From an uncultured Gammaproteobacteria bacterium (GTDB lineage Bacteria; Patescibacteriota; Microgenomatia; Levybacterales; GWA1-39-11), in the NCBI GenBank assembly GCA_964452165.1, contig CAYVKP010000001.1, positions 490,729 to 554,728 on the forward strand: a stretch of DNA of 64,000 bases, in the 5' to 3' direction. A program made the translations under genes and the position numbers. This document shows positions 1 through 64,000 of the stretch, piece after piece (within the stretch, counting starts at the first letter, position 1; every line of letters begins with the position of its first letter). Below the pieces are notes generated by a model. It had not been told where the DNA came from and did not search any database. It saw nothing but the letters and a program-made list of their open reading frames with translations.

Positions 1-1
1 A

Positions 2-280
2 AAATTAATAAAAACAAAAAAATACGGGATATATCATCTTAGTAATTCAGGACAGGCGTCGAGACTTGAATTTGCTAAAAAAGCATTTGAGGTGTGCGGG
101 ATCAAGAACATAGAAATAATTCCAGTAAAACTTGAAGATTACGTTAGGCTTTCAAAGCCACCTCTGTTTACCGCCCTGAGTAACAATAAGGCAAAAATGA
201 TGGGCATAGAATTTCCTACGTGGCAAGATGCTTTAGAGAGATTTCTTACACTGGAAATGTATGGCAAAAAACAGAAATAA
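2..280 (+). CDS. rfbD: dTDP-4-dehydrorhamnose reductase, C-terminal fragment (5' end lies outside the window)
   Basis: The frame is open from nt 2. Translation KLIKTKKYGIYHLSNSGQASRLEFAKKAFEVCGIK...PTWQDALERFL matches the conserved C-terminal region of RmlD/RfbD (GIYH..G..SW.EFA ... P.W..AL). Confidence 0.6.
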   Translation, partial: KLIKTKKYGIYHLSNSGQASRLEFAKKAFEVCGIKNIEIIPVKLEDYVRLSKPPLFTALSNNKAKMMGIEFPTWQDALERFLTLEMYGKKQK

Positions 281-1112
281 ATTAGTATCAATAGTTATTC
301 CTACAAGAAATTCAGCTATCGTCCTTGTGAATTGTCTTAGGAGCATTAGAGATCAGGCCTATTCTAATGTCGAAGTTATTATAGTAGATGGAAGGTCAAC
401 GGATAATGTCGGTGAACTTGCCAAAAAGTACAACTGTAGATATTTTGAATACACTCCAAATCTTAAAGAAGTTTTATTCGATGCTCCTCATAAAATAAAT
501 TTCGGTGCTTCAAAAGCAAAAGGAGAGTTTATGTATTGGCTAGACGCAGATATGGAATTAACAAAAAATGTGATAGGCGAGGCCGTGAAGATTTGCGAAA
601 AAGGTGCGGGGGCGGTAATTATTCCCGAAGACTCATTTGGAATTGGTATTTGGGCAAAGGCTAAAAAACTGGAGCGGCGATGTTATTGGGGAGACGATAG
701 TATTGAGGCCCCGCGCTTTTTTAGGAAGAATGTGTGGAAGGATGTCGGTGGATTTGATCTATCTTTAGGTGCAGGAGGAAATGATTGGGATCTTCATTTA
801 AAAACAAGAGAGCTTGGTTATAAAATATCTAGGACAAAAAATTACATAAAGCATAATGAGGGCAAGCTCACTCTCAGCAAGTTATTTAAGAAGCGCTTTA
901 TGTACGGCAGAGAAGTAGTTAAGTATATTGGCAAAAGACCACGAGCATCCTTCACCAGTTTTTTCCCAATAAGGTACTCATTTATCAAGAACTGGAAAAT
1001 GTTCGCAAGTGATCCGGTTACAACAGTAGCCTTTATTGTAATGAGGTTCACTGAATATATTGGTGGATTCCTGGGAATTATTACAAATTATTTTGAAACT
1101 AAGAGAAAATGA
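261..1112 (+). CDS. Glycosyltransferase family 2 (GT-A fold)
   Basis: N-terminal VSIVIPTRNSAIVLVNCLRSIRDQ...VEVIIVDGRSTD is the classic GT2 signature; a DAD motif (WLDADMEL) is present. Confidence 0.75.
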   Translation: MAKNRNKLVSIVIPTRNSAIVLVNCLRSIRDQAYSNVEVIIVDGRSTDNVGELAKKYNCRYFEYTPNLKEVLFDAPHKINFGASKAKGEFMYWLDADMELTKNVIGEAVKICEKGAGAVIIPEDSFGIGIWAKAKKLERRCYWGDDSIEAPRFFRKNVWKDVGGFDLSLGAGGNDWDLHLKTRELGYKISRTKNYIKHNEGKLTLSKLFKKRFMYGREVVKYIGKRPRASFTSFFPIRYSFIKNWKMFASDPVTTVAFIVMRFTEYIGGFLGIITNYFETKRK

Positions 1113-1990
1113 AAGCGATCAGGCAGAAAGCGGCTAAGCATAAAGGTCATCTTCTCAGTATAGATTTGGAGTCTTGGATATTTTCAAGAAGAATTGACCA
1201 AAAAAAGTTGAGTCACAAGGAACTCAAAAAACTTGATGACAATTACACTCCGAATGTTCTTAAGTACTTACTTAAGGTTTTGAAAAAAAACGAGCAGAAA
1301 GTAACATTTTTTATTGTCGGAAAACTTGAAGAGATATATCCGGGGACAATCGAGAAAATATTAGACGAAGGTCATGAAGTAGGGTGGCATACTCACACCC
1401 ATGCAAATATAATAAACGAAGACATTTTAAGAAAAGAACTTGAAGGTTCTGCCTCAATCATAAGTAAGTATAGGATGAAAGGATTCCAGGCGCCTACTAT
1501 CACTTTCATAAGAAACGGTTACAAGCTTTTAAAAAAATATGGATTTGAATATTCCTCATCGGTGTATGGAAACAGTAACGTCTTGCATAGGTTTGATGGA
1601 ATCTATGAAATACCCGTTACCACATCGTTTAAAAAGTACAAACCCAAAAAATCCGAAATATTTTTTCCCGCCAATATGACTATCTCCAATTTAAAAAAAT
1701 TCGGTATACCGACCGGCTCATCTTATTTTTGGGGAATATTCGGGAGAAGATTCTACCAGCAACAATTAAAGAGAGCAAAAAGCAAAAATGAAATAGTGAA
1801 CATGTTTATACACGAATGGCAAATTAAAAAGCCGGAGTCCGAGGAATATAATAAAGACGTTAGCTTGCTCTGGAATCCTTTCTTTTATCCTTACAAAAGG
1901 AATCTAACGGGCATGTTTGAATTTATGTTGAGCAACTTTAAATTTAGAAGATTTAAAGACTTTATACAAGATGAAAAAGAGAGGAAATAA
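1109..1990 (+). CDS. Polysaccharide deacetylase-like protein (NodB/CE4-like, divergent)
   Basis: FFIVGKLEEIYPGTIEKILDEGHEVGWHTHTH resembles the NodB-homology region with its His-x-x-x-His motif. The canonical TFDDG Asp-Asp motif is not evident, so the family assignment is tentative. Confidence 0.4.
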   Translation: MKAIRQKAAKHKGHLLSIDLESWIFSRRIDQKKLSHKELKKLDDNYTPNVLKYLLKVLKKNEQKVTFFIVGKLEEIYPGTIEKILDEGHEVGWHTHTHANIINEDILRKELEGSASIISKYRMKGFQAPTITFIRNGYKLLKKYGFEYSSSVYGNSNVLHRFDGIYEIPVTTSFKKYKPKKSEIFFPANMTISNLKKFGIPTGSSYFWGIFGRRFYQQQLKRAKSKNEIVNMFIHEWQIKKPESEEYNKDVSLLWNPFFYPYKRNLTGMFEFMLSNFKFRRFKDFIQDEKERK

Positions 1991-2798
1991 CTTGAATGTT
2001 TACTTAATCTTGGCGGATGAAAATCTATTTCACCCGCACTATCTATCTGGTCTTATCAGGTTATTTGCCAATAAGAAAATAAAAATCGTAGGTATTACTA
2101 TTGCCCAAGATTCATTTAGGCGTGGGCTTATTCACGCCGTCTTACAGCAATATATCCTTTGGGGGACTTTTGCTTTTGTATTTATTGTTTTAAATTCTCT
2201 GATCAGATCTTTTCTATCCAGGCTCGGAATTTCCGACAATACAATAACTGGAATTTCAAGAAAGCATAAGATACCTCTTTTTGTCACCAAAAGTGTAAAT
2301 AGTGGGGATCATCTTGGTTATCTCTCATCTTTGGCAGTAGATATTATTATTTCGTCTAATGGCCAAATTTTCAAAAAAGAATTACTCGATCTTCCCAAAA
2401 TTGCCTGTATCAATAGGCATTCTGCGCTTCTTCCTAAGTACGGCGGTGTTCTCCCTGTTTTTTGGGCAATGAAAAACAATGAGGAGATGATAGGTGTAAG
2501 TGCTCACTATATGGTCGAGAAAATTGATCAGGGAAGCATCTTGGCATCTGCAAGCTTTAAGAATGATAAAGAAAACTCTCTATTCTATAATTACGTGTTG
2601 GCATTTGATATCAGCGCAGATGTTACCGTTGTCGCAATCGATAATGCTTTAAAGGGAAAGATAGTTAAGAAATTTAAACATAACAAGGACGAATACTACT
2701 CATTCCCGAAAGAAAGAGACATGGAAGATTTTAAAAAAATTAACAAAACATTCTCGTTGGGAGATGTCGTTAAATATTACAAGATGTACGCTAATTAA
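1971..2798 (+). CDS. Formyltransferase-family protein (Fmt/ArnA-N-terminal-like; probable sugar N-formyltransferase)
   Basis: INRHSALLPKYGG matches the HxSLLPxxRG catalytic motif of N10-formyl-THF-dependent formyltransferases. Size (275 aa) and location in a glycan locus fit sugar N-formyltransferases. Confidence 0.6.
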   Translation: MKKRGNNLNVYLILADENLFHPHYLSGLIRLFANKKIKIVGITIAQDSFRRGLIHAVLQQYILWGTFAFVFIVLNSLIRSFLSRLGISDNTITGISRKHKIPLFVTKSVNSGDHLGYLSSLAVDIIISSNGQIFKKELLDLPKIACINRHSALLPKYGGVLPVFWAMKNNEEMIGVSAHYMVEKIDQGSILASASFKNDKENSLFYNYVLAFDISADVTVVAIDNALKGKIVKKFKHNKDEYYSFPKERDMEDFKKINKTFSLGDVVKYYKMYAN

Positions 2799-2843
2799 CT
2801 AGCGTGTTGATTTTTTCCCTTAATTCCTTATAATTTTATAAAC

Positions 2844-3845
2844 GTGAATAAGACCTTAAATAAAGAAAGTAAATCAGAAAGAACTGCACTCGTATGTGGA
2901 GCAGGGGGATTTATCGGTAGTCATTTGGTCAAAAGACTGAAGAAAGAAGGTTACTGGGTCCGAGGAGTTGACGTTAAAAAGCCTGAGTACGGCAAAACAG
3001 ATGCTGACGAATTTATAGTAGGAGATCTAAGAGATCCTGAATTCTGCAAAAAAATTCTCAATATTCCATTTGACGAGGTTTATCAATTAGCCGCAGATAT
3101 GGGTGGGGCAGGATACATATTTACGGGTGAACACGACGCGGATGTAATGCACAATTCCGCACAGATTAATTTAAACATGATGCATTTTGGACAAAAAACG
3201 GGAATAAAAAAAATATTTTTCTCCTCTTCGGCATGTATTTATCCAGCGCACAACCAGACGGATCCGAACAACCCTAACTGCGCGGAGGAATCAGCGTATC
3301 CCGCGGCTCCTGACAGTGAATATGGGTGGGAAAAATTGTTTAGTGAGCGAATGTACCTTGCTTATAATCGTAATTACGGAATGGAAGTGAGAATCGCCAG
3401 GTTCCATAATATATTTGGTCCTGAAGGCTCTTGGAATAACGGAAAAGAAAAATCGCCCGCTGCCATATGCCGAAAAATTGCCGAAGCTTCAAATGGCGGA
3501 ACGATAGAAATTTGGGGAGATGGAAAACAGACACGTTCCTACCTATATATAGATGAGTGCCTTGAGGGGGTACGGAGATTAATGGAGTCTGATTTCATGG
3601 GCCCTGTCAACATTGGCTCAAGCGAGATGATTAGCATAAATGCACTTGCGCAGATGGTTATGAAGATTGCCGGCAAGAACGTGAAAATAAAACACGTAGA
3701 CGGTCCCCTTGGAGTTCGTGGGCGGACATCTGACAACTCTTTAATTGAGGAAAAACTTAAATGGAGACCGAAAGCGCCGCTACAGGATGGTATGGAAAAG
3801 ACATATTCTTGGATCTTGAAGCAAGTAGAAAAATCTCGTAAATAA
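2844..3845 (+). CDS. NAD-dependent epimerase, GDP-mannose 3,5-epimerase (GME)-like
   Basis: The GAGGFIGSHL Rossmann motif is present. A long stretch, SSSACIYP...AYPAAPDSEYGWEKLFSERMYLAYNRNYGMEVRIARFHNIFGPEGSWNNGKEKSPAAICRK...IEIWGDGKQTRSYLYIDECLEGVRRLMESDF, is near-colinear with plant GDP-mannose 3,5-epimerase from memory. Confidence 0.6.
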   Translation: MNKTLNKESKSERTALVCGAGGFIGSHLVKRLKKEGYWVRGVDVKKPEYGKTDADEFIVGDLRDPEFCKKILNIPFDEVYQLAADMGGAGYIFTGEHDADVMHNSAQINLNMMHFGQKTGIKKIFFSSSACIYPAHNQTDPNNPNCAEESAYPAAPDSEYGWEKLFSERMYLAYNRNYGMEVRIARFHNIFGPEGSWNNGKEKSPAAICRKIAEASNGGTIEIWGDGKQTRSYLYIDECLEGVRRLMESDFMGPVNIGSSEMISINALAQMVMKIAGKNVKIKHVDGPLGVRGRTSDNSLIEEKLKWRPKAPLQDGMEKTYSWILKQVEKSRK

Positions 3846-3846
3846 A

Positions 3847-4671
3847 ATGACAAAAAACTTAGTAATAGGTTCAGAGGGTTTTATTGGGAAGCCATTTTGC
3901 CAATTTCTTGAAGGAAAAGGTGAAAGCGTAATCCATTTCGACGTCAAAAGAGATCCGAAAGAAGACGGCAGAACCAGCAAATTCAATTTTGAAGACATTG
4001 ATAAAATTTACTTTCTTGCATGGGATGTGGGTGGATCAAAATACCTTTATGAAAAAAAGCTTCAACTGTCTCAGCTCAAGTGGAATTTAGATCTGATGAG
4101 AAATATTTTCGATTCAATAGAAAAGCAGAAAAAAGACTTTCTCTTTATCTCAAGCCAATTGGCGGAAGAGTGTGACACGGTTTATGGAGTCACGAAAAGG
4201 CTAGGTGAAGTTTGGACAAACGAGCTTGGGGGAGTCTGCATAAGAGTGTGGAATGCATATGGGGTGATGGAGCCAATGGATATTAAGAGCCATGTTATCT
4301 CAGATTTCATATATCAGGCATTGACAACAGGTAAAATTAAAATGCTAACCAATGGAGAAGAATGGAGGCAGTTTACTCATATCCGAGACTTGTCTCGCGC
4401 ATTTCACACGGCACTAAACTCCAGAAACATACGCAGAACCGTATACGATGCCAGCAGCTATGAATGGGTCAGGATTATCGATATTGCAAAAATAATTTGC
4501 GATATAACGGGGACAGAGCTTTACCCCGGAAAAAATAAAGGTCATGATCCGATGCCGTCATTAAATATGGGAAGAGTTCCGGACTGGCTGCCCGAAGTTT
4601 CATTAAAGGAAGGCATTCGGGAGATGGTAGAGCAAGCAAGGGAAAATCTGAAGAATGGCAAAAAACGATAA
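3847..4671 (+). CDS. NAD(P)-dependent epimerase/dehydratase (SDR family)
   Basis: N-terminal LVIGSEGFIGKPF Rossmann motif. Placement with the GME-like gene suggests a nucleotide-sugar reductase/epimerase. Confidence 0.5.
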   Translation: MTKNLVIGSEGFIGKPFCQFLEGKGESVIHFDVKRDPKEDGRTSKFNFEDIDKIYFLAWDVGGSKYLYEKKLQLSQLKWNLDLMRNIFDSIEKQKKDFLFISSQLAEECDTVYGVTKRLGEVWTNELGGVCIRVWNAYGVMEPMDIKSHVISDFIYQALTTGKIKMLTNGEEWRQFTHIRDLSRAFHTALNSRNIRRTVYDASSYEWVRIIDIAKIICDITGTELYPGKNKGHDPMPSLNMGRVPDWLPEVSLKEGIREMVEQARENLKNGKKR

Positions 4672-5905
4672 ATCCTCTCTTTTAAAAAACTCCTCCATTT
4701 TGTTCGTAACTTTCTCACGTTGGGAGAACGGCAAACGATTGCCTACCAGTGGAAGTCTCAATCCGCTCCGAGACTTCCTCCTACCTAAAATTAAGAAGCT
4801 TGTACTTGTCGACCAACCCCACCCGGGTAGCGATAGGGTTATGCCAAAAATCGAGGAATATAATGGTGATAAAGAAAATTTTAAATCCCATGAATCGTCA
4901 TGGTATGTGCGTTTGTTGAGGTCGTATCTTGAAAGTTCACGTTCTCAAAAAACCCAAATAAGGTTTAAGTTGCGAGACTTTTTATCTGTAATTGATTGGT
5001 CTTTACGTGATAAAACTAAATTCGATTACGCCGTGTGTCTTGAAAGTATTAATACGTTAGCCGCGATTTTGCTAAGAAAACTAGGACGGGTTAAAAAAGT
5101 CATTTATTACGTTTCTGATTATTCTCCCAATAGGTATCCAAGTAAGTGGTTTAACTTTGTATATCTCGCACTTGACCGATTTTGCGCTGAGCATGCCGAT
5201 TATATTTGGGATGTATCGCCTGCAATGCAAAAGGCGAGGATTTCTGCGGGACTCGATCCTGAAAAATCAGCCCCCGTCATTGATGTTCCAAATGGGCTGT
5301 TACCGGCTCAAATAAAAGCTGCTCCCATCTCAAGCATAGACAAGCACGCAATAGTATATATGGGCACTTTGGGTGCCGAGAATGGGCCTGATATTCCCAT
5401 TAAGGCTCTCTCAATAATTCTTGACAAATTTAAAGATACTAAGCTACATATCATTGGAGGAACAAATGAGGATTTTCTTTGGCTTAAAAAAATCATCACC
5501 AAAATGAAACTTGGAAAATCTATCATCCGCCACGGGTTTATTGAAGATGAGCTCGCGATGTCCAGAGTTATAAGTCATTGCGCTGTGGGACTTGCGCCCT
5601 ATAGAAATATCCCCGGTTCCATCAGGCAATATGCAGACGCAGGTAAAATCAGAGCGTACTGTGCTGCCGGTATTCCTGTCGTGACCTCCCGCGTTCCACC
5701 TCTTGGTCACGTTGTTGCCGATAAAGGCGCGGCAATAGTTGTTGATGATGACCCGGCAGCTTTTGCGCAAGCCATTATAAACATTTTCTCAAATCAAAAA
5801 TTGTATATGACATTAAGACAGAACGCTATAAAATTCGGACAGGATAATACCTGGGAAAATTCTTTTAGGAATGCATTTGCATCAATGGGGAAAGTTACAA
5901 AATGA
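4655..5905 (+). CDS. Glycosyltransferase group 1 (GT-B fold, GT4-like)
   Basis: Shows GT-B C-terminal domain features (IVYMGTLGAENG..., E..GIPVVTSRVPPLGHVV...). Confidence 0.5.
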   Translation: MAKNDKSSLLKNSSILFVTFSRWENGKRLPTSGSLNPLRDFLLPKIKKLVLVDQPHPGSDRVMPKIEEYNGDKENFKSHESSWYVRLLRSYLESSRSQKTQIRFKLRDFLSVIDWSLRDKTKFDYAVCLESINTLAAILLRKLGRVKKVIYYVSDYSPNRYPSKWFNFVYLALDRFCAEHADYIWDVSPAMQKARISAGLDPEKSAPVIDVPNGLLPAQIKAAPISSIDKHAIVYMGTLGAENGPDIPIKALSIILDKFKDTKLHIIGGTNEDFLWLKKIITKMKLGKSIIRHGFIEDELAMSRVISHCAVGLAPYRNIPGSIRQYADAGKIRAYCAAGIPVVTSRVPPLGHVVADKGAAIVVDDDPAAFAQAIINIFSNQKLYMTLRQNAIKFGQDNTWENSFRNAFASMGKVTK

Positions 5906-6783
5906 AAAAAGAAACCTTTAATTATGAGGAGGTTTTTATGGGAGTCAATCAGGATAGGTCACGAGGATTTTATAAAAAGATCTTCTCGAAAAAACCCGAG
6001 CTCCGCCGCGTAGTCGGAATGTTAAAAGTTAAAAAAGGAAGAATATTAGATGTCGGTTGTGGAGGAGGGGATATGACGGAGTGTTTTCCATTCTATTTCC
6101 CAAAAGCAAAAATTTATGGCTGCGACGTAAGCGAGACCGCAATAAAGTATGCAAAAAAGTTTGGCACGGGGAAAGTTTCATATAAGCCAATGAGAAAAAA
6201 GCTACCCTATCCTTCAAATTATTTTGATGCACTTACGTGCCTAGATGTTTTGGAGCATATACCTGACGTAAACTATTTCCTCGATGAGGTGAGAAGAGTT
6301 TTAAAACCGGGGGGACTTTTTCTGGGTGCCATACCCTGCGAAGGTCAGCCCTATACAATTAGCTGGTTGCTAGATAAGATTGGTTTTTGGGGAGACCTAA
6401 CCTTCAAACATGTCGGTCATATTCACCCTGAGTTCACTCACGATTACATTGTAAGACTTTTTACCCGAAAAGGATTTGAAATACAGGAAAAGAGGTTCTC
6501 TGAAAGAATTCCAGTACAGCTCCTTCGTTATCTTCAGTTTATGATTCCAAAAGAGATTTTGGAAATGGTGGTTGGTAAGAAAAAGGCTGTAAAATACTAT
6601 GACAGAAGCGTTTCGATTCAAAAAGAGAGCCGTAAAAAGGATGGGCTGATGTCCTTGCGAGTCTTATGGTATAGGTTACGCTCTTTGACGAAAATTATAG
6701 ATGATATAGACGCCGAGTACTTCAAGGATTCAAACTTCGCAGCCTGGAAGATCAATCTACTTGCTTCATGCAAAAATAAATAA
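5902..6783 (+). CDS. Class I SAM-dependent methyltransferase
   Basis: [11 protein letters not shown] (motif I), LDVLEHIPD and LKPGGLF (motif post-II/III). Confidence 0.65.
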
Positions 6784-6821
6784 ATCCTGTTACAATTCCC
6801 ATATTAATAGAAGATAGATTC

Positions 6822-7433
6822 ATGTCAAGAAATGCCAGGGAACTTATTAAGATTATAAATAGGAAAGGCTTCCTCGAGACTTTAGTTGAGGCGTTCAGAT
6901 TGTTTGCGCAAAAAACCACATCACTTATTAAGATTTCCATCTTAAGGTTGAGAGGGTATAATATCGATTATTCGGTTCTACTAAGGGGTAACAACAATTT
7001 TTTCCAAAGCGTAAAAAATTCCATTACTATTTCAGGAAAAGTAACTCTTGGTAGGGCCACTAGGATGACTGCGGGAGGGTCAGGGAAAGTTCACATAGGT
7101 GAAAATGTATTAGTCGACGACTCTACTTTCATAATGGCTCATGAGAAAATCGAAATAGGAAAAAATACTACGATTGCCGCTTTTTGTTTTATTACAGACT
7201 TCAATCATAGCTATAAAAACGGCAGTGTTTCGGTTCTTGAGCAGGGGTACGAAACAAAGCCGATTTCAATTGGCAAGAATGTTTGGATTGGCACACACTG
7301 TATTGTTCTCCCTGGAATAAAAATTGGCGATGGGTCAATTATAGGCGCTGGATCAGTTGTTACTCACGATGTGCCCGAAAACTCCATTGCAGTTGGAAAC
7401 CCTGCAAGAATCGTCAAGAAGATTAAAAGATGA
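6822..7433 (+). CDS. Hexapeptide-repeat (LbH) acetyltransferase, sugar O-acetyltransferase-like
   Basis: C-terminal [46 protein letters not shown] shows typical left-handed beta-helix hexapeptide repeats. Confidence 0.65.
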
Positions 7434-9703
7434 AAAGATTAAATAGTCGAGGAAAAGTTCACGTTTCTAAAATTGTCCACTTTATTAATATCGCAAACAT
7501 TTTTGTTGTAGGGTTGCTGATATTATTGCCCTTTTTTTTGTTTGATGGAAGACTATTTCTTGGGGGAGATGATACCAGGTTTTACATGGTCTACCCGAGG
7601 GAAATACTTAACAGCTTCACTCTCTATTCCTGGAATAATATTTCCTCTTTGCCTTATTACATACCAAATCATTATTGGTTGCCCTTCGTTTTTGTGGGGT
7701 CGGTGATCGACAGTATATTAAATTCCAAATTAATTCTGTCCTATTTTTCCTTTTCCGCAGTTCTTGTTTTGGGATTTATTTATTTTCAGAAATTTATTCG
7801 TCAGTTGATAGGGGAAGAGTATTCAATCGCTTTTGTGACAGGATTGATTTATCTTCTTTCTCCAATAACTCTCGTCAGTCTATCTTTCTTCCTGGCCCCT
7901 GTTTGGCTAATCGCATTGGTTCCTATTGTTGCGTATTACTACATATGTTACTTGAGGTGGGGAAAAATCGTTGACATTATAAAAGTTGTAGCATGGTCAA
8001 TTTTACTATCCTTTGTATTTTTTTCTATACCTTGGATATTAGGTCTACTTTTACCTTTATTTTTAGGAATGATCTTTTTTTTGATTTTCGTCGAAAATCC
8101 CTTCAAGAGTTTACTTAAGAGATCTCTTATTTTCGTTTTCTTTATTATTTCGAGTCAATTATTTTGGTTAATCCCATTTGCCGCCTCTCTAGTCTCGGGT
8201 GGACAGACTAGTTTGGGACAGAAGATCGTCTCAACGGATCTTGCGACCAGTTACAGAAATACAATCCTTAGCACTGCAACAGATAATATCGTATACCCGT
8301 TACTTACCATGTATCACAGAAGAATGGTTTTCGAATTTGGGTGGCATCTAAAAGATATATTTCTTAATTATTTCGATCACGTTTTACCTTTGAGCGCCAT
8401 TTTTCCAGTTGTTTTACTCTTGGGAATTATCAAATACAATCGAGTTTTTGAAATCGGCAAGAAAAAAATGTTTATTTTTCTTCTTGCATCTTTTATTAGT
8501 GTCCTTTATTTATGTACGGTAAATGTCGGGTTTTTGAAAAATGTATTTATACTTTTGGGTTATCTTCCGGGCTTTGCTGTTTTAAGAAACTTCACCGATA
8601 AGTTTGCTTTGGCTTTTATATTTATTTACGCCACGCTACTTTCCTTTTGTTTTTTAGCTATTAAAAAATCCTACAAGTTGTACGCCATAACATTATTAGC
8701 AACGCTTGCTGTCGTTTTGATAAATTTTGTGCCTGTTAAGAGAATGATTAGTGCCCCTTTATGGAAAACTAACAACACTTACACTACTGTTAATTTACCC
8801 AAGGAATATATATCTTTCATTAAGAAGACAAAGCTGACTATTCCAAGCACTACCAATATAATTGCATTACCTCAAAATATCACGGCATACTCAATAATCA
8901 CCGAAGATAACGGCAGAAATGCTTATGTTGGTACATCTCCGCTCAAGTTTTTTACAGGCATAAATGATCTGACCGGTACTGATTCTTATCCAAGTTTTAT
9001 ATCTCAAGAGATTCAGCGGTTGATTGTCAAAAGAGACTATAGTAATCTTCTTACTTTATTCACCCAAATCAATGCGGGGTACTTGATGGTTACCAACAAT
9101 GCACCTCGCGAAGTTAAGGATTCTTACCTTTATGACAGAGATTACTTGAAGTTCCAAGATAAGCAGCTTATAGACTCTATCGTAGAACGCGAGGTGGTCC
9201 GTAGCAGCAAGGGCAACTATGTAATCTACAAACTCAAAAACTCTTCAAGTATTATATCTTCCGGAGCAAGACTTGAATACAAGAAAATTAGCCCGGTGGA
9301 CTATGAAATTAAATTATCGAGCTTATCAGGTAATAAGGATCTGTTTTTTAAAGAGACGTACCATCGGGGTTGGAGTTTATATGTAGCTAAAAAAAATCAA
9401 AACCATGAATCTTCAGATTTTAAATTCGATTTTTTACTTCCGCTTAGTAAGCCTGTTTTTACGGCCTCACATGTTGGACAATTGCCTTATGGTAACAAGT
9501 GGGTGATCAACGGAGATGTGATAAAAAATGATTTCGCTAAAGACTATTATACGGAAAACAAGGACGGGTCAATTGATGTTAAGCTTCACTTGTATTTTGC
9601 TCCGCAATTCAATTTCTATATAGGATCCATTATGAGCTTCATATTTATGATAGTTGGTGGTTTATATTTATGGAAGCTAGACAAGAAACAAAATGAGAAA
9701 TAA
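7430..9703 (+). CDS. Polytopic membrane protein, GT-C-like glycosyltransferase candidate (paralog A1; YfhO/AftD-like architecture)
   Basis: The N-terminal half (~430 aa) has more than 10 predicted TM helices, with an [11 protein letters not shown] acidic motif after TM1 as in GT-C enzymes. A soluble C-terminal domain ends in a TM ([21 protein letters not shown]). It is paralogous to 11907..14216. Confidence 0.45.
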
Positions 9704-10718
9704 AGTAAGCAAATATTTCAATAAAATAATCTCATCAAAGACTGTCAAATGGATTGTAATTCCATGCGTGCTAGTTTTGTTGTGGATTTCGCTTTCTCTA
9801 TTTTACAGTTCGTATAGGAGTTTTACGGTTCTGCAATACGCTCACTCACAGGATAAGGATAATCATTCCCGGGGTGGGAAGCTATTAAAAGGAAAACGAC
9901 TTACGGGAGTATTTGAGGCTCGAGAAAATTATCTTGGAATAGTTGCTGTCAGATTTGGAGACGTCTCAAAGTTAGACTTTGACAAGGAGGATTTGATCCT
10001 ATTCAAGATTAAAGAACGTGGACAAGACAATTGGTTATATCAAAACATGTACAGATCTGGTTCCTTTACTTCAGGCCAGTATTTCCCTTTCGGATTCGCA
10101 GAGATCAAAAATTCTAAAGGTAAGAGGTACGAATTCGAAATTACTTCTCTTAGAGGTAACGTGGATAATTCTCTCGAGACAAAGCTGGTGAATCCGATTT
10201 ATTTGACTAAGTATAAATTTCCTAAAGATATAGCTTTCAAAAATCTCAGTTCGACCATAAGTTTCATGAGTAAAAAGTTGATAACATTCTTCACGAATAT
10301 TGATTCACTATTATCATCGACAGTATTCATATTGCCTTTAGTTTTCTATTATGTATGGATTTTACTCCCAATGAAAGTAATAAAAAACACCTATAAAACA
10401 GACGGCAAGAAAATTTTCGGAGTACTGGTTGTAATTTTGTTACTTAGCGATGTTGTTCTATACGATTTTATAAATACAGGCTTAATGCTTGGACTTCTTG
10501 GTCTTTGGTGTCTGTGTGTGTACTTGAATAAATTAAGAAGTAGCTTAACCTTTGCTCTAGCATTTTTACTCATCTGTATATCCATGTTTAGTATATACTT
10601 CGGTTTGGGAGTATCTGTCGATAAAGCATCAGCTTTTGCCTATTTATTTTTTTTGACAGGACTTTTTCAGATCGTTGGTGAATATAGACATGACAAGAAG
10701 CTTTTTACTTCAAAATAG
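9693..10718 (+). CDS. Membrane protein of unknown function (paralog B1)
   Basis: N-terminal TM, ~200-aa extracytoplasmic domain (GIVAVRFGD...LFKIKERGQDNWLYQ...FPFGFAEIKNSKGKRYEFEITSLRGN) and C-terminal 4–5 TM helices. It is paralogous to 14213..15199. Confidence 0.5.
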   Translation: MRNKVSKYFNKIISSKTVKWIVIPCVLVLLWISLSLFYSSYRSFTVLQYAHSQDKDNHSRGGKLLKGKRLTGVFEARENYLGIVAVRFGDVSKLDFDKEDLILFKIKERGQDNWLYQNMYRSGSFTSGQYFPFGFAEIKNSKGKRYEFEITSLRGNVDNSLETKLVNPIYLTKYKFPKDIAFKNLSSTISFMSKKLITFFTNIDSLLSSTVFILPLVFYYVWILLPMKVIKNTYKTDGKKIFGVLVVILLLSDVVLYDFINTGLMLGLLGLWCLCVYLNKLRSSLTFALAFLLICISMFSIYFGLGVSVDKASAFAYLFFLTGLFQIVGEYRHDKKLFTSK

Positions 10719-11703
10719 GTGACAGGATTGTACTAAAATGCTCAGCAATCTTTTTCTGACTTGCGAGCGAGGGATGTATGTCGTCTGAGAAATCTCCATT
10801 CACAAGCCAGCTGTAGGGATCTACAAAATACGCTCCATACTCATCCGAAATTTTTCTAATGATTCTGTTGTAGTTTTCAAGTTGGCCCTTGTCAATGTCT
10901 CTTCTTGGCAACGTTGATACTAGAAATATTTTTGCCCCTGAATTAAAGTGCTTAACGTCGCCAACAATCTTGTAATAATCGCGTTCAAAATTATCAAGAT
11001 TCACATTTCCTGCCGCGTCATTTGTCCCTAGAAAAATAATTATAGCATCAGACTTAAAGCTCAGCAGATCCTTTCTGTAGCGGTAAATCGCGTTGTCTAC
11101 GCCTTTCATTTGTGAGACGGTAGACTGTATTATGCTTGCATTGTGAAGTTCATATCCAATATCATCCGCTAAAATCTGACTATAGTTATCTTTTCCGTAG
11201 ACCGTTGAAATGGAATCACCCAAAACTGATAGAATCTTATTGTGGAGTCTATATTGGAATAGATGAGCGTTTCCTTCAAGATATATTCCCTTCATTCTGA
11301 TCTGGCAAGGAAAATAAAAATGACTGCACGTGTGCCTGACGGTTACTGTATGGGCTGATGTTTTATCTACCGAGATGGACAATTTTTGGCTATCAAGGTT
11401 TGGAGATGAGAGAGAGTAGCCTTTTCCATCAACGAAAATTTCAACTCCCTGATCGGATTTTGATGTAGTCTCAAACTCAAAGTCTACCTCGCGGCTTCGG
11501 GAGAACATGAAATTTAGTTCGCTTCCCGCGTATAGGCTTTCGTTGTCTTTCCAACCGACACCTCGGTTGATTAGACTACTGTCTGCAAAGTTCTTAATTC
11601 CTTGAGCAGCTGGCGTGTGGGCGTATGTCAAAAACGACACTACAAGAGTTAATGCCACAATAACCAGAAGTCTAGTGCTGCTATCTGATAACTTTTTTCT
11701 CAT
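10705..11703 (-). CDS. SGNH/GDSL-family hydrolase (secreted esterase/acylhydrolase)
   Basis: Signal/TM N-terminus, then VLGDSIS (block I), FLGTNDA (block III) and DDIHPS (block V DxxH). Confidence 0.65.
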   Translation of the reverse strand: MRKKLSDSSTRLLVIVALTLVVSFLTYAHTPAAQGIKNFADSSLINRGVGWKDNESLYAGSELNFMFSRSREVDFEFETTSKSDQGVEIFVDGKGYSLSSPNLDSQKLSISVDKTSAHTVTVRHTCSHFYFPCQIRMKGIYLEGNAHLFQYRLHNKILSVLGDSISTVYGKDNYSQILADDIGYELHNASIIQSTVSQMKGVDNAIYRYRKDLLSFKSDAIIIFLGTNDAAGNVNLDNFERDYYKIVGDVKHFNSGAKIFLVSTLPRRDIDKGQLENYNRIIRKISDEYGAYFVDPYSWLVNGDFSDDIHPSLASQKKIAEHFSTILSPILK

Positions 11704-11906
11704 GAAGCAATTTATGTAATTATACTGGTTTCAATAAACGTAGACAATATTGATCGGGTTGTATTCTGTCTCATCAGTTCGTGCTTTACAAAGAAAATTA
11801 ACATTGATATAGTTAATAAAATTTTAAATACATTACATTCATCTGCCATATAAGCTTACAGAGCTGCTCGTAATGGAAATCTTAAAACCGGAAATATTCA
11901 CCTAAG

Positions 11907-14216
11907 ATGAATTTATTAAGAAAGAACTCTTTTATAGTTATAAACATTGTTGTAGTTTTGCTCTTATTTTCTCTCCCTTATTATTTGTTTGGTGGGAAGT
12001 TATTTCTGGGAGGTGACGATACAAGACTTTTTTATATTTATCCTAAGGATTATTTAGTCAACGTCCCGTTTTTTTCTTGGACCAATTTATCTTCAATAGG
12101 TTGGAGCTTTTCATACCAAACATTTATTCCGTTCGTTTCCGTGTGGGTCATACTTTCGGAAGTTATAAGAAATAAAATTATTTTAGGATATTTCTCTTTC
12201 TCTCTACCTTTGGTTTTAGGGTTCGTTTTTTTCCAAGAGTTTACACGCGAGCTAATAATTGAGAACAAAGATAAATATAAACCGGAGATATTGGCGGGCG
12301 CTCTTTTTTATACTCTCTCCCCTATAATAATAAATAATCATTTCCTTAATCCTCTCATACCCATATGGCTAATCGGTTTGATTCCCGCACTTTGTTGTTA
12401 CTTTTTAAGATTTCTGAAAACGGGCGAGTACAAAAATGTTTTCATATCAATTATTCTTACTACTATTTTTTCATTCGGCTCTCACAATATTCCTTGGCTC
12501 GCGGGGTTTCTGATGCCACTCGTTCTTTCTCTCGTGGTGTGTTCAGTTCTATTCAGTAAACACGACGTTTACACTTTCATAAAAAGGATTGCCATTTTTT
12601 CTACAATTACTTTGGTCTCTCAGGCCTTTTGGTTATTTGGCTTCGTAATTACGTTTATAAATCCGAGTAGCAGCAACGTTGCCTCAAAGGTTGTCTCGGG
12701 AAGCTTTGTTAATGATTTTGCAAGGTCGGTTGAAGCGACATCTGTCGGGACAATTATTTATCCTCTCTTAAATCTTTACCAAAGACAAATCGCTTTCGAC
12801 TTCGGTTGGAATTTGAAGAATATTTACCAATTATTCTATGACAAAATCTATTTCTTAAATGTCATCTATATAGCAATCCTGTTTTCAGGAATTTTAAATC
12901 TTGCAAAGAATACGAGTAGGCTGGAGCGGAAAATATTCTTAATTCTTCTATCTGCGTTCATTATTGCTCTCTTCTTGTTTACAATAAATATTGGCTCGCT
13001 TTTTAATTTTTACATTTGGCTCGGACACATTCCGGGGTTTGTATTATTCAGAAATCCGTATGATAAATTTGCTCTCGGATATGGACTCATCTATTCACTT
13101 TTAATCACGTACTGCCTTATTATATTGAACCGCAAGTATAAGAAGATAAACTTCACAGGGCTTTCAATTGTCGTAGCATTTTTTGTAGTCGTCATGATCA
13201 ACGCTTTGCCTACAAGGGCAATAATCGTCTCTCCGTTATGGACCACTAAGAATATTTATAAAAACATTATTATTCCTAAAGAGTATTTTGATTTTATGAC
13301 ACAAATAAAGACTAAGATTTCACCCTCGAATAATATACTGAGTTTACCTTACGGTTTGTCGTTATACACAATCATAAAAGATCAAAGTTCAAATAACGTT
13401 TATGCCGGCGTCTCGCCCGTCGTAATGTTTAGTGGCGTAAACGATATCTCAGGATACTTATCATTTAATTACACCCCCGAAGCAACTGCGTTCGATCGCG
13501 CCATAGTGGGCAGAGACTACAACGGCATGAATAATATTCTATATACGCACAACATAAATTATGTATTTTTAACAAAAAATATACCCGAGGAAGTGAAAAA
13601 ATCCTATCTTTTCGTGCCTGAAGTTATGAAAAATCAGGATGGGGAATTTCTCTCCAAAATAACTTCAAAAAAAATCATAACAAGCACTGAGGGCAATTAC
13701 GAACTTTATGAAGCAAAAAAAAGAAACCTTCAAATCGCTTCGGATAACTCTCTTTTTAAAAGAGTAAGTAGGGTAAGATACGAGATTTTAATAAAAAATA
13801 TTAAGAGTAGGCAAGAGTTGGATTTCAATGATACCTTCCATGAGGGTTGGAAACTATATTTACAGCGTGGGGCGTTCAACTGCCAAGATCCTAAGAAAAT
13901 AACCGAACTTAAGACAGTTGAATGTCAACCTGATCCTAAAATGTTTGAGCCAAGTGACTTGACCTATCTATGGCAAAAAAGTGTTTTTGATAAGTCTCAC
14001 AGTATTAAGAATGGCTTTTCCAATAAGTGGGTGATTGACCCCGTTTTTATTAAGAGAAGCGTAGACAAAAAACTCTATACGTTGAATAAGGATGGTTCGA
14101 TTGATCTACGACTGACTTTGTACTTTGAACCTCAAGAGTATTTTTACATAGGTGGTCTGATCAGTATTTTGACTATTGGGTCACTATTTATTTTTGTTGT
14201 TTTTAGACGAAAATGA
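11907..14216 (+). CDS. Polytopic membrane protein, GT-C-like glycosyltransferase candidate (paralog A2)
   Basis: [15 protein letters not shown] after TM1. It aligns along its length with 7430..9703 (GYFSFS..LVLGF.FFQ.F.R.LI; C-terminal DGSIDLRLTLYFEPQEYFYIGG + TM). Confidence 0.45.
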   Translation: MNLLRKNSFIVINIVVVLLLFSLPYYLFGGKLFLGGDDTRLFYIYPKDYLVNVPFFSWTNLSSIGWSFSYQTFIPFVSVWVILSEVIRNKIILGYFSFSLPLVLGFVFFQEFTRELIIENKDKYKPEILAGALFYTLSPIIINNHFLNPLIPIWLIGLIPALCCYFLRFLKTGEYKNVFISIILTTIFSFGSHNIPWLAGFLMPLVLSLVVCSVLFSKHDVYTFIKRIAIFSTITLVSQAFWLFGFVITFINPSSSNVASKVVSGSFVNDFARSVEATSVGTIIYPLLNLYQRQIAFDFGWNLKNIYQLFYDKIYFLNVIYIAILFSGILNLAKNTSRLERKIFLILLSAFIIALFLFTINIGSLFNFYIWLGHIPGFVLFRNPYDKFALGYGLIYSLLITYCLIILNRKYKKINFTGLSIVVAFFVVVMINALPTRAIIVSPLWTTKNIYKNIIIPKEYFDFMTQIKTKISPSNNILSLPYGLSLYTIIKDQSSNNVYAGVSPVVMFSGVNDISGYLSFNYTPEATAFDRAIVGRDYNGMNNILYTHNINYVFLTKNIPEEVKKSYLFVPEVMKNQDGEFLSKITSKKIITSTEGNYELYEAKKRNLQIASDNSLFKRVSRVRYEILIKNIKSRQELDFNDTFHEGWKLYLQRGAFNCQDPKKITELKTVECQPDPKMFEPSDLTYLWQKSVFDKSHSIKNGFSNKWVIDPVFIKRSVDKKLYTLNKDGSIDLRLTLYFEPQEYFYIGGLISILTIGSLFIFVVFRRK

Positions 14217-15199
14217 AACTTAAAGTTCGCGCAAACATCTTGAATATAGCAAAGCTCGTAATCGTTGGTCTATTGCTGATTTTTTGGGTAGTCTCATCAC
14301 TTTTGTTTGTAAACCACCTCAGCTTTACTATCGTAACGTTTCAAACTAGAAATGACCTTCAGATAAAGAATAGTACAGTTGATGTTGATGAGAGGAACGT
14401 TTACGAAGGGCAGTTTACTTCCCGCGATAACAATTTGGGACTCATAATCCTTGAAATTGAAAAATATAAAAACCCCGCATTTGGTAAAGAAGGTATTGTT
14501 GCTTTTAAGCTCCAAGAAAAGGGTAAAAATGACTGGGGTTTTCAGAAAGAATATAGTAGCGGATTATTCGATAGCCAATCTGAGTTTGCGTTTGGTTTCC
14601 CGCCAATTCCCGATTCAAAAGGCAAAATATACCTCTTTCAGCTGTCGTTAAAGGGGGAGGCCGACAATAAGATGAAACTTGAGGCCAATAACTACATTGT
14701 AACTGGATATCAATATTCAAAGTCGGAGATACGAAAAAACAAACTTCAGGCGATTGAATTTATCTTCAATAAAACACTCGGATCATTCACGGATACAGGA
14801 TTTGTTATTAAATCGCTCAAATATCTGTTCCCTCTAGCTCTCTTTTTGATTGGGTTTTTTGGTTTGAAGAATATCCGGATTCGTTTCAAAAAAGAGCACT
14901 TAAAAATACTTTTTGTAGGGATGGTTTTATTTGAATTGTTGTTTTCAAAATATATTCGCGTAGAAGGGTTTTATGTGTTGTTGGCGCTTTGGATATTAGC
15001 AATAGCAGTTTATGAAATTAAGAGTCGTGTATCGTTTATTTTAGGCTTTTTACTTATTACTCTTTGGGCTTGTATAATTCCCTTAGGACAGAAGAGTTTG
15101 GAGAGTAATTTAAATGTATGGATCTATGCGTTATTTGTAATCGGTTTTATTCAATTATTAATTGAAGAGAGGAGCAATAATGAGAAAAAGAAGCCTTAG
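14213..15199 (+). CDS. Membrane protein of unknown function (paralog B2)
   Basis: Same architecture as 9693..10718, with matching sequence blocks (GLIILEIEKY...VAFKLQEKGKNDWGFQ...FAFGFPPIPDSKGKIYLFQLSLKGE). Confidence 0.5.
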   Translation: MKLKVRANILNIAKLVIVGLLLIFWVVSSLLFVNHLSFTIVTFQTRNDLQIKNSTVDVDERNVYEGQFTSRDNNLGLIILEIEKYKNPAFGKEGIVAFKLQEKGKNDWGFQKEYSSGLFDSQSEFAFGFPPIPDSKGKIYLFQLSLKGEADNKMKLEANNYIVTGYQYSKSEIRKNKLQAIEFIFNKTLGSFTDTGFVIKSLKYLFPLALFLIGFFGLKNIRIRFKKEHLKILFVGMVLFELLFSKYIRVEGFYVLLALWILAIAVYEIKSRVSFILGFLLITLWACIIPLGQKSLESNLNVWIYALFVIGFIQLLIEERSNNEKKKP

Positions 15200-15854
15200 A
15201 AATACCTACGGCTATGGGCTATTTTTGCAAAAACAAAACCAAGTTTTCAGGGAGGACTTGTATAAAAGGTTGGAAGTTAAAAAAACTTTCGCAAATAAAA
15301 AAATTTTAGACTTAGGCTGTGGTGACGGTATAGACTCGGTGTTTTTGTCAAAATCTGCAAAGCTTGTAATAGGAGTCGATGTGATTGCCTACAGGCAGTG
15401 GCCATCATTAACAAATAAAAGATTAAGGTTTACTAAGGCTAATTCTACAAACCTTCCTTTTAGAGATAACACCTTCGACGGAGTTTACTTGAAAGATATG
15501 TTGCATCACATTAAGAACGTAGAAAAAACCCTGGAGGAGATCAAGCGTGTGACAAAGGCCGGTGGTGACATTGTAATACTTGAAGCAAATAGATATAACC
15601 CGATCTTCTATTTTTACGCTACCAAAATTAGGGGTCACGACCATTTTTCGCAAGGAGAGTTCAAAAATTTAATCAAAAGTAAATTTCCAAAGACTCGCTT
15701 CATTCATCTGGAGGCTTACCCACCTTTTCGTTTGCCAATGATCGTCTATAAGCTTGTTCAGAAGCTTGAGAACGGAATTAACAAGATACATCTTCTTGAT
15801 CCCATTTTTTCATACAACTTGGCAAAAATAAAAAACACTAAACAAAAGACTTGA
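15162..15854 (+). CDS. Class I SAM-dependent methyltransferase
   Basis: ILDLGCGDGIDSVFL (motif I), DGVYLKDMLHHI and TKAGGDIVILE. The true start may be the internal Met at ~15180. Confidence 0.6.
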   Translation: MKRGAIMRKRSLRNTYGYGLFLQKQNQVFREDLYKRLEVKKTFANKKILDLGCGDGIDSVFLSKSAKLVIGVDVIAYRQWPSLTNKRLRFTKANSTNLPFRDNTFDGVYLKDMLHHIKNVEKTLEEIKRVTKAGGDIVILEANRYNPIFYFYATKIRGHDHFSQGEFKNLIKSKFPKTRFIHLEAYPPFRLPMIVYKLVQKLENGINKIHLLDPIFSYNLAKIKNTKQKT

Positions 15855-17700
15855 GGAGACTTGCCCGATTTTTTACCAGGTATAAAATCCAGAAGGAAAA
15901 AGTGGAAATGGAGACTATTAGACCGTAATAAAAGGGCGTGGAGGAATAAATAAATTTATAAACATGATTGCCCGGGACTGTTTCGACTTCCAAAAATCTT
16001 CCGACTAATAATTCCTGTTTTTTACCGTCCACAAACGCGTTCCAGCCGGGATATTTACTTTCAAGCAGTAATAAGTGTTTTTTACCCTCTGAATTGGCAG
16101 ATAGAGTTATCTCATTTACTGAAAAAACGGGCCTTTGAGGTTCTTTATCAATAGCTGCAAATGGCGTTGCCCCAGAATCCTTATAAAGAATGATATTCTT
16201 ATCGAATTCTCTTATTTTTTCAAGCTCCGCGTTTTCAATATTAGTTTTGCTAATGACAAATCCGGGTTTTAAGTCTACGTAAGATTTTTCTTCCCTAAAA
16301 TTATATTTTTCAGCCAAGCTTCCTTTCAGTATTAATCCATAGTTAGATTGCAGCATAAGTAGATGATGGAGATAGGCCTGGTCTTGGGGAATATCGCCTT
16401 GTGATGTGGCGTGAACGGTATAGTAGCTATTTGGGTTATTGTTTGCAATCCACACAAGTGGAGCTGTCGTCTCTTGGTTAATATTGCCGAATTCTTTTGT
16501 TGCTAAGATTTTTTGTGAGAAGGCGAATACCACAACTAGATTTAAAATCAAAACTACAATTGCAATAATCTTTCTTTTCCATGCATCAACTAACAATCCG
16601 AAAGAAAGCAGAATTATTATTCCCCAAAGCGCAAGTATTCTACTTGGAACATGGAAGTACTGCAGAGTACTGATGCTTGAAATAATGTAATAGAGCGGGT
16701 TGATAGGTGCATCGGGCGTTGAAAGCAGCAAAAATAAAATTGTTAGAACGATAAGAATTGGTATTTTTCCACTGGATTTTGTAAGTGAGGATTTGGCCAG
16801 GAAGTATAATCCCAGAATAGAAAACGGACCAATAAAAGAAAGACTTTCCCACCAACCGAATCCCGTCGATATAGCGTTTTTACTTACAATATTCAGATCG
16901 AACGGAAAAAATAAATTATATATAATGCTGAAGAAATTCAATCCCCCATTGAAAGGCTCCTTCGTTTTGGATATATAATTTTGCAGCTCTATCATCGGAA
17001 AGATTTTGATAGAGGAGAATAATAAGAAGAAGATGACGGTTAACATCAATAATAAAGAAACCTTTTTGTCCTTGAGCAGGTAATATAAAAAAATTGCAGC
17101 TGTGCCGTACAAACAATAAAGGCAATTGTATATATCGCCCGTGAAAAGAATTAATGAAAGAGTGATTGCGGCAAGTCCGGCCCACAATATTTTTCTGTCT
17201 TGAGATATTTTCACAATACAAAATAGAAACAAAGGGAGGAAGCCAAACGACACTACTTTTTCAATATGACCCGCAGCAACTCTTGACGCCAAATATGTAC
17301 CGCTTGCGTAAGTCATGGATATTAATGTAGAAACGGTTGGCGAAGTTTTATAGAGTCTTGCAAGACAAAACATTGATAAACACGCCAACAACACGGAAAA
17401 AAAATAAGTGACTTTTATGGCAGTGGAGTAATCAAAGATAAGAATAGGAATACTGATAACCGGATTGTATATTCCATACAACGGGTCGGCGATGGCAGGA
17501 ATTCCCTGATCAATATAGGGGTTCCACTGAGGAAACTTATGGTGCTTAATAACTGATTCTTTAAAGTGCAGAAGTGGTACAATGTTGCCATTGAGGTCAT
17601 TGCCGTTTATGACGGTGGGGCTTAGAATAAATTGTAATAAGACAAGCCAACTGAAGATAAAAAATAGAATAAAAACTTTAAGATTCATGAATAATTTCAA
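15838..17700 (-). CDS. Polytopic membrane protein, GT-C-like (paralog A3, minus strand)
   Basis: More than 12 predicted TM helices with an acidic motif after TM1. The C-terminal soluble domain plus terminal TM (VYKFIYSSTPFYYGLIVSISTF) resembles the tails of the A1/A2 paralogs. Confidence 0.4.
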   Translation of the reverse strand: MKLFMNLKVFILFFIFSWLVLLQFILSPTVINGNDLNGNIVPLLHFKESVIKHHKFPQWNPYIDQGIPAIADPLYGIYNPVISIPILIFDYSTAIKVTYFFSVLLACLSMFCLARLYKTSPTVSTLISMTYASGTYLASRVAAGHIEKVVSFGFLPLFLFCIVKISQDRKILWAGLAAITLSLILFTGDIYNCLYCLYGTAAIFLYYLLKDKKVSLLLMLTVIFFLLFSSIKIFPMIELQNYISKTKEPFNGGLNFFSIIYNLFFPFDLNIVSKNAISTGFGWWESLSFIGPFSILGLYFLAKSSLTKSSGKIPILIVLTILFLLLSTPDAPINPLYYIISSISTLQYFHVPSRILALWGIIILLSFGLLVDAWKRKIIAIVVLILNLVVVFAFSQKILATKEFGNINQETTAPLVWIANNNPNSYYTVHATSQGDIPQDQAYLHHLLMLQSNYGLILKGSLAEKYNFREEKSYVDLKPGFVISKTNIENAELEKIREFDKNIILYKDSGATPFAAIDKEPQRPVFSVNEITLSANSEGKKHLLLLESKYPGWNAFVDGKKQELLVGRFLEVETVPGNHVYKFIYSSTPFYYGLIVSISTFSFWILYLVKNRASLLKSFV

Positions 17701-17721
17701 TTGTATTATAGCATCAAGTAA

Positions 17722-19773
17722 ATGATAAGAAGACCTTCATTTTTATTGAATTTATTTAAAGACAGAAGCCGTTTTTTTACAGGTTTAATACTCTTCATAA
17801 TCGCATTAATATTTAGGGGGTGGTTCCACTTGTTGCCGTTATCAACGGGGGATTGGAGCTATAAGTTTCCCCAGACAATTTTAGATTTTAAATTATATCC
17901 GTATGCTTGGGGCCCAACTTTTAATAATGGCATGGGTGGTAGTACTATTTTTCTTCTTCCTCTTAACACTTTCTTTGTAGGTTCTGCGTCAATTCTATTC
18001 AGCTTTTTCCACCTGCCATGGGTTTTGATTGAGAAGTTGGTTTGGTTTTGGCCATATCTTATTATTGCCGTTTCCGGTTCATACTTTCTGTTTAGAAGAT
18101 TTGTAATAAATGATAATATGCTCGCTCTTGTTTCCTCTCTAATCTTTACCACAAACACTTATTCGCTCATGGTCACAGGAGGAGGGCAAATTGGGGTGGG
18201 AGCAGCTTATGCTCTTATTCCGTGGGTGTTTTGGGGTTTTCTCAATACCTTGGAGAGTACGCGTAAACACGGATTGATCACTAAATCTTCTATTGTCGCG
18301 GGTCTGATATTATCGCTTCAATTGGTGTTTGATTTGCGAATCGTTTACGTTACGCTCGTATCACTTTCCATATACTATTTGTTTTATGTTTTATCTTCCG
18401 GATTCTTTGAGTCGATCAAGAAAAGCATTGTGCCCTTTTTCATCGTTCCTGGCGTAATAACTTTATTCCTCCATTTTTTCTGGATACTTCCGCTCATATT
18501 GGCAGGGCAAAATCCGGTGAGCGCACTGGGCGCAGCCTACACCGGTTCTGGGATAGTAGACTTTTTGAGTTTTGCAAAACTTGAGAATACTATTTCCCTG
18601 CTTCACCCAAATTGGCCCGATAATTTGTTTGGGAAAGCCTATTTTATGAGACCCGAATTTTTAATAGTTCCTATCTTGGGGTTCGGGTCTCTGCTCTTTT
18701 CGCCAAAAAATAAGAAGGCCAGTTTGATTTTAGTTTTTTGTACTCTCTCTCTTTTGGGAGCTTTTCTTTCAAAGGGTACAAATGATCCTTTCGGTAGCAT
18801 CTATAAATTGGCTTTTGAGAAGGTTCCCGGTTTTATCATGTTCCGCGATTCAACTAAATGGTACGGTATGACGGCGTTATCTTTCTCGCTGCTCATTCCT
18901 TATTTCTTGTTTAATCTTTCGGAGGTAGTCAAAAGAAAGATAAAAAAAATAGACGTGCTTAGTATATTGGTTTTAATATTTTTAGCGCTTTGGAGTTTCA
19001 CTATAAGGCAGGCTGTCATGGGAGAAGTTAAGGGAACATTTGCACCTCAAAAATCACCTCAACAGTACGCACAATTAACAAACTTTTTGGACTCACAAAA
19101 AGAATTCTTCAGAGCACTTTGGGTTCCATCTTTTCATCAGTATACTTATATGTCGTCCAGTCATCCGGCTATTCCTGCCGGAGATTTTCTAAATGCATAT
19201 TCAGCAAAAACAATTGCCCAAAAAATCCGAAAAAGCCCGAATTTGCTTGCGGATTCGAGCATAAAGTATTTAATTGTTCCGGACGACGTTTACGGTAAGA
19301 TATTTACGGACGACAGAAAATATAGTGACAAGCTTTATCAGGAGCAGGTCAGTCTCTTAAATGGCATAAGTGGCTTAAGAAAAGTAGCCAAGTTTGACAA
19401 TATTGTTGTTTATGAAAACGCCAGTTTCAAAGACCATTTTTGGAGTCGTACTAATAACCTTAAAATAAAATATAGGTCAATCACCCCAACCATGTATCAG
19501 GTTTGGGTAGATGATGCTAAAAAAGGAGACACGCTGGTTTTTTCTGAAGCATTTGACAAGAATTGGGTAGCCGCTGTTTCAGGTGTTAATATTTCGAGCT
19601 TGAAGTACGAGAGTTCACTCAACAGCTTTGTTTTGCCAAGAGATGGGAATTTTGTTTTAACGATTGCATACAAACCGCAAAGGTTCGTTGACATAGGGTT
19701 GATTGTGAGCGCGGTAAGTCTTTTTGTAGTGTTAATGGTTTTAACCATGAATAAGTCTAAGATTAAAAAATGA
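17722..19773 (+). CDS. Polytopic membrane protein, GT-C-like (paralog A4)
   Basis: Multi-TM N-terminal half with STGDW after TM1. The C-terminal domain ends ...TIAYKPQRFVDIGLIVSAVSLFVV (TM), the same tail pattern as A1/A2. Confidence 0.4.
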   Translation: MIRRPSFLLNLFKDRSRFFTGLILFIIALIFRGWFHLLPLSTGDWSYKFPQTILDFKLYPYAWGPTFNNGMGGSTIFLLPLNTFFVGSASILFSFFHLPWVLIEKLVWFWPYLIIAVSGSYFLFRRFVINDNMLALVSSLIFTTNTYSLMVTGGGQIGVGAAYALIPWVFWGFLNTLESTRKHGLITKSSIVAGLILSLQLVFDLRIVYVTLVSLSIYYLFYVLSSGFFESIKKSIVPFFIVPGVITLFLHFFWILPLILAGQNPVSALGAAYTGSGIVDFLSFAKLENTISLLHPNWPDNLFGKAYFMRPEFLIVPILGFGSLLFSPKNKKASLILVFCTLSLLGAFLSKGTNDPFGSIYKLAFEKVPGFIMFRDSTKWYGMTALSFSLLIPYFLFNLSEVVKRKIKKIDVLSILVLIFLALWSFTIRQAVMGEVKGTFAPQKSPQQYAQLTNFLDSQKEFFRALWVPSFHQYTYMSSSHPAIPAGDFLNAYSAKTIAQKIRKSPNLLADSSIKYLIVPDDVYGKIFTDDRKYSDKLYQEQVSLLNGISGLRKVAKFDNIVVYENASFKDHFWSRTNNLKIKYRSITPTMYQVWVDDAKKGDTLVFSEAFDKNWVAAVSGVNISSLKYESSLNSFVLPRDGNFVLTIAYKPQRFVDIGLIVSAVSLFVVLMVLTMNKSKIKK

Positions 19774-19988
19774 AACCACAGGATATTTTATTTTTTATTG
19801 TAATTGCCGGACTATTGATGACTCGAAAGCCCAAGCTTCTTGTCGCCGCGGGCATTATTTGTCTTGTTTTCTCTGTTCCCTTATTTGCTTTCTGGATTTT
19901 CTTTACAGCGCAACGCTTAGTTTATTACGCTTTTGGGTTTATTTTGGTCGCCTCGGTTTCAATTCTGCTTCGAAGACCACAAAATTGA
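19770..19988 (+). CDS. Small two-TM membrane protein
   Basis: 72 aa, two hydrophobic helices, 4-nt overlap with the upstream gene. Confidence 0.3.
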   Translation: MKPQDILFFIVIAGLLMTRKPKLLVAAGIICLVFSVPLFAFWIFFTAQRLVYYAFGFILVASVSILLRRPQN

Positions 19989-20024
19989 TTTGTTCGGGAG
20001 CCTGATTATATATATAATAAGGAA

Positions 20025-20564
20025 ATGAGAATAGGAATCGATGTTAGCCAGCTTGCTTACCAGAATACCGGAGTAGCAAATTATCTTTCTGATTTGGTTT
20101 TAAAACTTATTGATACCGACCGGGACAACGAATATATTCTTTTTTTTTCAGCCTTACGAAGGAGATTGCCAATCAGTTTTGAAGAGAAGGTTAGAGAGTT
20201 GGCAAACGTACGGCTTAAAAAGTTTAGCATGCCTCCCGCGGTTCTTGACGTAATCTGGAATAGACTGCACATTCTTCCTATAGAAAACTTGCTTGGAGGG
20301 CTTGATGTTTTTTTGACTTCAGATTGGGCAGAGCCACCCGTACGCAGGGCCAAGAAGATTACAATTATCTATGACCTTATTGTCTATAAACATCCTGAAG
20401 AAACTGATCAAAAAATTATATCAGTTCAAAAGAGAAAGCTTGCCTGGGTAAAAAAAGAGAGCAATATTGTATTTTGTATCTCAGAATCAACTAAAAGTGA
20501 TGTCGAAAACATATTGGGAATTCAAAGTTCTAACGTTAAGGTTATTTATCCTGGAATATTATGA
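20025..20564 (+). pseudogene. Truncated GT4 glycosyltransferase, N-terminal (acceptor) domain only; possible gene remnant or split gene
   Basis: MRIGIDVSQLAYQNTGVANYLSDLVLKL...NEYILF parallels the N-terminus of the full GT4 at 29860 (MKIGIDCRLAKQTGVGRYTRNLIINLLKLDKKNEYVLF). It stops after ...VKVIYPGIL, before any GT-B C-terminal (donor-binding) domain. Confidence 0.4.
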
Positions 20565-21703
20565 AAATAGGAATTAATGGTTTTGAAGCAGTCATACCCA
20601 GGTTTGGATACGACAAAAGTGGTTTACCCAACCGGGTGGGAAGCTCTGAGGTTTGCTTTGAACTTCTTAGCCAACTCTCAAAAATCGATAAAAAAAATAA
20701 ATACTCCATATTTCTTCCGGTCCCACCAACCGCCGATCTTCCAACCGAATCGGAAAATTGGCATTACGAAGTAATTCCGGATTCAAAACTCTGGACAGTA
20801 GTGGGTTTGGGTAAAAAGCTTTTGTATGGGGAAAAGTTCGACGTTTTTTTCTCCCCAACTCACTACGGCCCCCTAATCACGCGAAGTCCGGAGGTTGTGT
20901 CGGTTCTGGATGTATCGTATAAATATTTCCCCGAGCTTTTTAAGAAAAAAGATCTAGCCCAGCTTTCTATATGGGGTAAGTATTCTATAAAAAAAGCCTC
21001 AAAAATCATTACGATAAGCAATTCTAGCAAGAGTGATATAATTAAGGAGTACGGTGTAGCCAACGAGAAAATTGCCGTAGTTTATCTTGGTGTCAAGGAG
21101 AACAATAAAACGAAAATGAAAGCATCGGAGGTTTTGGAAAAGCATAATATTAAAAAACCCTATCTTCTATTTGTAGGTACTCTTCAACCAAGGAAAAACA
21201 TATCAAGATTGATAGAGGCCTTCTCTCAGATCGTGAAAGGGCATAAAAATTTATCTTTAGTTGTTGTCGGAAGACGTGGTTGGCAGTTTGAGGAGATTTT
21301 GAATTCACCCTTAAAATTTGGAGTCGCAGAAAGTGTGAGATTTTTGGAAAATGTAAACGATGACGAGCTCCCCTCTTTCTACGAAAACGCAGAAGCCTTT
21401 GTGTTGCCGAGTCTTTATGAAGGATTCGGATTACCGGTTCTTGAAGCCATGAAATATAATTGTCCCGTTGCAACGAGCGATATCTCATCTCTCCCCGAGG
21501 CCGGAGGAGATGCTGCGGTCTATTTTGATCCATATGACACGCATGATATGGCAGAGAAAGTTGGAAAAATCCTATCAAACAGCAAATTACGTTCGGAAAT
21601 GGTTAAAAAAGGCCATGCGCAGGTCAAGAAATTTTCTTGGGAGAAAAGTGCACGTGAGGTTCTGAAGGTTTTAGAGGAAGTGGGAGGTAAAAATGCTGCG
21701 TAA
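20561..21703 (+). CDS. Glycosyltransferase group 1 (GT4), complete
   Basis: LLFVGTLQPRKN...VVVGRRGW...FVLPSLYEGFGLPVLEAMKYNCPVATSDISSLPEAGGDAAVYFDP is the canonical GT4 E-x7-E region. Confidence 0.75.
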   Translation: MKIGINGFEAVIPRFGYDKSGLPNRVGSSEVCFELLSQLSKIDKKNKYSIFLPVPPTADLPTESENWHYEVIPDSKLWTVVGLGKKLLYGEKFDVFFSPTHYGPLITRSPEVVSVLDVSYKYFPELFKKKDLAQLSIWGKYSIKKASKIITISNSSKSDIIKEYGVANEKIAVVYLGVKENNKTKMKASEVLEKHNIKKPYLLFVGTLQPRKNISRLIEAFSQIVKGHKNLSLVVVGRRGWQFEEILNSPLKFGVAESVRFLENVNDDELPSFYENAEAFVLPSLYEGFGLPVLEAMKYNCPVATSDISSLPEAGGDAAVYFDPYDTHDMAEKVGKILSNSKLRSEMVKKGHAQVKKFSWEKSAREVLKVLEEVGGKNAA

Positions 21704-22247
21704 AATCACGAGGAGAATCTCAGCGATTCTTCTTGAAACTGACAATATGATCCTGCGATGCGTTGGAAATGTTCCATTTCACCATGTCAGGCGGTTTTTC
21801 TATAGAATTGGCGGAATGAGGATAGGCGCGGGTTCGGCAATTCATATGGGTGCGGTTTTCTATAAAGTTTCAAATATTAAAATTGGAACGGACACCATAA
21901 TTGGTGAAAATGCGGTTTTTGACGGCCGTGACAAGCTTACGATAGGTAACCACGTGGATATTGCTTCGGAGGTTATGATATACAACGCGGAGCACGATAT
22001 CAACGATGAACATTTTAAAGCGGTAACAGGTCCGGTTGAAATAGAAGACTACGTATTTATAGGTCCTCGAGTGATAATTTTACCGGGAGTCAGAATTGGA
22101 AAAGGGGCAGTAGTAGGAGCGGGAGCGGTAGTTACTAAAGACGTTGAAGAATTTGCCATTGTCGGCGGTGTCCCTGCAAAGGTAATCGGAGAGCGCAAAC
22201 TAAAAAACCCCACATACCGACTGGGAAGAGCAGCATGGTTTCGATAA
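21693..22247 (+). CDS. Hexapeptide-repeat (LbH) acetyltransferase
   Basis: IGENAVFDG...IGNHVDIASEVMI...VFIGPRVIILPGVRIGKGAVVGAGAVVTKDV. Confidence 0.65.
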   Translation: MLRKITRRISAILLETDNMILRCVGNVPFHHVRRFFYRIGGMRIGAGSAIHMGAVFYKVSNIKIGTDTIIGENAVFDGRDKLTIGNHVDIASEVMIYNAEHDINDEHFKAVTGPVEIEDYVFIGPRVIILPGVRIGKGAVVGAGAVVTKDVEEFAIVGGVPAKVIGERKLKNPTYRLGRAAWFR

Positions 22248-23077
22248 TAATCCTCACGTATAACAGCGAGAAATTTATTGAGGAGACAATTGGAAGTCTC
22301 TTGGATTTTACTACTGGCACAGAAATAATAGTTGTGGACAACGCATCAACGGATAAGACTGTGAGTAAGATCAAAAAATTCGGGAAGAAGGTCAAATTTA
22401 TTGAAACAGGAGCCAACCTTGGGTTTTCAGCCGGAATTAACGTAGGAGCAAAAAAAGCGACCGGTGAGTATCTATTGTTCGTAAACCCCGACACAAAATT
22501 TAAAAGTGGAAACATAGAAGACATGATATCCGTATTTGACAACAACATTGATGCGGGAGTCGTGGGGGGAAGGATGCAGGCTGCGGACGGACATGTGGAA
22601 AAATCGACAGGAAAATTTTTTGGAGTTCTTGCAAGTATTTTAATTGCAGCAGGACTTGATGAGAAATTAGGAGTCAGGCGGTCTCCGGGCAAAATAGAGA
22701 AAGTTGATTTTGTCTCGGGCGGTTTCATGATGGTAAAGGCTGAATTATTTAGGAAATTGGGTGGATTTGACGAGAATCTTTTCATGTACGTTGAAGATAT
22801 GGAGTTATGTTTTCGCGCAAGACTTTCAGGATACTCAACTTACTTTGTTCCAAGCGTTGTTGTGACGCATATAGGTCAGGGTAGTTCCAATCGGGCATTT
22901 GCAATAAAGAATATTTTCAGGGGAGTTTTGTATTTTCACAAAAAACACGGAACACCTTTCTCATATGGAATTGTCAAAGCTCTTTTTACCCTCAAGTCTC
23001 TGACCCTTGTAACAGCAGGTAAAATAATGAATAATAAATATCTACTGGAGACCTATAGCGGTGCAGTCAAAACATGA
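22235..23077 (+). CDS. Glycosyltransferase family 2
   Basis: VSIIILTYNSEKFIEETIGSL...EIIVVDNASTDKT; DxD-type motif (VNPDT). Confidence 0.75.
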   Translation: MVSIIILTYNSEKFIEETIGSLLDFTTGTEIIVVDNASTDKTVSKIKKFGKKVKFIETGANLGFSAGINVGAKKATGEYLLFVNPDTKFKSGNIEDMISVFDNNIDAGVVGGRMQAADGHVEKSTGKFFGVLASILIAAGLDEKLGVRRSPGKIEKVDFVSGGFMMVKAELFRKLGGFDENLFMYVEDMELCFRARLSGYSTYFVPSVVVTHIGQGSSNRAFAIKNIFRGVLYFHKKHGTPFSYGIVKALFTLKSLTLVTAGKIMNNKYLLETYSGAVKT

Positions 23078-26000
23078 AGAAAATCTTATCCTACGTTGTC
23101 GATAACCTACTTTTTTTTATAACTCTTTTCCTTTTAGTATTCATACCCTTATATCCCAAGTTTCCATTGATAGACATAAAGAATACCTGGGTATATGTTA
23201 GAGTAGAGGATTTTCTCGTTCTCGCGACAGTTTTCATTTGGCTTGTATATTACATTAGAAAGAAAGTTGTACTTAATGCTCCCCTTACCTTGCCGATCAT
23301 TATATTTTGGATAGTGGGCGCCATCGGCACGATTCACGGCGTAGTTCTCGTTTTCCCCGGTATTGCAAATGTTTTTCCCAATGTAGCCTTCCTGAGTTTC
23401 ATGCGGCACATAGAGTATATGTCGTTGTTTTTTATAGCGTATTCCTCGGTCAAGGACAGAAAACAAATCTGGGCTTTTATCGCCGCCATAACAATAACGC
23501 TTTTTGGAGTTGTTGCTTACGGTTTGGGACAAAAATATTTAGGGTTCCCAGCTTACCTTACAATGAACGAGGAATACGCAAAAGGCGTTGCCATAAGGTT
23601 ATCGGATCTTTCTCGTATTCCCTCAACTTTTGCCGGTCATTATGATTTGGCCGCATATCTTGTTTTGATTGTTCCGATTCTTGCGAGCCTTGTTATTGGG
23701 GTGAAGAATATTTTGGGCAAAGCTGTTCTTGCTGTTGCGACAGTTTTGGGCGTTGGCCTACTGTTTATGACTGTTTCAAGAGTCTCTTTTTTTGTTTTGA
23801 TAGTTGCGCTTTTTGCTGTCCTCTATTTTCAAAAGAAAAAACTTATCCTATATTCTCTACCGTTCATAGTAATACTCGGATTTTTATTCGTTAGTTTCAA
23901 GCCCACTTTGCTTGCGCGCTTCAGCAACACAGTTCGTGAAGTAAATGTTCTTGTTGATGGGAAGACGGGGACAGCCGTAGGCCAAGTAAAATTCGTTCCG
24001 TTCTCTTATTTTAAAGATAAAGTAATCAAGCAACAAATTATAGGCGACCGGGATCAACTCGATTCGGCAATGGTAGGCCAAACCCAAAATATACGTGAGA
24101 TAGCAGAATCCACTTCCGCCGCAACGCTCAGGCAAATTTCCCCCGACGCCCAAGTCCCCTTAGTTTTCGCAACGAATGTTTCAACTGGGGAGAATTTGCC
24201 GCAGGGGACAGGCTATATAAATTTGTCTCTATCGCCAGTCGTAAAGCGAGTCGGCAATTTTTTCTATGAGCTTGCCCCGAATATTGCCTCCAGCGCATCA
24301 GCTCAAGTCTTGATTCTCCACGGCGACTTCATAATTAAAAAAGCTTCGGCTTATGATTTGTCTTTTACAACAAGATTCCAGGGGGAATGGCCCCATGCCT
24401 TGCTTGCGTTTGAAAGAAATGTGTTGGTAGGGAGCGGTTATGGCGCAGTGAGTCTTGCCGTAGACAATAATTACCTTAGAATGCTTGGCGAAACAGGGCT
24501 TTTGGGCACCTTATCGTTTCTTGCAATATTCTTGGTTCTCGGGATCTACATAAAGAAAGTTTTACCTGATATTCGCTCCTCTGTTGTCAAGAGCTTTATC
24601 TTGGGTTTTGCGGCGGGTCTTATTGGACTTGCTCTGAACGCAACCCTTATTGATGTTTTTGAGGCAAGCAAAATTGCATTCCTGATGTGGATGTTGATAG
24701 GGGTCGTATTCGGAATTATAAATTCTTATAAAACCCAAGTTAACATAGTGGAGGAATTAAAAGCCGCTTTAACCTCAGATGTTGCAGTCGGTGTTTACCT
24801 TTTGATTGTTGCAGGTGTAATTTTCTCGCGAATGCTCGGAAATTATTTTGTTGCCGATGATTTTACTTGGTTCCGTTGGGCTGCCGACTGTCATAGCTCC
24901 GTTATCTCATTAGGCGGTTGTTCCTCGTTTCTATCTACTATATCTCACTATTTCACAGAGGCTGGTGGATTTTTCTGGCGACCCGGGACAAAAACCTACT
25001 TTCTCTTGATGTATTCAGTCTTCTGGTTAAATCAAACCGTTTATCATGCCGTGTCTATAGTTCTCCATTTTATAGTCGCTTTTCTTTTCTTCCTTCTGGC
25101 AAAAAAGATTCTCAAAAATTCTCTCCTTGCAGCGGGCGCATCGCTATTATTCTTAATTATGAGTGGATACGTCGAAATAGTATTTTGGATTTCTGCAACC
25201 GGTCATTTGTTCAATGCCGTATTCATGCTTCTTGCTCTCATTATGTATATTTCTTGGCGAGAGAAAAAACAGGCTCTGTATCTTGTGATTTCGCTGTTGT
25301 CGACGGTGCTATCTCTCCTTTTCTATGAGACCGGAGTGGTAGTGCCGCTTTTAATACTTGCATATGAGCTGGTATATAATCCTTCCTTCAACATAAAGAG
25401 ATTCTTTAAAAGGGCAGAGTACCTAATCTTATTTGTTCCCAACCTTTTTTATCTTGTCATCAGATTTTTAGCCGGAAGTCATTGGCAAGGCGGAGACTAT
25501 AGTTATAACTTGGTAAAACTCCCCTTCAATCTAATAGGTAATTTGGTAGGTTATGTGGGACTCACATTTATGGGCCCGCTCTTCTTGCCGGCATATGAAA
25601 AAATGCGAACTGTCCTCAGGGGAAATTTACTCGTTGCCGGCGTTATAGCGCTCGTTTTAATTGTGGTGGTAATTTTTGCAGCGCGTGTGTTTATGAAAAC
25701 AATTGAGGGAGAAGATAGAAAAACAGTGTTGTTTGCCGGATTATTCTTTGTTATATCACTACTTCCATTCATAGGTTTTGGCAATATTACGGCTCGCTAC
25801 AGTTATCTTGCATCTTTAGGATTAATAATCATTTTTGTATTTATCTTGAGGAAACTTTATAGATATTTGCTTGCGGAAGGGCGCCCCATCGCAATATCAG
25901 TGGTCGTACTTATTATTGCGGCTTTTTCCCTGCTCCATATTATTGAAGTTCAGCAAATCCATCAGGACTGGAACGGCGCCGGACTTGAAGCAAAAAACTT

Positions 26001-26322
26001 CTTCACCGCGATAGATGATTCCTATTCGGACTATTGGTCAAGTGAGCCGATGCAGCTCCACTTTGTTAACGTGCCCTTAAAAAATGGAGAGGCTTGGGTT
26101 TTTCCGTGGGGAATATCTGATGCAACCTGGTTTGCCTTCAAAAATCCCAAGGCTCAAGTCTATACCGACCCGCAGGTCACTTACGATCTTCAGTCAAAGA
26201 TTTCCCGTAATTTCAAAGTTTTTGAGTTTAACGGAGACGGAAGCGTGACGGAGGTCCAGCCGCCCACTAAGTCCCTCGGTTCGCCAACCCCAACTCCAAC
26301 CTCGTCTCTCAAGCGTTATTAA
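23074..26322 (+). CDS. Fusion membrane protein: O-antigen ligase/Wzy_C-like domain (N-terminal) + GT-C-like polytopic domain (C-terminal), Thr/Pro-rich C-terminal tail
   Basis: The N-terminal half has ~10 TMs and a ~200-aa extracytoplasmic loop. The Wzy_C-type signature GSGYGAVSLAVDNNYLRMLGETGLLG is present. The C-terminal half adds ~10 TMs with FVADDFTWFRW after a TM (GT-C-like DD motif). The tail is SLGSPTPTPTSSLKRY. Confidence 0.5.
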   Translation: MKKILSYVVDNLLFFITLFLLVFIPLYPKFPLIDIKNTWVYVRVEDFLVLATVFIWLVYYIRKKVVLNAPLTLPIIIFWIVGAIGTIHGVVLVFPGIANVFPNVAFLSFMRHIEYMSLFFIAYSSVKDRKQIWAFIAAITITLFGVVAYGLGQKYLGFPAYLTMNEEYAKGVAIRLSDLSRIPSTFAGHYDLAAYLVLIVPILASLVIGVKNILGKAVLAVATVLGVGLLFMTVSRVSFFVLIVALFAVLYFQKKKLILYSLPFIVILGFLFVSFKPTLLARFSNTVREVNVLVDGKTGTAVGQVKFVPFSYFKDKVIKQQIIGDRDQLDSAMVGQTQNIREIAESTSAATLRQISPDAQVPLVFATNVSTGENLPQGTGYINLSLSPVVKRVGNFFYELAPNIASSASAQVLILHGDFIIKKASAYDLSFTTRFQGEWPHALLAFERNVLVGSGYGAVSLAVDNNYLRMLGETGLLGTLSFLAIFLVLGIYIKKVLPDIRSSVVKSFILGFAAGLIGLALNATLIDVFEASKIAFLMWMLIGVVFGIINSYKTQVNIVEELKAALTSDVAVGVYLLIVAGVIFSRMLGNYFVADDFTWFRWAADCHSSVISLGGCSSFLSTISHYFTEAGGFFWRPGTKTYFLLMYSVFWLNQTVYHAVSIVLHFIVAFLFFLLAKKILKNSLLAAGASLLFLIMSGYVEIVFWISATGHLFNAVFMLLALIMYISWREKKQALYLVISLLSTVLSLLFYETGVVVPLLILAYELVYNPSFNIKRFFKRAEYLILFVPNLFYLVIRFLAGSHWQGGDYSYNLVKLPFNLIGNLVGYVGLTFMGPLFLPAYEKMRTVLRGNLLVAGVIALVLIVVVIFAARVFMKTIEGEDRKTVLFAGLFFVISLLPFIGFGNITARYSYLASLGLIIIFVFILRKLYRYLLAEGRPIAISVVVLIIAAFSLLHIIEVQQIHQDWNGAGLEAKNFFTAIDDSYSDYWSSEPMQLHFVNVPLKNGEAWVFPWGISDATWFAFKNPKAQVYTDPQVTYDLQSKISRNFKVFEFNGDGSVTEVQPPTKSLGSPTPTPTSSLKRY

Positions 26323-26358
26323 ATTGATAATAAGGTTCGTATCAATTAGAATAAAATC

Positions 26359-27795
26359 ATGAAGCTAAAGGATTTGGCTATTTTGCTGCTGTTTGTTTTG
26401 GGTTTTATTGTTCGCCTTTATCGCTTTGACAACCCCGTTGCTGACTGGCATGCATTTAGGCAAGGCGACACTAACGCCGTTTCTCAGATTTACGTTCGTG
26501 ATGGAATCAATCTTCTATCTCCTCGCTACTTCGATATATCCAATATTCAATCGGGGAAAGATAATCCCAAAGGATACAGACTTGTAGAATTCCCCATTTA
26601 TAATGCTGTTCAGGCGTTTTTATTCACTGTTTTTAAGACCCTGACGCTTCCCGAGTGGGGCAGAATAATTTCTATAATTGCAACTCTTTCGGGGGCATTC
26701 TTTGTTTACAAACTAGTCAAAAAATACGCAAATGAGATGGCCGGAATTTTCTCAGCTTTTTTCTATTTATTCTTACCTTTTTCAATTTTTTACGGAAGAA
26801 CAATCCTGCCGGATCCCTCTATGGCCGCAGCAATTCTTGGTGGAATATATTTTTTTGACTTGTGGACGTCAAGAAAGAATTTTAAATTTGAAATTTTAGA
26901 TTTTAAATTTTTGTTCGCGATTCTATTTACGGCCACTTCTTTTCTTCTAAAGCCTTACGCCATAATCTTTACTCTTCCAATGATTTATCTTGCCTGGAAC
27001 AAGTTTAAATTCGAAATTATTAAAAAATGGCAACTTTGGTTTTTCGCTATTGTTACCTTGATTCCCATTGTTCTTTGGAGAAAATTTATCGGGCAACACC
27101 CCGAAGGAATTCCGGTCTCTGACTGGCTTTTCAACGGTAACGGCATAAGGTTTAGGCCTTCTTTTTTCCGCTGGATATTTTACGAAAGAATTACCAGGTT
27201 AATACTTGGTTTTTCCGGAGTAGTGTTTCTTTTGGACGGGATTTTATATCTATTCAAAAATAAGAACAAAATGTTTTTCTTATCTTTTGCCGTATCTTCG
27301 CTAATTTATCTGTTCGTTATAGCAACGGGCAACGTACAGCATGACTATTATCAAATTTTAATAATCCCTACAATTTCTATTTTCGCGGGCCTTGGAGCGT
27401 TTGGTTTATTTAAAACGGTTGAGAAGTGGGGCAGGACTGCTGCTATTGGCGTATGTTCGATTCTGATAGTTGTATCGTTATTCTTTTCCTGGAGGCAGGT
27501 TCGTGATTATTTCAATATAAATGATACAAGAATGGTTCATGCAGCAGCTGTTGCGAATAAAATTTTACCTGCCGACGCGACGGTTATTGCACCATATGAT
27601 GGGAGTACAACTTTTTTGAATTTGATACAAAGACGCGGTTGGCCAACTTTTGAGAAGGGTATAGAGGAATTAACCCGTGACGGGGCACAATATTTAGTGA
27701 TAGCCTCACCCACAAAGAATGATTTTTCAGGATTTGGGAAAACTTATCAACACGTTGCAGCTGGGCCTGACTATTTGATCCTTAAATTGAAATGA
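26359..27795 (+). CDS. GT-C-family membrane glycosyltransferase (ArnT/PMT-like)
   Basis: 478 aa with ~11 TMs. RFDNPVADWHAFRQGD lies in the first extracytoplasmic loop, as in ArnT/PMT-type transferases. Confidence 0.45.
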   Translation: MKLKDLAILLLFVLGFIVRLYRFDNPVADWHAFRQGDTNAVSQIYVRDGINLLSPRYFDISNIQSGKDNPKGYRLVEFPIYNAVQAFLFTVFKTLTLPEWGRIISIIATLSGAFFVYKLVKKYANEMAGIFSAFFYLFLPFSIFYGRTILPDPSMAAAILGGIYFFDLWTSRKNFKFEILDFKFLFAILFTATSFLLKPYAIIFTLPMIYLAWNKFKFEIIKKWQLWFFAIVTLIPIVLWRKFIGQHPEGIPVSDWLFNGNGIRFRPSFFRWIFYERITRLILGFSGVVFLLDGILYLFKNKNKMFFLSFAVSSLIYLFVIATGNVQHDYYQILIIPTISIFAGLGAFGLFKTVEKWGRTAAIGVCSILIVVSLFFSWRQVRDYFNINDTRMVHAAAVANKILPADATVIAPYDGSTTFLNLIQRRGWPTFEKGIEELTRDGAQYLVIASPTKNDFSGFGKTYQHVAAGPDYLILKLK

Positions 27796-28958
27796 AAAAG
27801 GTTTTATTCGTGACTTATGATTTTCCATATCCTACCAATACAGGCGGAAAAAACAGGGCATATCATATGCTTAAATACTCGGGCGTCGGTTTCAAAAAAT
27901 ATCTATTTTCATTTGTTCGCCCCGATTTTAAGAGTGAGAATATCAAACACCTTGGGGCAATAGGAGTTGAAGTTTTAAAAACTGTGCCGCGAAGAAAAGT
28001 TACAGACCCCAGGAACGTCATGGGCTTGCTTGGTCAGGGATCAATTTTTAAAACCTTATATTATTCAGAAGACATTCTTGAGGAGTTGATCCGGCTTATT
28101 CGCCAATACGAGATTGATATCGTTCACTTCGAATCCTTTTTTACAGGATTCTATATTTCAAGCGAAATAAAAAACTTGGGTGCGAAACAAATTTACGGAT
28201 CGGAAAACGTAGAATACAAAATGTATAGGGATTATGCGGTTGGCTCTCCTTTTTTCATAAAACCCTTCATGGGCGCGCAAGCTGATAAGATTAAACAAGA
28301 GGAGGAGAGTATGGCAAGAGCCGCTGACGTTTGCGTTGCAGTTTCAGACGCTGAGGCAAGAGAAATTAGTAAAACCGGTGCCGAGTGCGAGATAGTCAGG
28401 AATGGCGTAGATATTGATGAATTCAAACCCAGAAAGCTTGAGAAGGAAGTCAAAAATCTATTGTTTGTAGGGAATTTTACTTATTTTCCAAACGTTGATG
28501 CGATCAGTTTTTTCTACAACGAAGTTTTCAAAAAATTAGAAATGGATTTGAAGCTCACAGTTATTGGGAAAAAAGTGTTTGATTTGCCATTTGCCCGCGA
28601 GGATAGAGTTGAGGCAATCGAATTTGTTAAAAATATTCAAGACGCATATGACAACGCGGATATAATGGTCTCACCGGTTAGGCTAGGCGGTGGTACAAAC
28701 TTCAAAGTTCTTGAAGCGATGGCAGCAGGAGTGCCCGTTATTGCGCTGCAGGATAGGATAGTTGGTCTTGATGTTAAAGATGGCGTTAACATAATGGTTG
28801 CCAAAGATGGTCCGGACTTTGTCAGAATAATAGATAGACTTGCGGGAGATCACGTGCTCCGTACGAAAATATCAAATGCCGCCAGAAAACTTGTTACTCA
28901 CGAGTATTCGTGGAAGATAATAGGAAATAATCTTGCAACCATTTGGGAAAACCTATGA
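27792..28958 (+). CDS. Glycosyltransferase group 1 (GT4)
   Basis: LLFVGNFTYFPNVDAISFF...VSPVRLGGGTNFKVLEAMAAGVPVIA. Confidence 0.7.
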   Translation: MKKVLFVTYDFPYPTNTGGKNRAYHMLKYSGVGFKKYLFSFVRPDFKSENIKHLGAIGVEVLKTVPRRKVTDPRNVMGLLGQGSIFKTLYYSEDILEELIRLIRQYEIDIVHFESFFTGFYISSEIKNLGAKQIYGSENVEYKMYRDYAVGSPFFIKPFMGAQADKIKQEEESMARAADVCVAVSDAEAREISKTGAECEIVRNGVDIDEFKPRKLEKEVKNLLFVGNFTYFPNVDAISFFYNEVFKKLEMDLKLTVIGKKVFDLPFAREDRVEAIEFVKNIQDAYDNADIMVSPVRLGGGTNFKVLEAMAAGVPVIALQDRIVGLDVKDGVNIMVAKDGPDFVRIIDRLAGDHVLRTKISNAARKLVTHEYSWKIIGNNLATIWENL

Positions 28959-29863
28959 AAAAAATAGATCTTTCAATCGTAATTGTTACTTATAATTCGC
29001 AAGACCTAATCCTTTCTTGTCTCGATTCAATTTACAATACGTGTAAGAAAAATTCATTTGAAGTTATAGTTTCGGATAATAGTCCAATTCAAGCCACAGC
29101 TCAAATAATTGAGGAAAATAAGAGCAGATATCCGGGACTAATTTTTATCAAAAATCATGACAATATAGGTTTTTCTAGAGGAAACAATGTAGGAGTTAAA
29201 AAAAGCCATGGAGAATACGTTCTTTTCTTAAATCCAGACATGAAAGTTTATGACCGGACTCTTGATGGGATGCTGGATTTTATGCGGGAGCATGAGGATG
29301 CGGGAGCGGCAACTTGTTACGTAGAGCTTCCCACAGGAAAGCTAGACGACTCATCCCATAGAGGATTCCCAACTCCGTGGCGCGCATTAAGTCATTTTGC
29401 AGGCCTTTCCAAAATATTTTCAAAGTCAAAAATGTTTGCCGGTTACAACATGACATATTTGGACATTTTCAAAACTCACGAGATTGATTCTCTTGCCGGA
29501 TCATTTCTTCTTATTTCAAGAAAACTGGGAGAAAAACTTTCCTGGTGGGACGAGGACTACTTTTTTTACGGGGAAGATATAGATTTCTGTTTTAGGATTA
29601 GACAAGCTGGTCTTAAAGTATATTTTGTTCCGGAATACAGGGCGCTTCATTACAAAGGAGTTTCATCCGGTATCAAGAGCGTTTCAAAAAACATGACTCG
29701 CGCCTCACTTGAAACTCGAATACGCGCTACCAATTGGCGTTTTGATGCAATGAGAATTTTTTATGACAAGCACTACAAAAATAAATACCCGGGATTTTTA
29801 AGAGAGTTGGTTTTGGCAGGAATATCGGTAAAAAAGTTTTTAGCACTTAAGAAAATAAAATGA
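28943..29863 (+). CDS. Glycosyltransferase family 2 (rhamnosyltransferase-like)
   Basis: LSIVIVTYNSQDLILSCLDSI...EVIVSDNSP, FLNPDM, YFFYGEDIDFCFR. Confidence 0.75.
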   Translation: MGKPMKKIDLSIVIVTYNSQDLILSCLDSIYNTCKKNSFEVIVSDNSPIQATAQIIEENKSRYPGLIFIKNHDNIGFSRGNNVGVKKSHGEYVLFLNPDMKVYDRTLDGMLDFMREHEDAGAATCYVELPTGKLDDSSHRGFPTPWRALSHFAGLSKIFSKSKMFAGYNMTYLDIFKTHEIDSLAGSFLLISRKLGEKLSWWDEDYFFYGEDIDFCFRIRQAGLKVYFVPEYRALHYKGVSSGIKSVSKNMTRASLETRIRATNWRFDAMRIFYDKHYKNKYPGFLRELVLAGISVKKFLALKKIK

Positions 29864-30990
29864 AAATTGGAATTGACTGCCGTCTTGCCAAACAAACCGG
29901 AGTAGGAAGATATACCAGAAATTTAATAATCAACTTATTAAAGCTGGATAAAAAAAATGAATATGTTTTGTTTGCTCGCGCAGAAGATGTTAGTGATGTT
30001 AAGAAGTTTGTTAAAAACGATATAAAAATCGTTACTTCAAATATACCCTGGCATGGATTCGCCGAGCAATTTGAATTTCCAAAGGTTTTAAATCGTGAGA
30101 ATTTGGATCTCGTTCATTTTCCATATTTCTCAGTGCCTGTTTTCTATTACAAGCCCTTTGTCGTAACGATTCACGACTTAATCGTCAACCGTTTTGCTAC
30201 GGGTCGCGCATCTACTCTTCCATATCCCGTTTATTTTGCCAAAAGAATGGGATATCAGGCGGTTATTGCTTCCGCAGTTTATCGTTCTACGAAAATAATT
30301 GTTCCTTCAAAGACGGTCAAAGCGGATTTATTGAAAAGCTACAGAAACGTTAATCCGTCCAAAGTGGAGGTCACTTATGAAGGGCCAATCGAAAATTCTT
30401 CTAAAACCAAAACAAAGCCGCGAGTTGAAGGAAAATATTTTTTGCGGGTCGGTAATTTTTATCCACACAAAAACGTTGAGAACTTAATAGCCGCATTTAA
30501 AGATTTTATTTTTGATAGCTACGATAATAAAGATGCAAGGCTGGTTTTAGTTGGGAAAAAAGATTATTTTTGGAATAAAATCTCAAACGTTATCAGTAGA
30601 TCCAATATAGAAAACAACATAGTATTCATTGATAACCCCTCAGATCAAGATCTTACAGCTCTTTATGAAAATGCCGTAGCTACAATTGTGCCATCTTTCA
30701 TGGAAGGATTTTCTCTGACCGCAGTTGAGGCAATGTTCTGCGGATCTTTACTGGTAGCATCTGACATTCCTGTTCATCGCGAGATCTGTGGTGATTCGGC
30801 GATATACTTTAATCCCAAAGATACCAACGACATGAGACAAAAAATAGGCTTTGCATTTTCTCTTGTAGAGTCTTCGCGAGAAGATCTTATAATACAAGCA
30901 AAGAAGCAGTCGGAAAAATTCTCGTGGTCAAAAATGGCGCAGGAGACTCTTAATATTTACGAATCCTCAGTTGTGGCCACGAGTAAGTAG
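29860..30990 (+). CDS. Glycosyltransferase group 1 (GT4)
   Basis: MKIGIDCRL...FLRVGNFYPHKN...VPSFMEGFSLTAVEAMFCGSLLVASDIPVHREICGDSAIYFNP. Confidence 0.75.
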   Translation: MKIGIDCRLAKQTGVGRYTRNLIINLLKLDKKNEYVLFARAEDVSDVKKFVKNDIKIVTSNIPWHGFAEQFEFPKVLNRENLDLVHFPYFSVPVFYYKPFVVTIHDLIVNRFATGRASTLPYPVYFAKRMGYQAVIASAVYRSTKIIVPSKTVKADLLKSYRNVNPSKVEVTYEGPIENSSKTKTKPRVEGKYFLRVGNFYPHKNVENLIAAFKDFIFDSYDNKDARLVLVGKKDYFWNKISNVISRSNIENNIVFIDNPSDQDLTALYENAVATIVPSFMEGFSLTAVEAMFCGSLLVASDIPVHREICGDSAIYFNPKDTNDMRQKIGFAFSLVESSREDLIIQAKKQSEKFSWSKMAQETLNIYESSVVATSK

Positions 30991-30997
30991 CGCTTTT

Positions 30998-31006
30998 TGC
31001 TATAAT
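30998..31006 (+). promoter_or_regulatory. Extended -10 element (TGCTATAAT) 7 nt upstream of the ATG at 31013
   Basis: The exact hexamer TATAAT is preceded by TGn. It lies inside the 3' end of the upstream GT4 gene. Confidence 0.3.
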
Positions 31007-31012
31007 CGCTCC

Positions 31013-32071
31013 ATGAAGGTTGCATTAGTTTACGATAGGGTAAACAAGTGGGGAGGGGCAGAGCGGGTAATTGTTGCTCTTCACAAGATTTTTCCTCAAG
31101 CAGCCCTATACACCTCAGTTTACAAAGAGAATCGTGCTTCTTGGGCAAAAAAAATCCCCGTTATTCCATCCTTTTTACAAAAAATTCCCTTTGCCACAGA
31201 ACATCACGAGGCACTCGGTGTATTAATGCCGATTGCTTTTGAATCTTTTAACTTTGATGGATATGATTTGGTTATCTCTCTAACCAGCGAGGCGGCAAAA
31301 GGGGTAATCACAAGACCGCCAACTCGTCACATCTCAATAATCTTGACTCCTACAAGATATTTATGGAGCGGATATAAAGATTATTTCTCAAACGAGTTAT
31401 TTAAGATGCTTGCCCTACCCGCAGTTGCGTATTTGAGGTTCTGGGACAAAATTGCGGCAAACCGTCCGGACAAACTTATCGCAATTTCAAAAACCGTTCA
31501 AAATAGAATTTCAAAATATTACGGCCTTCCATCGCAAATAATCTATCCTCCACTCATGATTAGAAGTGGGAAAATTAAGCCCGTTGATGGAAAATATTTT
31601 TTGGTTGTTTCGCGGCTTGTCCCCTATAAAAAAGTAGATTTGGCGGTTGCCGCGGCAAATAAGAGCGGCGTGCAGCTTAAAATAATAGGGACAGGAAATG
31701 AGCTTTCAAGGCTTAAGAAAATGGCGCGGTCTAATATTGAATTTTTAGGACAGGTTACAGATTCTGAGCTCAAGAAATATTACACGGAATCGAAGGCTTT
31801 AATTTTCCCCGGGATTGAGGATTTCGGTCTGACAATGGTTGAGGCCCAATCTTTTGGAAAACCCGTGATAGCCTATAGAGGCGGAGGAGCGGAGGAGATT
31901 ATAATAGATGGGGTGACGGGTAAATTCTTTGACAAGCAAAACTCGTCGGATTTGGCTCGCGTGTTGAAAAACTTTCGTCCAAAAAGCTATAATATATTCG
32001 CTTGTAAAAGAAACGCACGTCGTTTCTCATTTGAGTCGTTCAAACAAAAAATAAACGATATAATAAACTAA
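31013..32071 (+). CDS. Glycosyltransferase group 1 (GT4)
   Basis: MKVALVYDRVNKWGGAERV... (GT4 N-domain) and ...IFPGIEDFGLTMVEAQSFGKPVIAYRGGGAEEII. The start is chosen at the internal ATG rather than the upstream alternative start in the ORF track. Confidence 0.7.
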   Translation: MKVALVYDRVNKWGGAERVIVALHKIFPQAALYTSVYKENRASWAKKIPVIPSFLQKIPFATEHHEALGVLMPIAFESFNFDGYDLVISLTSEAAKGVITRPPTRHISIILTPTRYLWSGYKDYFSNELFKMLALPAVAYLRFWDKIAANRPDKLIAISKTVQNRISKYYGLPSQIIYPPLMIRSGKIKPVDGKYFLVVSRLVPYKKVDLAVAAANKSGVQLKIIGTGNELSRLKKMARSNIEFLGQVTDSELKKYYTESKALIFPGIEDFGLTMVEAQSFGKPVIAYRGGGAEEIIIDGVTGKFFDKQNSSDLARVLKNFRPKSYNIFACKRNARRFSFESFKQKINDIIN

Positions 32072-32079
32072 GTTAAAAT

Positions 32080-33162
32080 ATGAAAGCAGTAATTTTTGCA
32101 GGAGGCGTTGGGACAAGACTTTGGCCCATCTCAAGGAAAAATGCCCCAAAGCAATTTGAAAAAATATCAGGTGACAGTTCAACTCTTCAGCTTGCCGTAG
32201 AAAGGCTTTACCCTGACTTTGCACCTTCTGACATTTACGTCTCGACCGGCGATAAATACCGCGACATAGTGTACGAACAGCTTCCTCAAATTCCACGCGA
32301 GAACTTTATTTTTGAGCCCGAAGTAAGAGATGTTGGTCCGGCGGTTGCTGCGGCTTGTGCAATTGTTGGTAAGAATAATCCAAATGAGCCGGTGGCAATT
32401 ATTTGGAGCGACCATTTCGTCAAAAAAGAGAGAAGGTTTAGGGAAGTTTTGGGATTTGCCCAAGATTTGGTGCAGGAAAATCCCAAACTTTTGGTATTTA
32501 TAGGACAAAGGGCTAGATTCGCAAATCAGAATTTGGGTTGGCTCGAGTTTGGAGATGAAGTTAAAACAATTCGTGATACTAAAGTTTTTGCGTTTAAGCG
32601 CCTTGTTTATAGGCCCAGTCTTGAAGACGCGCAACGATATCTTGAATCGGATAATTTTGCCTGGAACCCCGGTTATTTTGTTACGACACCCCAATTTATT
32701 CTGGATTCTTACAAAGAATTTGCTCCAACAATTTGGGAAGGGGTAATGAAAATTCAAGAAGCCTTGGGAAGCGAGAGTTACGATAGGGTAATGAAGGAAG
32801 TGTATCCTGCTCTTGAAAAGATAAGCTTTGATAACGCCGTTTTGGAAAAACTCCCCACAGATAATGTATTGGTGATCGCAGCAGATCTTGGATGGAGCGA
32901 TGTGGGAGCGTGGGAAGCGCTTAAGGAAGCCCTTCAAATTGAGAGCTCGGAAAATGTAACTCGCGGAAAAGTTTTGCTTACGGATTCTTCGGACAATCTG
33001 GTTTTTAACTACACTGACCAGTTGACTACTGGAATAGACCTCGCCGGAATGATTGTGATAAATACGGACGACGTCTTGCTTATTTGTAATAAAAATTCCG
33101 TCCCCAAAATTAAAAAGTTGGTTGAGTCGCTCGCCGGGACTGAGCACGAGAATCTGACCTAG
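32080..33162 (+). CDS. manC: Mannose-1-phosphate guanylyltransferase (nucleotidyltransferase only, no cupin/PMI domain)
   Basis: MKAVIFAGGVGTRLWPISRKNAPKQFEKI is the typical ManC/GMPP N-terminus. Length is 360 aa. Confidence 0.7.
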   Translation: MKAVIFAGGVGTRLWPISRKNAPKQFEKISGDSSTLQLAVERLYPDFAPSDIYVSTGDKYRDIVYEQLPQIPRENFIFEPEVRDVGPAVAAACAIVGKNNPNEPVAIIWSDHFVKKERRFREVLGFAQDLVQENPKLLVFIGQRARFANQNLGWLEFGDEVKTIRDTKVFAFKRLVYRPSLEDAQRYLESDNFAWNPGYFVTTPQFILDSYKEFAPTIWEGVMKIQEALGSESYDRVMKEVYPALEKISFDNAVLEKLPTDNVLVIAADLGWSDVGAWEALKEALQIESSENVTRGKVLLTDSSDNLVFNYTDQLTTGIDLAGMIVINTDDVLLICNKNSVPKIKKLVESLAGTEHENLT

Positions 33163-33163
33163 T

Positions 33164-33802
33164 ATGTTCTACAATTTTGTAAAGCGAATACTTGATGTCT
33201 TTCTCTCTCTGATACTTCTGGTTTTCTTTTCTCCTCTAATTCTCGTTACGGCACTTGCCATAAAGCTCAATTCTCCCGGGCCAATCCTGGCGGACACTCC
33301 GGCTCGAGTAGGAAAAAATGGGAAGCTCTTCAGAATGTATAAGTTTCGTTCAATGATTAAAAACGCGCATGAAATACTTGCAAGCGACCCCGAATTCAAA
33401 AAACTTTATGAAGAATACAAAAAGGGAGGATATAAATTACGAGGCGACCCAAGAATTACAAGAGTCGGAAGATTTATCAGAAAATATTCAATAGATGAAA
33501 TGCCCCAATTCCTCAACTCCTTGAAGGGTGACATGAGTATCGTTGGACCGCGAGCCTATTATCCGGATGAGCTTCGTGATCAACAAAAAGAGTATCCCAA
33601 CACAAAAGACGCCGTGAAAATTGTGCTTTCGGTCAAGCCCGGGATAACGGGTGTTTGGCAAGTAACCGGGCGTTCGGGAATCAATTTTGATAAGAGAATT
33701 CAGCTTGATGCGGATTATGCAACCCGAAGGTCAATACTCTACGACATTTATATAATGGCCAAAACGCCACTTGCCATGCTATCCGGAAAAGGAGCCATGT
33801 AG
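33164..33802 (+). CDS. Polyprenyl-phosphate hexose-1-phosphate transferase (bacterial sugar transferase family, monotopic PglC/WbaP-C-like)
   Basis: ILDVFLSLILLVFFSPLILVTALAIKL...GKLFRMYKFRSM...DEMPQFLNSLKGDMSIVGPRA. These are hallmark motifs of the initiating phosphoglycosyltransferase family. Confidence 0.8.
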   Translation: MFYNFVKRILDVFLSLILLVFFSPLILVTALAIKLNSPGPILADTPARVGKNGKLFRMYKFRSMIKNAHEILASDPEFKKLYEEYKKGGYKLRGDPRITRVGRFIRKYSIDEMPQFLNSLKGDMSIVGPRAYYPDELRDQQKEYPNTKDAVKIVLSVKPGITGVWQVTGRSGINFDKRIQLDADYATRRSILYDIYIMAKTPLAMLSGKGAM

Positions 33803-33911
33803 GGTCCCTGAGTGCAAGCTGAGGACGCTCCGGTATATTTGCATTTTGGTCAAAAGTTTGTTTTAATTAATTTTGTGGTTTGAAAAGGCCAGTTTTGGGC
33901 AGGCCTTATTT

Positions 33912-35879
33912 ATGGAAGAATCCGGTTTTAAGAAAATTGATCTAAATCCTGCGCCGTCAGGGCAACCCGCAAAAGCTTCAGAACCGGCTCCAGCAAGTAT
34001 ATTTGACACTAAAATGAGTAAAAAAAGATTCAAATTCGGCAAAAAGGGAATAGGCGCAGTTGGGATAATTGTTATCCTACTGGTCATATTGGGAGCCTAT
34101 CTTGCATTCCAGGTAGTCGCCTTGGCTGCTCAAGCAAAGGCGGTATATACCCAAGCAAAAGCGGCGGGGGCTGCCGCAAAAACACAGAATGTGGTTTTAG
34201 CAAGAGAACAGCTCGTTAAAACTCGTGATCAAGCCGAAAAACTTCAAAAACAAATTGGCGGAGTCGCTGTTTTTCATTTCATTCCATTCCTGGGTGGATA
34301 TATATCAGACGCAGACCACATGGTCTCAGCAGGAATTCACGGTATCAACGCCGGAATAATTACCACAGATTCGTTAATTCCATACGCAGATGTCCTAGGT
34401 CTTAAAGGAGAGAAGAGCTTCTCGGGTGGATCGGCCGAGGAGCGTATTAGAACCGCTATCAAGACGCTTGACAAGGTTGTTCCAAAGATTGACGATATAG
34501 ATCGCGAGATGCAGGCAGCCAAGAAGGATATGGACAAGGTTAATCCCGGTCACTATCCCAACTTCTGGGTTTTCAAAAAAATAAGAACTCAAGTTGTTAC
34601 AGCCAAAACTCTGGTAGACGACGGTGTTTTAGCAGTTAATGAAGGAAAGCCTCTTATTAAGGTTTTGCCGGAGTTACTCGGAGCAAACAAGGCTAAGAAA
34701 TATCTCGTTCTTTTTCAGAATGATAAGGAGCTTCGTCCAACCGGAGGATTCTTAACTTATTATTCAATATTCAGAATTGATCAGGGCGTAATACACATTG
34801 ATAGCTCATCTGATATTTATGCTCTTGATAATAGTATCTCCTATCACCCAACAGCGGATCCCATTATTCTAAAATACTTACCCAAGGTTCCAACTCAAAA
34901 TATTCGCGACATCAATCTTTCTCCTGATTTTCAAAAATCTATGGATGCATTCAGAACTTATTATGGCAAATCAACACAAAAAACTGAGGTTGACGGAATT
35001 ATCGGCCTGGATACTCAATTTCTCGTACATATAATTAAGATCCTTGGCGGAGTTCAGGCTGACGGCCAGAATTTCACGGCGGACAACGATGCTGGCTGTA
35101 ATTGTCCTCAGGTTGTTTATCAGCTTGAGCAAAACACAACGGAAATTGTCAATTATGTTAAGACAAACAGAAAAGGGATTGTAGGAGATCTTCTTTATGC
35201 AACAATGCAAAAAGCGCTGGGTGTATCGCCTAAAATTTACTGGGGACCACTTTTCCAGGCGGCAATAGCCGACGCCAATGAGAAACATATTTTATTCTCA
35301 CTTAATGACCAAAATGCTCAAAGCGGTATCAATTCTCTCGGCTGGGCCGGACAGATTAAAAACTTTAACGGAGACTACCTTCATATAAATGACGCCAATT
35401 TTGGAGGAGCAAAATCCAATATGTATATTCAACAATCCGTTCGCGTTGATTACGCTGTTGCATCAGGCGGCGATATTCAAAAGACTGTTGCAATAGAATA
35501 TAAAAATCCTCAGAAATATTCCGATTGTAGCTTGACTACCCAGGGTGGCCTTTGTCTTAATGCGATACTTCGCAACTTCCAAAGATTTTATGTTCCAAAA
35601 GGTTCAACCCTTATCTCAAGTAAGGGGTCTCAAGTTAAGGTAACAACAGTTGATGATCTTGATAAAACTGCCTTTGAATCATTCTTCACCGTTAATCCAC
35701 TTGGTAAAGCAACAATGACCTACGTTTATAAGCTTCCATTTAAGGCGAGTGGAAATCTACCCGTGCTTATTCAAAAACAGCCGGGAGTTGAAGTGGTTCC
35801 GTTTGAAATATATGTTAATAACCAAAAAGTTGATTCATTTGATCTCAAGCAAGACCGAGTCTTAAATATTAAGATTTAA
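33912..35879 (+). CDS. Membrane-anchored extracytoplasmic protein, DUF4012-like
   Basis: Single N-terminal TM (AVGIIVILLVILGAYLAF) followed by a ~600-aa exported domain. The motif NDKELRPTGGFLTYYSIF resembles the ELRPTGGF signature I recall for DUF4012. Start is at ATG 33912; the ORF track starts at an upstream TTG at 33873. Confidence 0.4.
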   Translation: MEESGFKKIDLNPAPSGQPAKASEPAPASIFDTKMSKKRFKFGKKGIGAVGIIVILLVILGAYLAFQVVALAAQAKAVYTQAKAAGAAAKTQNVVLAREQLVKTRDQAEKLQKQIGGVAVFHFIPFLGGYISDADHMVSAGIHGINAGIITTDSLIPYADVLGLKGEKSFSGGSAEERIRTAIKTLDKVVPKIDDIDREMQAAKKDMDKVNPGHYPNFWVFKKIRTQVVTAKTLVDDGVLAVNEGKPLIKVLPELLGANKAKKYLVLFQNDKELRPTGGFLTYYSIFRIDQGVIHIDSSSDIYALDNSISYHPTADPIILKYLPKVPTQNIRDINLSPDFQKSMDAFRTYYGKSTQKTEVDGIIGLDTQFLVHIIKILGGVQADGQNFTADNDAGCNCPQVVYQLEQNTTEIVNYVKTNRKGIVGDLLYATMQKALGVSPKIYWGPLFQAAIADANEKHILFSLNDQNAQSGINSLGWAGQIKNFNGDYLHINDANFGGAKSNMYIQQSVRVDYAVASGGDIQKTVAIEYKNPQKYSDCSLTTQGGLCLNAILRNFQRFYVPKGSTLISSKGSQVKVTTVDDLDKTAFESFFTVNPLGKATMTYVYKLPFKASGNLPVLIQKQPGVEVVPFEIYVNNQKVDSFDLKQDRVLNIKI

Positions 35880-35882
35880 TAA

Positions 35883-36413
35883 ATGCGTTATCTTAAAGAT
35901 ACTGCCTTCATTCTGAGACGCATTAACTTTGGTGATTCGGATCGCTACATTACTCTCTTCACAAAAAACCACGGCAAGATTGAAGTTGTGGCAAAAGGTG
36001 TTCGTAAGATTACTTCACGACGCGCCCCATCAATTGAGCTTTTCAACATGGTTGAGTTTCAAGCTATCAAAACTCAAAAGAATTACATTTTGACTGAAGT
36101 CAAGCTTGTCTCATCCTTTGAACATCTCAAGAAAGAGCTCAAACATATAGAGAAAGTTTTTCTTATGTGTGAATTGATAGATGCGGTTATGGCAGACGGA
36201 GTCCGCCACGTGGACGTTTTTGATCTTCTCGAGCGAGCAGGAGAAAAGATTTCCGACAATGAAAAGAATATGGCCTATTTTCAAGCAAAACTCCTGTCGC
36301 TTCTTGGGTTTTGGGATGGAAAAGCGGCTTTTAAGAATGATGATCATGTGCGCCAAGTAGTAGAGCAGGTAATTGAAAGAAAATTGAAAAGTCCCGCAGC
36401 CTTCTCCGCCTAA
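35883..36413 (+). CDS. recO: DNA repair protein RecO (short form)
   Basis: AFILRRINFGDSDRYITLFTKNHGKIEVVAKGVRK matches the RecO N-terminal OB-fold consensus. Confidence 0.55.
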   Translation: MRYLKDTAFILRRINFGDSDRYITLFTKNHGKIEVVAKGVRKITSRRAPSIELFNMVEFQAIKTQKNYILTEVKLVSSFEHLKKELKHIEKVFLMCELIDAVMADGVRHVDVFDLLERAGEKISDNEKNMAYFQAKLLSLLGFWDGKAAFKNDDHVRQVVEQVIERKLKSPAAFSA

Positions 36414-36437
36414 ATAGTAATTAATCCTCAAAAGCAG

Positions 36438-36443
36438 TATAAT
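36438..36443 (+). promoter_or_regulatory. Putative -10 (TATAAT) for the R-M operon, only ~10 nt upstream of the hsdR ATG (near-leaderless transcript)
   Basis: Exact TATAAT at 36438..36443; hsdR ATG at 36454. Confidence 0.25.
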
Positions 36444-36453
36444 TTACCCACGC

Positions 36454-38673
36454 ATGGCAGTAGAAACTGATGCAAGAATAATAATTGATCGACTTCTTCG
36501 TGAAGCAGGTTGGGATATTGAGAATAAACAAATAGTTTCAACAGAAGAGCCGGCAGCAGACGGGAGAGCAGACTACCTGTTAAAAGATCAGCATGGGAGG
36601 CCGCTTGCAGTAATCGAAGCAAAGAGATTTTCTATAGAGCCAAACCGAGCCCAAGAACAAGCAAAAGATTATGCTATTTCTATATCTGCGCCTTATGTTT
36701 TTTTATCAAATGGAGAAGTAATCTATTTCTGGGATTATAAAAATCACGCTGCAAGGTTAGTAGATACTTTTTATTCAAGAGAAGACCTGGAAAGAAAATA
36801 CGCTCTTTCTAAAAACCTAACACCACTAACCGAAGTATCAATACCTTCGAGCTTTCTATATTTAAACGATGAAATTACCGTTAGGCCCTACCAGGTTGAT
36901 GCCATAAAGGCTGTTGATAAAGCAATCGAATCTGGAAAAAGAAGAATGCTAATAGAGATGGCTACTGGAACAGGTAAGACTCTAACGGTGGCAATTATAA
37001 TGAAGAGACTTTTTGAGTCGGGTTTAGTTCAACGAGTTTTATTTTTGGTCGACAGAAAGCAGCTTGCAGAGCAAACAAAAGACGTTTTTACAGAGTACTT
37101 AAGAGAAACTCCATCGAAAGTTTGGTATGGTGGAAAGCCGAAAGAGCTAGGTCAGATCGTTATTGGGACGCTTCCAACGATTGCATCTCAGCTTGAGCGT
37201 TTTGGTCCAGGGCACTTTGATTTGGTTGTGACGGATGAGTGTCACAGGTCAATTTATAATATTTACCGTGAGTTACTCAATCATTTTGATGCTTTGCATA
37301 TTGGCATGACTGCAACTCCAAATCTTGGTCAGTACGAATTCGTAAATGAAAAGGAAAAAAGGTTAGTGAGAAATACCTACGAATTTTATAAGTGCTGGAA
37401 TCATGCTACTAAAATCGGCGAACCAACTTTTGCTTATGGAATCGTTGAGGGAATAAAAGACGGTTTCCTCGCAAATTACCAAATTTATTTGGCTAAGTCG
37501 AGAATTACATCTGAGGGTGTGACATATGAAGGAGTTGACTATAAGCCCTCAGAGCTTGAAAGGACTATCACGATTGAGTCCCGTAATAAGCTGATGGTTC
37601 AGGAGTTTGCAGAAATGGAGAAGCAGCGGGGTGGAGATCATCTTAGGAAGACAATTCTTTTCGCCGTTACAAAAAACCATGCCGCACAGCTTAAAAGATT
37701 TTTTGATGAAGAATTCCCAGAATATACGGGTGATTATGCAAAGATCATTACTTCCGATACTCCTAATCCCGGACAAATCCTGAAGGATTTTGAAAAACAG
37801 CAATTTCCGGTATGCCTTATTTCTGTCGGAATGCTTGATACCGGAATTGATGCGCCAAACGTTGAAAACCTTGTCATGATGCGCCCAACTGTCTCAGCTG
37901 TCCTTTATCAGCAAATGCGCGGACGCGGAACTCGTAAAGATCCCAAAATTGGAAAAGAGTCATTTCTTATTTATGATTTTGTAGGAAATGCAGAGAAGTT
38001 TAATGATCCCATGCTTGAAAACGCAGTTCCCGGGGAAAGCCATCTGTCCGTTGGATTATTTGATGCCATAGAGAAAGAAGAAGAAAAGAGAAAGAAAGAA
38101 TTCGTTGTAGTTAAAGAGCATGAACTGACTGATGAAATGCAGACAAGGCAAATGATTCATGTTGGTCCAGAAGGTATGGCGATCGACAGGCAGAATTATA
38201 AAGAAAAATTTAAAGAGACTGTATCAAGTATGGAAGATGATGAAACAATTCAAAAAATACTCACAGATAAGGTATTGGATCAGGGAGAGATTAATGAATT
38301 AGCGAGAAAACTAAATCAACCAGAGGATTACTTTAATGAAGATAACCTTAAAGACGCTTACGGAGAGCCTTCGGGTTCATTGGTGGACTTTATAAAGGCT
38401 GCGTTCGGTAAATACAGGTTTCCAACTAAAAGAGAGCGTGTAAATAAAAACTTTGATTCCTGGTTGAGACAAAAGAATTTTAATATCGACCAAATTTCAT
38501 TACTATCACAACTTAAAAACAGGTTTGTAGCAGGAGATATTGAGATAACTGCCGAGGACTTTACAAAGCCTCCGCTTAGAGAACAAGGAGGCATACAGAA
38601 GGCCGTTTCTTTATTTGGGGAGCAGGGATTGAGACAGACACTGGAAGAGCTTAATGAAACAGTACTGAATTAA
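36454..38673 (+). CDS. hsdR: Type I restriction enzyme R subunit (HsdR-like; N-terminal PD-(D/E)xK nuclease + SF2 helicase), compact 739 aa
   Basis: HsdR_N-type start IIIDRLLREAGWD...DYLL...PLAVIEAKR (D..EAK). Helicase motifs: I MATGTGKT, II DECHRS, VI QMRGRGTR. Confidence 0.7.
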   Translation: MAVETDARIIIDRLLREAGWDIENKQIVSTEEPAADGRADYLLKDQHGRPLAVIEAKRFSIEPNRAQEQAKDYAISISAPYVFLSNGEVIYFWDYKNHAARLVDTFYSREDLERKYALSKNLTPLTEVSIPSSFLYLNDEITVRPYQVDAIKAVDKAIESGKRRMLIEMATGTGKTLTVAIIMKRLFESGLVQRVLFLVDRKQLAEQTKDVFTEYLRETPSKVWYGGKPKELGQIVIGTLPTIASQLERFGPGHFDLVVTDECHRSIYNIYRELLNHFDALHIGMTATPNLGQYEFVNEKEKRLVRNTYEFYKCWNHATKIGEPTFAYGIVEGIKDGFLANYQIYLAKSRITSEGVTYEGVDYKPSELERTITIESRNKLMVQEFAEMEKQRGGDHLRKTILFAVTKNHAAQLKRFFDEEFPEYTGDYAKIITSDTPNPGQILKDFEKQQFPVCLISVGMLDTGIDAPNVENLVMMRPTVSAVLYQQMRGRGTRKDPKIGKESFLIYDFVGNAEKFNDPMLENAVPGESHLSVGLFDAIEKEEEKRKKEFVVVKEHELTDEMQTRQMIHVGPEGMAIDRQNYKEKFKETVSSMEDDETIQKILTDKVLDQGEINELARKLNQPEDYFNEDNLKDAYGEPSGSLVDFIKAAFGKYRFPTKRERVNKNFDSWLRQKNFNIDQISLLSQLKNRFVAGDIEITAEDFTKPPLREQGGIQKAVSLFGEQGLRQTLEELNETVLN

Positions 38674-40167
38674 ATGACAAAACAAGAATTATTAAATACA
38701 GTAGATAAGCTTGCGGATGTTTTCAACGGCGCAGGAATTACGAATCCAATTACTTATATTGAGCAAATTAATTTCCTGTTTTTCCTAAAAATGCTTGAAG
38801 AATGGGATGATTCAAATACCTTAGCTGCAAAACTATCTGGTAGAATCTCTGCTCCGATTTTTACAGGGACAGGCGAGCCATTCCGTTGGTCTTCTTGGTC
38901 ACAAATTCCAAATAACGAGCGAATGTTTCAGTTTCTCAGAGATGAAGTTCTAAAATTTATCGAAAATATCCCTAACAGGTCAGACATAAAAAGATTCTTT
39001 GCTGATGTCCGCTTTATGGTTCCAGATCCTATAACTTTGCGCGAGGTTGTAGACTTAATTTCTCCAATTAATTTTTCACAAATTGACGCCGATGTTAAAG
39101 GAGATGTATACGAACATTTAATCGGTAAGCTTGCAACGTCGGGAAGAAACGGACAATTTAGAACTCCTCGCCATATTATTCGTACTATTGTCCAAATGGT
39201 AGATCCAAAACTTGGGCAAACAATTCTTGATCCTGCAGCTGGAACAGGTGGATTCTTACTTGCGGCGTTCGAATATATAAAAGCGAATAATTCAGATAAG
39301 CCAGAGGAAGTAGTAACAGAAAGCGGAAGTAAATATTTAAGAGGACACGGAGACAATTTAAGCGAAAAAGATTGGAATAAATTGCAAAAAGAAACGTTTT
39401 GGGGATTTGATGTGTCACCAGATATTGCAAAAATTGCACTCATGAATATGATATTGCACGGACTTGATGCTGGTAATATATATAGACGCGATTCACTCGC
39501 AGGTGCATCAGATAAATTCGAGACCATGAGTTTTGATGTTGTTCTTGCAAATCCTCCATTTTCAGCAGATGTTGCAATTGAAAGATTGCGTCCAATTTTA
39601 CCAATCCAGGCAAAAGATACGACAATCCTGTTTTTGGGTTTAATGGTTGATTCACTAAAGCCTGGTGGAGTGTGCGGTGTCATTGTGAATGAAGGAGTTC
39701 TTTTTGGAAGGAATAATGCCGCACTTCAGATTAGAAAATACATCCTTGATAAAACAGAGCTCCAAGCTGTAGTTTCTCTGCCTCAGGGAGTTTTCAATCC
39801 CTATGCGGGAGTTAAAACAAGTTTTCTGATTTTCAAAAACACCGGGAAGCCAACAGATAAAGTTTGGTTTTATGAAGTGGGAAGCGATGGCTATTCAACC
39901 GGTGCAAATAGAAGGCCACAACCAGAGAAGAATGATCTACCAGATTTGTTAGAAAAATGGCCAGAAAGAAAAATATCTGAGAAAAGTTGGATAGTTGAAA
40001 GAAAACAAATTGAAGAAAATGATTTAATTCTCTCCGCCAGCGCCCACAAGCCTGCAGGAGCAGATTCAAATAAAATCCACCGTGACCCAAAAGATATTTT
40101 GGAAGAAATTGACTTATTAACGATACAAATAGAAGATCAAAGGGACAAGATTAAGGATTTAATATGA
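38674..40167 (+). CDS. hsdM: Type I restriction-modification system M subunit (N6-adenine DNA methyltransferase)
   Basis: ILDPAAGTGGFLLAA (AdoMet motif I) and VLANPPFS (motif IV NPPF). Confidence 0.85.
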   Translation: MTKQELLNTVDKLADVFNGAGITNPITYIEQINFLFFLKMLEEWDDSNTLAAKLSGRISAPIFTGTGEPFRWSSWSQIPNNERMFQFLRDEVLKFIENIPNRSDIKRFFADVRFMVPDPITLREVVDLISPINFSQIDADVKGDVYEHLIGKLATSGRNGQFRTPRHIIRTIVQMVDPKLGQTILDPAAGTGGFLLAAFEYIKANNSDKPEEVVTESGSKYLRGHGDNLSEKDWNKLQKETFWGFDVSPDIAKIALMNMILHGLDAGNIYRRDSLAGASDKFETMSFDVVLANPPFSADVAIERLRPILPIQAKDTTILFLGLMVDSLKPGGVCGVIVNEGVLFGRNNAALQIRKYILDKTELQAVVSLPQGVFNPYAGVKTSFLIFKNTGKPTDKVWFYEVGSDGYSTGANRRPQPEKNDLPDLLEKWPERKISEKSWIVERKQIEENDLILSASAHKPAGADSNKIHRDPKDILEEIDLLTIQIEDQRDKIKDLI

Positions 40168-40168
40168 T

Positions 40169-41323
40169 ATGGGTATTAATAAAGATGATTATAGAAAAGT
40201 AAACTATAGGTACAACGGTCAACACTTATATTTTTCAAAAAACCACGTTTTTCATCTCCACTTCAAGCATAGAAGAAGGACTTTTAAATTTCCATACCAT
40301 AAGAATTTACTCGACTTTTTAAAAGATAACCCAGAATGGAATGTATTTTTTACTGCGGATATTTCTATTAAGCCGTTTAAACGGTACGGAAACGATTTTT
40401 TGATAAATATCGATTCGTATTTGGAATTTTGTGAATCAATGCAAGGCAAGACAGACGGCCGTGCAAAGGCATTTCTTGGGCAAAACTTGAAATTGATTGA
40501 TATTGCTACTTCACAGGAGGAGAAAGACGATTTTATTAAAGTCAATGCAAACGAAAAAAATATATTGGGAGCGATTAAAAGTCTAAATGAAGAAAGCAAA
40601 AAAAATATAGTTCAAGAATTAAGCAAGTTTGAAGTGTCCCGGGTAGACAGTGAAATTAGTTCTGAAAAGTTTGCAGCAACTTTTGTTAAATTTTTGACAG
40701 ATAAAAATGTACAACAAGTTTTGTTCGACAATTTACCGAGGATTCAAATAGAGACTTTAAAAAGTCATATAGATTTTTTGGAGAAAGCTTTAGGTCATAA
40801 TGAAACCTACGTTCAAGAATGGATTGATGAAGAGAATGGCAAATACAGAAAACAGCGATGTCTCATCTTTGGCATAGAGTTTGTTGACCCCAAACGAGAA
40901 GGTAAGTTGAACGAGAAGCGTTTTGATATTCTTGCAGAGCAAAATAGAGAGAGTCACATACTTATCGAACTGAAGTCTCCGGGTCATAATATATTTGACA
41001 TTAAAGAAACCCCAAATAAGAACGGTGGTGTTAGTACGCAATATACAATCTCAACTCATCTTTCTAGGGCTATACCTCAAATTTTAGGATATAAAGACTG
41101 GTATGAGAGCGCGAGCTTAGAAGAAATTCAGGCGCTAGGGATTGAAAGCAAACGGTCTATTTCAAAATGCATCATCGTTATTGGACAAAATAAACAAGAT
41201 AACGTATGGAGAGAAAACTTTCGCCGTCTCAAAGCAAATATAAACATAGAGGTTCTGACATATAATGATTTAATAGATAAACTAAAAAACTCCATCAAGA
41301 ATTTAGAGGAAAATCTTAACTAG
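40169..41323 (+). CDS. Hypothetical protein embedded in the R-M operon; candidate PD-(D/E)xK nuclease with Shedu (DUF4263)-like architecture
   Basis: The C-terminal region RFDILAEQNRESHILIELKSP gives D-x13-E-x-K, followed by QILGY and a conserved-looking KCIIVIGQN block. The N-terminal ~230 aa is a Lys/Glu-rich variable domain. The gene is 1 nt after hsdM and 2 nt before hsdS. Confidence 0.4.
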   Translation: MGINKDDYRKVNYRYNGQHLYFSKNHVFHLHFKHRRRTFKFPYHKNLLDFLKDNPEWNVFFTADISIKPFKRYGNDFLINIDSYLEFCESMQGKTDGRAKAFLGQNLKLIDIATSQEEKDDFIKVNANEKNILGAIKSLNEESKKNIVQELSKFEVSRVDSEISSEKFAATFVKFLTDKNVQQVLFDNLPRIQIETLKSHIDFLEKALGHNETYVQEWIDEENGKYRKQRCLIFGIEFVDPKREGKLNEKRFDILAEQNRESHILIELKSPGHNIFDIKETPNKNGGVSTQYTISTHLSRAIPQILGYKDWYESASLEEIQALGIESKRSISKCIIVIGQNKQDNVWRENFRRLKANINIEVLTYNDLIDKLKNSIKNLEENLN

Positions 41324-41325
41324 AA

Positions 41326-42459
41326 ATGAAAAACAATTGGCCTGTGAAAAAGTTGGGAGAAGTAGCAGAGGTCTACGGAGGCGGAACCCCTCGACGATCA
41401 ATCTCAGAGTATTGGGATAATGATGTGCCTTGGTTGACAATGGAAGACATAAACTCAAAATTTTATGTTGGCGGTACGGTTCAATACATATCTAATTTAG
41501 GACTTGAGAAGAGCAACGCTCAGCTAGTGCCTTCAGGAAGCGTAGTAATAAGTTCCACTGCGTCAGTAGGAAATGTCGCTATTAATACTATTCCATTGGC
41601 AACTAACCAGCAATTTAATTCATTTCATCCAAAGGAAGCTCTTAATGCAGAATTCTTGGCATATTATTTGATCTTCGATAAAGAAAGAATAAAACGATTG
41701 GGAGGATCTACCACTTTCCAGTTCATAAGCAAGACTACGATTTCAAACTATGGAATTCCTATCCCCCCGATGATTATTCAGAAAAAAATTGTTGAGAAGT
41801 TGGATACGGTAAGACGAGTGCAAGAGCTTTGTGATCAGGAAATCCAAAAAATTGAAGAGCTTATTGAATCAGTAGTTTTCAAATACGTGCAAAATTCAAT
41901 ATCTAATAGGGCTAAATTGGGGGAAGTTTGCAAATATGAGGGAGGAACTCAACCTCCAAAATCAACGTTTATTTCCACATTAAAAGAAGGATATATTCGT
42001 CTTCTTCAGATCAGAGACTATAAAAGTGATAAAGATGCCGTTTATATCCCAGTTAAGGAACGTCATAAGACATGTACTGAAGATGATATTATGATAGGAA
42101 GGTACGGTCCTCCAGTTTTTCAAATTTTAAGAGGTAAAGTAGGAGCATATAACGTTGCCTTAATCAAATGCAACCCCGATAAAAAATTTCTACTGAATGA
42201 TTGGTTATTCTATTTTCTCAGAACTACACCCGTACAGGACAAAATTATTGGTCTTTCAATGAGAGCGAGACAATGGGGAGTAAATCCTGCTGATTTAGAT
42301 AATCTTGAAATACCCCTTCCAAGCCTAAGTGAACAGCAAGAGGTTATCGAAAAGCTTAATGCGATACAGGAGCATAAAAAACTTTTGCTGCGAGAGAGAG
42401 AACTTCTCAAAGAACTCTTTGATTCAGTTTTGAATAAGTGCATGAGAGGTGAAGTCTAA
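41326..42459 (+). CDS. hsdS: Type I restriction-modification system S (specificity) subunit, two target-recognition domains
   Basis: Two repeats of the TRD-flanking conserved block (KKLGEVAEVYGGGTP... and AKLGEVCKYEGGTQP...), with coiled-coil conserved regions between them. Confidence 0.8.
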   Translation: MKNNWPVKKLGEVAEVYGGGTPRRSISEYWDNDVPWLTMEDINSKFYVGGTVQYISNLGLEKSNAQLVPSGSVVISSTASVGNVAINTIPLATNQQFNSFHPKEALNAEFLAYYLIFDKERIKRLGGSTTFQFISKTTISNYGIPIPPMIIQKKIVEKLDTVRRVQELCDQEIQKIEELIESVVFKYVQNSISNRAKLGEVCKYEGGTQPPKSTFISTLKEGYIRLLQIRDYKSDKDAVYIPVKERHKTCTEDDIMIGRYGPPVFQILRGKVGAYNVALIKCNPDKKFLLNDWLFYFLRTTPVQDKIIGLSMRARQWGVNPADLDNLEIPLPSLSEQQEVIEKLNAIQEHKKLLLRERELLKELFDSVLNKCMRGEV

Positions 42460-42473
42460 ATTTTCATTCTCCT

Positions 42474-42482
42474 TGGTATAAT
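42474..42482 (+). promoter_or_regulatory. Extended -10 promoter element TGGTATAAT upstream of tag
   Basis: Exact TGnTATAAT in the 61-bp hsdS–tag spacer. Confidence 0.35.
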
Positions 42483-42520
42483 TTATGGGATGACTCAATT
42501 GGGTTGAATAATTCCAGAAT

Positions 42521-43012
42521 TTGAGTTATCATCGCTTTATGCCGTGGGATCCTAAAAATCACCCCAAGATGTCCATTCCAAAAAACGAAGACGAATATTT
42601 TGAGGTCATGTCCCGTGTAGTATTCTCTACGGGTCTTAACTGGAACGTTATCAATAAAAAATGGCCGGGTATAAAAGCGGCTCTTTCGAATTTTTCAGCT
42701 GAAAAAGTAGCAAATTATAAAGCCACAGCCGTTGAAGAGCTACTCCAAGACGAGCGTATGATAAGAAGTGCTTCCAAAATCAATGCAGTTATCAAGAATG
42801 CAGGTGCAATACTTTCAGTGAAAAAGGAATTCGGATCCTTTAAAAAATATCTCGATCAAACGAAGAAGATGGGAGCCGAAGAATTACTTGGGGATCTCAA
42901 GAAAAGATTTTCGTATCTTGGTGAGTCAACCGCCCTCATGTTTCTTTATGGAGCAGGAGAGCAAACAAGTGAACTCGATAAAATAATGCGAACGCGTCAC
43001 AAGGGAAAATAG
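42521..43012 (+). CDS. tag: DNA-3-methyladenine glycosylase I
   Basis: EYFEVMSRVVFSTGLNWNVINKKWPGIKAALSNF...DERMIRSASKINAVIKNA is colinear with Tag (FE..clE..QAGLSW..vL.KR..yR.aF..F...IIRhrgKI.A.I.NA). Confidence 0.65.
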   Translation: MSYHRFMPWDPKNHPKMSIPKNEDEYFEVMSRVVFSTGLNWNVINKKWPGIKAALSNFSAEKVANYKATAVEELLQDERMIRSASKINAVIKNAGAILSVKKEFGSFKKYLDQTKKMGAEELLGDLKKRFSYLGESTALMFLYGAGEQTSELDKIMRTRHKGK

Positions 43013-43030
43013 ACCTACCAACATCAAGCA

Positions 43031-43618
43031 ATGAAGACGTGGATTATTCTTACAATTTTATTTCTTGCTGGGGTTGCGGGTTTTGTGATACTATCTCATC
43101 AGAAACCGGAGCTTAAAAAAGAGCTACCGACTCCCGCCCAAACAAAGAATGCCATGAAGATAACAAGTCCTGCTTTTGAAAACAACCAACCCATTGATTC
43201 AAAATATTCCTGCGATGGGGAAGGAGTAAATCCGCCGCTTGAGTTTCACGACATCCCCCAAGATGCAAAAAGCCTGGTTTTAATAATGGAAGACCCGGAT
43301 GTACCAAAAAATCTCAAGCCTGACGGAATGTTTGATCATTGGGTGGTATTTAATATGCCGTCAACGACAACTTCAGTTACCGAGAATTCTACACCGCCGG
43401 GCGTTGTTGGTAAAAATGGCGCGGGACAAAATGGTTACGCCGCCGCTTGTCCTCCGGACCGCCAACACAGATACTTCTTCAAGCTTTTTGCTTTAGACTC
43501 AATGTTGATGCTTGATGAGGCTGCGGACAAAAAAGCCGTTGTTGATGCAATGGAAGGCCACGTCAAGGCATCAGCGGAGCTCATAGGCCTTTACAACCGT
43601 CCCCAAAATTCCAAGTAG
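43031..43618 (+). CDS. YbhB/YbcL-family PEBP (Raf-kinase-inhibitor-like) protein, exported
   Basis: N-terminal TM/signal. YSCDGEGVNPPLEF...DPDVP...DHWVVFNMP...HRYFFKLFALD are PEBP-family motifs. Confidence 0.7.
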   Translation: MKTWIILTILFLAGVAGFVILSHQKPELKKELPTPAQTKNAMKITSPAFENNQPIDSKYSCDGEGVNPPLEFHDIPQDAKSLVLIMEDPDVPKNLKPDGMFDHWVVFNMPSTTTSVTENSTPPGVVGKNGAGQNGYAAACPPDRQHRYFFKLFALDSMLMLDEAADKKAVVDAMEGHVKASAELIGLYNRPQNSK

Positions 43619-43707
43619 GAAACAGGAATCTCCATCTTATCCATTATATCTACTTGTTATTTTGATCCAACGTTCCATGGAATATTGGAATGTGATAATA
43701 TAAATTT

Positions 43708-43977
43708 ATGTTAAAAAAAAGAGCTCTTGAGAGAATAGTCAGGTCTTTTGGGAATCATAGGAGAATAGAGATGCTTGACTTGCTTTCTAAAAATCCCGAA
43801 CTCAACCTAACAGATATTGCATCGAGTTTCAAAATTAATATACAAACAGCCAGTGAGCATGTAAGAAAGCTCACTATTTCAGGTCTTGTAATGAAGAAAA
43901 GTCAGGGTAGAAATATCCGCCATAAATTAACAAAAAGAGGATCAAATGTTCTAACGTTCTTACAATCATTAGACTGA
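43708..43977 (+). CDS. ArsR/SmtB-like winged-helix transcriptional regulator
   Basis: RIEMLDLLSKNPELNLTDIASSFKINIQTASEHVRKLTISGLVMKKSQGRNIRHKLTKRG matches the ArsR HTH consensus (R..IL..L....V.DL......S...VS.HL..L...GLV). Confidence 0.6.
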   Translation: MLKKRALERIVRSFGNHRRIEMLDLLSKNPELNLTDIASSFKINIQTASEHVRKLTISGLVMKKSQGRNIRHKLTKRGSNVLTFLQSLD

Positions 43978-43980
43978 GTT

Positions 43981-44358
43981 ATGAATATTAGGGAGATTTA
44001 TTATATGTTCGATGGTAAGTTGGTGGGGAATCGGCGTATGAAGAATTACGTTTGTAAGGTTGTTCAAAAAATGCCACCTTACTTAATTAGTTTGATAACG
44101 GAAAAGTGTTGGTTTATGGCGTCAATGGACGATGCGTATGGTTTTACTTTTACCGGTAATGATTTACGTGATCAACACCTAATATTCCTGAGTGATGATT
44201 TGTTCCGCCAAAGCGAAAATCAGATTTACTACACCATAGCCCATGAGATAGGTCACGTAATTTTGGGTCATCGTAATTCAACAACTACCCGCCAGACAAA
44301 AGACGAAGTTCGCAGGCAAGAAAAAGAAGCAGATGAATTTGCGAAAAAATACGTTTAG
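43981..44358 (+). CDS. ImmA/IrrE-family (DUF955-like) zinc metallopeptidase, small
   Basis: HEIGHVILGH (HExxH) followed by EKEADEFA, which parallels the E.EAN.FA third-ligand motif of ImmA/IrrE. It starts 4 nt after the HTH gene. Confidence 0.5.
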   Translation: MNIREIYYMFDGKLVGNRRMKNYVCKVVQKMPPYLISLITEKCWFMASMDDAYGFTFTGNDLRDQHLIFLSDDLFRQSENQIYYTIAHEIGHVILGHRNSTTTRQTKDEVRRQEKEADEFAKKYV

Positions 44359-44693
44359 AATCCCGCGTTTTGATATTGGTCTATCTGCTTTGTTATGTTT
44401 TTGTTAACGGAGGACATTATCCCAAAACTTAACCAAATGGTTACGACAGTTGATAGAATTGTTAAAACTATTGCAATTATTCCCACGGTTTTTACTTTCT
44501 GATCTTTTTGTCTTATGTATCTTACTCCCGGCCAAAGACCTAGCGGAGGAAGGAGAACGCTCAAAAGATATATGCTAATTTTTTTACCAGTTGTCATAAC
44601 AATGGGTGCATCTTTTATTTTCTTGCCGCAGTTGGGGCAAAAATAATCGGTATCTTTTATTTGTGCTTTGCAGTTGGGGCAAACGTTATTCAT
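44355..44693 (-). CDS. Zinc-ribbon membrane protein (CxxC...CxxC + 2 TM)
   Basis: MNNVCPNCKAQIKDTDYFCPNCGKKIKD, then two hydrophobic helices. Convergent with the ImmA-like gene (4-nt overlap). Confidence 0.4.
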   Translation of the reverse strand: MNNVCPNCKAQIKDTDYFCPNCGKKIKDAPIVMTTGKKISIYLLSVLLPPLGLWPGVRYIRQKDQKVKTVGIIAIVLTILSTVVTIWLSFGIMSSVNKNITKQIDQYQNAGF

Positions 44694-44775
44694 AAGATAA
44701 GCATCTCATACCACCCCATCAAGTTCAACCTCGTGAGTAATTGTTTGTTCGTGGTGGCTTTGATATACTAGGCTC

Positions 44776-46134
44776 GTGGATAATTTATTTGATAAAGTTA
44801 CTTCTCTTGCCAAGCGCCGCGGTTTTATTTACCCCTCATCTGATATTTACGGCGGTCTTGCCAACACGTGGGATTTTGGACCCGTCGGTACACTTCTTAA
44901 AAATAATATTCGCGATCTTTGGTGGAAAAAATTTGTTTTAGATCGCGATGATATGGTAGGACTTGATGCATCTATTTTTCTTTCTTCAAAAGTGTGGGAA
45001 GCATCTGGTCACGTTTCAAACTTTACCGACGCATTAATTGATTGTAAGAATTGTCACTTTAGGACGCGCGCAGATCATCTAATTGAAGATAATGTTCCTG
45101 ACAAAAAAGTTGAGGGGCTTCCAGTTGAAGAGTTGACCAGTATAATTCACGAAAATAATATTAAGTGTCCCAAATGCGGAAAAGTAGACTGGACGCAGGT
45201 TCGCCGGTTTAATCTGCTTTTCGAATCTTCAGTTGGAATAATTGAGGAGGGAAAATCAAAGGTTTACTTGCGAGGCGAAATTGCTCAGGGAATTTTTATC
45301 AATTTTAAAAATGTTCTTAACACTTCGCGAGTTCGCATACCGTTCGGTATCGCTCAGGTTGGGAAGGCTTTTAGAAATGAAATAACTTTGGGCCAGCTTG
45401 TCCATAGGACTTTGGAATTTGACCTCATGGAGTTTGAATATTTTATAAAACCTGAGATGTGGGAAGAAAAGTTCGATTACTTTAAAAACGAGATGTGGGA
45501 ATTTACAAAAGAGCTGGGTCTTAATTCTGAAAATCTGCGCTGGCGAGAACATGAGGAATTTGAGCGCTCTCATTATTCCAAGCGCACGATGGACATTGAG
45601 TATAAATATCCATTCGGTTTTAAAGAGATGTTTGGAATTGCATACAGAACGGATTTTGACCTTAAAAATCATCAGGAAAATTCCGGAAAGGATTTGTCAT
45701 ACACGGATCCGTTCACAAATGAAAAATATATTCCTCATGTCATTGAGCCGACATTCGGACTTTCTCGTTTGGTTGGAATAGTATTGTTCGATTCTTATTT
45801 TGAAGATGGAGAACGAGTAGTTTTAAAACTTGATCCCAAAGTTGCGCCATATAAGGCCGCGGTATTTCCACTTCTTGCCAACAAGCCTGAGCTCGTTGAG
45901 CGTGCACGCAGTATATATAGTAAGCTACGCACGGCTGGCTTGTACGCAGCTTGGGACGAGCGTGGCAATATTGGTAAACGCTATTTTGCTCAGGATGAGA
46001 TAGGTACTCCTTATTGCATAACCGTAGACTTTCAAACTCTTGAGGATGGGACAGTAACTGTTCGCGACCGCGATACCGCTACACAAGAAAGAATCTCGGA
46101 AGATAAACTCCAAGCCTACATTGTAAGAAAATAG
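44776..46134 (+). CDS. glyQS: Glycine--tRNA ligase (dimeric alpha2 type, class II aaRS)
   Basis: N-terminal LAKRRGFIYPSSDIYGGLANTWDFGPVG...NIRDLWWKKFV matches the alpha2-type GlyRS start. Size is 452 aa. Confidence 0.8.
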   Translation: MDNLFDKVTSLAKRRGFIYPSSDIYGGLANTWDFGPVGTLLKNNIRDLWWKKFVLDRDDMVGLDASIFLSSKVWEASGHVSNFTDALIDCKNCHFRTRADHLIEDNVPDKKVEGLPVEELTSIIHENNIKCPKCGKVDWTQVRRFNLLFESSVGIIEEGKSKVYLRGEIAQGIFINFKNVLNTSRVRIPFGIAQVGKAFRNEITLGQLVHRTLEFDLMEFEYFIKPEMWEEKFDYFKNEMWEFTKELGLNSENLRWREHEEFERSHYSKRTMDIEYKYPFGFKEMFGIAYRTDFDLKNHQENSGKDLSYTDPFTNEKYIPHVIEPTFGLSRLVGIVLFDSYFEDGERVVLKLDPKVAPYKAAVFPLLANKPELVERARSIYSKLRTAGLYAAWDERGNIGKRYFAQDEIGTPYCITVDFQTLEDGTVTVRDRDTATQERISEDKLQAYIVRK

Positions 46135-46179
46135 GTCAACCTATTGACATTTTGTTAAATTTTTATAAAACTAGACTTA

Positions 46180-46995
46180 ATGGCAAATGCCATAGTAGAG
46201 CGACCACGCACATCACCAGTAGGTCTTCTAAAAGCTCCCCAGCAGCGAACTCCCATTCCGGAAACTTTTCTTAGAGAATTTTCTGCAGACTCTGGACAGG
46301 TGGTTCCATCAACCCCCCCCGATCCCAGAACTGACGCTGAGATAACTACTGACTATATCAAAACCAGAAGGAGACTTAATAAAAGCATGTACGACCCTCA
46401 CTATGGTGAGTCTCAGGGTGCATTGATGCACGAAGTCTGGTTAACCGCAAAAACTATGAGAGGGAGAGGAATGGACGTTCCATCGGTTCCGTATAACGGT
46501 CCCGGTGCAATATCCATGAAAGACAGACAGAATTATCGTTTTATTCACCCTATCGGTTCTCCAATGCCAAACGATTTTGGTAGAGGCTTGCCTGATCAGG
46601 GAGGGCACATCGATAGAATGAAATCATCTTTTGAAGGTTTCGAGTTTCGAGTAGAAAATAAGGAAGGAGAGCAGGCAGTTGTTGACGTAGGAAGTCTAAT
46701 TGCTGCGTCGGGAGAACCTACTATTGGGGATTCGGCTCCGGACGCTAAGACAAAGGTAAAAATTTACCCGACCGGAGAAAAAACAGAAAGCGAAAGTGCC
46801 TATCCATGGAAGGATGCGGTAGAGGAGGGCCTGGTGTGGCGTTACAAAACATCCTTACACGAAATGACACAACTGAGACAACTAAGAGGTCCGCGAACTC
46901 AGGAACAAGAGGATTCTTTCAGAGCGGCTTTTCGAAAATCTTCGGCAATGAAAAAAGTGATCGACCGTAAGGGGATAGACTTGACTCGTATGTAG
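46180..46995 (+). CDS. Hypothetical soluble protein (GC-atypical)
   Basis: 271-aa ORF with no TM segment and no motif I recognise. Nucleotide composition is visibly more GC-rich than its neighbours. Confidence 0.35.
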   Translation: MANAIVERPRTSPVGLLKAPQQRTPIPETFLREFSADSGQVVPSTPPDPRTDAEITTDYIKTRRRLNKSMYDPHYGESQGALMHEVWLTAKTMRGRGMDVPSVPYNGPGAISMKDRQNYRFIHPIGSPMPNDFGRGLPDQGGHIDRMKSSFEGFEFRVENKEGEQAVVDVGSLIAASGEPTIGDSAPDAKTKVKIYPTGEKTESESAYPWKDAVEEGLVWRYKTSLHEMTQLRQLRGPRTQEQEDSFRAAFRKSSAMKKVIDRKGIDLTRM

Positions 46996-47019
46996 TTTTC
47001 TGTTTAAGATATATCAGTA

Positions 47020-47523
47020 ATGGATTTTTTCAAGAAAAATAAAATAGCAGTAGTAATAGTTATTGTAATAGTCGTTGTTGTGGGCGGATTCTTAGTTCTT
47101 AAAAAAGGTGGGAGTCAAACCGCGAATACTCCCTCTGAACAACAACAGAAGGTCAAGCAATTGAAGCCTGAAGATATAGGACTCGTGCTTTCACTGCGGG
47201 ATGATAAAAAGGCGGTAGAACTTAAGGCATCAAAGCTTAACGGCGTTAAAAGCATTGAATATGAGGTATCGTACAACGCAAAAAATACAGATCCGGTGGG
47301 CGACAGCGAGGACGGTGCTACGGGTGATATTCCAAGGGGAGTTGTTGCATCTCCCATCGACATAAATGGACAATCAGAGATCTCAAAAGAAATACTTCTC
47401 GGTACTTGCTCGCGTAACGTATGTAAGTACGACGATGTTACTTCAGATATAAAATTCATTATAAAAGTTAACTACACAAACGGCGAAGTTGGTAGTATTG
47501 AGACTTCACTCCCCGTTAAATAA
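47020..47523 (+). CDS. Hypothetical membrane-anchored protein
   Basis: N-terminal TM (IAVVIVIVIVVVVGGFLVL), then a ~140-aa extracytoplasmic domain with no recognisable motif. Confidence 0.35.
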   Translation: MDFFKKNKIAVVIVIVIVVVVGGFLVLKKGGSQTANTPSEQQQKVKQLKPEDIGLVLSLRDDKKAVELKASKLNGVKSIEYEVSYNAKNTDPVGDSEDGATGDIPRGVVASPIDINGQSEISKEILLGTCSRNVCKYDDVTSDIKFIIKVNYTNGEVGSIETSLPVK

Positions 47524-47572
47524 TCTTCTCAATTTAAGTTTTCACAAATACTTTTCACATTTAGTGTTTTCG

Positions 47573-47660
47573 GTTAGACATAGCCACTATTTTGGTATAA
47601 ATACCTCTTGACGCGGTGTGAAAATTGATGCAAAATGGGAAAAGATGGGAAAAAGTGGGA
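47573..47660 (+). promoter_or_regulatory. mraZ/dcw promoter region with three MraZ-type direct repeats (TGGGA every 10 bp)
   Basis: Candidate -35 TTAGAC (47574..47579) and extended -10 TGGTATAAA (47593..47601). An alternative is TTGACG (47608..47613) + CAAAAT. TGGGA repeats sit at 47636..47640, 47646..47650 and 47656..47660 (ATGGGAAAAG/ATGGGAAAAA/GTGGGATACA), matching the TGGGN-N5 operator architecture described for E. coli MraZ. Confidence 0.55.
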
Positions 47661-47750
47661 TACAACTTCGATTAAGAATCTAAAAAAGTAAGTTTTAGTT
47701 CGGCAGAACAGGAAGAGAGCCACCTCTCTTAATCCTTGGTGGACAAGACT

Positions 47751-48197
47751 ATGTTAATAGGACAATATGAAGCGAAAATTGATGAAAAAGGTAGGACGGC
47801 GCTCCCGAAGAAATTCAGGGAAGTCCTGGGCGATAATATCATTCTTACTCTAGGTTATGAAAATTCACTTATCATCGTATCAAAAGACTTATGGAGCAAT
47901 CTCCTCGAGGGAACGGCCGGAAGACCTTTTATTGAGTATGAGACGCGTGAAACTCAGCGTTTCCTCCTCGGAGGCGCAACCGAGGCTGCGCTCGATAGTA
48001 AAGGCCGCTTTATATTACCAGCGTATTTACGAGAATTTGCAAAAGTTTCAGACGAGGTTGTGTTCTTAGGCTTGTCAAGGTACGTTGAGGTGTGGGATAA
48101 GAAGCGTTGGCAAGAGTATCGGGAGAATTTAGAGGAGAATATCGAAGGGATTTCAAAAAGATTGGTAGATAAGAAAGATAAGGAGCGGAATGGATAA
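47751..48197 (+). CDS. mraZ: Transcriptional regulator MraZ
   Basis: MLIGQYEAKIDEKGRTALPKKFRE... and a second half GRFILPAYLREFA show the two MraZ (DUF?/SpoVT-AbrB-like) repeats. Start is placed at ATG 47751; the ORF track begins at an upstream TTG. Confidence 0.85.
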   Translation: MLIGQYEAKIDEKGRTALPKKFREVLGDNIILTLGYENSLIIVSKDLWSNLLEGTAGRPFIEYETRETQRFLLGGATEAALDSKGRFILPAYLREFAKVSDEVVFLGLSRYVEVWDKKRWQEYRENLEENIEGISKRLVDKKDKERNG

Positions 48198-49068
48198 TTA
48201 TCATACACCGGTATTACTGTCAGAAGTTGTTGAAGGATTGCAGGTTCGAAAAGATGGTTTGTATATAGACGCGACGCTTGGGGGAGGGGGACATACCTCT
48301 GAAATCCTTAAGCTTGGGGGAAGAGTTTTAGGAATAGATCAAGACGAAGATAGTATTTCGCACATTAAAAAGAAGTTTGAATCAGAAATAAACGAGGGAA
48401 GATTAGTTGTGTCTCAGGGTAACTTTTCAGAGATAGAAAAAATTGCCCAAGACAGCGGATTTTCGCAAATCGACGGTATTTTGTTTGATCTTGGAGTTTC
48501 AAGCTATCAGATAGACAAAAGCGGAAGAGGGTTCAGTTTTTTAAAGTCCGAAATGCTTGATATGAGAATGTCAAAAAGCATTGATCTAACAGCTTATGAA
48601 ATAGTCAATAATTGGTCGGAGCAGCAACTTTATGAGATTTTCGCAAAATATGGGGAAGAGATAAAGGCAAGAGACGTTGCAAAGGCGATTTTTGTGGCAA
48701 GAAGGATTAAGCCAATAGAAACAACGACTGAGCTTTCAGAAATCGTAACTGGAGTTATCAAAAATTCAGGAAAAATACATCCGGCGACAAGAATATTTCA
48801 GGCCTTGAGAATTGCTGTAAACGAGGAGCTTGGGAGTTTAAGAAGTGCGTTGACTTCTGGATTCAAACTTTTAAAAAGAGGAGGAAGAATAGAAGTAATA
48901 TCTTTCCACTCTCTTGAGGATAGAATCGCTAAGCTTTATTTCTCAAGCCTTGAGAGGGAGGGCGCGGCTCACTTAATTAATAAAAAGCCGATTGTAGCAG
49001 GGGAGAAGGAGACAGAGATCAACAGGCGTTCAAGAAGCGCCAAACTTAGAATTATAGAAAAAATATGA
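48190..49068 (+). CDS. rsmH: 16S rRNA (cytosine1402-N4)-methyltransferase
   Basis: HTPVLLSEVVEGL...YIDATLGGGGHT...FDLGVSSYQ...SFHSLEDRI are RsmH/MraW signatures. Confidence 0.9.
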   Translation: MDNYHTPVLLSEVVEGLQVRKDGLYIDATLGGGGHTSEILKLGGRVLGIDQDEDSISHIKKKFESEINEGRLVVSQGNFSEIEKIAQDSGFSQIDGILFDLGVSSYQIDKSGRGFSFLKSEMLDMRMSKSIDLTAYEIVNNWSEQQLYEIFAKYGEEIKARDVAKAIFVARRIKPIETTTELSEIVTGVIKNSGKIHPATRIFQALRIAVNEELGSLRSALTSGFKLLKRGGRIEVISFHSLEDRIAKLYFSSLEREGAAHLINKKPIVAGEKETEINRRSRSAKLRIIEKI

Positions 49069-49352
49069 AAAGAATAATCAAATTATCAATACTTATTTTA
49101 GTCGTTGTGGCGATTGTTTTGCAGTGTGTAAGTATTTATTTGTCAAACACAAATGCAATAACAAGCGTTGATGCGACCAAACTTTCGGCTCAAATAGAAA
49201 ACTTGAGCGAAGAGAATATGCAGCTTGAGACCAAGGTTTTGGCCTTATCGTCAATGACAAATGTTGCATCAAGAGCAGCTGTTATGGGATATTCCGATAG
49301 TCGTGATATAGTCTCGCTTTACGATCCGGTACAAGTGGCTTCCGCGCGATGA
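49065..49352 (+). CDS. ftsL: Cell division protein FtsL-like (single TM + coiled coil)
   Basis: 95 aa, N-terminal TM, leucine-rich heptads. The position between rsmH and ftsI is conserved. Confidence 0.5.
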   Translation: MKRIIKLSILILVVVAIVLQCVSIYLSNTNAITSVDATKLSAQIENLSEENMQLETKVLALSSMTNVASRAAVMGYSDSRDIVSLYDPVQVASAR

Positions 49353-51037
49353 GAAAATCAGAAGCAGCAAGATTTGGAATAGTTGGAGCAGTAGTCTTAA
49401 TTTTATACCTCGTCCTGACAGTAAGACTTTTTTATTGGCAAACAGTTCGCGCTGAGCATCTCTCGGATCTTGGAAAGCAACAAAGCTCTGAGACCTTAAA
49501 TGTGCCTGCAATTAGAGGTAAAATCCTATCAAGCGATAATTTTCCTCTTGCCGCAAACACTATCTCCTATATGTTGTATTCAAATCCCAAGCTAATTGAA
49601 GACAAGAAATACGTAGCTGACAAAATTGCTCCAATACTAAAGGAAGATTCGGCTTCGATTTCAGCACTCCTGTCACGAAATCTTTTCTGGGTTAAGCTAT
49701 CCCAGAACCTTGATGATACGGCAAAAAAACAGATAGACGATCTCAGGCTTAAGGGCTTGGGGTTTGAGCAAGAATATTCAAGGTTTTATCCTGAGGCCTC
49801 AATGGCAGCGCATTTAATTGGTTTTTTGGGTAGAGATGAAAATGGAGCTAGGAAAGGTTACTTTGGAGTAGAGGGGCAGTACAATGATCAGCTTTCAGGC
49901 CGAGACGGAGCAAGACATGCTATTCGCGATGCCTTGGGAAATCAAATACTAAATGACATTAGGGAAGATAAGAAAATTGACGGGAGGAATATTAGATTGA
50001 CAATAGATCGCTCCGTTCAATTCATTGTCGATCAGAAATTGTCCGATGGAGTCACGCGTTATAACGCAGATGGCGGAAGCGCCATTGTCATGGACTCGAA
50101 AACTGGTCAAATTTTGGCAATGGCATCTTATCCCGATTTTGATCCCAACAAATATTACGAACAAAATCCGGACATATATACAAATCCCGTACTTTCAGAG
50201 CTTTACGAACCGGGTTCAACTTTCAAAGTTTTGGTTATGGCATCGGCGTTAGACCAGAATCTTGTTACTCCTAATACCAGGTGTGATATTTGTGCGTCTT
50301 CTGTTCAGGTAGGTGAATATAAAATAAAAACCTGGAATGATCAATATTTTCCAAATACCACAATGGAACAGGTTATAGTCCACTCAGACAATACCGGCAT
50401 GGTATACGTTGGGAGAAAACTGGGCGTTTCAAGAATGGTTGATTATTTAACGCGTTTCGGTTTTGGGACGCCGACGGGTGTTGATCTACAGGGTGAGGCA
50501 ACGGGCATTGTCCGCGACAAAGATTCTTGGCATGAGATTGATTTGGCAACCTCTTCTTTCGGCCAGGGCATATCGGTTACTCCTATTCAGCTTATTACGG
50601 CAGTCAATTCAATTGCTAACAAAGGTCAACTAATGGCCCCTTACGTTGTTTCCCAAATCCTGACGGACGATGGAAGAACAATAGACATTAAACCAAAAAC
50701 TGAAACCCGTACGGTATCCGAGGCGGCAGCTTTGACAACCGCATCGATGATGGTTGATGCCGTTGAAAACGGTGAAGCAAAATGGACAAAAATTAATAAC
50801 TATCAAGTTGCCGGAAAGACCGGTACCGCTCAGATTCCGGTCGCGGGCCATTATGACCCAAATCAAACAGTAGCCTCATTCGTGGGTTTTTTTCCGGCGT
50901 ATAATCCCAAAGTCACCATGCTTGTGCTTCTGAATAGACCAAAGACCTCCATCTATGGGGCCGAAACAGCTGCGCCTATTTTTTTCTCGATTGCTCGTGA
51001 TCTCATAAAATACTATAATTTACCTTCCGATAAATAA
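49349..51037 (+). CDS. ftsI: Peptidoglycan D,D-transpeptidase FtsI / class B PBP
   Basis: N-terminal TM and PBP dimerisation domain. The transpeptidase motifs SxxK (STFK), SxN (SDN) and KTGT (KTGTAQ) are present. Confidence 0.85.
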   Translation: MRKSEAARFGIVGAVVLILYLVLTVRLFYWQTVRAEHLSDLGKQQSSETLNVPAIRGKILSSDNFPLAANTISYMLYSNPKLIEDKKYVADKIAPILKEDSASISALLSRNLFWVKLSQNLDDTAKKQIDDLRLKGLGFEQEYSRFYPEASMAAHLIGFLGRDENGARKGYFGVEGQYNDQLSGRDGARHAIRDALGNQILNDIREDKKIDGRNIRLTIDRSVQFIVDQKLSDGVTRYNADGGSAIVMDSKTGQILAMASYPDFDPNKYYEQNPDIYTNPVLSELYEPGSTFKVLVMASALDQNLVTPNTRCDICASSVQVGEYKIKTWNDQYFPNTTMEQVIVHSDNTGMVYVGRKLGVSRMVDYLTRFGFGTPTGVDLQGEATGIVRDKDSWHEIDLATSSFGQGISVTPIQLITAVNSIANKGQLMAPYVVSQILTDDGRTIDIKPKTETRTVSEAAALTTASMMVDAVENGEAKWTKINNYQVAGKTGTAQIPVAGHYDPNQTVASFVGFFPAYNPKVTMLVLLNRPKTSIYGAETAAPIFFSIARDLIKYYNLPSDK

Positions 51038-51038
51038 G

Positions 51039-51161
51039 ATGAAGCACACGCGTAAAAAGATTTACTTTATGGGGCGGACCGATACCGCAAAGCGGGAGAG
51101 GGAGCCCGGCTGCGAGCGAAGCGAGACAGCGGGGGAGGGAGAGGGGTTTATCGCAAAATGA
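51039..51161 (+). other. Upstream mini-ORF (40 codons) made of a duplicated murC 5' end plus a GC/G-rich insert; its TGA overlaps the murC ATG
   Basis: ATGAAGCACACGCGTAAAAAGATTTACTTTATGGGG (51039..51074) is an imperfect copy of the murC start ATGAAACTAAAGTATAAAAAGATTTACTTTATGGGA (51158..51193). The intervening ~83 bp is GC-rich with runs of G (GCGGGAGAGGGAG...GCGGGGGAGGGAGAGGGG). Confidence 0.5.
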
Positions 51162-52603
51162 AACTAAAGTATAAAAAGATTTACTTTATGGGAATAAAAG
51201 GTGTTGGAATGGCGACGCTTGCCGTAATGTGTAAGCAGGCCGGTTTTATAGTTGGCGGATCAGATATAGATCAGGAATTTATAACTGATAAGATTCTTAA
51301 AGACGCCGGAATTGAGGTAAAAATAGGCTTTAAGCAAGACAATGTGAGAGATTTTTTTGGCTCTAGCAATGCGGATTGCCTTTTTGTCGCAACAGGGGCT
51401 CACAGTGGATTTGATAATGAAGAAGCGAGGGAAGCAAAAAACCTGGGAATCAGAGTGATCTCACACGGTGAGGCAGTTGGCTACTTTATGAATGGTGAGC
51501 CCTTCGGCCGCTCTGACACTGAAGGAGTGTCAATTGCTGGAGCACACGGTAAAACGACGATATCGGGTATGGTAGCGACAGTTTTATCTGGGGCAAATCT
51601 TGACCCAAGTTTTACGGTTGGTACAAGCGAGATATTTCCCTTAGGGCCGGCCGGTCATTACGGACTCGGCCGTTATTTTGTCGCAGAAGCCGATGAGTAT
51701 CTATCCGAGTCAAATCATGACAGAACAGCAAAATTCCTACATCAAAAGCCCACAGCCTTAATCATAAACAATATAGATTTTGATCACCCGGATTTTTACA
51801 AAGATATAGAGGCTGTAGAAGAGGCGTATTTGGAATTTGCGCAAAACGTACCAGCAAATGGATTAATAGTTGCTAATGGTGATGATACCCACACTAAGAA
51901 TGTAATCACAAAGCTCACAACGGGTGTTCGCGTGGTAACGTTCGGTGCAGGCGAAAGTAATGACTTTGTAGTCTCGGGTTTTGTCCAGGAAGGTCCCATG
52001 TCTCACTTCACAGTAAAAAACAAAGATGTATTGATTGGGAGGTTCTCCCTCTCCGTCCCAGGCTACCATAATGCTAAAAACGCAACAGCCGTGATTGCGC
52101 TTCTGATTGAGCTTGGATTAGGAGTCGATAAGATAGGAAAAAATCTGCAAAACTTCCAAGGGACAAAAAGAAGAATGGAAATTGTGGGGAAAACCCAACA
52201 AGGACAAACCATAATAGATGACTATGCTCACCACCCTGAGGAGATCAGTAAAACGCTTTCAGCTTTAAAACTCGAGTATCCCGGGAGCAAAATTGTTACC
52301 GTCTTTCAATTTCATACATTTTCAAGAACCAAAGCTTTATTTGATAGTTTTGTCTCAAGTTTTTCCCAAGCCTCAAAAATTATTATCGTTCCAACCTTCG
52401 CCTCACAAAGAGACGAGGCGGCAGAGGAGAACTACGACAAAAAGATGGTTGATGCTCTTGTTGGAATAGGAAAAGAGGCTATACTTATGCCTGCTGATAG
52501 TGTGGTAGAATACGTAAACGCAAATCTAAACTCGCCCAATGTTATCATTTTGACGATGGGTGCAGGAGACGTTTATAGGATAGGATACAAGCTAAAAATC
52601 TAA
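51158..52603 (+). CDS. murC: UDP-N-acetylmuramate--L-alanine ligase
   Basis: KKIYFMGIKGVGMATLA, IAGAHGKTT, GLGRYFVAEADE, GTKRRME and DDYAHHPEE parallel the E. coli MurC motifs (IHFVGIGGAGM, IAGTHGKTT, GHGRYLIAEADE, GTGRRF, DDYGHHPTE). Confidence 0.85.
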   Translation: MKLKYKKIYFMGIKGVGMATLAVMCKQAGFIVGGSDIDQEFITDKILKDAGIEVKIGFKQDNVRDFFGSSNADCLFVATGAHSGFDNEEAREAKNLGIRVISHGEAVGYFMNGEPFGRSDTEGVSIAGAHGKTTISGMVATVLSGANLDPSFTVGTSEIFPLGPAGHYGLGRYFVAEADEYLSESNHDRTAKFLHQKPTALIINNIDFDHPDFYKDIEAVEEAYLEFAQNVPANGLIVANGDDTHTKNVITKLTTGVRVVTFGAGESNDFVVSGFVQEGPMSHFTVKNKDVLIGRFSLSVPGYHNAKNATAVIALLIELGLGVDKIGKNLQNFQGTKRRMEIVGKTQQGQTIIDDYAHHPEEISKTLSALKLEYPGSKIVTVFQFHTFSRTKALFDSFVSSFSQASKIIIVPTFASQRDEAAEENYDKKMVDALVGIGKEAILMPADSVVEYVNANLNSPNVIILTMGAGDVYRIGYKLKI

Positions 52604-52610
52604 GATCGCT

Positions 52611-53951
52611 ATGAAGAAATATATTATAAAGGGTGGAGATAATCTTGAGGGATCAATTGCGGTGTCGGGGGCCAAAAACGTTGTGTTGCCGGCATTAGTC
52701 GCAGCCTGTCTCACGGAAGAAGAGGTAGAGCTCAAGAATGTTCCGTTGATTGCGGATTTTTTCGTCATGATTGATCTTATCCGCGAGATAGGCGGAGACG
52801 TTGAGGTAAAAGGGCACAGTGTAAAAATAAAAGTTGCCGAGGTTGAACAGACAAAAATTCCCCTTGATGCCGGCGCCAAGATCAGAACATCTTCCATGTT
52901 TGTCGCTCCGCTTCTTGCAAGAGCAAAAGAAGCATTTATTCCAAATCCGGGCGGCTGTAGAATTGGGGCAAGACCAATAGATCGTCATATAGAGGGACTT
53001 GAGGCAATGGGTGTTTCATCTGTTTATAGGAGTGAAGACGGATATTTTCATCTAAAAACAGGAGGACTTGAGGGGGCAAGATATAAATTCACAAAAAATA
53101 CACACACAGGCACAGAAGTTCTCATAATGGCAGCAGTTTTGGCAAAAGGACAGACCGTTATTGAAAACGCGGCGCAAGAGCCGGAGGTTGACGATCTTAT
53201 CGCTCTACTTTCAGAAATGGGGGCCGATATTAAAAGGAGCGAGGCGCGCACTATAGTTATAAACGGAGTTGAGAAGCTGCATGGCACATCTTACAGTATC
53301 ATGCCGGACCGCAACGAAGTTGTAACGTTTGCGGTTCTCTCGGCGCTAACCGGTGGGAAAATTCTTATTGAAAACGTTCAGGAAGATCACATAGGCGGAT
53401 TTCTGGAATTATTTAGGCAGGCCGGTGGATCATGGGAGAAAGTTGGTAGGGCAGTGAGATTCTATGTCAAAGACGGTATTAAGCCGACAGATGTGGCAAC
53501 TGCTCCTCACCCGGGATTTATGACCGACTGGCAAGGCCCGTGGGCCGTCTTTATGACTCAGGCCAACGGTGAGTCTACGATCCATGAGACCGTTTATGAA
53601 AGCAGATTTGGGTATGTAGATGAGCTCAAAAAAATGGGAGCAGAACTGGAGTTTTATGAGCCAAAAGTTGACAGACCATCGGAGTTTTACAACTTCAACT
53701 ATGAAGATCATGACAAAGATGTTAAACAGGGACTTAGGATTCACGGAGCAACCCCTTTGCACAATGGAGTTTTAAATATCTCGGATCTTCGGGCGGGGGC
53801 AACTCTTGTGATTGGTTCGCTTCTTGCTAAAGGGGAGAGCATAATTCATGGAATTGAGTATCTCGAACGTGGTTACGAAGATTTCGATGCCAGGCTGCGA
53901 GGTCTTGGGGCAAAAGTTGAAATGGTTGGCGAAGAGGAGATGGAGGGCTAA
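52611..53951 (+). CDS. murA: UDP-N-acetylglucosamine 1-carboxyvinyltransferase
   Basis: KYIIKGGDNLEGSIAVSGAKNVVLPALVAACL is the canonical MurA N-terminus. Length is 446 aa. Confidence 0.9.
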   Translation: MKKYIIKGGDNLEGSIAVSGAKNVVLPALVAACLTEEEVELKNVPLIADFFVMIDLIREIGGDVEVKGHSVKIKVAEVEQTKIPLDAGAKIRTSSMFVAPLLARAKEAFIPNPGGCRIGARPIDRHIEGLEAMGVSSVYRSEDGYFHLKTGGLEGARYKFTKNTHTGTEVLIMAAVLAKGQTVIENAAQEPEVDDLIALLSEMGADIKRSEARTIVINGVEKLHGTSYSIMPDRNEVVTFAVLSALTGGKILIENVQEDHIGGFLELFRQAGGSWEKVGRAVRFYVKDGIKPTDVATAPHPGFMTDWQGPWAVFMTQANGESTIHETVYESRFGYVDELKKMGAELEFYEPKVDRPSEFYNFNYEDHDKDVKQGLRIHGATPLHNGVLNISDLRAGATLVIGSLLAKGESIIHGIEYLERGYEDFDARLRGLGAKVEMVGEEEMEG

Positions 53952-55210
53952 TGCAGGCAGTAATTCTTGCGGCCGGTCTTTCGAGCCGCTTTCATCCTTT
54001 TAACTTGGTTCACAAGTCGCTGATTCCCGTGTTGGGTGAACCTCTCGTTGTTCATACTATAAGGTCTATCAAAAAAGCCGGAATTACAAGCGTGGTAATC
54101 GTTACCGGAAAGAATAACTTCTTTCAGCAGGTCTTGGGGGATGGTAAAAAATTTGGCGTTAAAATTAATTATTCGGTTTTACCCGAGCCTACGGGAATGG
54201 GGGACGGCCTTCTCGTTGCACAAAAACACATAAAATCGGATTTTTTTCTTTTAAATCCTCAACACGTAGAATTCGATATTTTGAAGGAAGACTTGGATAA
54301 AAAGAAGGGTACGAATAGCAATGTTGTACTTCTTGGCGTAGAAGGCGCGGCCGGTGCAAAGTATGGAGCGATCAAGATAGACGGAGACCGCGTCTTGGAG
54401 GTTGCGGAAAAGCCCAATGACGATAAAAAATTCTCCAACCTAAGGATTGTAGGAGTTTACTTTCTTAACCAAGAATTTATGAAAGTTCTTGGGAAAATTA
54501 AATCCGAACACTACAGTTTTGAAAAAGCCCTTGATAAATATGCAAAACAGGGGAATGTGCGTGTCTCAACAACAGATAAGCCTATATTAACGCTCAAGTA
54601 TCCATGGGACGTATTGAGCATTAAGGATTATCTGATAGGAAAAATCAAAAAGAGAATTTCTTCAAAATCTCACATCTCAAAACACGCGATAATCACTGGA
54701 GACGTCGTGATTGAGGATGGTGCGCACATTATGGAAAACGCAGTTATTAAGGGGCCATCATATATTGGAAAAAACGTTTATGTTGGAACAAATGCCCTGA
54801 TTCGTGACAACAGCGACATTGAAGAAAACGCAAAAATAGGGGCGTACATGGAAGTTAGAGGGTCTCTTGTTATGTCGGGTGTTACTACTCACTCGGGGTT
54901 TATTGGGGATTCGGTAATTGGTACAAATACCAAGATAGGAGCACTTTTTGGAACAGCAAATGTGAGACTCGATAGACAAAACGTTAAAAGTGTCTACGAA
55001 GACACAAAGAATGATACCGGATTTAGGGCGCTTGGTACAATAATCGGTGAGAAAGGGGTTATAGGAGAGCGAGTTTCCACAATGCCGGGCGTTGTCATTG
55101 GAAATAATGTTCAGATAGGTCCATCAACAACGGTTATGAAAAACATTCCCTCAGATACTACCTTTTATACAAAGTTTGCAGAGGTTGTTGAGAAAAAGTC
55201 AGGTTCATAA
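53951..55210 (+). CDS. Bifunctional sugar-1-phosphate nucleotidyltransferase / LbH acetyltransferase (GlmU-like)
   Basis: N-terminal MQAVILAAGLSSRF nucleotidyltransferase fold. C-terminal hexapeptide repeats (GDVVIEDGAHIMENAVIKGPSYIGKNVYVGTNALI...). Confidence 0.6.
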   Translation: MQAVILAAGLSSRFHPFNLVHKSLIPVLGEPLVVHTIRSIKKAGITSVVIVTGKNNFFQQVLGDGKKFGVKINYSVLPEPTGMGDGLLVAQKHIKSDFFLLNPQHVEFDILKEDLDKKKGTNSNVVLLGVEGAAGAKYGAIKIDGDRVLEVAEKPNDDKKFSNLRIVGVYFLNQEFMKVLGKIKSEHYSFEKALDKYAKQGNVRVSTTDKPILTLKYPWDVLSIKDYLIGKIKKRISSKSHISKHAIITGDVVIEDGAHIMENAVIKGPSYIGKNVYVGTNALIRDNSDIEENAKIGAYMEVRGSLVMSGVTTHSGFIGDSVIGTNTKIGALFGTANVRLDRQNVKSVYEDTKNDTGFRALGTIIGEKGVIGERVSTMPGVVIGNNVQIGPSTTVMKNIPSDTTFYTKFAEVVEKKSGS

Positions 55211-55227
55211 TTACTGCCCCAATTGCA

Positions 55228-56841
55228 ATGGCGGGAATTTTATTTAACGTAACATCATTTTTATTTTTTCTGTCCCTTGCTAAGAGCTCAATTCTTTGGG
55301 TCAAAGCGTGGGAAGAAAACAATTTCACTTTCCGGAGATTTTTCATCTATTTAAAGGAAAATAGACGTGGAAGATCTCTCATGGTGGGTGTAGAAAGTAT
55401 TCTAAGGTGGATTGTCATTTTGGTTTATGGTGTAACCCTTTTTTCAAATAACTATGACAATATATACCACCTCTTAGTTTTTGGTTTTTACGTCTTTGTG
55501 ACTTTGGGGTTAGCAAAAAAGATTTACGATAAAGACATAAGCCTTCCAAGCTTTACTCCGGCAAATATAGCAATTATAGCGCTCGTACTGCTTCTTGAAT
55601 TTGTGTTCTACATTTTTTCTCCTCTTGATAAATTTCTGTGGTTCATGATTCTTGAGAAGCTACTTTCCGTATTCATATTAATTCTTGTTTTGTCGCTCGG
55701 CGTATTTTTTGATTTCAGCACTGATTTGGTTATAAACCAAGCCATCAAAAAAATTCAAAAGCACAAGAGACTTTTAACTATAGCCGTCGTTGGAAGTTAC
55801 GGGAGGGGTTCAACAAAAGAGTTTATCGCAAGAGTTCTGTCGCAAAGATACAATGTTTTGGAAACAAAAACGTCTTTTGACAACGCATCAGGAATTGCAA
55901 AAACGATTCTAAGTGGTTTAACTGCGAAGAAGCAAATTTTTATTGCTGAAATGGATGATTACAAAAAAGGTGACATAGGCGAAATGAGCGCTATCATTAA
56001 GCCCTCGATTGCGGTAGTTTGTGGAATTAATGAACAAAAAATGTCGGTCCTGGGATCAATTGATAATATCGTCTCTTCAAAATACGAATTGATAGAGGCA
56101 TTATCCAAAGATGCAGTTGCACTCTTCAATGGTAATAGCGAATATTCGGTTGATCTATACAATAAAACAAACGTCAAAAAATTTATCTACTCAGTTGAAA
56201 AGAAAGATAGCACGTCAGCCATAAGAGCAAGCAATATTAAGGAATCTAAGTTCGATGTGTCTTTTGATGTATATGTTTTGGGTAAGAAATATAAATTATC
56301 CGGAATAAAACTCTTGGGAGGGTATAACATAGAAAATCTTCTACCGGCAATTTTAATTGGAACATATGTAAGTATAGATTTTTCTCAGATTAAAAAAGCA
56401 CTTCTAGATATTAAGCCGCTCCCCGGAGCTATGAATCCAAGCAAAATTAGCAATGGGACCGTAGTCATAGATGATACCTACAACGCCAACATCAACTCAG
56501 TTTTAAGAGCCGTATCTTACACCTCAATTTATAAAGGTAAAAAGGTTATGGTTCTTGAACCTCTTCTTGGCCTCGGTAATTTTGCCGCTCGTGAGCATGA
56601 AGCCCTAGGACAGGAGATAGGAAAAGTGTGCGATTTTCTGTTTTTGACCAATGACAATTACTACAAGGGCATCTTGCAGGGAATCGCAGCAAGTAAATCT
56701 AAGTGTAGGGTGTATCGTGTGCCTCCGGCAAAAATTATCAATTTTATAAACACGCAATGCAAGGCGGAAGATGTAGTTGTATTTGAAGGACCCGGTGCCA
56801 AAAACAGTCTATCCTTCATTCGGAAAGACCCCATTTACTAG
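55228..56841 (+). CDS. murF: MurF-like Mur ligase with an N-terminal ~180-aa multi-TM domain
   Basis: DDTYNANINSVL matches the MurF DDSYNAN signature. The ATP-site region is TIAVVGSYGRGSTKEF, atypical versus GSSGKTS. The N-terminus carries four hydrophobic helices in place of the usual soluble domain 1. Confidence 0.5.
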   Translation: MAGILFNVTSFLFFLSLAKSSILWVKAWEENNFTFRRFFIYLKENRRGRSLMVGVESILRWIVILVYGVTLFSNNYDNIYHLLVFGFYVFVTLGLAKKIYDKDISLPSFTPANIAIIALVLLLEFVFYIFSPLDKFLWFMILEKLLSVFILILVLSLGVFFDFSTDLVINQAIKKIQKHKRLLTIAVVGSYGRGSTKEFIARVLSQRYNVLETKTSFDNASGIAKTILSGLTAKKQIFIAEMDDYKKGDIGEMSAIIKPSIAVVCGINEQKMSVLGSIDNIVSSKYELIEALSKDAVALFNGNSEYSVDLYNKTNVKKFIYSVEKKDSTSAIRASNIKESKFDVSFDVYVLGKKYKLSGIKLLGGYNIENLLPAILIGTYVSIDFSQIKKALLDIKPLPGAMNPSKISNGTVVIDDTYNANINSVLRAVSYTSIYKGKKVMVLEPLLGLGNFAAREHEALGQEIGKVCDFLFLTNDNYYKGILQGIAASKSKCRVYRVPPAKIINFINTQCKAEDVVVFEGPGAKNSLSFIRKDPIY

Positions 56842-56866
56842 CTTCCTTTAAAACGCACCAGCCAAG

Positions 56867-56901
56867 TGTTATAATCAATTTGTATCCCCACGAAAGTGGG
56901 G
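56867..56901 (+). promoter_or_regulatory. Internal promoter (TGTTATAAT extended -10) plus a 6-bp GC stem / GAAA-loop hairpin in the mraY leader
   Basis: TGTTATAAT at 56867..56875. CCCCAC-GAAA-GTGGGG at 56886..56901 ends 8 nt before the mraY ATG, and the G-rich arm could double as the SD. Confidence 0.35.
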
Positions 56902-56908
56902 TTAAATT

Positions 56909-57913
56909 ATGGATCAGGTATTTGGATTCTCTATTTTGTCTCTCGTAATAACGGCTATTTTACTCGTGCCCTTTATAGATTTTTTGTATAAAATAAAGCT
57001 CCAGAAAACTGTTCATCACCTTGATATCTTCAACAAGGGCGTGAGAACTTTTGATAAGTTATCTTCTTGGAAAGTCGGGACTCCATTTGGTGGAGGTCTT
57101 TTGATCGTTTTCGTAGTAACAGTAATGACTTTGTGGGCCTATGGTCTTTTCAGGGTGGAGCTGAAATTTTGGGAGCTTTTTGCTCTTCTCTTCACCTTCG
57201 TAGGCTTCGGTTTACTGGGGTTTTATGATGACATCAAGAAGATATTCAAGAAGAATACCGGCTTTTTCGGCTTAAAACCACTTCACAAGCTTGCGATCCA
57301 ATGGATACTTGCTCTTATCGTGGGGCTGGTTATGTATTATCAGTTGGGCTACTCATTTGTATACGTGCACTTTATAGGGCAGGTCACTCTAGGCGTAGGA
57401 TATGTTTTGTTCGCGGCTTTTGTTATCGTCTCTTTTGCTAACGCAGTCAATGTTTCAGACGGAATGGACGGTCTATCAACAGGGCTCTTGATTATCTGCC
57501 TTGTTGCTTTTCTTGCAATGGCCGGATCAAATCTCGACAGTTTTGTGTCTCTATTCATAGCAACGCTCTTGGGTAGTGTAACAGCATTTTTATATTTCAA
57601 TATTTATAAAGCTAGGCTTTGGCTAGGCGACGTTGGTGCCTTATCTCTGGGAGCAGTTTTGGCGGTAATCGGACTCTTGACCGGTAAACCAATATCGGTT
57701 GCAATAATTGGTGGCGTTTTTGTTATAGAAATAGGGTCTTCTCTTGTGCAGATTTTGTCGAGAAAATTCTTAAATAAAAAAATCTTGCCGATTGCGCCGG
57801 CTCACTTTATTTTTCTCAAAAGAGGCTGGGAAGAACCAAAAGTTGTAATGCGCGCCTGGCTGCTCGGAGTAGTATTTGCTATTATAGGGCTATATATTGC
57901 CTTCCTCAGGTAG
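56909..57913 (+). CDS. mraY: Phospho-N-acetylmuramoyl-pentapeptide transferase
   Basis: NAVNVSDGMDGLSTGL and VGALSLGAVLA are conserved MraY motifs. Ten TMs. Confidence 0.9.
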   Translation: MDQVFGFSILSLVITAILLVPFIDFLYKIKLQKTVHHLDIFNKGVRTFDKLSSWKVGTPFGGGLLIVFVVTVMTLWAYGLFRVELKFWELFALLFTFVGFGLLGFYDDIKKIFKKNTGFFGLKPLHKLAIQWILALIVGLVMYYQLGYSFVYVHFIGQVTLGVGYVLFAAFVIVSFANAVNVSDGMDGLSTGLLIICLVAFLAMAGSNLDSFVSLFIATLLGSVTAFLYFNIYKARLWLGDVGALSLGAVLAVIGLLTGKPISVAIIGGVFVIEIGSSLVQILSRKFLNKKILPIAPAHFIFLKRGWEEPKVVMRAWLLGVVFAIIGLYIAFLR

Positions 57914-57943
57914 ATTCGTTAAACTTATTTTCATACTCCAATT

Positions 57944-59017
57944 ATGAGTAGAACGGGTGTTTTTATATTCCTCACGTCTATTATCCTTTCACTTATCGGA
58001 ATTTTTATACTTTATGAGAGCTCTACATATGCTGCTCTTCTTTCAATCGGTGATAAATATTACTTTGTCCGTAATCAGGCGGTGTGGTTTTTGATTGGTA
58101 TTGCGGTCTGTTTTCTAATTTCAAGAATTAACTACAGAAAATATTACAAACTTGCGCTGCCCATTCTGGTTTTCTCGCTCCTTCTTCTTGTCCTCGTTTT
58201 TTTCCCGGGGATCGGCGTATCTCTTAAAGGTGCGCATCGCTGGCTAAATTTTGGAGCTTTTATTGTTCAGCCGTCCGAAATCCTTAAAATAACGTTGACC
58301 ATTTATTTGGCGGCATGGTTATCGATAAAAGAGAAGAGTAAATTCCTGGCTTTCATGCTGCTTATTGCTCTTTCCGTAGTTCTGGTAATCCTTGAGCCGG
58401 ATATGGGTACGGCTTTTATAATTGCCGCTTCAGCAACTACAGTCTATTTTTTATCCGGTGCACGATTTACAGATATGATACTCATCTTTTTGATCTTAGC
58501 AGCCGGTCTTATCGGGCTAATCTTTTTTGCTCCGTACAGACTCGCAAGGCTCACGGCTTACCAAAATTTTGATTCAAAAGATTTATCTACAACCTCTTAT
58601 CATGTAAAGCAGATTTTAATAGCAGTCGGCTCAGGCGGCCTGACAGGCGTTGGATTTGGGAATTCCGTGCAAAAATATGGCTACTTACCTGAAAACACGA
58701 CCGACTCAATCTTCGCAATTTTTGCGGAAGAGTCAGGTTTTATCGGTACTACAGCGTTGATCGGAGTCTTTCTGCTTGAGGTTTTTCTTGGATTTACAAT
58801 AGCCGCCCGTGCACCCGATCCGTTTGGTAAGCTTTTGGCCTGCGGCATCATAACTTTTATATGTGTTCAGACTTTTGTTAATATAGCATCTCAGGCGGTT
58901 TTGATTCCTTTGACAGGTGTCCCTCTACCCTTTGTTTCATACGGTGGATCCTCGCTTATTATTAATCTCTCCTCCATTGGAATCTTAATGAATATCTCGA
59001 GAAAGGAGAAGAAATGA
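57944..59017 (+). CDS. ftsW: SEDS-family peptidoglycan glycosyltransferase FtsW/RodA
   Basis: GAHRWLNFGAFIVQPSEILKI, PDMGTA and GVPLPFVSYGGSSL are SEDS signatures. Confidence 0.85.
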   Translation: MSRTGVFIFLTSIILSLIGIFILYESSTYAALLSIGDKYYFVRNQAVWFLIGIAVCFLISRINYRKYYKLALPILVFSLLLLVLVFFPGIGVSLKGAHRWLNFGAFIVQPSEILKITLTIYLAAWLSIKEKSKFLAFMLLIALSVVLVILEPDMGTAFIIAASATTVYFLSGARFTDMILIFLILAAGLIGLIFFAPYRLARLTAYQNFDSKDLSTTSYHVKQILIAVGSGGLTGVGFGNSVQKYGYLPENTTDSIFAIFAEESGFIGTTALIGVFLLEVFLGFTIAARAPDPFGKLLACGIITFICVQTFVNIASQAVLIPLTGVPLPFVSYGGSSLIINLSSIGILMNISRKEKK

Positions 59018-60126
59018 GGGTACTTATAACCGGCGGTCATTTCTCGCCCGCCTACAGTATTATCACCGAACTTAAGAAAAGGGGGCATGAGATTACGGTT
59101 GCAGGAAGAAGATATCCTTTTGAAGACGACAAAAGTGAATCCTTGGAATACCAAATTTGCCAGAGAGAAAATCTACCCTTTTATGAAATTAAGACAGGAA
59201 GATTTCAAAGAAAATTTACCGCCTACACAATAAGTTCTTTATTAAAAACACCGCCCGGCATTCTCAACTCGGTAAATCTACTTAGAAAGGCGCGTCCTGA
59301 CGTAGTGATGACGTTTGGAGGATATATAGCATTTCCAATAGGGATTGCCGCAAAAATTCTGGGGATCCCAATCGTTTTACACGAACAAACTCAAGGGGCC
59401 GGATTGAGCAGTAAATTCCTTGGGAGTTTAGCAAAAAAAATCTGTATATCTTTTGCAAGCTCCGCAAGTCTCTTCGCCAAAGATAAAACTGTTTTTACTG
59501 GTAATCCAATACGTAATGAAGTATTTAGGATTGAAAAAAAGATGGACATTCCTGCCGGAAAAGTAATCTATATAACCGGAGGAAGCACGGGATCGCACTT
59601 TATAAATGAGCGAATCTTGGAGATTGCAGACACTCTTCTTGATGAATATGTTTTGATCCATCAGACAGGTGAAAGTCTTAAGTTTAATGATTTTGAAAAG
59701 CTCTCAGAGATGAAAGACTCTTTGCCTTCGGAAAAAAAGAAAAGATACATTTTGAAGAAATTCGTCTATCCTGAAGAAGTAGGATTTGTATTTTCAAAGG
59801 CGAATTTGGTGTTGGCTCGGGCAGGGGCGAACACGATTTTCGAGTTGATAGCAACGCGCAAGATGAGTCTCTTGATACCGCTTCCCCATGGTCAAAACAA
59901 CGAACAACTTACTAACGCAAAACTTGTCAAAAAGCTTGGAATAGGTGAATATTTGGAGCAAAATGAGGCGAGTGGGGAATCGATAATTGCTAAAATTAAC
60001 CAAATGTTTGAGAGTATGAAAGACTATGTTGAAAACCTAAAATCAGCCCAGGATTTTGTAGTTGTCGACGCGGCGGCAAGAATTGTCGATGAGGTAGAGA
60101 GAGTTTATGGTAAGAAGAGCAGCTAA
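59014..60126 (+). CDS. murG: UDP-N-acetylglucosamine--N-acetylmuramyl-(pentapeptide) pyrophosphoryl-undecaprenol GlcNAc transferase
   Basis: MRVLITGGHFSPAYSIITELKKRGHEI..., HEQTQGAGLSSKFL and ARAGANTIFEL match the MurG consensus. Confidence 0.85.
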   Translation: MRVLITGGHFSPAYSIITELKKRGHEITVAGRRYPFEDDKSESLEYQICQRENLPFYEIKTGRFQRKFTAYTISSLLKTPPGILNSVNLLRKARPDVVMTFGGYIAFPIGIAAKILGIPIVLHEQTQGAGLSSKFLGSLAKKICISFASSASLFAKDKTVFTGNPIRNEVFRIEKKMDIPAGKVIYITGGSTGSHFINERILEIADTLLDEYVLIHQTGESLKFNDFEKLSEMKDSLPSEKKKRYILKKFVYPEEVGFVFSKANLVLARAGANTIFELIATRKMSLLIPLPHGQNNEQLTNAKLVKKLGIGEYLEQNEASGESIIAKINQMFESMKDYVENLKSAQDFVVVDAAARIVDEVERVYGKKSS

Positions 60127-60523
60127 AAGAAGAGCGAGACAAGTTTTTATAGTGGCACTTGCTGCCGCTTTTTTTTGTGTAGCGCTCGTTTTTACCATTT
60201 TTGCCCTTAGATCTATTGTTCCGCTGCTTAGGACTTCGTCCAAGAATCAGACAATGATAAAGCCGGCAGTCGCAATGACTGAGGCATCGGACTTACAAAA
60301 AAAACTTGGAGAGAATAATATAATGTTGGATTCATTCTCAGCCACAACAAGTTCTGGCATGATTGCAAAAGTTAAGGACGGTCCCACTGTATTTTTCTCC
60401 CAGGATTTACCGGCCGATTGGCAGGTGTCCTCTTTACAATTGATCCTCACGCGGCTTACAATAGATAATAAGAAGCCGAAAGTTATAGACTTACGGCAAG
60501 CTCGCCCTATTGTAAAATTTTAG
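60107..60523 (+). CDS. Short bitopic membrane protein at the ftsQ position (FtsQ/DivIB-like, no full POTRA domain evident)
   Basis: 138 aa: basic N-terminus, one TM (VFIVALAAAFFCVALVFTIFAL), ~95-aa extracytoplasmic part. It sits where ftsQ lies in dcw clusters. Confidence 0.35.
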   Translation: MVRRAAKRRARQVFIVALAAAFFCVALVFTIFALRSIVPLLRTSSKNQTMIKPAVAMTEASDLQKKLGENNIMLDSFSATTSSGMIAKVKDGPTVFFSQDLPADWQVSSLQLILTRLTIDNKKPKVIDLRQARPIVKF

Positions 60524-60545
60524 GGCGTATAATACTATAAAAACT

Positions 60546-61838
60546 ATGCGTGATTCGCAGATTAACATAGGTGTTGACATAGGCTCCTCAAAAATAGCCA
60601 CAGTAATAGGCCAGCTTCAAGAAGAAAACGTCAATATTTTAGGAGTTTCAGAAGTTCCTTCCCGTGGAATTAGGCGCGGTCAGATTATCGATATAGAAGA
60701 AGCAGCCGTATCAATAAATGGTGCTCTTGATGCGGCAGAGCGCATGGCGGGCCATTCTGTAGACCGGGTGTTTGTATCCTTGTCAGGTGTCCACATTATG
60801 AGCCAAAATTCAAAGGGAATAGTTGCTATTTCAACTCCCTCAGGCGAGATAGGTGAGACAGACGTCCAGAGGGTTCTTGAGGCGGCAGGGGCAGTATCAA
60901 CTCCGGCTACAACAACCATACTACACGTGCTTCCAAAGACGTTTACCGTAGATGGCGAGGGTGGAATCAAGGATCCCGTTGGAATGACAGGCGTAAGACT
61001 CGAGGTCGATACCCACATAATTACGGCAAATTCCGTATCGGTCAAGAATATTGAGCGAGTTTTGGAGCAAGAGGCGGGAGTTGGAGTTGCATCTGTTGTT
61101 TTTTCGGGTCTTGCGTCTTCTCTGGCAGTTCTTTCAGATACGGAACGCGAGCTCGGCGTAATTCTGGTTGATATTGGAGCTGGGATTACCAATGTTTGTA
61201 TTTACGTTGACGGAGCCCTATCTTACTCAACCGTTATTCCAATTGGAGCCCGTCATATAACGAATGATTTGGCAATAGGACTGCGAATTTCTCTCGAATC
61301 GGCAGAAAAAATAAAAATGTACCTATCCAAAAAATTCGGAAAGAAAAAAGATAGGGAAGCGGCAGCCGAGGCGGAGGAAAATCCGGACGAGGTAGATCTT
61401 TCATCTCTTCACTTGACTGAAGAACTTAGAAAAGTTTCCCAAAAGACTTTGGTTGATGGAATTATAAAGCCTCGTCTCAATGAGTTATTTACAATGGTAG
61501 GAATTGAGCTTAAAAAAAGCGGGTTTGCAACCCAAACTCCTGCTGGAATAGTTGTAACTGGTGGGGGAGCAAGAACGGCGGGAGTAGAGGAGGCAGCAAA
61601 AAGAATGCTTTCAATGCCTGTCCGAGTTGGAATTCCTACAAATGTTACGGGTCTTATCGATGATGTTGAGAATCCTTCTTTTGCAACAAGCGTGGGTCTC
61701 CTGATGTATGCACGTAATTTCAGAACAACACAATCTGAATCATTTTTTGAAGGAGTCTTAAAGCCGCTAAACGGCGGTTTTGGAAAAGGGATTTTTGGTC
61801 CAGTTGCGCGTCTTATTAAAACGTTTTTACCTAAATGA
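60546..61838 (+). CDS. ftsA: Cell division protein FtsA (actin-like ATPase)
   Basis: INIGVDIGSSKIATVIG, ...DIGAGITNVCIY, ...VVTGGGA. Confidence 0.85.
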   Translation: MRDSQINIGVDIGSSKIATVIGQLQEENVNILGVSEVPSRGIRRGQIIDIEEAAVSINGALDAAERMAGHSVDRVFVSLSGVHIMSQNSKGIVAISTPSGEIGETDVQRVLEAAGAVSTPATTTILHVLPKTFTVDGEGGIKDPVGMTGVRLEVDTHIITANSVSVKNIERVLEQEAGVGVASVVFSGLASSLAVLSDTERELGVILVDIGAGITNVCIYVDGALSYSTVIPIGARHITNDLAIGLRISLESAEKIKMYLSKKFGKKKDREAAAEAEENPDEVDLSSLHLTEELRKVSQKTLVDGIIKPRLNELFTMVGIELKKSGFATQTPAGIVVTGGGARTAGVEEAAKRMLSMPVRVGIPTNVTGLIDDVENPSFATSVGLLMYARNFRTTQSESFFEGVLKPLNGGFGKGIFGPVARLIKTFLPK

Positions 61839-63592
61839 TTTCGAACTTATTTAAATTTATTCGCAAGCTTAAGGCTTGGGAAATATTATTTTACCTCGGT
61901 CTTTTTGCTGTCTTTATAGCAAATGCCTTCCACGAGTCCTATCCTGATGAATTCGACAATATTTTAGGCGGTTGGAACATGCTTCATGGTAGATTCCTCT
62001 ATTCCGGCTTCTTTACTCATCACGGCCCCGTTCCCTACATGCTCGCAGCAGTACTTGAGCTTTTCTCTTGGCAATCATTTGTCCGTTTTCGCGTAGTCTA
62101 TGAAATAGCGCTTGTCCTATTTAATATTTTTGTTTACAAATTCTACAAGGAGCAGATAGGGGAGAAAGTTACAAGATTTTATCCAATCTTTTTGATTTTG
62201 CTCGGAATCGGCTCGACATATTTCTGGTTGCACATGCTTCTTGCCGACAACCTTGCGGCCATCGTTCTGACTGCAGTTTACGGGCTTATAATTCTAAAGA
62301 GAATCTACGGCGTTCTATTTGACAGAAGAGATCTCATTTTTATATCTGTTTTATCCGCGCTGGGTCTCTATTCTTCACTTACTTTCACATACGTATACGG
62401 AATAATTTTCATAACAACTTTATACATATATTTTGCCCAAGCTAAATTCTCGTTCAAGAATATTAGAAAGGGGTTTATCGAGCCGCTTATAATACTGCTT
62501 ATTCCGCACGTAATTTTTGGAATATACCTCTTAGTCACTTGGAGCTTGCCCGATTACCTCTACCAAAATTTTGTTTTCAATTCTAAATACTACATTTACA
62601 ATTACCCGCGTCCCGAGGGCGCTACAATCAACCCAATTCGTTACGCGGTCTTAATTGCTCACGAGTTCTTCAATAGCTTCTATACAATTATCACCGGTCT
62701 TCAAAGCCTCAACCTTACGTTCCCAATGAACAATCTCATGGCATTTGCAGACCTTGCACTTCTAATCTACGCATTTTTGAGTAAAAGAGTTAAACTTGGA
62801 CTTTTTATTCTTGCACTTCTAATTTATTCGAATGTTCGCAGTCACCCGCTTTCAAAAGAAACAGATTATCAGGCGGCAGTTTACATCTTTTTCTCCCTCC
62901 TCAATTCCTTCATAGTAATCCAAGTTCTTGCTGAAAAACTAAGAGAAAATATTGCCTACACAAGCAAAATTATCTATACAATCTTGTTCTCAATTGCAGT
63001 TATTCTTTCATTGGCAGGAGGACTTTTTGTTATTCAAAAATTCGGAGATAAATACTACGCAAAATATATGGGTAATGCGCCGCTTATCTACGATAGACCT
63101 GAGATTGCACCCATTCTTAATAAGATTACGGACAAGAATGATATTGCCTGGATTGGTCCATTTGAATTTGAAGAGCTATTCTACTTGAATCGCGTTGGTC
63201 CATCAAAATATCAAATATTAATTCCCGGAATGGGTAAATCTCCTAAGATTCAAGCAGATATAATTGCTGCTTACAAAAAAAATCCGCCCGCGGTACTTTA
63301 TTTTGACCCCAACTTCTTTATTCTAGGATCTCAGACAAAATATTATTCCGGATTTTTCCTTGACTACCTCAATCAAAATTACTACACACTTCTTCCTTAT
63401 CGCGAAGGAGATACGGTTTACAGATCTTCTACTCCGATTCACGACGGTGAGAAGTTGGACCTTGAGACCAAACTTTATATAAGAAAAGACAAGATGAAAG
63501 AAGTGCTCGTAAAGCTTGTTTCAAATGGCTACATTCACACTAAAAATGAGCCGCCTGTCGAGCCAACAAAGACCCCTGCAAAGAAAAAATAA
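61835..63592 (+). CDS. Polytopic membrane protein, GT-C-like, inserted between ftsA and ftsZ
   Basis: 585 aa with ~12 TMs in the first ~400 aa. ESYPDEFDNILGGWN follows TM1 as an acidic-motif loop. A soluble C-terminal domain follows. It overlaps ftsA by 4 nt. Confidence 0.4.
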   Translation: MISNLFKFIRKLKAWEILFYLGLFAVFIANAFHESYPDEFDNILGGWNMLHGRFLYSGFFTHHGPVPYMLAAVLELFSWQSFVRFRVVYEIALVLFNIFVYKFYKEQIGEKVTRFYPIFLILLGIGSTYFWLHMLLADNLAAIVLTAVYGLIILKRIYGVLFDRRDLIFISVLSALGLYSSLTFTYVYGIIFITTLYIYFAQAKFSFKNIRKGFIEPLIILLIPHVIFGIYLLVTWSLPDYLYQNFVFNSKYYIYNYPRPEGATINPIRYAVLIAHEFFNSFYTIITGLQSLNLTFPMNNLMAFADLALLIYAFLSKRVKLGLFILALLIYSNVRSHPLSKETDYQAAVYIFFSLLNSFIVIQVLAEKLRENIAYTSKIIYTILFSIAVILSLAGGLFVIQKFGDKYYAKYMGNAPLIYDRPEIAPILNKITDKNDIAWIGPFEFEELFYLNRVGPSKYQILIPGMGKSPKIQADIIAAYKKNPPAVLYFDPNFFILGSQTKYYSGFFLDYLNQNYYTLLPYREGDTVYRSSTPIHDGEKLDLETKLYIRKDKMKEVLVKLVSNGYIHTKNEPPVEPTKTPAKKK

Positions 63593-63665
63593 AACCCTCA
63601 TCATCTAGGTTGCAATGATCTCATTTTTGTGTTAGGATTGGCGTACGTTTTAGACGTACTATCAG

Positions 63666-64000
63666 ATGTTAATAAAGCCCCAAACAACTTCTTTTGCAAA
63701 AATTCGCGTGATAGGTATTGGCGGTGGAGGAGGAAACGCAATCAACTCCATGATTGTGGACAATCAGATTAAAGGCGTTGAATTTATGGCGATAAACACC
63801 GATGCCCAAGCGCTTCTTGTTAACCAAGCAAATGTAAAAGTTCAAATCGGTGAAAATCTTACTCGTGGACTTGGATCCGGAGGAAATCCTGACGTTGGAA
63901 AAAATGCGGCTGAAGAATCTCGGGAGAAAATTAAGGAGATGCTTGAAGGTACTGATATGGTTTTCTTGACCGCCGGAATGGGTGGCGGGACCGGGACAGG
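63666..64000 (+). CDS. ftsZ: Cell division GTPase FtsZ, N-terminal part (3' end outside the window)
   Basis: Manual translation gives [30 protein letters not shown]...[11 protein letters not shown]...[13 protein letters not shown]...[22 protein letters not shown] is the tubulin/FtsZ GTP-binding signature. It is absent from the ORF track because no stop lies in the window. Confidence 0.9.

Follow-up and report, generated by a model that had tools for sequence, protein, structure and literature searches.

A predicted GDP-mannose 3,5-epimerase and a coupled, uncharacterised short SDR in a Patescibacteria surface-glycan cluster

The gene pair and its surroundings

The window, which is the whole 64,000-nucleotide stretch of DNA analysed here, carries two adjoining open reading frames with exactly the coordinates and lengths originally predicted: ORF1 (2844..3845, + strand, GTG start, 333 aa), a predicted GDP-mannose 3,5-epimerase (GM35E/GME), and ORF2 (3847..4671, + strand, ATG start, 274 aa), a shortened, NAD-type extended SDR that we refer to as SDR2. 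A single nucleotide separates the ORF1 stop from the ORF2 start, ORF2 is translationally coupled to ORF1, and the 3' end of ORF2 overlaps the following GT4 glycosyltransferase gene (4655..5905, + strand; assigned by Pfam Glycos_transf_1 and synteny) by 17 nt. Neither is a chance reading frame, since we find at least 8000 candidate homologues for ORF1 and 612 for ORF2.

The intergenic region upstream of ORF1 (2786..2834, + strand; a 45-nt gap before the gene) holds a terminator-like hairpin at 2786-2807 and a promoter-like TTGATT-16-TATAAT at 2807-2834. The GME transcription unit may begin here, on weak evidence, as the promoter and terminator scan does not rise above chance in this AT-rich DNA (38 promoter-like sites, compared to 35.8 in shuffled sequences). 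An Arn-like pathway formed by the GT2/deacetylase/formyltransferase trio upstream and the two SDRs was considered and set aside: the window encodes no aminotransferase or UGDH, and the trio accompanies GME-SDR2 in just two loci, L007 and L127 (the latter from the same strain as the window). A transcription start before ORF1 fits with the upstream formyltransferase and deacetylase genes not being conserved neighbours.

Downstream of GT4, and overlapping it by 4 nt, is a SAM-dependent methyltransferase gene (5902..6783, + strand) that is found in seven related loci, followed by a hexapeptide O-acetyltransferase of the WbbJ/WcaF-like type (6822..7433, + strand; present in 20 of 46 SDR2 loci). Next come a 757-aa multi-pass membrane protein and its 341-aa membrane partner (7430..10718, + strand), which match no family and have a GT-C-like layout; 6-7 related loci have this pair after the GME-SDR2 module, and the window carries a second copy of it at 11907-15199. 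Further along lies a mannose-1-phosphate guanylyltransferase gene, manC (32080..33162, + strand), whose product has NTP_transferase and ManC_GMP_beta-helix domains and no PMI domain, and matches TIGR01479 with 241 bits over the guanylyltransferase half only. As originally proposed, ManC can supply GDP-mannose to ORF1 from within the same cluster. A Bac_transf phosphoglycosyl transferase (33164..33802, + strand; domain match), the initiating enzyme of a lipid-linked glycan pathway, belongs to the same 36-kb, same-strand cluster. Among the roughly 57 window ORFs scanned, none encodes a GDP-mannose 4,6-dehydratase, which leaves a GDP-6-deoxy-L-hexose branch unsupported. Of the earlier proposal that the locus builds an L-configured hexose, what stands is the activated L-galactose or L-gulose expected from ORF1 for the surface glycan.

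ORF1 and the distribution of bacterial GMEs

We find that ORF1 aligns with Arabidopsis GME (2c59) over its residues 16-332 without large gaps (PDB sequence search, 332 bits, E 3e-98; 49.7% identity), in keeping with the eukaryotic likeness first noticed from the motifs SSSACIYP, GWEKL, RIARFHNIFGP, EKSPAAICRK, GDGKQTRS and IDECLEGVRRL, all of which are in the translation. ORF1 is an extended SDR, with an NAD+ motif, GAGGFIG, at residues 19-25 and the triad S129, Y160 and K164. All eight residues that define GM35E (PMC8787198) are retained and invariant in alignment A2: S129, C131, Y160, K164, N189, K203, R231 and R294, which align with Arabidopsis S143, C145, Y174, K178, N203, K217, R243 and R306, respectively. 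These include the Cys/Lys acid-base pair (C131/K203), invariant in 11 family members, the Cys-acidifying Arg (R294), the diphosphate Arg (R231) and the orange-wall Asn (N189). A 4,6-dehydratase of the GMD or RmlB type is not indicated, as ORF1 has SAC, with no acidic residue after the triad position (TDE or S-x-E), and scores 21 bits with the TIGR gmd model.

Pfam and NCBIfam, neither of which has a GME model, return for ORF1 generic Epimerase/Fcl matches below cutoff, as might be seen if the GME call were wrong and it were really a GalE, UXS or GMER of the usual kind, yet we regard such a mis-reading as extremely improbable given the 220-bit lead of GME in the PDB (323-332 bits, compared to 109 for UXS1, 77-92 for GMER and at most 67 for RmlB) and the full set of eight GM35E residues, with Lys203 in place of the GMER His and with Arg294. 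[quoted passage not shown] More than 592 metagenome stretches carry GME-specific peptides, the best 120 of at least 8000 ORF1 protein matches are 74-83% identical (besides the 100% self-match), the 80 GME loci retained span a GC content of 0.30-0.71, and a 2019 study characterised a bacterial GM35E (PMC6678494). Bacterial GM35Es are therefore already known, characterised and abundant, and GME alone adds little; the interest lies in its co-translated SDR2 partner. SDR2 is absent from 58 of 59 other GME loci examined, showing that GME does not need it. Our literature search returned no paper that links GME with Patescibacteria, and none on an SDR partner of GME.

The uncharacterised SDR2 family

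The SDR2 homologues form an uncharacterised family of about 200 clusters at 50% identity. An AF2 model of ORF2 (pLDDT 88) has the extended-SDR fold, with a deletion that removes about 16 residues from the segment linking the Ser strand to YxxxK. Across 44 of the 45 aligned loci plus the window, GSxGxIG, D32, the triad S103/Y113/K117, N136, H149 and R174 are each at least 95% conserved, which places the family under strong constraint; the loop K147-S148-H149 is invariant. The ORF2 segment FDVKR, like VDVKK of GME, indicates an NAD-type site, and the triad, D32 after beta2 and the diphosphate Arg R174 together give ORF2 the sequence hallmarks of an NAD+-retaining 4-epimerase.

Beyond the fold, ORF2 has features of both GME and GMER. 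hhalign relates ORF2 to GME with a probability of 96.5% and to E. coli GMER with one of 94.7%, and a D/K-[VM]-G-G motif is common to ORF2 and the GME/GMER lineage. The Lys-Ser-His of ORF2 sits at the site of the GME base Lys and the GDP-fucose synthase His, with H149 aligned with GMER catalytic H179 (KSHVIS vs NSHVIP), and with K147/H149 placed relative to GME K217 to within a shift of 0-2 residues that depends on the method. The GME catalytic Cys, two residues after the triad Ser, is missing from ORF2, which there reads S103-Q104-L105 with Q104 and L105 conserved. Nor does ORF2 resemble a 4,6-dehydratase: SQL has no acidic residue after the triad position, and the gmd model is not listed among its matches. 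Pfam and NCBIfam, which have no SDR2 model, give generic Epimerase/GDP_Man_Dehyd matches; the score with the Fcl model NF047922 is 20.9 bits, short of its cutoff of 500. The best solved-structure match of SDR2 is 40 bits at no more than 22% identity, no neighbour stands out when Foldseek compares the ORF2 model with the PDB (many families at TM 0.69-0.79), and by profile and structure SDR2 is about equally close to UXS, UDP-GlcA 4-epimerase and GalE as to GME/GMER. We take ORF2 to be an NAD-dependent, predicted catalytically competent sugar-nucleotide SDR of the GME/GDP-fucose-synthase lineage that has lost the 3,5-epimerising Cys.

Gene neighbourhood ties one part of this family to GME. In a single monophyletic SDR2 clade of the ultra-small Patescibacteria, from genomes that their named relatives mark as Gottesman/Woesebacteria-like, GME lies directly upstream of SDR2 in 24 of 24 informative loci, at near-zero spacing, and GT4 lies directly downstream in 19 of 25. 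A functional tie between ORF2 and GME is supported by synteny in this one clade only. Outside it, three loci (L026, L027 and L036) have Gmd and Fcl within 10 kb of SDR2, and L034 has an Fcl-like gene; about 17 of 21 GME-unlinked loci have no GDP-sugar gene within the available sequence. Family members are also fused to GT2 (in both orders) and to a methyltransferase, and one is fused to a GHMP kinase whose closest match is HddA/fucokinase. From the GDP-L-fucose neighbours, the GT2 and kinase fusions and the GME linkage, SDR2 is probably a GDP-sugar enzyme.

Candidate reactions and known systems

The explanation we favour, with confidence evenly divided for and against, is that a self-sufficient GME and SDR2 act in series on a GDP-L-hexose, which GT4 then transfers. 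ORF1, with tightly bound NAD+, would oxidise C4 of the GDP-D-mannose supplied by ManC, its Cys131/Lys203 pair would invert C5 and C3, and C4 would be re-reduced. ORF2 would then most likely take the GDP-L-galacto-type hexose and modify it via transient C4 oxidation; a cofactor-retaining epimerase is our best guess, by analogy with archaeal GDP-sugar 4-epimerases, with 4-epimerase-type inversion the leading candidate. The overlapping GT4 would place the resulting L-hexose on a lipid-linked surface glycan, which may be further O-methylated and O-acetylated.

The putative active-site residues of SDR2 are the same in GME-linked and unlinked clades, so that its substrate need not be the GME product. 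This is what would be expected if ORF2 instead converted GDP-mannose, or another common nucleotide sugar, to a second sugar of the repeat unit, e.g., a C4 or C2 epimer, and adjoined GME simply by serving the same glycan. In most unlinked loci SDR2 is flanked by a flippase and GT2s and no other gene is sugar-modifying, and GDP-mannose is the common precursor of GME and of Gmd/Fcl, which explains both associations equally well. We hold this parallel supply of a second sugar to be a lesser possibility, if the foremost of the alternatives; the strict GME adjacency and near-zero spacing within the clade speak against it, as does a bona fide GalE beside SDR2 in L027, which also weakens the idea that SDR2 replaces GalE.

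The original prediction was that ORF2 could reduce or epimerise a 4-keto intermediate. A GMER/Rmd-like 4-ketoreductase that turns a GDP-4-keto(-6-deoxy) sugar into a 6-deoxy-L-hexose or a C4-inverted product would account for the GMER-like His149 and VGG motif, and for the divergent SDR2 members whose top NCBIfam score is to Fcl, far below its cutoff. We consider this improbable: the window scan found no GMD to provide such a substrate, the 4-keto intermediates of GM35E stay on the enzyme (PMC8787198), Asp32 sits where GMER has the NADPH-binding Arg34, and ORF2 has no equivalent of Cys109 of the GMER Cys109/His179 pair. SDR2 is no better placed as a GMER replacement, as canonical Fcl co-occurs with it in L027, L026 and L009, and is complete and adjoins SDR2 in L027. 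Least likely of all for ORF2 is the role of a non-catalytic or regulatory partner, one that would form a heterodimer with GME and alter the ratio of its products. Translational coupling and the conserved SDR dimerisation helices are compatible with this role; the invariant NAD motif and triad, and a family that also occurs away from GME and as fusions, speak against it.

If GME and SDR2 do act in series, the pair could provide a very rare L-sugar donor for Patescibacteria surface glycans, through a new GDP-L-hexose-modifying activity of a minimal GME/GMER-derived SDR that starts from GDP-L-galactose or L-gulose (GDP-L-fucose in other lineages). We put this forward tentatively, as a possibility that is rather less than probable; candidate products are GDP-L-glucose or L-quinovose, L-allose, L-talose and L-idose. 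L-hexose nucleotides can be reached by few enzymatic routes, and such routes are wanted for glycorandomisation (PMC8787198); the GME and SDR2 pair could supply a new one and would open the cell-surface glycan composition of CPR bacteria to biochemical study for the first time. SDR2 itself is a concrete target, a small, strongly conserved family tied by synteny and fusion to GDP-L-sugar pathways.

Compared to known GMEs (Arabidopsis 2C59, Myrciaria 8SG0 and MfGM35E of Methylacidiphilum fumariolicum), ORF1 is of the same length class at 50% identity and shares the NAD motif, triad, Cys/Lys pair, acidifying Arg, diphosphate Arg and orange-wall Asn, but is without the extensions that the plant enzymes carry at their N and C termini. 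MfGM35E is likewise about 50% identical to Arabidopsis GME, and, as for ORF1, its gene lies in a polysaccharide cluster with adjoining glycosyltransferase and methyltransferase genes. What sets the ORF1 clade apart is that GME is always followed by SDR2, an arrangement not described for any characterised GME. ORF2 shares with GMER/Fcl/WcaG (1BSV) an association with GDP-sugars, the xVGG motif after beta4, SHVI[SP], whose His occupies the site of the catalytic base, and the triad, and differs from it in lacking Cys109, in having Asp for the NADPH-binding Arg and in its shorter chain (about 16 residues fewer in that deletion; 274 vs 321 aa). The archaeal GDP-sugar 4-epimerases (PhGal4E_1, 8RDG/8RDH; 3EHE; 3AW9) are NAD+-retaining SDRs that use no more than the triad and a purple-wall His, and may serve as a functional model for ORF2; PhGal4E_1 epimerises GDP-L-Fuc and GDP-L-Gal, and its purple-wall His is essential. 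The SDR2 profile matches these enzymes weakly (24-33 bits), the match to 8rdg (24.6 bits) starting at S148/H149 against residue 182 with loops of different length, and the spacing from the NxYG Asn to the His is 8 residues in the archaeal enzymes vs 13 in ORF2. In the A201A pathway, where MtdL is described (PMC9937993) as a GT75-type, Mn2+-dependent pyranose-furanose mutase rather than an SDR, a bacterial GME (MtdM) is likewise followed by a dedicated GDP-L-galactose-remodelling enzyme, the GDP-L-galactose mutase MtdL, before transfer.

GME encoded by ORF1

The original prediction comprised two adjacent genes, ORF1 (2844..3845, + strand, GTG start, 333 aa) and ORF2 (3847..4671, + strand, 274 aa; a shortened extended SDR, hereafter SDR2), whose coordinates we confirm exactly, and named ORF1 a homolog of GDP-mannose 3,5-epimerase (GME or GM35E), an assignment upheld by comparison with all solved structures. 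ORF1 aligns best with Arabidopsis GME (AtGME, 2c59) over residues 16-332, at 332 bits and E 3e-98, and then with Myrciaria GME at 323 bits. Other families score lower, led by UDP-xylose synthase (UXS) with 109 bits, while GDP-fucose synthase reaches 92 at most and dTDP-glucose dehydratases 67; Pfam and NCBIfam, neither of which has a GME model, give generic matches only. A review by Beerens et al. (PMC8787198) lists the residues that separate GM35E from GalE and from GDP-L-fucose synthase (Fcl, GMER): the S143/Y174/K178 triad, the C145/K217 acid/base pair, with Lys where GMER has His, the Cys-acidifying R306, the diphosphate-binding R243, and N203. ORF1 has all eight (S129, Y160, K164, C131, K203, R294, R231 and N189), among them the catalytic Cys and Lys, and none of them varies when ten homologues are aligned with AtGME. 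ORF1 is 49.7% identical to AtGME, much as is MfGM35E, a biochemically characterised bacterial enzyme (50.5%; PMC6678494). ORF1 belongs to the GM35E family by every sequence criterion, and very probably has that function.

The accompanying premise that GME is rare in bacteria is contradicted by our searches and reflects older databases, with counts of 43 bacterial homologues in 2011 (PMC3220709) and 18 UniProt entries in 2019 (PMC6678494). A protein search with ORF1 returns at least 8000 candidates, the best 120 of which, the self-match (100%) aside, are 74-83% identical, and a JGI metagenome scan with two GME-specific octapeptides yields at least 592 confirmed stretches. The surroundings of the 80 metagenome GME loci kept (L047-L126) are those of ordinary polysaccharide clusters and include GT4, WecG/TagA-like, Bac_transf and UGDH-like genes. 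These GMEs are 66-75% identical to ORF1 on contigs of 30% to 71% GC, unusually high conservation for such different genomes, which suggests strong constraint and/or horizontal transfer.

Gene layout and synteny of the GME-SDR2 pair

ORF1 and ORF2 are spaced by 1 nucleotide, and the next gene, encoding a GT4 glycosyltransferase (4655..5905), overlaps ORF2 by 17 nt. They are part of a single glycan-synthesis cluster (261 to 35879), all on the + strand save two ORFs (10705-11703, 15838-17700), in which several GT2s and GT4s are encoded along with methyl- and acetyltransferases, large multi-pass membrane proteins, a PMT_2-type GT-C, a DUF4012 protein, a ManC-type guanylyltransferase (32080..33162) and a Bac_transf initiating transferase (33164..33802). 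The closest named relatives of both ORFs are in Patescibacteria MAGs (Gottesmanbacteria, Woesebacteria, Nealsonbacteria), which suggests that the window comes from a CPR bacterium. The remainder of the window holds a dcw cell-wall cluster and a type I restriction-modification locus (36454-42459; hsdR 36454, hsdM 38674, hsdS 41326), in which a 384-aa gene with a Shedu SduA_C nuclease domain (40169-41323) is inserted between hsdM and hsdS.

The glycan cluster has other features of its own. A 757-aa protein of GT-C-like layout combines ~10 TM segments with a soluble domain and a C-terminal TM, and is encoded next to a membrane partner of 341 aa; two copies of this pair are present (7430-10718, 11907-15199; 35% and 28% identity), and neither member matches any Pfam or NCBIfam family. 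Large multi-pass membrane proteins without a family match are also encoded by three further ORFs at 15838-17700 (-), 17722-19773 and 23074-26322 (620, 683 and 1082 aa, the last with ~26 hydrophobic segments). At 20025-21703, a complete 380-aa GT4 gene is immediately preceded and overlapped by a 179-aa ORF with just the N-terminal GT4 domain (Glyco_transf_4), which may be a remnant or a split glycosyltransferase. The products of three consecutive genes at 261-2798 resemble ArnC/ArnD/ArnA-N, namely a GT2, a deacetylase of polysaccharides and a formyltransferase-like protein that carries an HxSLLPxxxG-type motif; no aminotransferase or UDP-glucose dehydrogenase is found in the window.

A GTDB scan finds 46 SDR2-encoding loci, and in a neighbour-joining tree the GME-adjacent SDR2 sequences form a single monophyletic clade (n = 25 including the window). 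A true GME (65-83% identical to ORF1) lies directly upstream of SDR2 in 24/24 clade members with upstream sequence; a GT4 lies directly downstream of SDR2 in 19 of the 25 loci and directly upstream of GME in two more. An acetyltransferase recurs in 20 loci, and in 6-7 other genomes the 757-aa/341-aa pair comes after the GME-SDR2-GT4 module. Of the genes upstream, those for the formyltransferase and the deacetylase are found again solely in locus L007 and the window's own strain (L127), and the full trio with GT2 is next to GME in these two alone. This lack of conservation, together with a terminator-like hairpin and promoter-like site in the 45-nt gap before ORF1, of a kind not above chance here, suggests that the transcription unit starts at ORF1.

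In the reverse test, 59 metagenomic GME loci extend far enough downstream, and SDR2 is present in one of them (L047, GC 0.35), again followed by a GT4 and an acetyltransferase; one Nealsonbacteria GME has neighbours that differ from the module. GME can therefore do without SDR2, and their pairing is an innovation of one clade. In that Nealsonbacteria locus (L129-L131, 8959-11476), the genes after GME encode a 324-aa protein that Pfam does not match and a B12-binding radical SAM enzyme, within a methyltransferase-rich cluster, which may represent a different tailoring route for an L-hexose.

Conservation and predicted chemistry of SDR2

A word search finds 612 ORF2 homologues, and an exhaustive profile search gives 203 50%-identity clusters at E ≤ 1e-30, nearly all of 260-300 aa. 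Residues conserved at ≥95% (44/45 aligned genome loci plus the window) are G8/G11/G14 (GSxGxIG), D32, YFLAWDVGG, S102-S103-Q104, E108, T111, Y113, K117, R133-x-W-N136-x-Y-G, H149 (in the motif K/R-S-H-V-[IV]-S-D-F), R174, D201 and S204. An AF2 model of ORF2 has an extended-SDR fold (pLDDT 88.4, pTM 0.87), with loop 146-148 as the sole poorly defined active-site element. No solved structure is close to the SDR2 profile (≤40 bits; Mth375, UDP-GlcA 4-epimerase, UXS1, MoeE5), and Foldseek scores UXS, GalE, MoeE5, TunA, WbmF, GMER, Cj1427 and GME alike (TM 0.69-0.79, ≤22% identity). Compared with these enzymes, ORF2 is ~16 residues shorter between the strand that bears the catalytic Ser and the YxxxK helix, and Ser103 and Tyr113 are just 10 residues apart. 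From these sequences, SDR2 is a conserved and probably active enzyme of an uncharacterised family.

Profile-profile comparison relates ORF2 to ORF1/GME (96.5% probability) and to E. coli GMER (94.7%; GMER sequence identical to 1bsv). The x-V/M-G-G motif after strand 4 reads DVGG in ORF2, DMGG in GME and KVGG in GMER, and ORF2 KSHVIS corresponds to GMER NSHVIP, which places ORF2 His149 on the GMER catalytic His179; VGG-type and SHVI-type motifs are common to ORF2 and GME/GMER and absent from the inspected UXS and UGAepi sequences. The GME base Lys217 falls on His149, on Lys147 or one residue before Lys147 in three alignments, so that the invariant K-S-H loop sits at the 'purple wall' position, in an uncertain register. 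ORF2 has S-Q-L where GME has S-A-C and thus no counterpart of the catalytic Cys, which makes 3,5-epimerisation in the manner of GME/GMER unlikely; nor does ORF2 have the acidic pair found in 4,6-dehydratases. The end of beta2, FDVKR, resembles VDVKK of GME, and Asp32 aligns with the NADPH-contacting Arg34 of GMER. In SDRs, an Asp at this position points to a preference for NAD over NADP and is characteristic of redox-neutral enzymes that retain their cofactor, the type predicted for ORF2.

SDR2 and GDP-sugar metabolism

SDR2 in sister clades (Paceibacteria/Parcubacteria and some non-CPR MAGs) is encoded between a Wzx-like flippase and GT2/GT4 with no adjacent GME, and its putative active-site residues are unchanged save the conservative swaps K147R, S64A, A137V, T177I and Y205F. 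GDP-L-fucose genes lie within 10 kb in 4 of 21 such unlinked loci: L027 (Gmd 561 bits, cutoff 415; Fcl 506 bits, cutoff 500), L026 and L036 (Gmd plus Fcl-like genes) and L034 (an Fcl-like gene); four GME-linked loci carry an extra Fcl-like gene. Some family members are fusions (P0304, P0313, P0267, P0344), in which SDR2 stands before or after a GT2 or is joined to a CmcI-type sugar O-methyltransferase or to a GHMP kinase closest to HddA (GDP-heptose pathway) and the FKP fucokinase, and the best NCBIfam SDR model for divergent fused members is always GDP-L-fucose synthase, far under its cutoff. These neighbours, fusions and model matches point to a role for SDR2 in making an activated sugar for the transferase encoded beside it, and tie it to GDP-sugar metabolism, particularly to makers of L-galacto sugars (GDP-L-Gal, GDP-L-Fuc); that SDR2 is itself a GDP-sugar enzyme is slightly favoured. 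True GalE (canonical in L027, 381 bits) and true Fcl coexist with SDR2, which argues that SDR2 is neither. Three further family proteins (P0297, P0368, P0385) have additional unannotated regions of 160-560 aa. Unlinked locus L044 (5157-7111) encodes a PseB/FnlA-like UDP-GlcNAc 4,6-dehydratase (PseB 313 bits, FnlA 276) and a short RmlD-like SDR, and the pathway adjoining SDR2 there is for another L-sugar type, but UDP-linked.

At equilibrium GM35E favours GDP-Man (100 g/L substrate gives roughly 15 and 5 g/L product), and a downstream step must therefore pull the reaction. SDR2, presumably co-translated with GME, would bind a GDP-L-hexose, oxidise C4 via retained NAD+ and re-reduce C4 after the sugar is repositioned, with the K-S-H loop positioning or protonating the sugar; the product would then be transferred by the overlapping GT4, and the glycan decorated by methyl- and acetyltransferases. 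Archaeal GDP-sugar 4-epimerases, a precedent for this reaction, accept GDP-L-Fuc and GDP-L-Gal and use the triad alone, and mutation of their purple-wall His costs 93-99.7% of activity (PMC12171764). By this analogy, a reaction of 4-epimerase type is a tentative and rather doubtful assignment; the overall series from GME through SDR2 to GT4 we consider evenly balanced.

The strongest rival is parallel supply, with SDR2 acting on GDP-Man itself or another common donor, which would explain both the identical active site in loci without GME and the association with GME as well as Gmd/Fcl, for which GDP-Man is the common precursor. The original prediction allowed that the partner SDR could reduce or epimerise a 4-keto intermediate, possibly toward a 6-deoxy-L-hexose; its reductase and 6-deoxy version is a weak reading, as no GMD is found in the window, the ORF2 cofactor site is NAD-type, the Cys is absent and GM35E does not release its keto intermediates (PMC8787198). 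A non-catalytic partner is unlikely, since the catalytic residues of SDR2 are invariant and SDR2 also occurs independently of GME. We found no description of the GME-SDR2-GT4 module or of the SDR2 family in the literature; ORF1 adds a member to an enzyme family that is known and has been characterised before, and the module and SDR2 stay within a familiar type, a nucleotide-sugar SDR in a glycan operon.

Follow-up and report, generated by a model that had tools for sequence, protein, structure and literature searches.

A GT-C-fold membrane protein and its translationally coupled partner in a Patescibacteria surface-glycan cluster: a candidate two-subunit glycosyltransferase

Introduction

The window analysed here (64,000 nucleotides of contig CAYVKP010000001.1, from a Levybacterales genome of the Patescibacteria) carries two copies of a gene pair, in which a large membrane protein (A) is followed by a smaller one (B), on either side of a minus-strand gene. 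The locus raises the question of what A and B do, whether they work together, and how two copies came to lie next to each other. The first-pass annotation had described a tandemly duplicated two-gene module, suggested to act as a glycan- or lipid-transfer machine whose copies diverged in substrate specificity. These points are taken up below, from the gene content of the region to the mechanism that the two proteins may share.

Results

Gene content of the block and of the surrounding cluster

The five open reading frames from A1 to B2 were recovered with exactly the boundaries first reported (Table 1), and the quoted paralogous peptides, including GKRYEFEITSLRGN / GKIYLFQLSLKGE, were present in the translations. 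The block belonged to a glycan cluster extending from 261 to 35879 of the window, which contained GT1, GT2 and GT4 glycosyltransferases, sugar-modifying enzymes, and a Bac_transf initiating transferase. Within this cluster, no gene could be assigned as a polyprenyl-phosphate sugar synthase or as a flippase, and the GT2 at 261..1112 showed no ArnC/GtrB-level match. An Arn pathway, considered for the upstream GT2, deacetylase and formyltransferase, was set aside as a hint only, with no ArnC- or ArnD-level match.

Table 1. Features of the block and its flanks (positions within the window)
Feature	Positions	Strand	Description and evidence
Hexapeptide-repeat sugar O-acetyltransferase, WbbJ-like	6822..7433	+	PF00132, 7.6e-16
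A1	7430..9703	+	757 aa; putative GT-C-fold membrane glycosyltransferase, undescribed family
B1	9693..10718	+	341 aa; partner membrane protein
SGNH/GDSL esterase or acyltransferase, membrane-anchored, extracytoplasmic	10705..11703	-	PF13472, 1.6e-20
Divergent intergenic region	11704..11906	.	203 bp; 30% GC vs 35.5% regional
A2	11907..14216	+	769 aa; paralogue of A1
B2	14213..15199	+	328 aa; paralogue of B1
Class I SAM methyltransferase (MT)	15162..15854	+	PF08241, 7.5e-19
C, polytopic membrane protein	15838..17700	-	620 aa; no family match
D	17722..19773	+	683 aa; remote paralogue of A (hhalign)

Upstream, the O-acetyltransferase (NCBIfam WbbJ, 9e-34, below the cutoff of that model) is a context gene that overlapped the start of A1 by 4 nt, and an O-acetyltransferase also lay upstream of an A1-type gene in locus L001. 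The SGNH call was borne out by PF13472 (74.7 bits vs a cutoff of 32.9). The protein consisted of an N-terminal TM helix, a region of ~120 aa (residues ~30-150) and the SGNH domain, with the catalytic blocks GDS, GxND and DxxH present as LGDSIS, GTNDA and DDIHPS. It accompanied the A1-B1 type in 7 of the 8 informative loci, had orthologues at the same position and on the same strand in L006, L007, L009, L010 and L011, and was fused to B and D in one genome (B::D::SGNH, L012). Conserved alongside the A1-B1 module in this way, the SGNH gene is more than a spacer between the copies. Next to it, the intergenic region had the length first given, and its AT-richness, noted in its first description as a control region, proved only mild. 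It held one sigma-70-like match on each strand (minus, 11747 to 11719; plus, 11785 to 11813; 10/12 each), both being consensus matches only.

Downstream, the methyltransferase gene overlapped the end of B2. D was related to A at 97.4% probability by hhalign (E=1e-11 over A residues 360-743) and gave a weak match to PF11847 (0.031), while C and a 1082-aa protein had no detectable relation to A or D. Across genomes, D usually followed B directly, with A-B-D contiguous in L013, L014, L016, L017, L021, L026 and L027.

Fold and motifs of the A proteins

Scanned against Pfam and NCBIfam, the A, B, C and D proteins gave nothing at E<=1 except weak noise. Neither A1 nor A2 had a Pfam family, PF11847 (GT-C_AftD) being silent for both at E<=1, and A had no NCBIfam match. 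Searches of the PDB sequences, whether by single sequence or by profile, found nothing for the queries tried, and a profile search with the A alignment in a word-indexed protein database added at least two distant proteins.

The structure model of A1 (AF2; pLDDT 86.7, pTM 0.88) was more informative. In a Foldseek search of the PDB, ranks 1-18 were all GT-C enzymes (STT3, AftD, PglB, ALG12), with probabilities of 0.99-1.00 and TM-scores of only 0.33-0.48; STT3 was matched at 1.2e-6, the top match being 6EZN, and AftD was second best at 3.8e-6. On this model, A has a GT-C fold with little doubt, as the first reading of the sequence had proposed. A large polytopic protein with no family match might instead be a transporter; this reading is effectively refuted, as transporter folds came behind the 18 GT-C matches, beyond which all probabilities were <0.13.

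At the sequence level, PF11847 gave sub-threshold, in-register matches in 15 of 39 A relatives (best E-value 2e-4). Among the ten members with scores listed, the best score was 16.1 bits vs a gathering threshold of 26, and the alignment always paired A residues ~103-250 with profile positions ~79-218. By sequence, A thus appears to be a remote relative of GT-C_AftD, below membership of that family. The YfhO model (PF09586), which had also been put forward for A, matched 0 of the 39 members at E<=1.

In the A1 model, TM1 comprises residues 14-38 and is followed by a loop in which G45, G46, D47 and R50 were invariant across the 39 sequences (A1 numbering) and D48 was conserved in at least 90% of them, giving the motif GGDDxR. 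The N-terminal tail preceding TM1 carries 5 Lys/Arg, and this positive charge places the GGDDxR loop outside the membrane. A conserved acidic residue after TM1, in the first extracytoplasmic loop, is what is expected of a GT-C enzyme. A second motif, PGFxxFRNFxDKF, occupied residues 380-392 of A1, and an extracytoplasmic domain (440-725) preceded a C-terminal TM helix.

The type of transfer catalysed by a GT-C enzyme may differ from single-sugar side-chain addition. A might be an en-bloc transferase, polymerase or ligase with an OST/PglB-like or Wzy/WaaL-like role, moving a Bac_transf-started, polyprenyl-diphosphate-linked oligosaccharide onto a protein or wall acceptor. STT3 and PglB being its best fold matches would fit such a role, as would a cluster that has an initiating phosphoglycosyltransferase but whose scanned ORFs include no recognisable Wzy, WaaL or ABC exporter. 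Against this, the Pfam STT3 model matched none of the 39 A members, the WW/WWD signature (WWDYG motif) was absent from A1 and A2, the weak sequence signal favours AftD over STT3, and at least four such proteins per cluster are more in keeping with decorating enzymes than with one ligase. En-bloc transfer by A is regarded as unlikely.

Two ancient modules side by side

A1 and A2 aligned end to end with 35% identity (765 columns, E=2e-162), and B1 and B2 with 28% identity (316 columns, E=1e-38), confirming paralogy along the full length of both modules at a level lower than the ~40% initially estimated. Identity reached 36% in the extracytoplasmic domain of A (440-725) and 34% in its TM core, compared with 32% in the beta-sandwich of B and 25% in its TM bundle. 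As the soluble parts are as similar as the membrane segments, the paralogy of A and B is no transmembrane artefact.

No DNA-level repeat was found between module 1 and module 2. A1 and A2 belonged to different old clades, both represented by orthologues from other genomes, and the same was true of B1 and B2. The missing DNA repeat and the old clades together rule out a recent duplication, and with it the local tandem event first suggested, and the two A-B modules are, judging from their sequences, ancient paralogues kept side by side. Their eight-gene layout recurred whole in three other genomes (L007, L009, L010), and the A2 clade was widespread, with A-B-D as its usual arrangement. A search for signs of specificity divergence between the copies showed that all invariant residues of A were retained in both A1 and A2, and that the only clade-specific positions were Y295F and Y520F, both conservative; the idea that the copies had diverged in specificity therefore gained no ground.

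Structure and distribution of the B proteins

B1 was modelled with confidence (AF2, pLDDT 88.5) as one N-in TM helix followed by an extramembrane, CBM-like beta-sandwich (residues 46-175) and by a 5-TM bundle ending with the C-terminus inside. The positive-inside pattern likewise indicated an N-in/C-in topology with 6 TM helices in total. This order of a TM helix, an exported domain and a C-terminal bundle is the one previously described, with an exported domain of ~135 aa in place of ~200 aa.

The ectodomain has the beta-sandwich jelly-roll fold of CBMs. Foldseek matched it to CBM6 (2CDO/2CDP), CBM36, CBM15 and CBM35 at E-values of 1e-4 to 1e-3 and TMt ~0.5, with matches spanning the sandwich only; the jelly-roll is a generic one, to which phage receptor-binding and toxin domains match too. 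None of 33 B members had a Pfam family, and none matched a CBM Pfam model. NCBIfam gave nothing for B1 or B2, and a PDB sequence search had no match for B. The ectodomain hence resembles a CBM yet belongs to no CBM family, and B is without a recognised family, as had been noted from the start. In public data, the B family amounted to ~2000 clusters at 50% identity. The sandwich was its best-conserved part and the TM bundle the least, and its invariant residues were mostly Gly, Phe and Pro. The C-terminal TM bundle also occurred free-standing, as proteins of 106-109 aa (L038, L045, L049).

Coupling of A and B, and fusions of B to other proteins

The overlap of 4–11 nt reported between the large and small genes corresponded to 11 nt for A1/B1 and 4 nt (ATGA) for A2/B2. 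When A-then-B adjacency was counted over loci with enough sequence, B overlapped or abutted the stop codon of A in 35 of 35 pairs from ~33 genomes; B homologues as remote as 24% identity showed this arrangement too. Trees of A and of B were congruent, with a distance correlation of r=0.73, and B::A fusions were found in four independent assemblies (L037, L038, L045 and L043, the last cut off by the contig end). Overlap or abutment in every pair and the fusions contradict an incidental adjacency, which is effectively refuted in the same way as a transporter function of A. A and B very likely function as partners, and the obligate pair proposed at the outset was upheld in the related genomes.

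B was also fused to other members of the block. Besides the B::D::SGNH protein, B::C fusions were found in two cases (L004/L024, 1e-116; L025, 6e-143), in which the N-terminal TM helix and sandwich of B were kept and the TM bundle was dropped, and a B::MT fusion (P0212) in one genome, its MT part being 47% identical (2e-70). The N-in/C-in topology of B is compatible with all the fusions seen. Since B is fused elsewhere to A, C, D, SGNH and MT proteins, the working unit is better taken as the block 7430..19773 than as the stretch 7430..15199 initially delimited.

These fusions bear on two other roles that could be given to B. It could be mainly a scaffold or hub for A, C, D, SGNH and MT, its ectodomain acting as a protein-protein interface and not binding glycan. 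Five different fusion partners, including a cytoplasmic methyltransferase at the C-terminus of B, point in this direction, and the B::MT fusion suggests a scaffold role with no need for glycan binding. In many genomes, moreover, a single B accompanies two or three large membrane proteins (A-B-D), and invariant Gly, Phe and Pro residues are typical of a structural core or interface, which could be a protein-protein surface and not a sugar site. On the other hand, the sandwich fold best matches true CBMs, acceptor-binding CBMs are an established pattern on GT-C enzymes, and scaffolding and acceptor holding are mutually compatible. B as mainly a scaffold is considered rather unlikely.

Alternatively, the 5-TM bundle of B could flip or hand a polyprenyl-phosphate sugar to A, as a GtrA, ArnE/F or MATE flippase would. 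The lack of a detected flippase family between 261 and 35879, the GtrA/ArnE size of the free-standing bundles, and the three-component logic common among GT-C enzymes (PMC11127046) are consistent with donor delivery. However, none of the 33 B members matched the GtrA, EamA/SMR (ArnE/F) or MATE models at E<=1, conservation within B is lowest in the bundle, and the B::C fusions lose this bundle while retaining the sandwich, all of which makes a flippase-like B improbable.

Discussion

The best overall explanation of these data is that A is a GT-C glycosyltransferase acting on a surface glycan and B its dedicated membrane subunit, with a probability of roughly 0.55. A would reside in the cytoplasmic membrane, its catalytic GGDDxR loop facing outwards together with the PGFxxFRNFxDK motif. 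Its most likely reaction would be the transfer of a sugar to a cell-surface glycan, presumably the product of the surrounding 35-kb cluster, with a polyprenyl-phosphate-linked sugar as donor. The 5-TM bundle of B is proposed to dock beside TM1 of A, and its CBM-like sandwich, outside the membrane, may hold or present the acceptor glycan, making B a possible trans-acting counterpart of the CBMs built into the EmbC, AftD and GT136 enzymes. Module 1 (A1-B1) travels with the extracytoplasmic SGNH enzyme, and module 2 (A2-B2) with the methyltransferase and the large membrane proteins C and D. Whereas the fold of A, its invariant acidic loop, and the coupling, co-divergence and fusions of A and B are directly supported, we infer the donor and acceptor of A and also that B docks on A and binds glycan; holding the acceptor, as the specific role of B, is a tentative assignment with somewhat less than an even chance.

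Among known enzymes, AftD (PF11847, formerly DUF3367; PDB 6W98) offers a close comparison, and it is the only recurrent weak Pfam signal for A. Features common to A and AftD are a GT-C membrane core, an Asp conserved immediately behind TM1 (D41 in AftD, D47/D48 in A1), and a large extracytoplasmic domain with beta-sandwich modules followed by a TM helix back into the membrane. AftD also has a separate 4-TM bundle (TM13-16; bioRxiv 10.1101/2019.12.22.885152), and A plus B likewise contributes an extra TM bundle. Unlike AftD, A remains below the PF11847 threshold and is shorter (757 aa vs ~1400 aa), and the CBM-like module and extra TM bundle, contained within the AftD chain, are carried here by the separate protein B. 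In the fused forms found here, the B part is N-terminal, in contrast to its C-terminal counterpart in AftD. For A, no acyl carrier protein link is known, and the hosts differ, with Patescibacteria for A/B and Actinobacteria for AftD.

EmbC (PMC3044687) and ORF12 of the GT136 three-component systems (PMC11127046) are also extracytoplasmic GT-C enzymes encoded in surface-glycan clusters, as A-B is. The beta-sandwich CBMs of EmbC, AftD and GT136 enzymes bind the acceptor polysaccharide (PMC11127046 section 10; bioRxiv 10.1101/2019.12.22.885152). In EmbC and GT136, the enzyme itself carries the CBM as its C-terminal domain, whereas B stands apart as a translationally coupled membrane protein of 6 TM helices, which several unrelated large membrane proteins share or carry as a fused part. 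YfhO and GtrC-type GT-C enzymes of Gram-positive teichoic-acid and O-antigen glycosylation, which decorate surface polymers from polyprenyl-phosphate sugars, resemble A as large GT-C proteins with an extracytoplasmic domain and, for YfhO, in the C-terminal TM helix; their partners, however, are a GT2 and a GtrA-type flippase, with no B-like protein.

In architecture, B resembles Ost3/Ost6 (TUSC3/MagT1), an accessory subunit of the eukaryotic oligosaccharyltransferase (OST) that docks onto the GT-C catalytic subunit through a C-terminal TM bundle and captures the acceptor with the ectodomain preceding that bundle. The resemblance is one of analogy only, as the Ost3/6 ectodomain is a thioredoxin fold binding polypeptide, different from the CBM-like sandwich of B, and no sequence or fold match was found between B and Ost3/6 (Foldseek best 50). 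The boldest extension of the two-subunit model would make B a universal, widespread and undescribed docking and acceptor-presenting accessory subunit of GT-C enzymes, with a separable N-terminal half (TM helix and CBM-like sandwich) and C-terminal half (TM bundle), assembling several different extracytoplasmic glycosyltransferases, an SGNH acyl-esterase and a cytoplasmic methyltransferase into one glycan-decorating machine of Patescibacteria, a bacterial counterpart of the multi-subunit eukaryotic OST. In this full form, the proposal is doubtful.

Patescibacteria (CPR) are episymbionts that attach to their hosts by way of a cell envelope about which very little is known, and literature searches on GT-C enzymes in these bacteria gave no report. 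Judging from this locus, a large share of their surface-glycan clusters is built around GT-C-fold enzymes missed by current domain libraries, and the B family, at its public size, is likewise unrecognised by any library. Bacterial GT-C enzymes are generally viewed as single-chain machines with built-in CBMs. A conserved, translationally coupled subunit that has a gene of its own, combines a CBM with a TM bundle, and is fused elsewhere to large membrane proteins of three kinds as well as to an SGNH enzyme and a methyltransferase would represent a new principle of organisation. It offers concrete targets in the structure of the A-B complex and in the annotation of thousands of genes now labelled hypothetical.

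Gene content and similarity of the two copies

The five open reading frames (ORFs) proposed in the first-pass annotation, namely two pairs of a large membrane protein (A1, A2) and a smaller membrane partner (B1, B2) around a divergent SGNH gene, were all recovered at the same coordinates, the A and B genes overlapped by 11 nt (A1/B1) and 4 nt (A2/B2) as described, and the paralog peptides it quoted were found in the translations. A1 and A2 aligned end to end with 35% identity (E=2e-162), and B1 and B2 had 28% identity (E=1e-38). As the soluble parts were at least as similar as the transmembrane (TM) parts (extracytoplasmic domain 36% vs TM core 34% in A; beta-sandwich, the best-conserved portion of B, 32% vs TM bundle 25%), the paralogy is not an artefact of hydrophobic TM segments. 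No repeat between the module copies was found at the DNA level. The 203-bp spacer had a GC content of 30%, compared to 35.5% locally, and one sigma-70-like match per strand, which is weak evidence.

Features of the window considered in the analysis (empty cells, not specified)
Feature	Position	Strand	Length (aa)	Description
Glycan cluster	261..35879			Single surface-glycan cluster
Gene run	261..4671			GT2, polysaccharide deacetylase, formyltransferase, two epimerase/dehydratases
A1	7430..9703		757	Large membrane protein, module 1
B1	9693..10718		341	Membrane partner, module 1
SGNH gene	10705..11703	minus	332	Module 1
A2	11907..14216		769	Large membrane protein, module 2
B2	14213..15199		328	Membrane partner, module 2
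MT	15162..15854	plus		Methyltransferase
C	15838..17700	minus		Membrane protein
D	17722..19773	plus		Remote paralogue of A (hhalign 97.4%)
Large protein	23074..26322		1082	No Pfam or NCBIfam match
Closing pair	33164..35879		212; 668	Small Bac_transf initiating phosphoglycosyltransferase, then DUF4012 protein; closing end of the glycan cluster
Restriction-modification	36454..42459			Type I system (HsdR, HsdM, HsdS)
Shedu-type gene	40169..41323			Between hsdM and hsdS; SduA C-terminal domain (PF14082, 2.8e-11)

Age of the duplication

A1 and A2 fell into different clades, as did B1 and B2, and every clade also had orthologous members from other genomes; the duplication is thus ancient. The modules are therefore not a local tandem duplication, as first described, but old paralogous pairs lying side by side. 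The complete layout A1-B1-SGNH(-)-A2-B2-MT-C(-)-D was also present at three other loci (L007, L009, L010), while two possessed A1-B1-SGNH only (L006, L011) and most genomes only the A2-type A-B-D order; SGNH accompanied the A1 type at 7 of the 8 informative loci. A distant lineage (L037, L038, L043, L045) possessed its own doubled order (A', B::A'', the B C-terminal half alone, D), with orthologues 34-55% identical between genomes and copies 30-33% identical within a genome. Only Y295F and Y520F, both conservative, distinguished the A1 and A2 clades, and the suggested divergence of the copies in substrate specificity is therefore not demonstrated.

Fold and motifs of A

Neither A1 nor A2 had a match in Pfam, NCBIfam or PDB sequence searches. 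The AlphaFold2 model of A, built using 39 homologues, was confident (pLDDT 86.7, pTM 0.88), and GT-C glycosyltransferases, namely yeast and human STT3, mycobacterial AftD, PglB and ALG12, accounted for all of the 18 top-ranked Foldseek hits among PDB structures (probability >=0.99, then <0.13), which bears out the GT-C-like fold first suggested; MFS and other transporters appeared only among the matches below 0.13. In the A family, G45, G46, D47 and R50 were invariant and D48 nearly so, directly after TM1, in a loop placed on the outer side by the positively charged N-tail. GT-C enzymes carry a catalytic acidic residue at this post-TM1 site. The corresponding mutated residue of AftD is D41 (bioRxiv 10.1101/2019.12.22.885152). 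Conservation was also strong in PGFxxFRNFxDKF (380-392), a further motif at the outer end of helix 388-414 in the model.

Sub-threshold matches to PF11847 (GT-C_AftD) were obtained for 15 of the 39 family members in a constant register (A residues ~103-250 against profile positions ~79-218), which makes A a remote AftD-like GT-C enzyme outside the PF11847 family. No family member matched STT3 or YfhO, and the WWD motif was absent from A1 and A2. An en-bloc transferase or polymerase is a rival reading of A; STT3 and PglB are among its structural matches.

Structure and family size of B

The partner protein had been described as lacking a recognised family, in agreement with the absence of a Pfam family for any of 33 members, of NCBIfam matches for B1 and B2, and of matches between the family profile and PDB sequences. 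Its AlphaFold2 model (pLDDT 88.5) comprised an N-terminal TM helix, a beta-sandwich (46-175) and five more TM helices, and the Lys/Arg distribution placed both termini inside the membrane and the sandwich on its outer face. Foldseek matches were restricted to the sandwich (E 1e-5 to 1e-3, TMt ~0.5) and included CBM6, CBM36, CBM35, CBM15, the laminin LF domain and also phage receptor-binding domains. When 1.84 billion representatives were searched exhaustively with HMMER, 2001 proteins were retrieved at E<=1e-3 (687 at E<=1e-30), mostly of 310-375 aa; B is therefore a large family overlooked by domain libraries. Two database proteins (P0174, P0201; 1241-1307 aa) possessed two tandem B-type sandwich domains, then ~700 residues matching neither window proteins nor Pfam families.

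Coupling of A and B across genomes

The scan of species-representative genomes yielded 45 loci, almost all of them patescibacterial (Levybacteria, Gottesmanbacteria and other Microgenomates, with a few Saccharimonadia, Moranbacteria and Berkelbacteria). Conservation of A-B adjacency in related CPR genomes was found in all 35 full-length pairs, where the B ORF overlapped the A stop codon or began <=9 nt from it. At the far end of the B family (24% identity), the homologues likewise lay directly 3' of a 724-749-aa protein without Pfam family. Neighbour-joining trees of A and the adjacent B were largely congruent (distance correlation r=0.73), with the sole exception of L005 (9989..13362), where an A of the module-2 clade adjoined a B grouping with module-1 Bs (closest L006), possibly a partner swap through recombination.

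The A-type proteins of Saccharimonadia and Moranbacteria (L031, 9932..13711; L034, 9926..13678; ~1250 aa) had a ~430-aa insertion within the extracytoplasmic domain, and the nearby B part was only a protein with the B C-terminal TM bundle. Many MAGs with the Patescibacteria-type cluster on 0.4-0.8-Mb contigs (L007-L011, L015, L018 and others) are titled 'uncultured Gammaproteobacteria', probably a placeholder taxonomy.

B was also fused N-terminally to A (1002-1084 aa; L037, L038, L045, with a further copy interrupted by the contig end in L043), to a C-type protein (~900 aa; L004, L025; B part limited to TM helix and sandwich), to a D-type protein and an SGNH enzyme in a single 1336-aa chain directly 3' of an A1-type gene (L012, same protein as P0140), and to a methyltransferase 47% identical to MT (P0212). 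The C-terminal bundle also occurred alone (106-109 aa), and D usually lay directly 3' of B (A-B-D). These fusions show a unit larger than the A-B pair. A pure scaffold role is a rival reading of B.

Glycan cluster and proposed role

The genes surrounding the modules form a single surface-glycan cluster, encoding GT1, GT2 and GT4 enzymes, a PMT_2 GT-C enzyme, a Bac_transf initiating transferase, epimerases, dehydratases, a formyltransferase, a deacetylase, acetyl- and methyltransferases, a nucleotidyltransferase and a DUF4012 protein. The formyltransferase of the first gene run matched the ArnA N-domain best (8e-19, under cutoff), and this run could encode an Arn-like pathway that forms a lipid-carrier-linked formylated amino sugar. 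The 1082-aa protein recurred downstream of the A-B-D block in >=9 related loci (35-66% identity), with no detectable relation to A. Of the scanned ORFs of the cluster, none could be recognised as a flippase, Wzy or ABC exporter; B, with its TM bundle, might alternatively be a donor flippase.

We propose instead that A1 and A2 would be extracytoplasmic GT-C transferases that assemble or decorate a surface glycan from lipid-phosphate sugars, with B as their docking subunit, whose CBM-like ectodomain would hold the acceptor, as do the built-in CBMs of EmbC, AftD and GT136 (PMC11127046; bioRxiv 10.1101/2019.12.22.885152). No description of the A-B system was found in the literature searched. Whereas known GT-C enzymes with CBMs carry them built in, the CBM-like part is here split onto a separate membrane subunit, which is widely conserved and promiscuously fused.

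What the first reader, a model, noticed from the sequence alone, without database searches (positions are those of the whole stretch)
7430..27795. Unusual density of GT-C-like polytopic transferases (seven in 20 kb), four forming a paralogous family with a conserved C-terminal Y-x-P-x-x-F-Y-x-G + TM tail
Besides A1/A2, the minus-strand gene 15838..17700 and gene 17722..19773 share the same layout. Each has more than 10 TMs with an acidic motif after TM1, a soluble domain, and a terminal TM preceded by an aromatic/Pro motif: [36 protein letters not shown] and YKPQRFVDIGLI. Two further GT-C-like proteins (the C-terminal half of 23074..26322, and 26359..27795) bring the total to seven. Together with GT2 ×3, complete GT4 ×5 and an initiating PHPT, this looks like a lipid-linked glycan assembled by GT-A/GT-B enzymes and then transferred or extended outside the membrane. 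Possible functions are protein O-/N-glycosylation or S-layer and teichoic-acid-like polymers. For a small genome this is a heavy investment and probably defines the cell's surface chemistry.
Basis: partly seen in the sequence, partly recalled or inferred. Interest (0 to 1): 0.65.

Follow-up and report, generated by a model that had tools for sequence, protein, structure and literature searches.

The report
Cluster of YfhO-like membrane glycosyltransferases
A small-genome bacterium of the candidate phyla radiation packs six large membrane sugar-transferases into 20 kb; four of them are very divergent relatives of the YfhO enzymes that decorate Gram-positive cell surfaces, and they travel with a previously undescribed partner membrane protein.

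Summary
Between 7430 and 27795 there are six polytopic ORFs with GT-C support. That makes seven GT-C modules, because ORF 23074-26322 fuses an O-antigen-ligase-like half to an ArnT/STT3-like half.

A1, A2, C and D are homologous over their full length. Profile comparisons place all four in the YfhO superfamily, although Pfam's own YfhO model does not detect any of them. An AlphaFold model of A1 matches only GT-C enzymes (STT3, AftD, PglB, ArnT). The Asp after TM1 is invariant in each family's orthologs. The C-terminal aromatic/Gly motif plus final TM is real, but it is a general YfhO feature.

New points:
- Each A gene is followed by an orphan membrane protein, B. This holds in 28 of 29 evaluable species loci.
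- B is fused to D plus a GDSL esterase, or to C, in other genomes.
- A conserved 72-aa membrane ORF is translationally coupled to D.
- The arrangement is confined to Levybacteria/Gottesmanbacteria-like Patescibacteria.

The most likely function is sugar transfer outside the membrane from polyprenyl-phosphate carriers onto an envelope glycopolymer. Protein O-glycosylation is the main rival. The acceptor, donor synthase and flippase are not identified. I rate it a new variant of a known kind, of moderate interest.

The parts
7430..9703 (+). A1: YfhO-superfamily GT-C, 757 aa. TM domain 1-440, outside alpha/beta plus beta-sandwich domain 440-725, terminal TM 726-756.
   Evidence: AF2 model. Foldseek hits are GT-C only. 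hhalign against YfhO-annotated proteins gives 97.4%, E 1e-11. No Pfam hit.
7562..7579 (+). A1 G45-G-D-D-T-R50, the predicted catalytic loop after TM1. The A2 equivalent lies at 12009-12026.
   Evidence: Invariant in 26 A-family sequences. D47 aligns with the near-invariant Asp of YfhO proteins.
9693..10718 (+). B1: orphan partner protein, 341 aa. TM1, an outside domain of about 160 aa, then 5 TMs. Overlaps A1 by 11 nt.
   Evidence: 28% identical to B2, E 2e-37. A B gene follows A in 28 of 29 evaluable species loci. No Pfam, PDB or YfhO relation.
10705..11703 (-). Membrane-anchored GDSL/SGNH esterase or acyltransferase, 332 aa, with the catalytic domain predicted outside the membrane.
   Evidence: Pfam Lipase_GDSL_2, E 1.6e-20. 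N-terminal TM at 12-30. Fused to B+D in L005, L014 and L046.
11907..14216 (+). A2: paralog of A1, 769 aa.
   Evidence: 35% identity over full length, E 1.7e-161. Member of alignment A1.
14213..15199 (+). B2: paralog of B1, 328 aa. Overlaps A2 by 4 nt.
15162..15854 (+). SAM-dependent methyltransferase, 230 aa.
   Evidence: Pfam Methyltransf_11, E 7.5e-19. Syntenic in L001.
15838..17700 (-). C: YfhO-superfamily GT-C, 620 aa. Catalytic-loop candidate N-G-N-D35-L-N-G-N at 17584-17607. C-terminal motif at 15913-15948.
   Evidence: hhalign against YfhO-annotated proteins gives 100%, E 1.4e-44, 586 columns. Orthologs carry PF10131; distant hits carry PF09586.
17722..19773 (+). D: YfhO-superfamily GT-C, 683 aa. 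S-T-G-D44-W at 17842-17856. C-terminal motif at 19669-19704.
   Evidence: hhalign against A gives 99.8%. Against the YfhO set it gives 99.8%, E 1e-29. 7 of 26 orthologs hit PF11847 weakly.
19770..19988 (+). 72-aa membrane ORF (S72) whose start overlaps the stop codon of D by 4 nt.
   Evidence: ORF listed. Conserved in at least 16 related loci at 40-59% identity; where positions could be compared it lies directly after D, in five loci with the same overlap. The exact sequence is not in the protein collection.
23074..24690 (+). E, N-terminal half: O-antigen ligase/polymerase-like module (Wzy_C, GT-C_B class).
   Evidence: 12 of 24 relatives hit PF04932, best E 4.4e-12. Stand-alone relatives exist. 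Class assignment follows PMC10920833.
24691..26322 (+). E, C-terminal half: GT-C_A module with F-V-A-D-D-F-T-W after its first TM (24847-24870).
   Evidence: AF2 model pLDDT 85. The 31 top Foldseek hits are all GT-C. D57 of the half (D598 of E) is at least 90% conserved.
26359..27795 (+). F: PMT_2-type GT-C, 478 aa.
   Evidence: Pfam PF13231, E 8.9e-9, 36.2 bits against a cut-off of 26.1.
261..7433 (+). Upstream cytoplasmic genes in one tightly packed string: GT2 with one C-terminal helix, polysaccharide deacetylase, formyltransferase, two SDR epimerase/dehydratases, GT4, methyltransferase, hexapeptide acetyltransferase.
   Evidence: The SDR-SDR-GT4-acetyltransferase-A-B order is kept in L001 and L003/L004; L005 has two methyltransferases in place of the GT4.
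20025..23077 (+). GT4 N-domain-only ORF, GT4, hexapeptide acetyltransferase, GT2.
   Evidence: The same four-gene order occurs in L007.
27792..35879 (+). GT4, GT2, GT4, GT4, sugar-1-P nucleotidyltransferase, the initiating phosphoglycosyl transferase (33164-33802), and a DUF4012 membrane protein. This is the end of the glycan locus.

Best explanation
The region is the core of a roughly 35-kb envelope-glycan locus of a Patescibacteria (Levybacteria/Gottesmanbacteria-like) bacterium.

A1, A2, C and D are highly divergent members of the YfhO superfamily of GT-C glycosyltransferases. F and the C-terminal half of E are ArnT/PMT/STT3-like GT-C_A enzymes. The N-terminal half of E is an O-antigen-ligase/polymerase-like GT-C_B module.

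Proposed mechanism:
1. Cytoplasmic enzymes (PHPT, GT4s, GT2s, and sugar epimerase, formyl-, acetyl- and methyl-transferases) build lipid-linked sugars on polyprenyl phosphate.
2. After flipping, the Wzy_C-like module polymerises or ligates the PP-linked unit.
3. [quoted passage not shown] They would use the invariant Asp in the first outside loop and the PGF-x3-R-x4-K loop of the A and D families. The acceptor is a wall- or membrane-associated glycopolymer.
4. The soluble alpha/beta plus beta-sandwich domain between the last two TMs would hold the acceptor.
5. B is a dedicated membrane partner of these enzymes, possibly for acceptor recognition or carrier handling. The outside GDSL/SGNH enzyme would edit O-acyl groups on the same product.

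Shown here: homology, fold, topology signals, residue conservation, gene linkage and fusions. Inferred: catalysis, donor type, acceptor, and the role of B.
For: - Family: profile comparison with Pfam-YfhO-annotated proteins gives C 100% (E 1.4e-44, 586 columns), D 99.8% (E 1e-29), and A 97.4% (E 1.3e-11). A versus D gives 99.8% over full length.
- Fold: the A1 model matches only GT-C structures. The same holds for the E C-terminal half.
- Conserved residues: the Asp after TM1 and the PGF...R loop of A and D are invariant. The Asp aligns with the YfhO Asp and lies where AftD's essential K39/D41 lie (bioRxiv 10.1101/2019.12.22.885152).
- Topology: the N- and C-termini are Lys/Arg-rich, which places the loop and the soluble domain outside the membrane (read from the sequences).
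- Linkage: A is followed by B in 28 of 29 evaluable species loci, and a D or C gene lies within 10 kb in 24 of 26. Loci selected through B instead show an A or D family member in 15 of 16.
- Fusions: B+D+GDSL occurs in one ORF (L005, L014, L046) and B+C in one ORF (L006/L024, L025).
- Context: PHPT, GT4/GT2 genes, sugar-modifying enzymes and a Wzy_C-like module surround the region.
- Precedent: known YfhO enzymes transfer sugars from C55-P-sugar to LTA or WTA outside the cell (PMC5836110, PMC8035078).
Against: - No window protein reaches Pfam's YfhO or AftD thresholds.
- No PDB sequence match exists.
- C and D folds were not modelled here.
- No CsbB/GtrB-type polyprenyl-P-sugar synthase could be named among the three GT2s. 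No GtrA-like flippase ORF is nearby. No Wzx or ABC exporter lies in the 64-kb window.
- The acceptor is unknown. YfhO-family enzymes also glycosylate proteins in streptococci (PMC12041528), so the polymer acceptor is a preference, not a result.
- Foldseek TM-scores are modest, at 0.37-0.50 for most hits.
Confidence: 0.5

Rival explanations
1. The enzymes and chemistry are the same, but the acceptor is protein. The YfhO-like GT-Cs would O-glycosylate Ser/Thr-rich segments of S-layer, pilus or membrane proteins outside the cell. This is what streptococcal PgtC2 and PgfM1/PgfM2 do.
For: - PgtC2 and PgfM1/M2 are YfhO-family enzymes that glycosylate extracytoplasmic Ser/Thr-rich regions. The Pgf operon also combines two YfhO-like GT-Cs with a GT-A and an epimerase (PMC12041528).
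- The top structural neighbours of A1 and of the E C-terminal half are protein-glycosylating STT3 and PglB.
- E ends in a Pro/Thr/Ser-rich tail.
Against: - The locus contains a PHPT, five GT4s and a Wzy_C-like polymerase/ligase module, which fits a polymer pathway.
- An SGNH/GDSL enzyme is fused to D in relatives. I know such domains from glycan O-acetylation; that is background knowledge and was not tested here.
- No candidate acceptor protein was identified in the window.
Confidence: 0.28
2. One or more of A, C and D act as oligosaccharyltransferases. They would move a complete polyprenyl-PP-linked oligosaccharide en bloc onto protein or onto a wall anchor, as GT66 OST and PglB do.
For: - The best Foldseek hits are STT3 and PglB.
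- A PHPT pathway producing PP-linked oligosaccharide is present.
Against: - Sequence-profile membership is in the YfhO superfamily, not STT3.
- None of the six GT-C ORFs has a WWDYG-type motif.
- A terminal TM follows the soluble domain, which STT3 and PglB lack (my recollection of those structures; not tested here).
- GT-C_A families other than GT66 use lipid-P-monosaccharide donors (PMC10920833).
Confidence: 0.07
3. The proteins keep a GT-C-like shape but are not transferases. They would act as scaffolds or transport aids for envelope lipids or glycans, as proposed for mycobacterial MmpA.
For: All four give weak NCBIfam matches to the MmpA trehalose-lipid delivery family. D scores E 3.3e-5 and 22.7 bits, far below the 210-bit cut-off. 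No donor synthase or flippase was found nearby.
Against: - The acidic and basic residues are invariant at the positions that GT-C enzymes use.
- The profile links to genetically validated YfhO glycosyltransferases are strong.
- The MmpA scores are insignificant against the curated cut-off.
Confidence: 0.05

Closest known systems
YfhO family (Pfam PF09586): B. subtilis and S. aureus YfhO (LTA GlcNAc), Listeria YfhO (WTA GlcNAc), streptococcal PgtC2 and PgfM1/M2 (protein O-glycosylation)
   Same: - Homology is detectable over most or all of the length by profile comparison.
- The layout is the same: about 13 TMs, a large outside domain, then a final TM.
- The conserved Asp after TM1, the PGF...R loop of A and D, and the C-terminal aromatic-x-x-G motif before the last TM are all visible in YfhO-annotated proteins.
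   Different: - The divergence is too great for the Pfam model.
- Up to four paralogs lie in one locus.
- No adjacent CsbB-type GT2 and no GtrA-type flippase is present.
- There is an obligate neighbouring orphan protein, B, which is sometimes fused, and a coupled 72-aa ORF. I found neither described for YfhO systems.
- The families occur in Patescibacteria, not Firmicutes.
Mycobacterial AftD (PF11847, PDB 6W98) and the Aft/Emb series
   Same: - GT-C fold with an essential acidic or basic pair after TM1.
- The periplasmic alpha/beta plus beta-sandwich domains are followed by a return into the membrane.
- Foldseek E 5e-5 to 6w98_A.
- Several GT-C paralogs act in one pathway, which is the idea borrowed for the stepwise-extension model.
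   Different: - The proteins are half the size.
- Pfam scores are below threshold: D 12.6 bits and A1 6.3 bits against a cut-off of 26.
- There is no room for three CBMs.
- There is no C-terminal four-helix bundle or ACP-binding module.
Three-component periplasmic glycosylation systems (GtrA/GtrB/Gtr-type GT-C; ArnC/ArnE-F/ArnT)
   Same: A GT-C enzyme on the outer face would use polyprenyl-P-sugar. F (PMT_2) and the E C-terminal half resemble ArnT and PMT. An ArnC/ArnD/ArnA-like gene set (GT2, deacetylase, formyltransferase, SDR) sits at 261-3845.
   Different: No flippase was recognised. None of the GT2s was identified as a polyprenyl-P transferase. The ArnA match is partial and far below its cut-off.
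O-antigen ligase / Wzy_C (GT-C_B class)
   Same: Stand-alone relatives of E's N-terminal half hit PF04932. There is a long outside loop at about 280-470 between TM blocks.
   Different: E itself does not reach Pfam significance. It is fused to a GT-C_A module in one 1082-aa protein.

Membership tests
YfhO superfamily (PF09586) | Match to the Pfam family model at its threshold | tested here: not met
   A1, A2, C and D give no PF09586 hit even at E up to 10. One of 26 D orthologs hits YfhO at 7e-7.
YfhO superfamily (PF09586) | Homology to bona fide family members by profile-profile comparison | tested here: met
   Against 12 PF09586-annotated proteins: C 100%, E 1.4e-44; D 99.8%, E 1e-29; A 97.4%, E 1.3e-11.
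YfhO superfamily (PF09586) | About 13 TMs with a large extracellular domain between the last two TMs | tested here: met
   Hydropathy, the A1 model, and the published YfhO topology (PMC5836110).
YfhO superfamily (PF09586) | GT-C fold | tested here: met
   Tested for A1 only: the top 17 Foldseek PDB hits are all GT-C. C and D were not modelled; their fold is inferred from homology.
YfhO superfamily (PF09586) | Works with a GT-A polyprenyl-P-sugar synthase (CsbB type) and a GtrA-type flippase | tested here: inconclusive
   Three GT2 genes are present, but none was assigned to that subtype. No small multi-TM ORF was found. Only 64 kb of the genome was seen.
YfhO superfamily (PF09586) | Glycosyl transfer to LTA, WTA or protein | not testable with these tools
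   Needs biochemistry or genetics.
AftD (PF11847, GT-C_AftD) | Match to the family model; three CBMs and a C-terminal four-helix bundle binding ACP | tested here: not met
   D scores 12.6 bits and A1 6.3 bits against a cut-off of 26. The proteins are 620-769 aa against about 1380 aa, with a single terminal TM.
Oligosaccharyltransferase STT3/PglB/AglB (GT66) | WWDYG-type motif in the soluble domain | tested here: not met
   No such motif occurs in any of the six ORFs. Only fold-level similarity was found.
PMT_2 (PF13231), for F 26359-27795 | Match above the Pfam gathering score | tested here: met
   36.2 bits against 26.1, E 8.9e-9.
O-antigen ligase / Wzy_C (PF04932), for the E N-terminal half | Match to the family model | tested here: inconclusive
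   E itself gives no hit at 0.01. 12 of 24 relatives, including stand-alone N-type proteins 31-36% identical to E, hit it with best E 4.4e-12.
GT-C_A fold, for the E C-terminal half | GT-C fold with an acidic motif after its first TM | tested here: met
   Model pLDDT 85. 31 top hits are all GT-C. The A-D-D-F-T-W motif is conserved. No Pfam family matched.

The most novel reading that the evidence does not exclude
[quoted passage not shown] It would build the main envelope glycopolymer of Levybacteria/Gottesmanbacteria-like Patescibacteria rather than merely decorate it, in the way the Aft/Emb series builds mycobacterial arabinan. B would be a new kind of obligatory subunit, for example the acceptor-holding component or the missing carrier-lipid flippase.
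Probability: 0.2. Interest if true: 0.65.

Novelty: new variant of a known kind. Interest (0 to 1): 0.45.

Why it matters
The surfaces of candidate-phyla-radiation bacteria mediate their attachment to hosts, and almost nothing is known about them chemically.

This locus shows that one lineage spends about 2% of a 650-kb contig on six outside-acting sugar transferases. Standard annotation leaves five of the six (A1, A2, C, D and E) without any family name; only F has a Pfam match.

Placing four of them in the YfhO superfamily gives them a testable chemistry. The strict pairing with the orphan protein B and the B+D+GDSL and B+C fusions point to a subunit not described for YfhO systems. The invariant residues and gene pairs offer direct targets for heterologous expression and complex-structure prediction.

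Tried and rejected
- Pfam and NCBIfam scans of A1, A2, C, D, E, B1 and B2 at E up to 10 gave only sub-threshold hints: AftD, MmpA, and for B2 DUF3742 and TgpA_N.
- Profile searches of PDB sequences with the A, C, D, E C-half and B families found nothing meaningful.
- Direct A versus C profile comparison is weak, at 43%. The link rests on D and on the YfhO set.
- The E C-terminal half is not detectably related to F by profile comparison, at 2.5%.
- B is not related to the A family or to YfhO proteins, so it is not a detached YfhO domain.
- A look-up of the window's own A1 gene in the contig index failed. Cluster look-ups returned no names.
- A search for GtrA-like small ORFs with 3 or more TMs found none. 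The 130-aa ORF next to a GT2 in L006 reads like a soluble, cupin-like protein rather than a flippase; this is a reading of its sequence, not a test.
- Literature searches for GT-C enzymes in Patescibacteria or CPR returned nothing relevant.
- MFS, RND or flippase folds were rejected by the fold searches.

Full report
**What is in the region**

Between 7430 and 27795 the large membrane proteins are:
- A1, 7430-9703, 757 aa
- A2, 11907-14216, 769 aa
- C, 15838-17700 on the minus strand, 620 aa
- D, 17722-19773, 683 aa
- E, 23074-26322, 1082 aa
- F, 26359-27795, 478 aa

These are six ORFs, not seven. Together they occupy 13,167 nt, which is 65% of the region and 2.0% of the 650,109-bp contig that carries these exact proteins.

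The region sits inside a tightly packed glycan locus from about 261 to 35879. That locus holds three GT2 genes, five complete GT4 genes plus an N-domain-only GT4 ORF, two hexapeptide acetyltransferases, three methyltransferases, a deacetylase, a formyltransferase, two SDR enzymes, a nucleotidyltransferase, a small phosphoglycosyl transferase and a DUF4012 protein. Downstream lie recO, a type I restriction-modification operon and the dcw peptidoglycan cluster.

**Are the four proteins one family?**

A1 and A2 are clear paralogs, 35% identical end to end with E 1.7e-161.

I collected orthologs of A (47 hits in 5.8 billion proteins), D (212 hits) and C (37 hits). I aligned 26, 26 and 19 of them. 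Profile-profile comparison gave:
- A versus D: probability 99.8%, E 9e-28, 606 aligned columns from the loop after TM1 to the last TM.
- D versus C: 95.6%, E 1e-8, 571 columns.
- A versus C directly: only 43%.

The four are therefore homologous, but as three old subfamilies.

The acidic motif after TM1 is invariant within each family. In A it is G45-G-D-D-T-R50, in C it is N34-D35-L36, and in D it is D44. A and D also share an invariant P-G-F-x3-R-[ND]-x2-K loop.

The conserved core is [YF]-x-P-Q-x-[FYW]-x3-G in A and D. In C only F-x-x-G is conserved.

**What family is it?**

Pfam and NCBIfam do not recognise A1, A2, C, D or E at normal thresholds. There are only faint hints to GT-C_AftD and to MmpA.

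Two lines of evidence still place the four proteins.

*Sequence.* Distant hits of C carry PF09586 (YfhO). Some C orthologs carry PF10131, and some D orthologs carry PF11847 or PF09586. I aligned 12 PF09586-annotated proteins and compared them with each family:
- C: 100%, E 1.4e-44, 586 columns.
- D: 99.8%, E 1e-29, 538 columns.
- A: 97.4%, E 1.3e-11, 317 columns. These cover the TM domain from the G-G-D loop to the PGF-R loop.

The invariant Asp of A and C aligns with the near-invariant Asp of the YfhO proteins. YfhO-annotated proteins also end with the same aromatic-x-x-G motif before a final TM, for example '...YKSTPFAIGLII...' in P0194. [quoted passage not shown]

*Structure.* An AlphaFold2 model of A1 built on the A alignment has pLDDT 80 and pTM 0.81. 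It shows a TM domain, an alpha/beta plus beta-sandwich outside domain at 440-725, and a terminal helix at 726-756. Its 17 best Foldseek PDB matches are all GT-C enzymes: STT3, AftD 6W98, PglB and ArnT, at probability 0.98-1.00. Below them the list falls to transporters at probability 0.14 or less.

**E and F**

F passes PMT_2 above the gathering score.

E has 8,989 relatives among representative proteins. They include stand-alone versions of each half.
- Twelve of 24 sampled relatives hit Wzy_C, the O-antigen ligase family. That family belongs to the GT-C_B class (PMC10920833).
- The C-terminal half (residues 540-1082) has no Pfam match. It models well, with pLDDT 85, and its 31 best PDB matches are all GT-C: STT3, PglB, AglB, ArnT, DPY19, Pmt4, AftA, ALG6 and EmbB. 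It carries a conserved A-D-D-F-T-W motif after its first TM.

E is thus a fusion of two GT-C modules, which gives seven modules in six ORFs.

*(1) The partner protein B.* Each A gene overlaps a downstream gene, B. B1 is 9693-10718 and B2 is 14213-15199; they are 28% identical with E 2e-37. B has one TM, an outside domain of about 160 aa, and five TMs. It has no Pfam or PDB relative and is unrelated to A or to YfhO proteins.

A scan of one genome per species (185,579 species) with the A profile found only 32 loci. Those with informative names are Levybacteria/Levyibacteriota, Gottesmanbacteria or unclassified Patescibacteria, with one distant Moranbacteria hit. A few carry other names that look like placeholder or mis-binned labels. 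Searching these loci with HMMs built here gave:
- B lies directly after A in 28 of 29 loci with enough downstream sequence.
- A D or C gene lies within 10 kb in 24 of 26.

Loci selected through B instead, from metagenomes, carry an A- or D-family gene next to B in 15 of 16 cases.

*(2) Fusions.* In L005, L014 and L046 a single ORF of 1336-1364 aa joins B, D and the GDSL enzyme. In L006/L024 and L025 the N-terminal part of B is fused to C. The topology is consistent. B's five C-terminal TMs leave its C-terminus inside the cell. D then starts from the inside, and an extra TM places the GDSL domain outside.

*(3) A 72-aa membrane ORF.* It lies at 19770-19988 and overlaps D's stop codon by 4 nt. 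It is conserved in at least 16 related loci; where positions could be compared it lies directly after D, in five loci with the same overlap. The exact sequence is absent from the protein collection, so it is probably unannotated.

*(4) Shared layout.* The window's layout, A-B-GDSL-A-B-MT-C-D, is shared with L001, L009, L011 and L012. Simpler genomes have A-B-D or A-B-C, often with a stand-alone relative of E's C-terminal half nearby. The high GT-C density is therefore a trait of the lineage.

**Mechanism**

*Shown here:*
- Fold.
- Superfamily membership.
- Invariant outside-loop residues.
- Positive-inside termini that place the loop and the soluble domain outside.
- Conserved gene pairs and fusions.

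*From established knowledge:*
- YfhO enzymes take sugars from C55-P-sugars made by a GT-A enzyme and put them on LTA or WTA outside the cell (PMC5836110, PMC8035078).
- Streptococcal YfhO-family enzymes put sugars on Ser/Thr-rich protein segments (PMC12041528).
- GT-C_A families other than OST use lipid-P-monosaccharide donors (PMC10920833).
- AftD's essential K39/D41 sit after TM1, and its beta-sandwich modules bind the glycan acceptor.

*Inferred:*
- E's N-terminal half polymerises or ligates the PHPT-primed unit.
- F and E's C-terminal half add further residues.
- The GDSL enzyme edits acyl groups on the product.
- B helps A (and D or C) with the acceptor or the carrier lipid. A published review already speculated that some GT-C systems need a separate acceptor-recognition protein (PMC8035078).

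I put about 0.9 on 'divergent YfhO-superfamily GT-C enzymes acting outside the membrane'. I put about 0.5 on the polymer-extension version. Protein O-glycosylation is the main rival at about 0.28.

**Gaps**
- No GT2 could be assigned as a polyprenyl-P-sugar synthase. GT2 261-1112 has one C-terminal hydrophobic helix.
- No GtrA-like ORF was found.
- No Wzx or ABC exporter lies in the window.
- None of the six GT-C ORFs has a WWDYG motif, which argues against OST-type enzymes.

**Verdict**

The proteins are new, very divergent subfamilies of a known enzyme kind. They sit in a lineage-specific arrangement with an undescribed partner protein and informative fusions. I rate this a new variant of a known kind, with interest 0.45.

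Noticed in passing
window 19770-19988 (+): A 72-aa ORF with 2-3 hydrophobic helices. Its ATG overlaps the stop codon of D. It is conserved in at least 16 related loci at 40-59% identity; where positions could be compared it lies directly after the D-family gene. The exact sequence is not in the protein collection, so it is probably unannotated.
   Followed up: partly
L005 12121-16215; L014 12175-16185; L046 5998-10092: A single 1336-1364-aa ORF directly after the A gene fuses B, a D-family GT-C and the GDSL esterase. This links three proteins that are separate genes in the window.
   Followed up: yes
L006/L024 11943-14633; L025 13344-16046: The N-terminal part of B (TM1, the outside domain and the first TMs) is fused to a C-family GT-C, giving 896-900 aa. 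This ORF follows a free-standing B gene.
   Followed up: partly
window 261-3845 (+): A GT2 with one C-terminal helix, a polysaccharide deacetylase, a formyltransferase and an SDR form a set reminiscent of ArnC/ArnD/ArnA. The formyltransferase's best NCBIfam hit is ArnA, at E 8e-19 but far below its cut-off. The same four genes are syntenic in L001, next to a PMT_2 gene.
   Followed up: partly
window 20025-20564 (+): A 179-aa ORF holding only the N-terminal GT4 domain, overlapping the next complete GT4 gene by 4 nt. An equivalent 187-aa ORF occupies the same position in L007, so it is probably a conserved split gene rather than a pseudogene.
   Followed up: partly
window 36454-42459 (+): A type I restriction-modification operon (hsdR, hsdM, hsdS). 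A 384-aa gene with a Shedu SduA_C nuclease domain (40169-41323) is inserted between hsdM and hsdS.
   Followed up: no
window 49349-63592 (+): A dcw-type peptidoglycan and division cluster: PBP, MurE-like, MurA, GlmU-like, MurF-like, MraY, FtsW, MurG and FtsA. It is followed by a 585-aa ORF (61835-63592) with no Pfam match.
   Followed up: no
L034 9926-13678: The one distant (29% identity) A-family hit in a Moranbacteria genome is 1250 aa. The C-terminal beta-domain appears twice, and no B gene follows it.
   Followed up: no
L009-L013, L017, L019, L020, L022-L024, L026, L028, L030, L031, L036, L037 (record titles): Many species-representative records that carry this Patescibacteria-type locus are titled 'uncultured Gammaproteobacteria bacterium' (binchicken TPA assemblies). 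Single records are titled Limnocylindrales, Eisenbacteria or Deltaproteobacteria. These titles look like placeholder or mis-binned labels.
   Followed up: no
L003 18139-19800; L005 16221-17897; L007 5280-6944; L008 14433-16100: Stand-alone proteins of about 555 aa related to E's C-terminal GT-C half (E 1e-11 to 1e-27) recur next to the A-B module in relatives. A third GT-C type is therefore a regular member of the system.
   Followed up: partly
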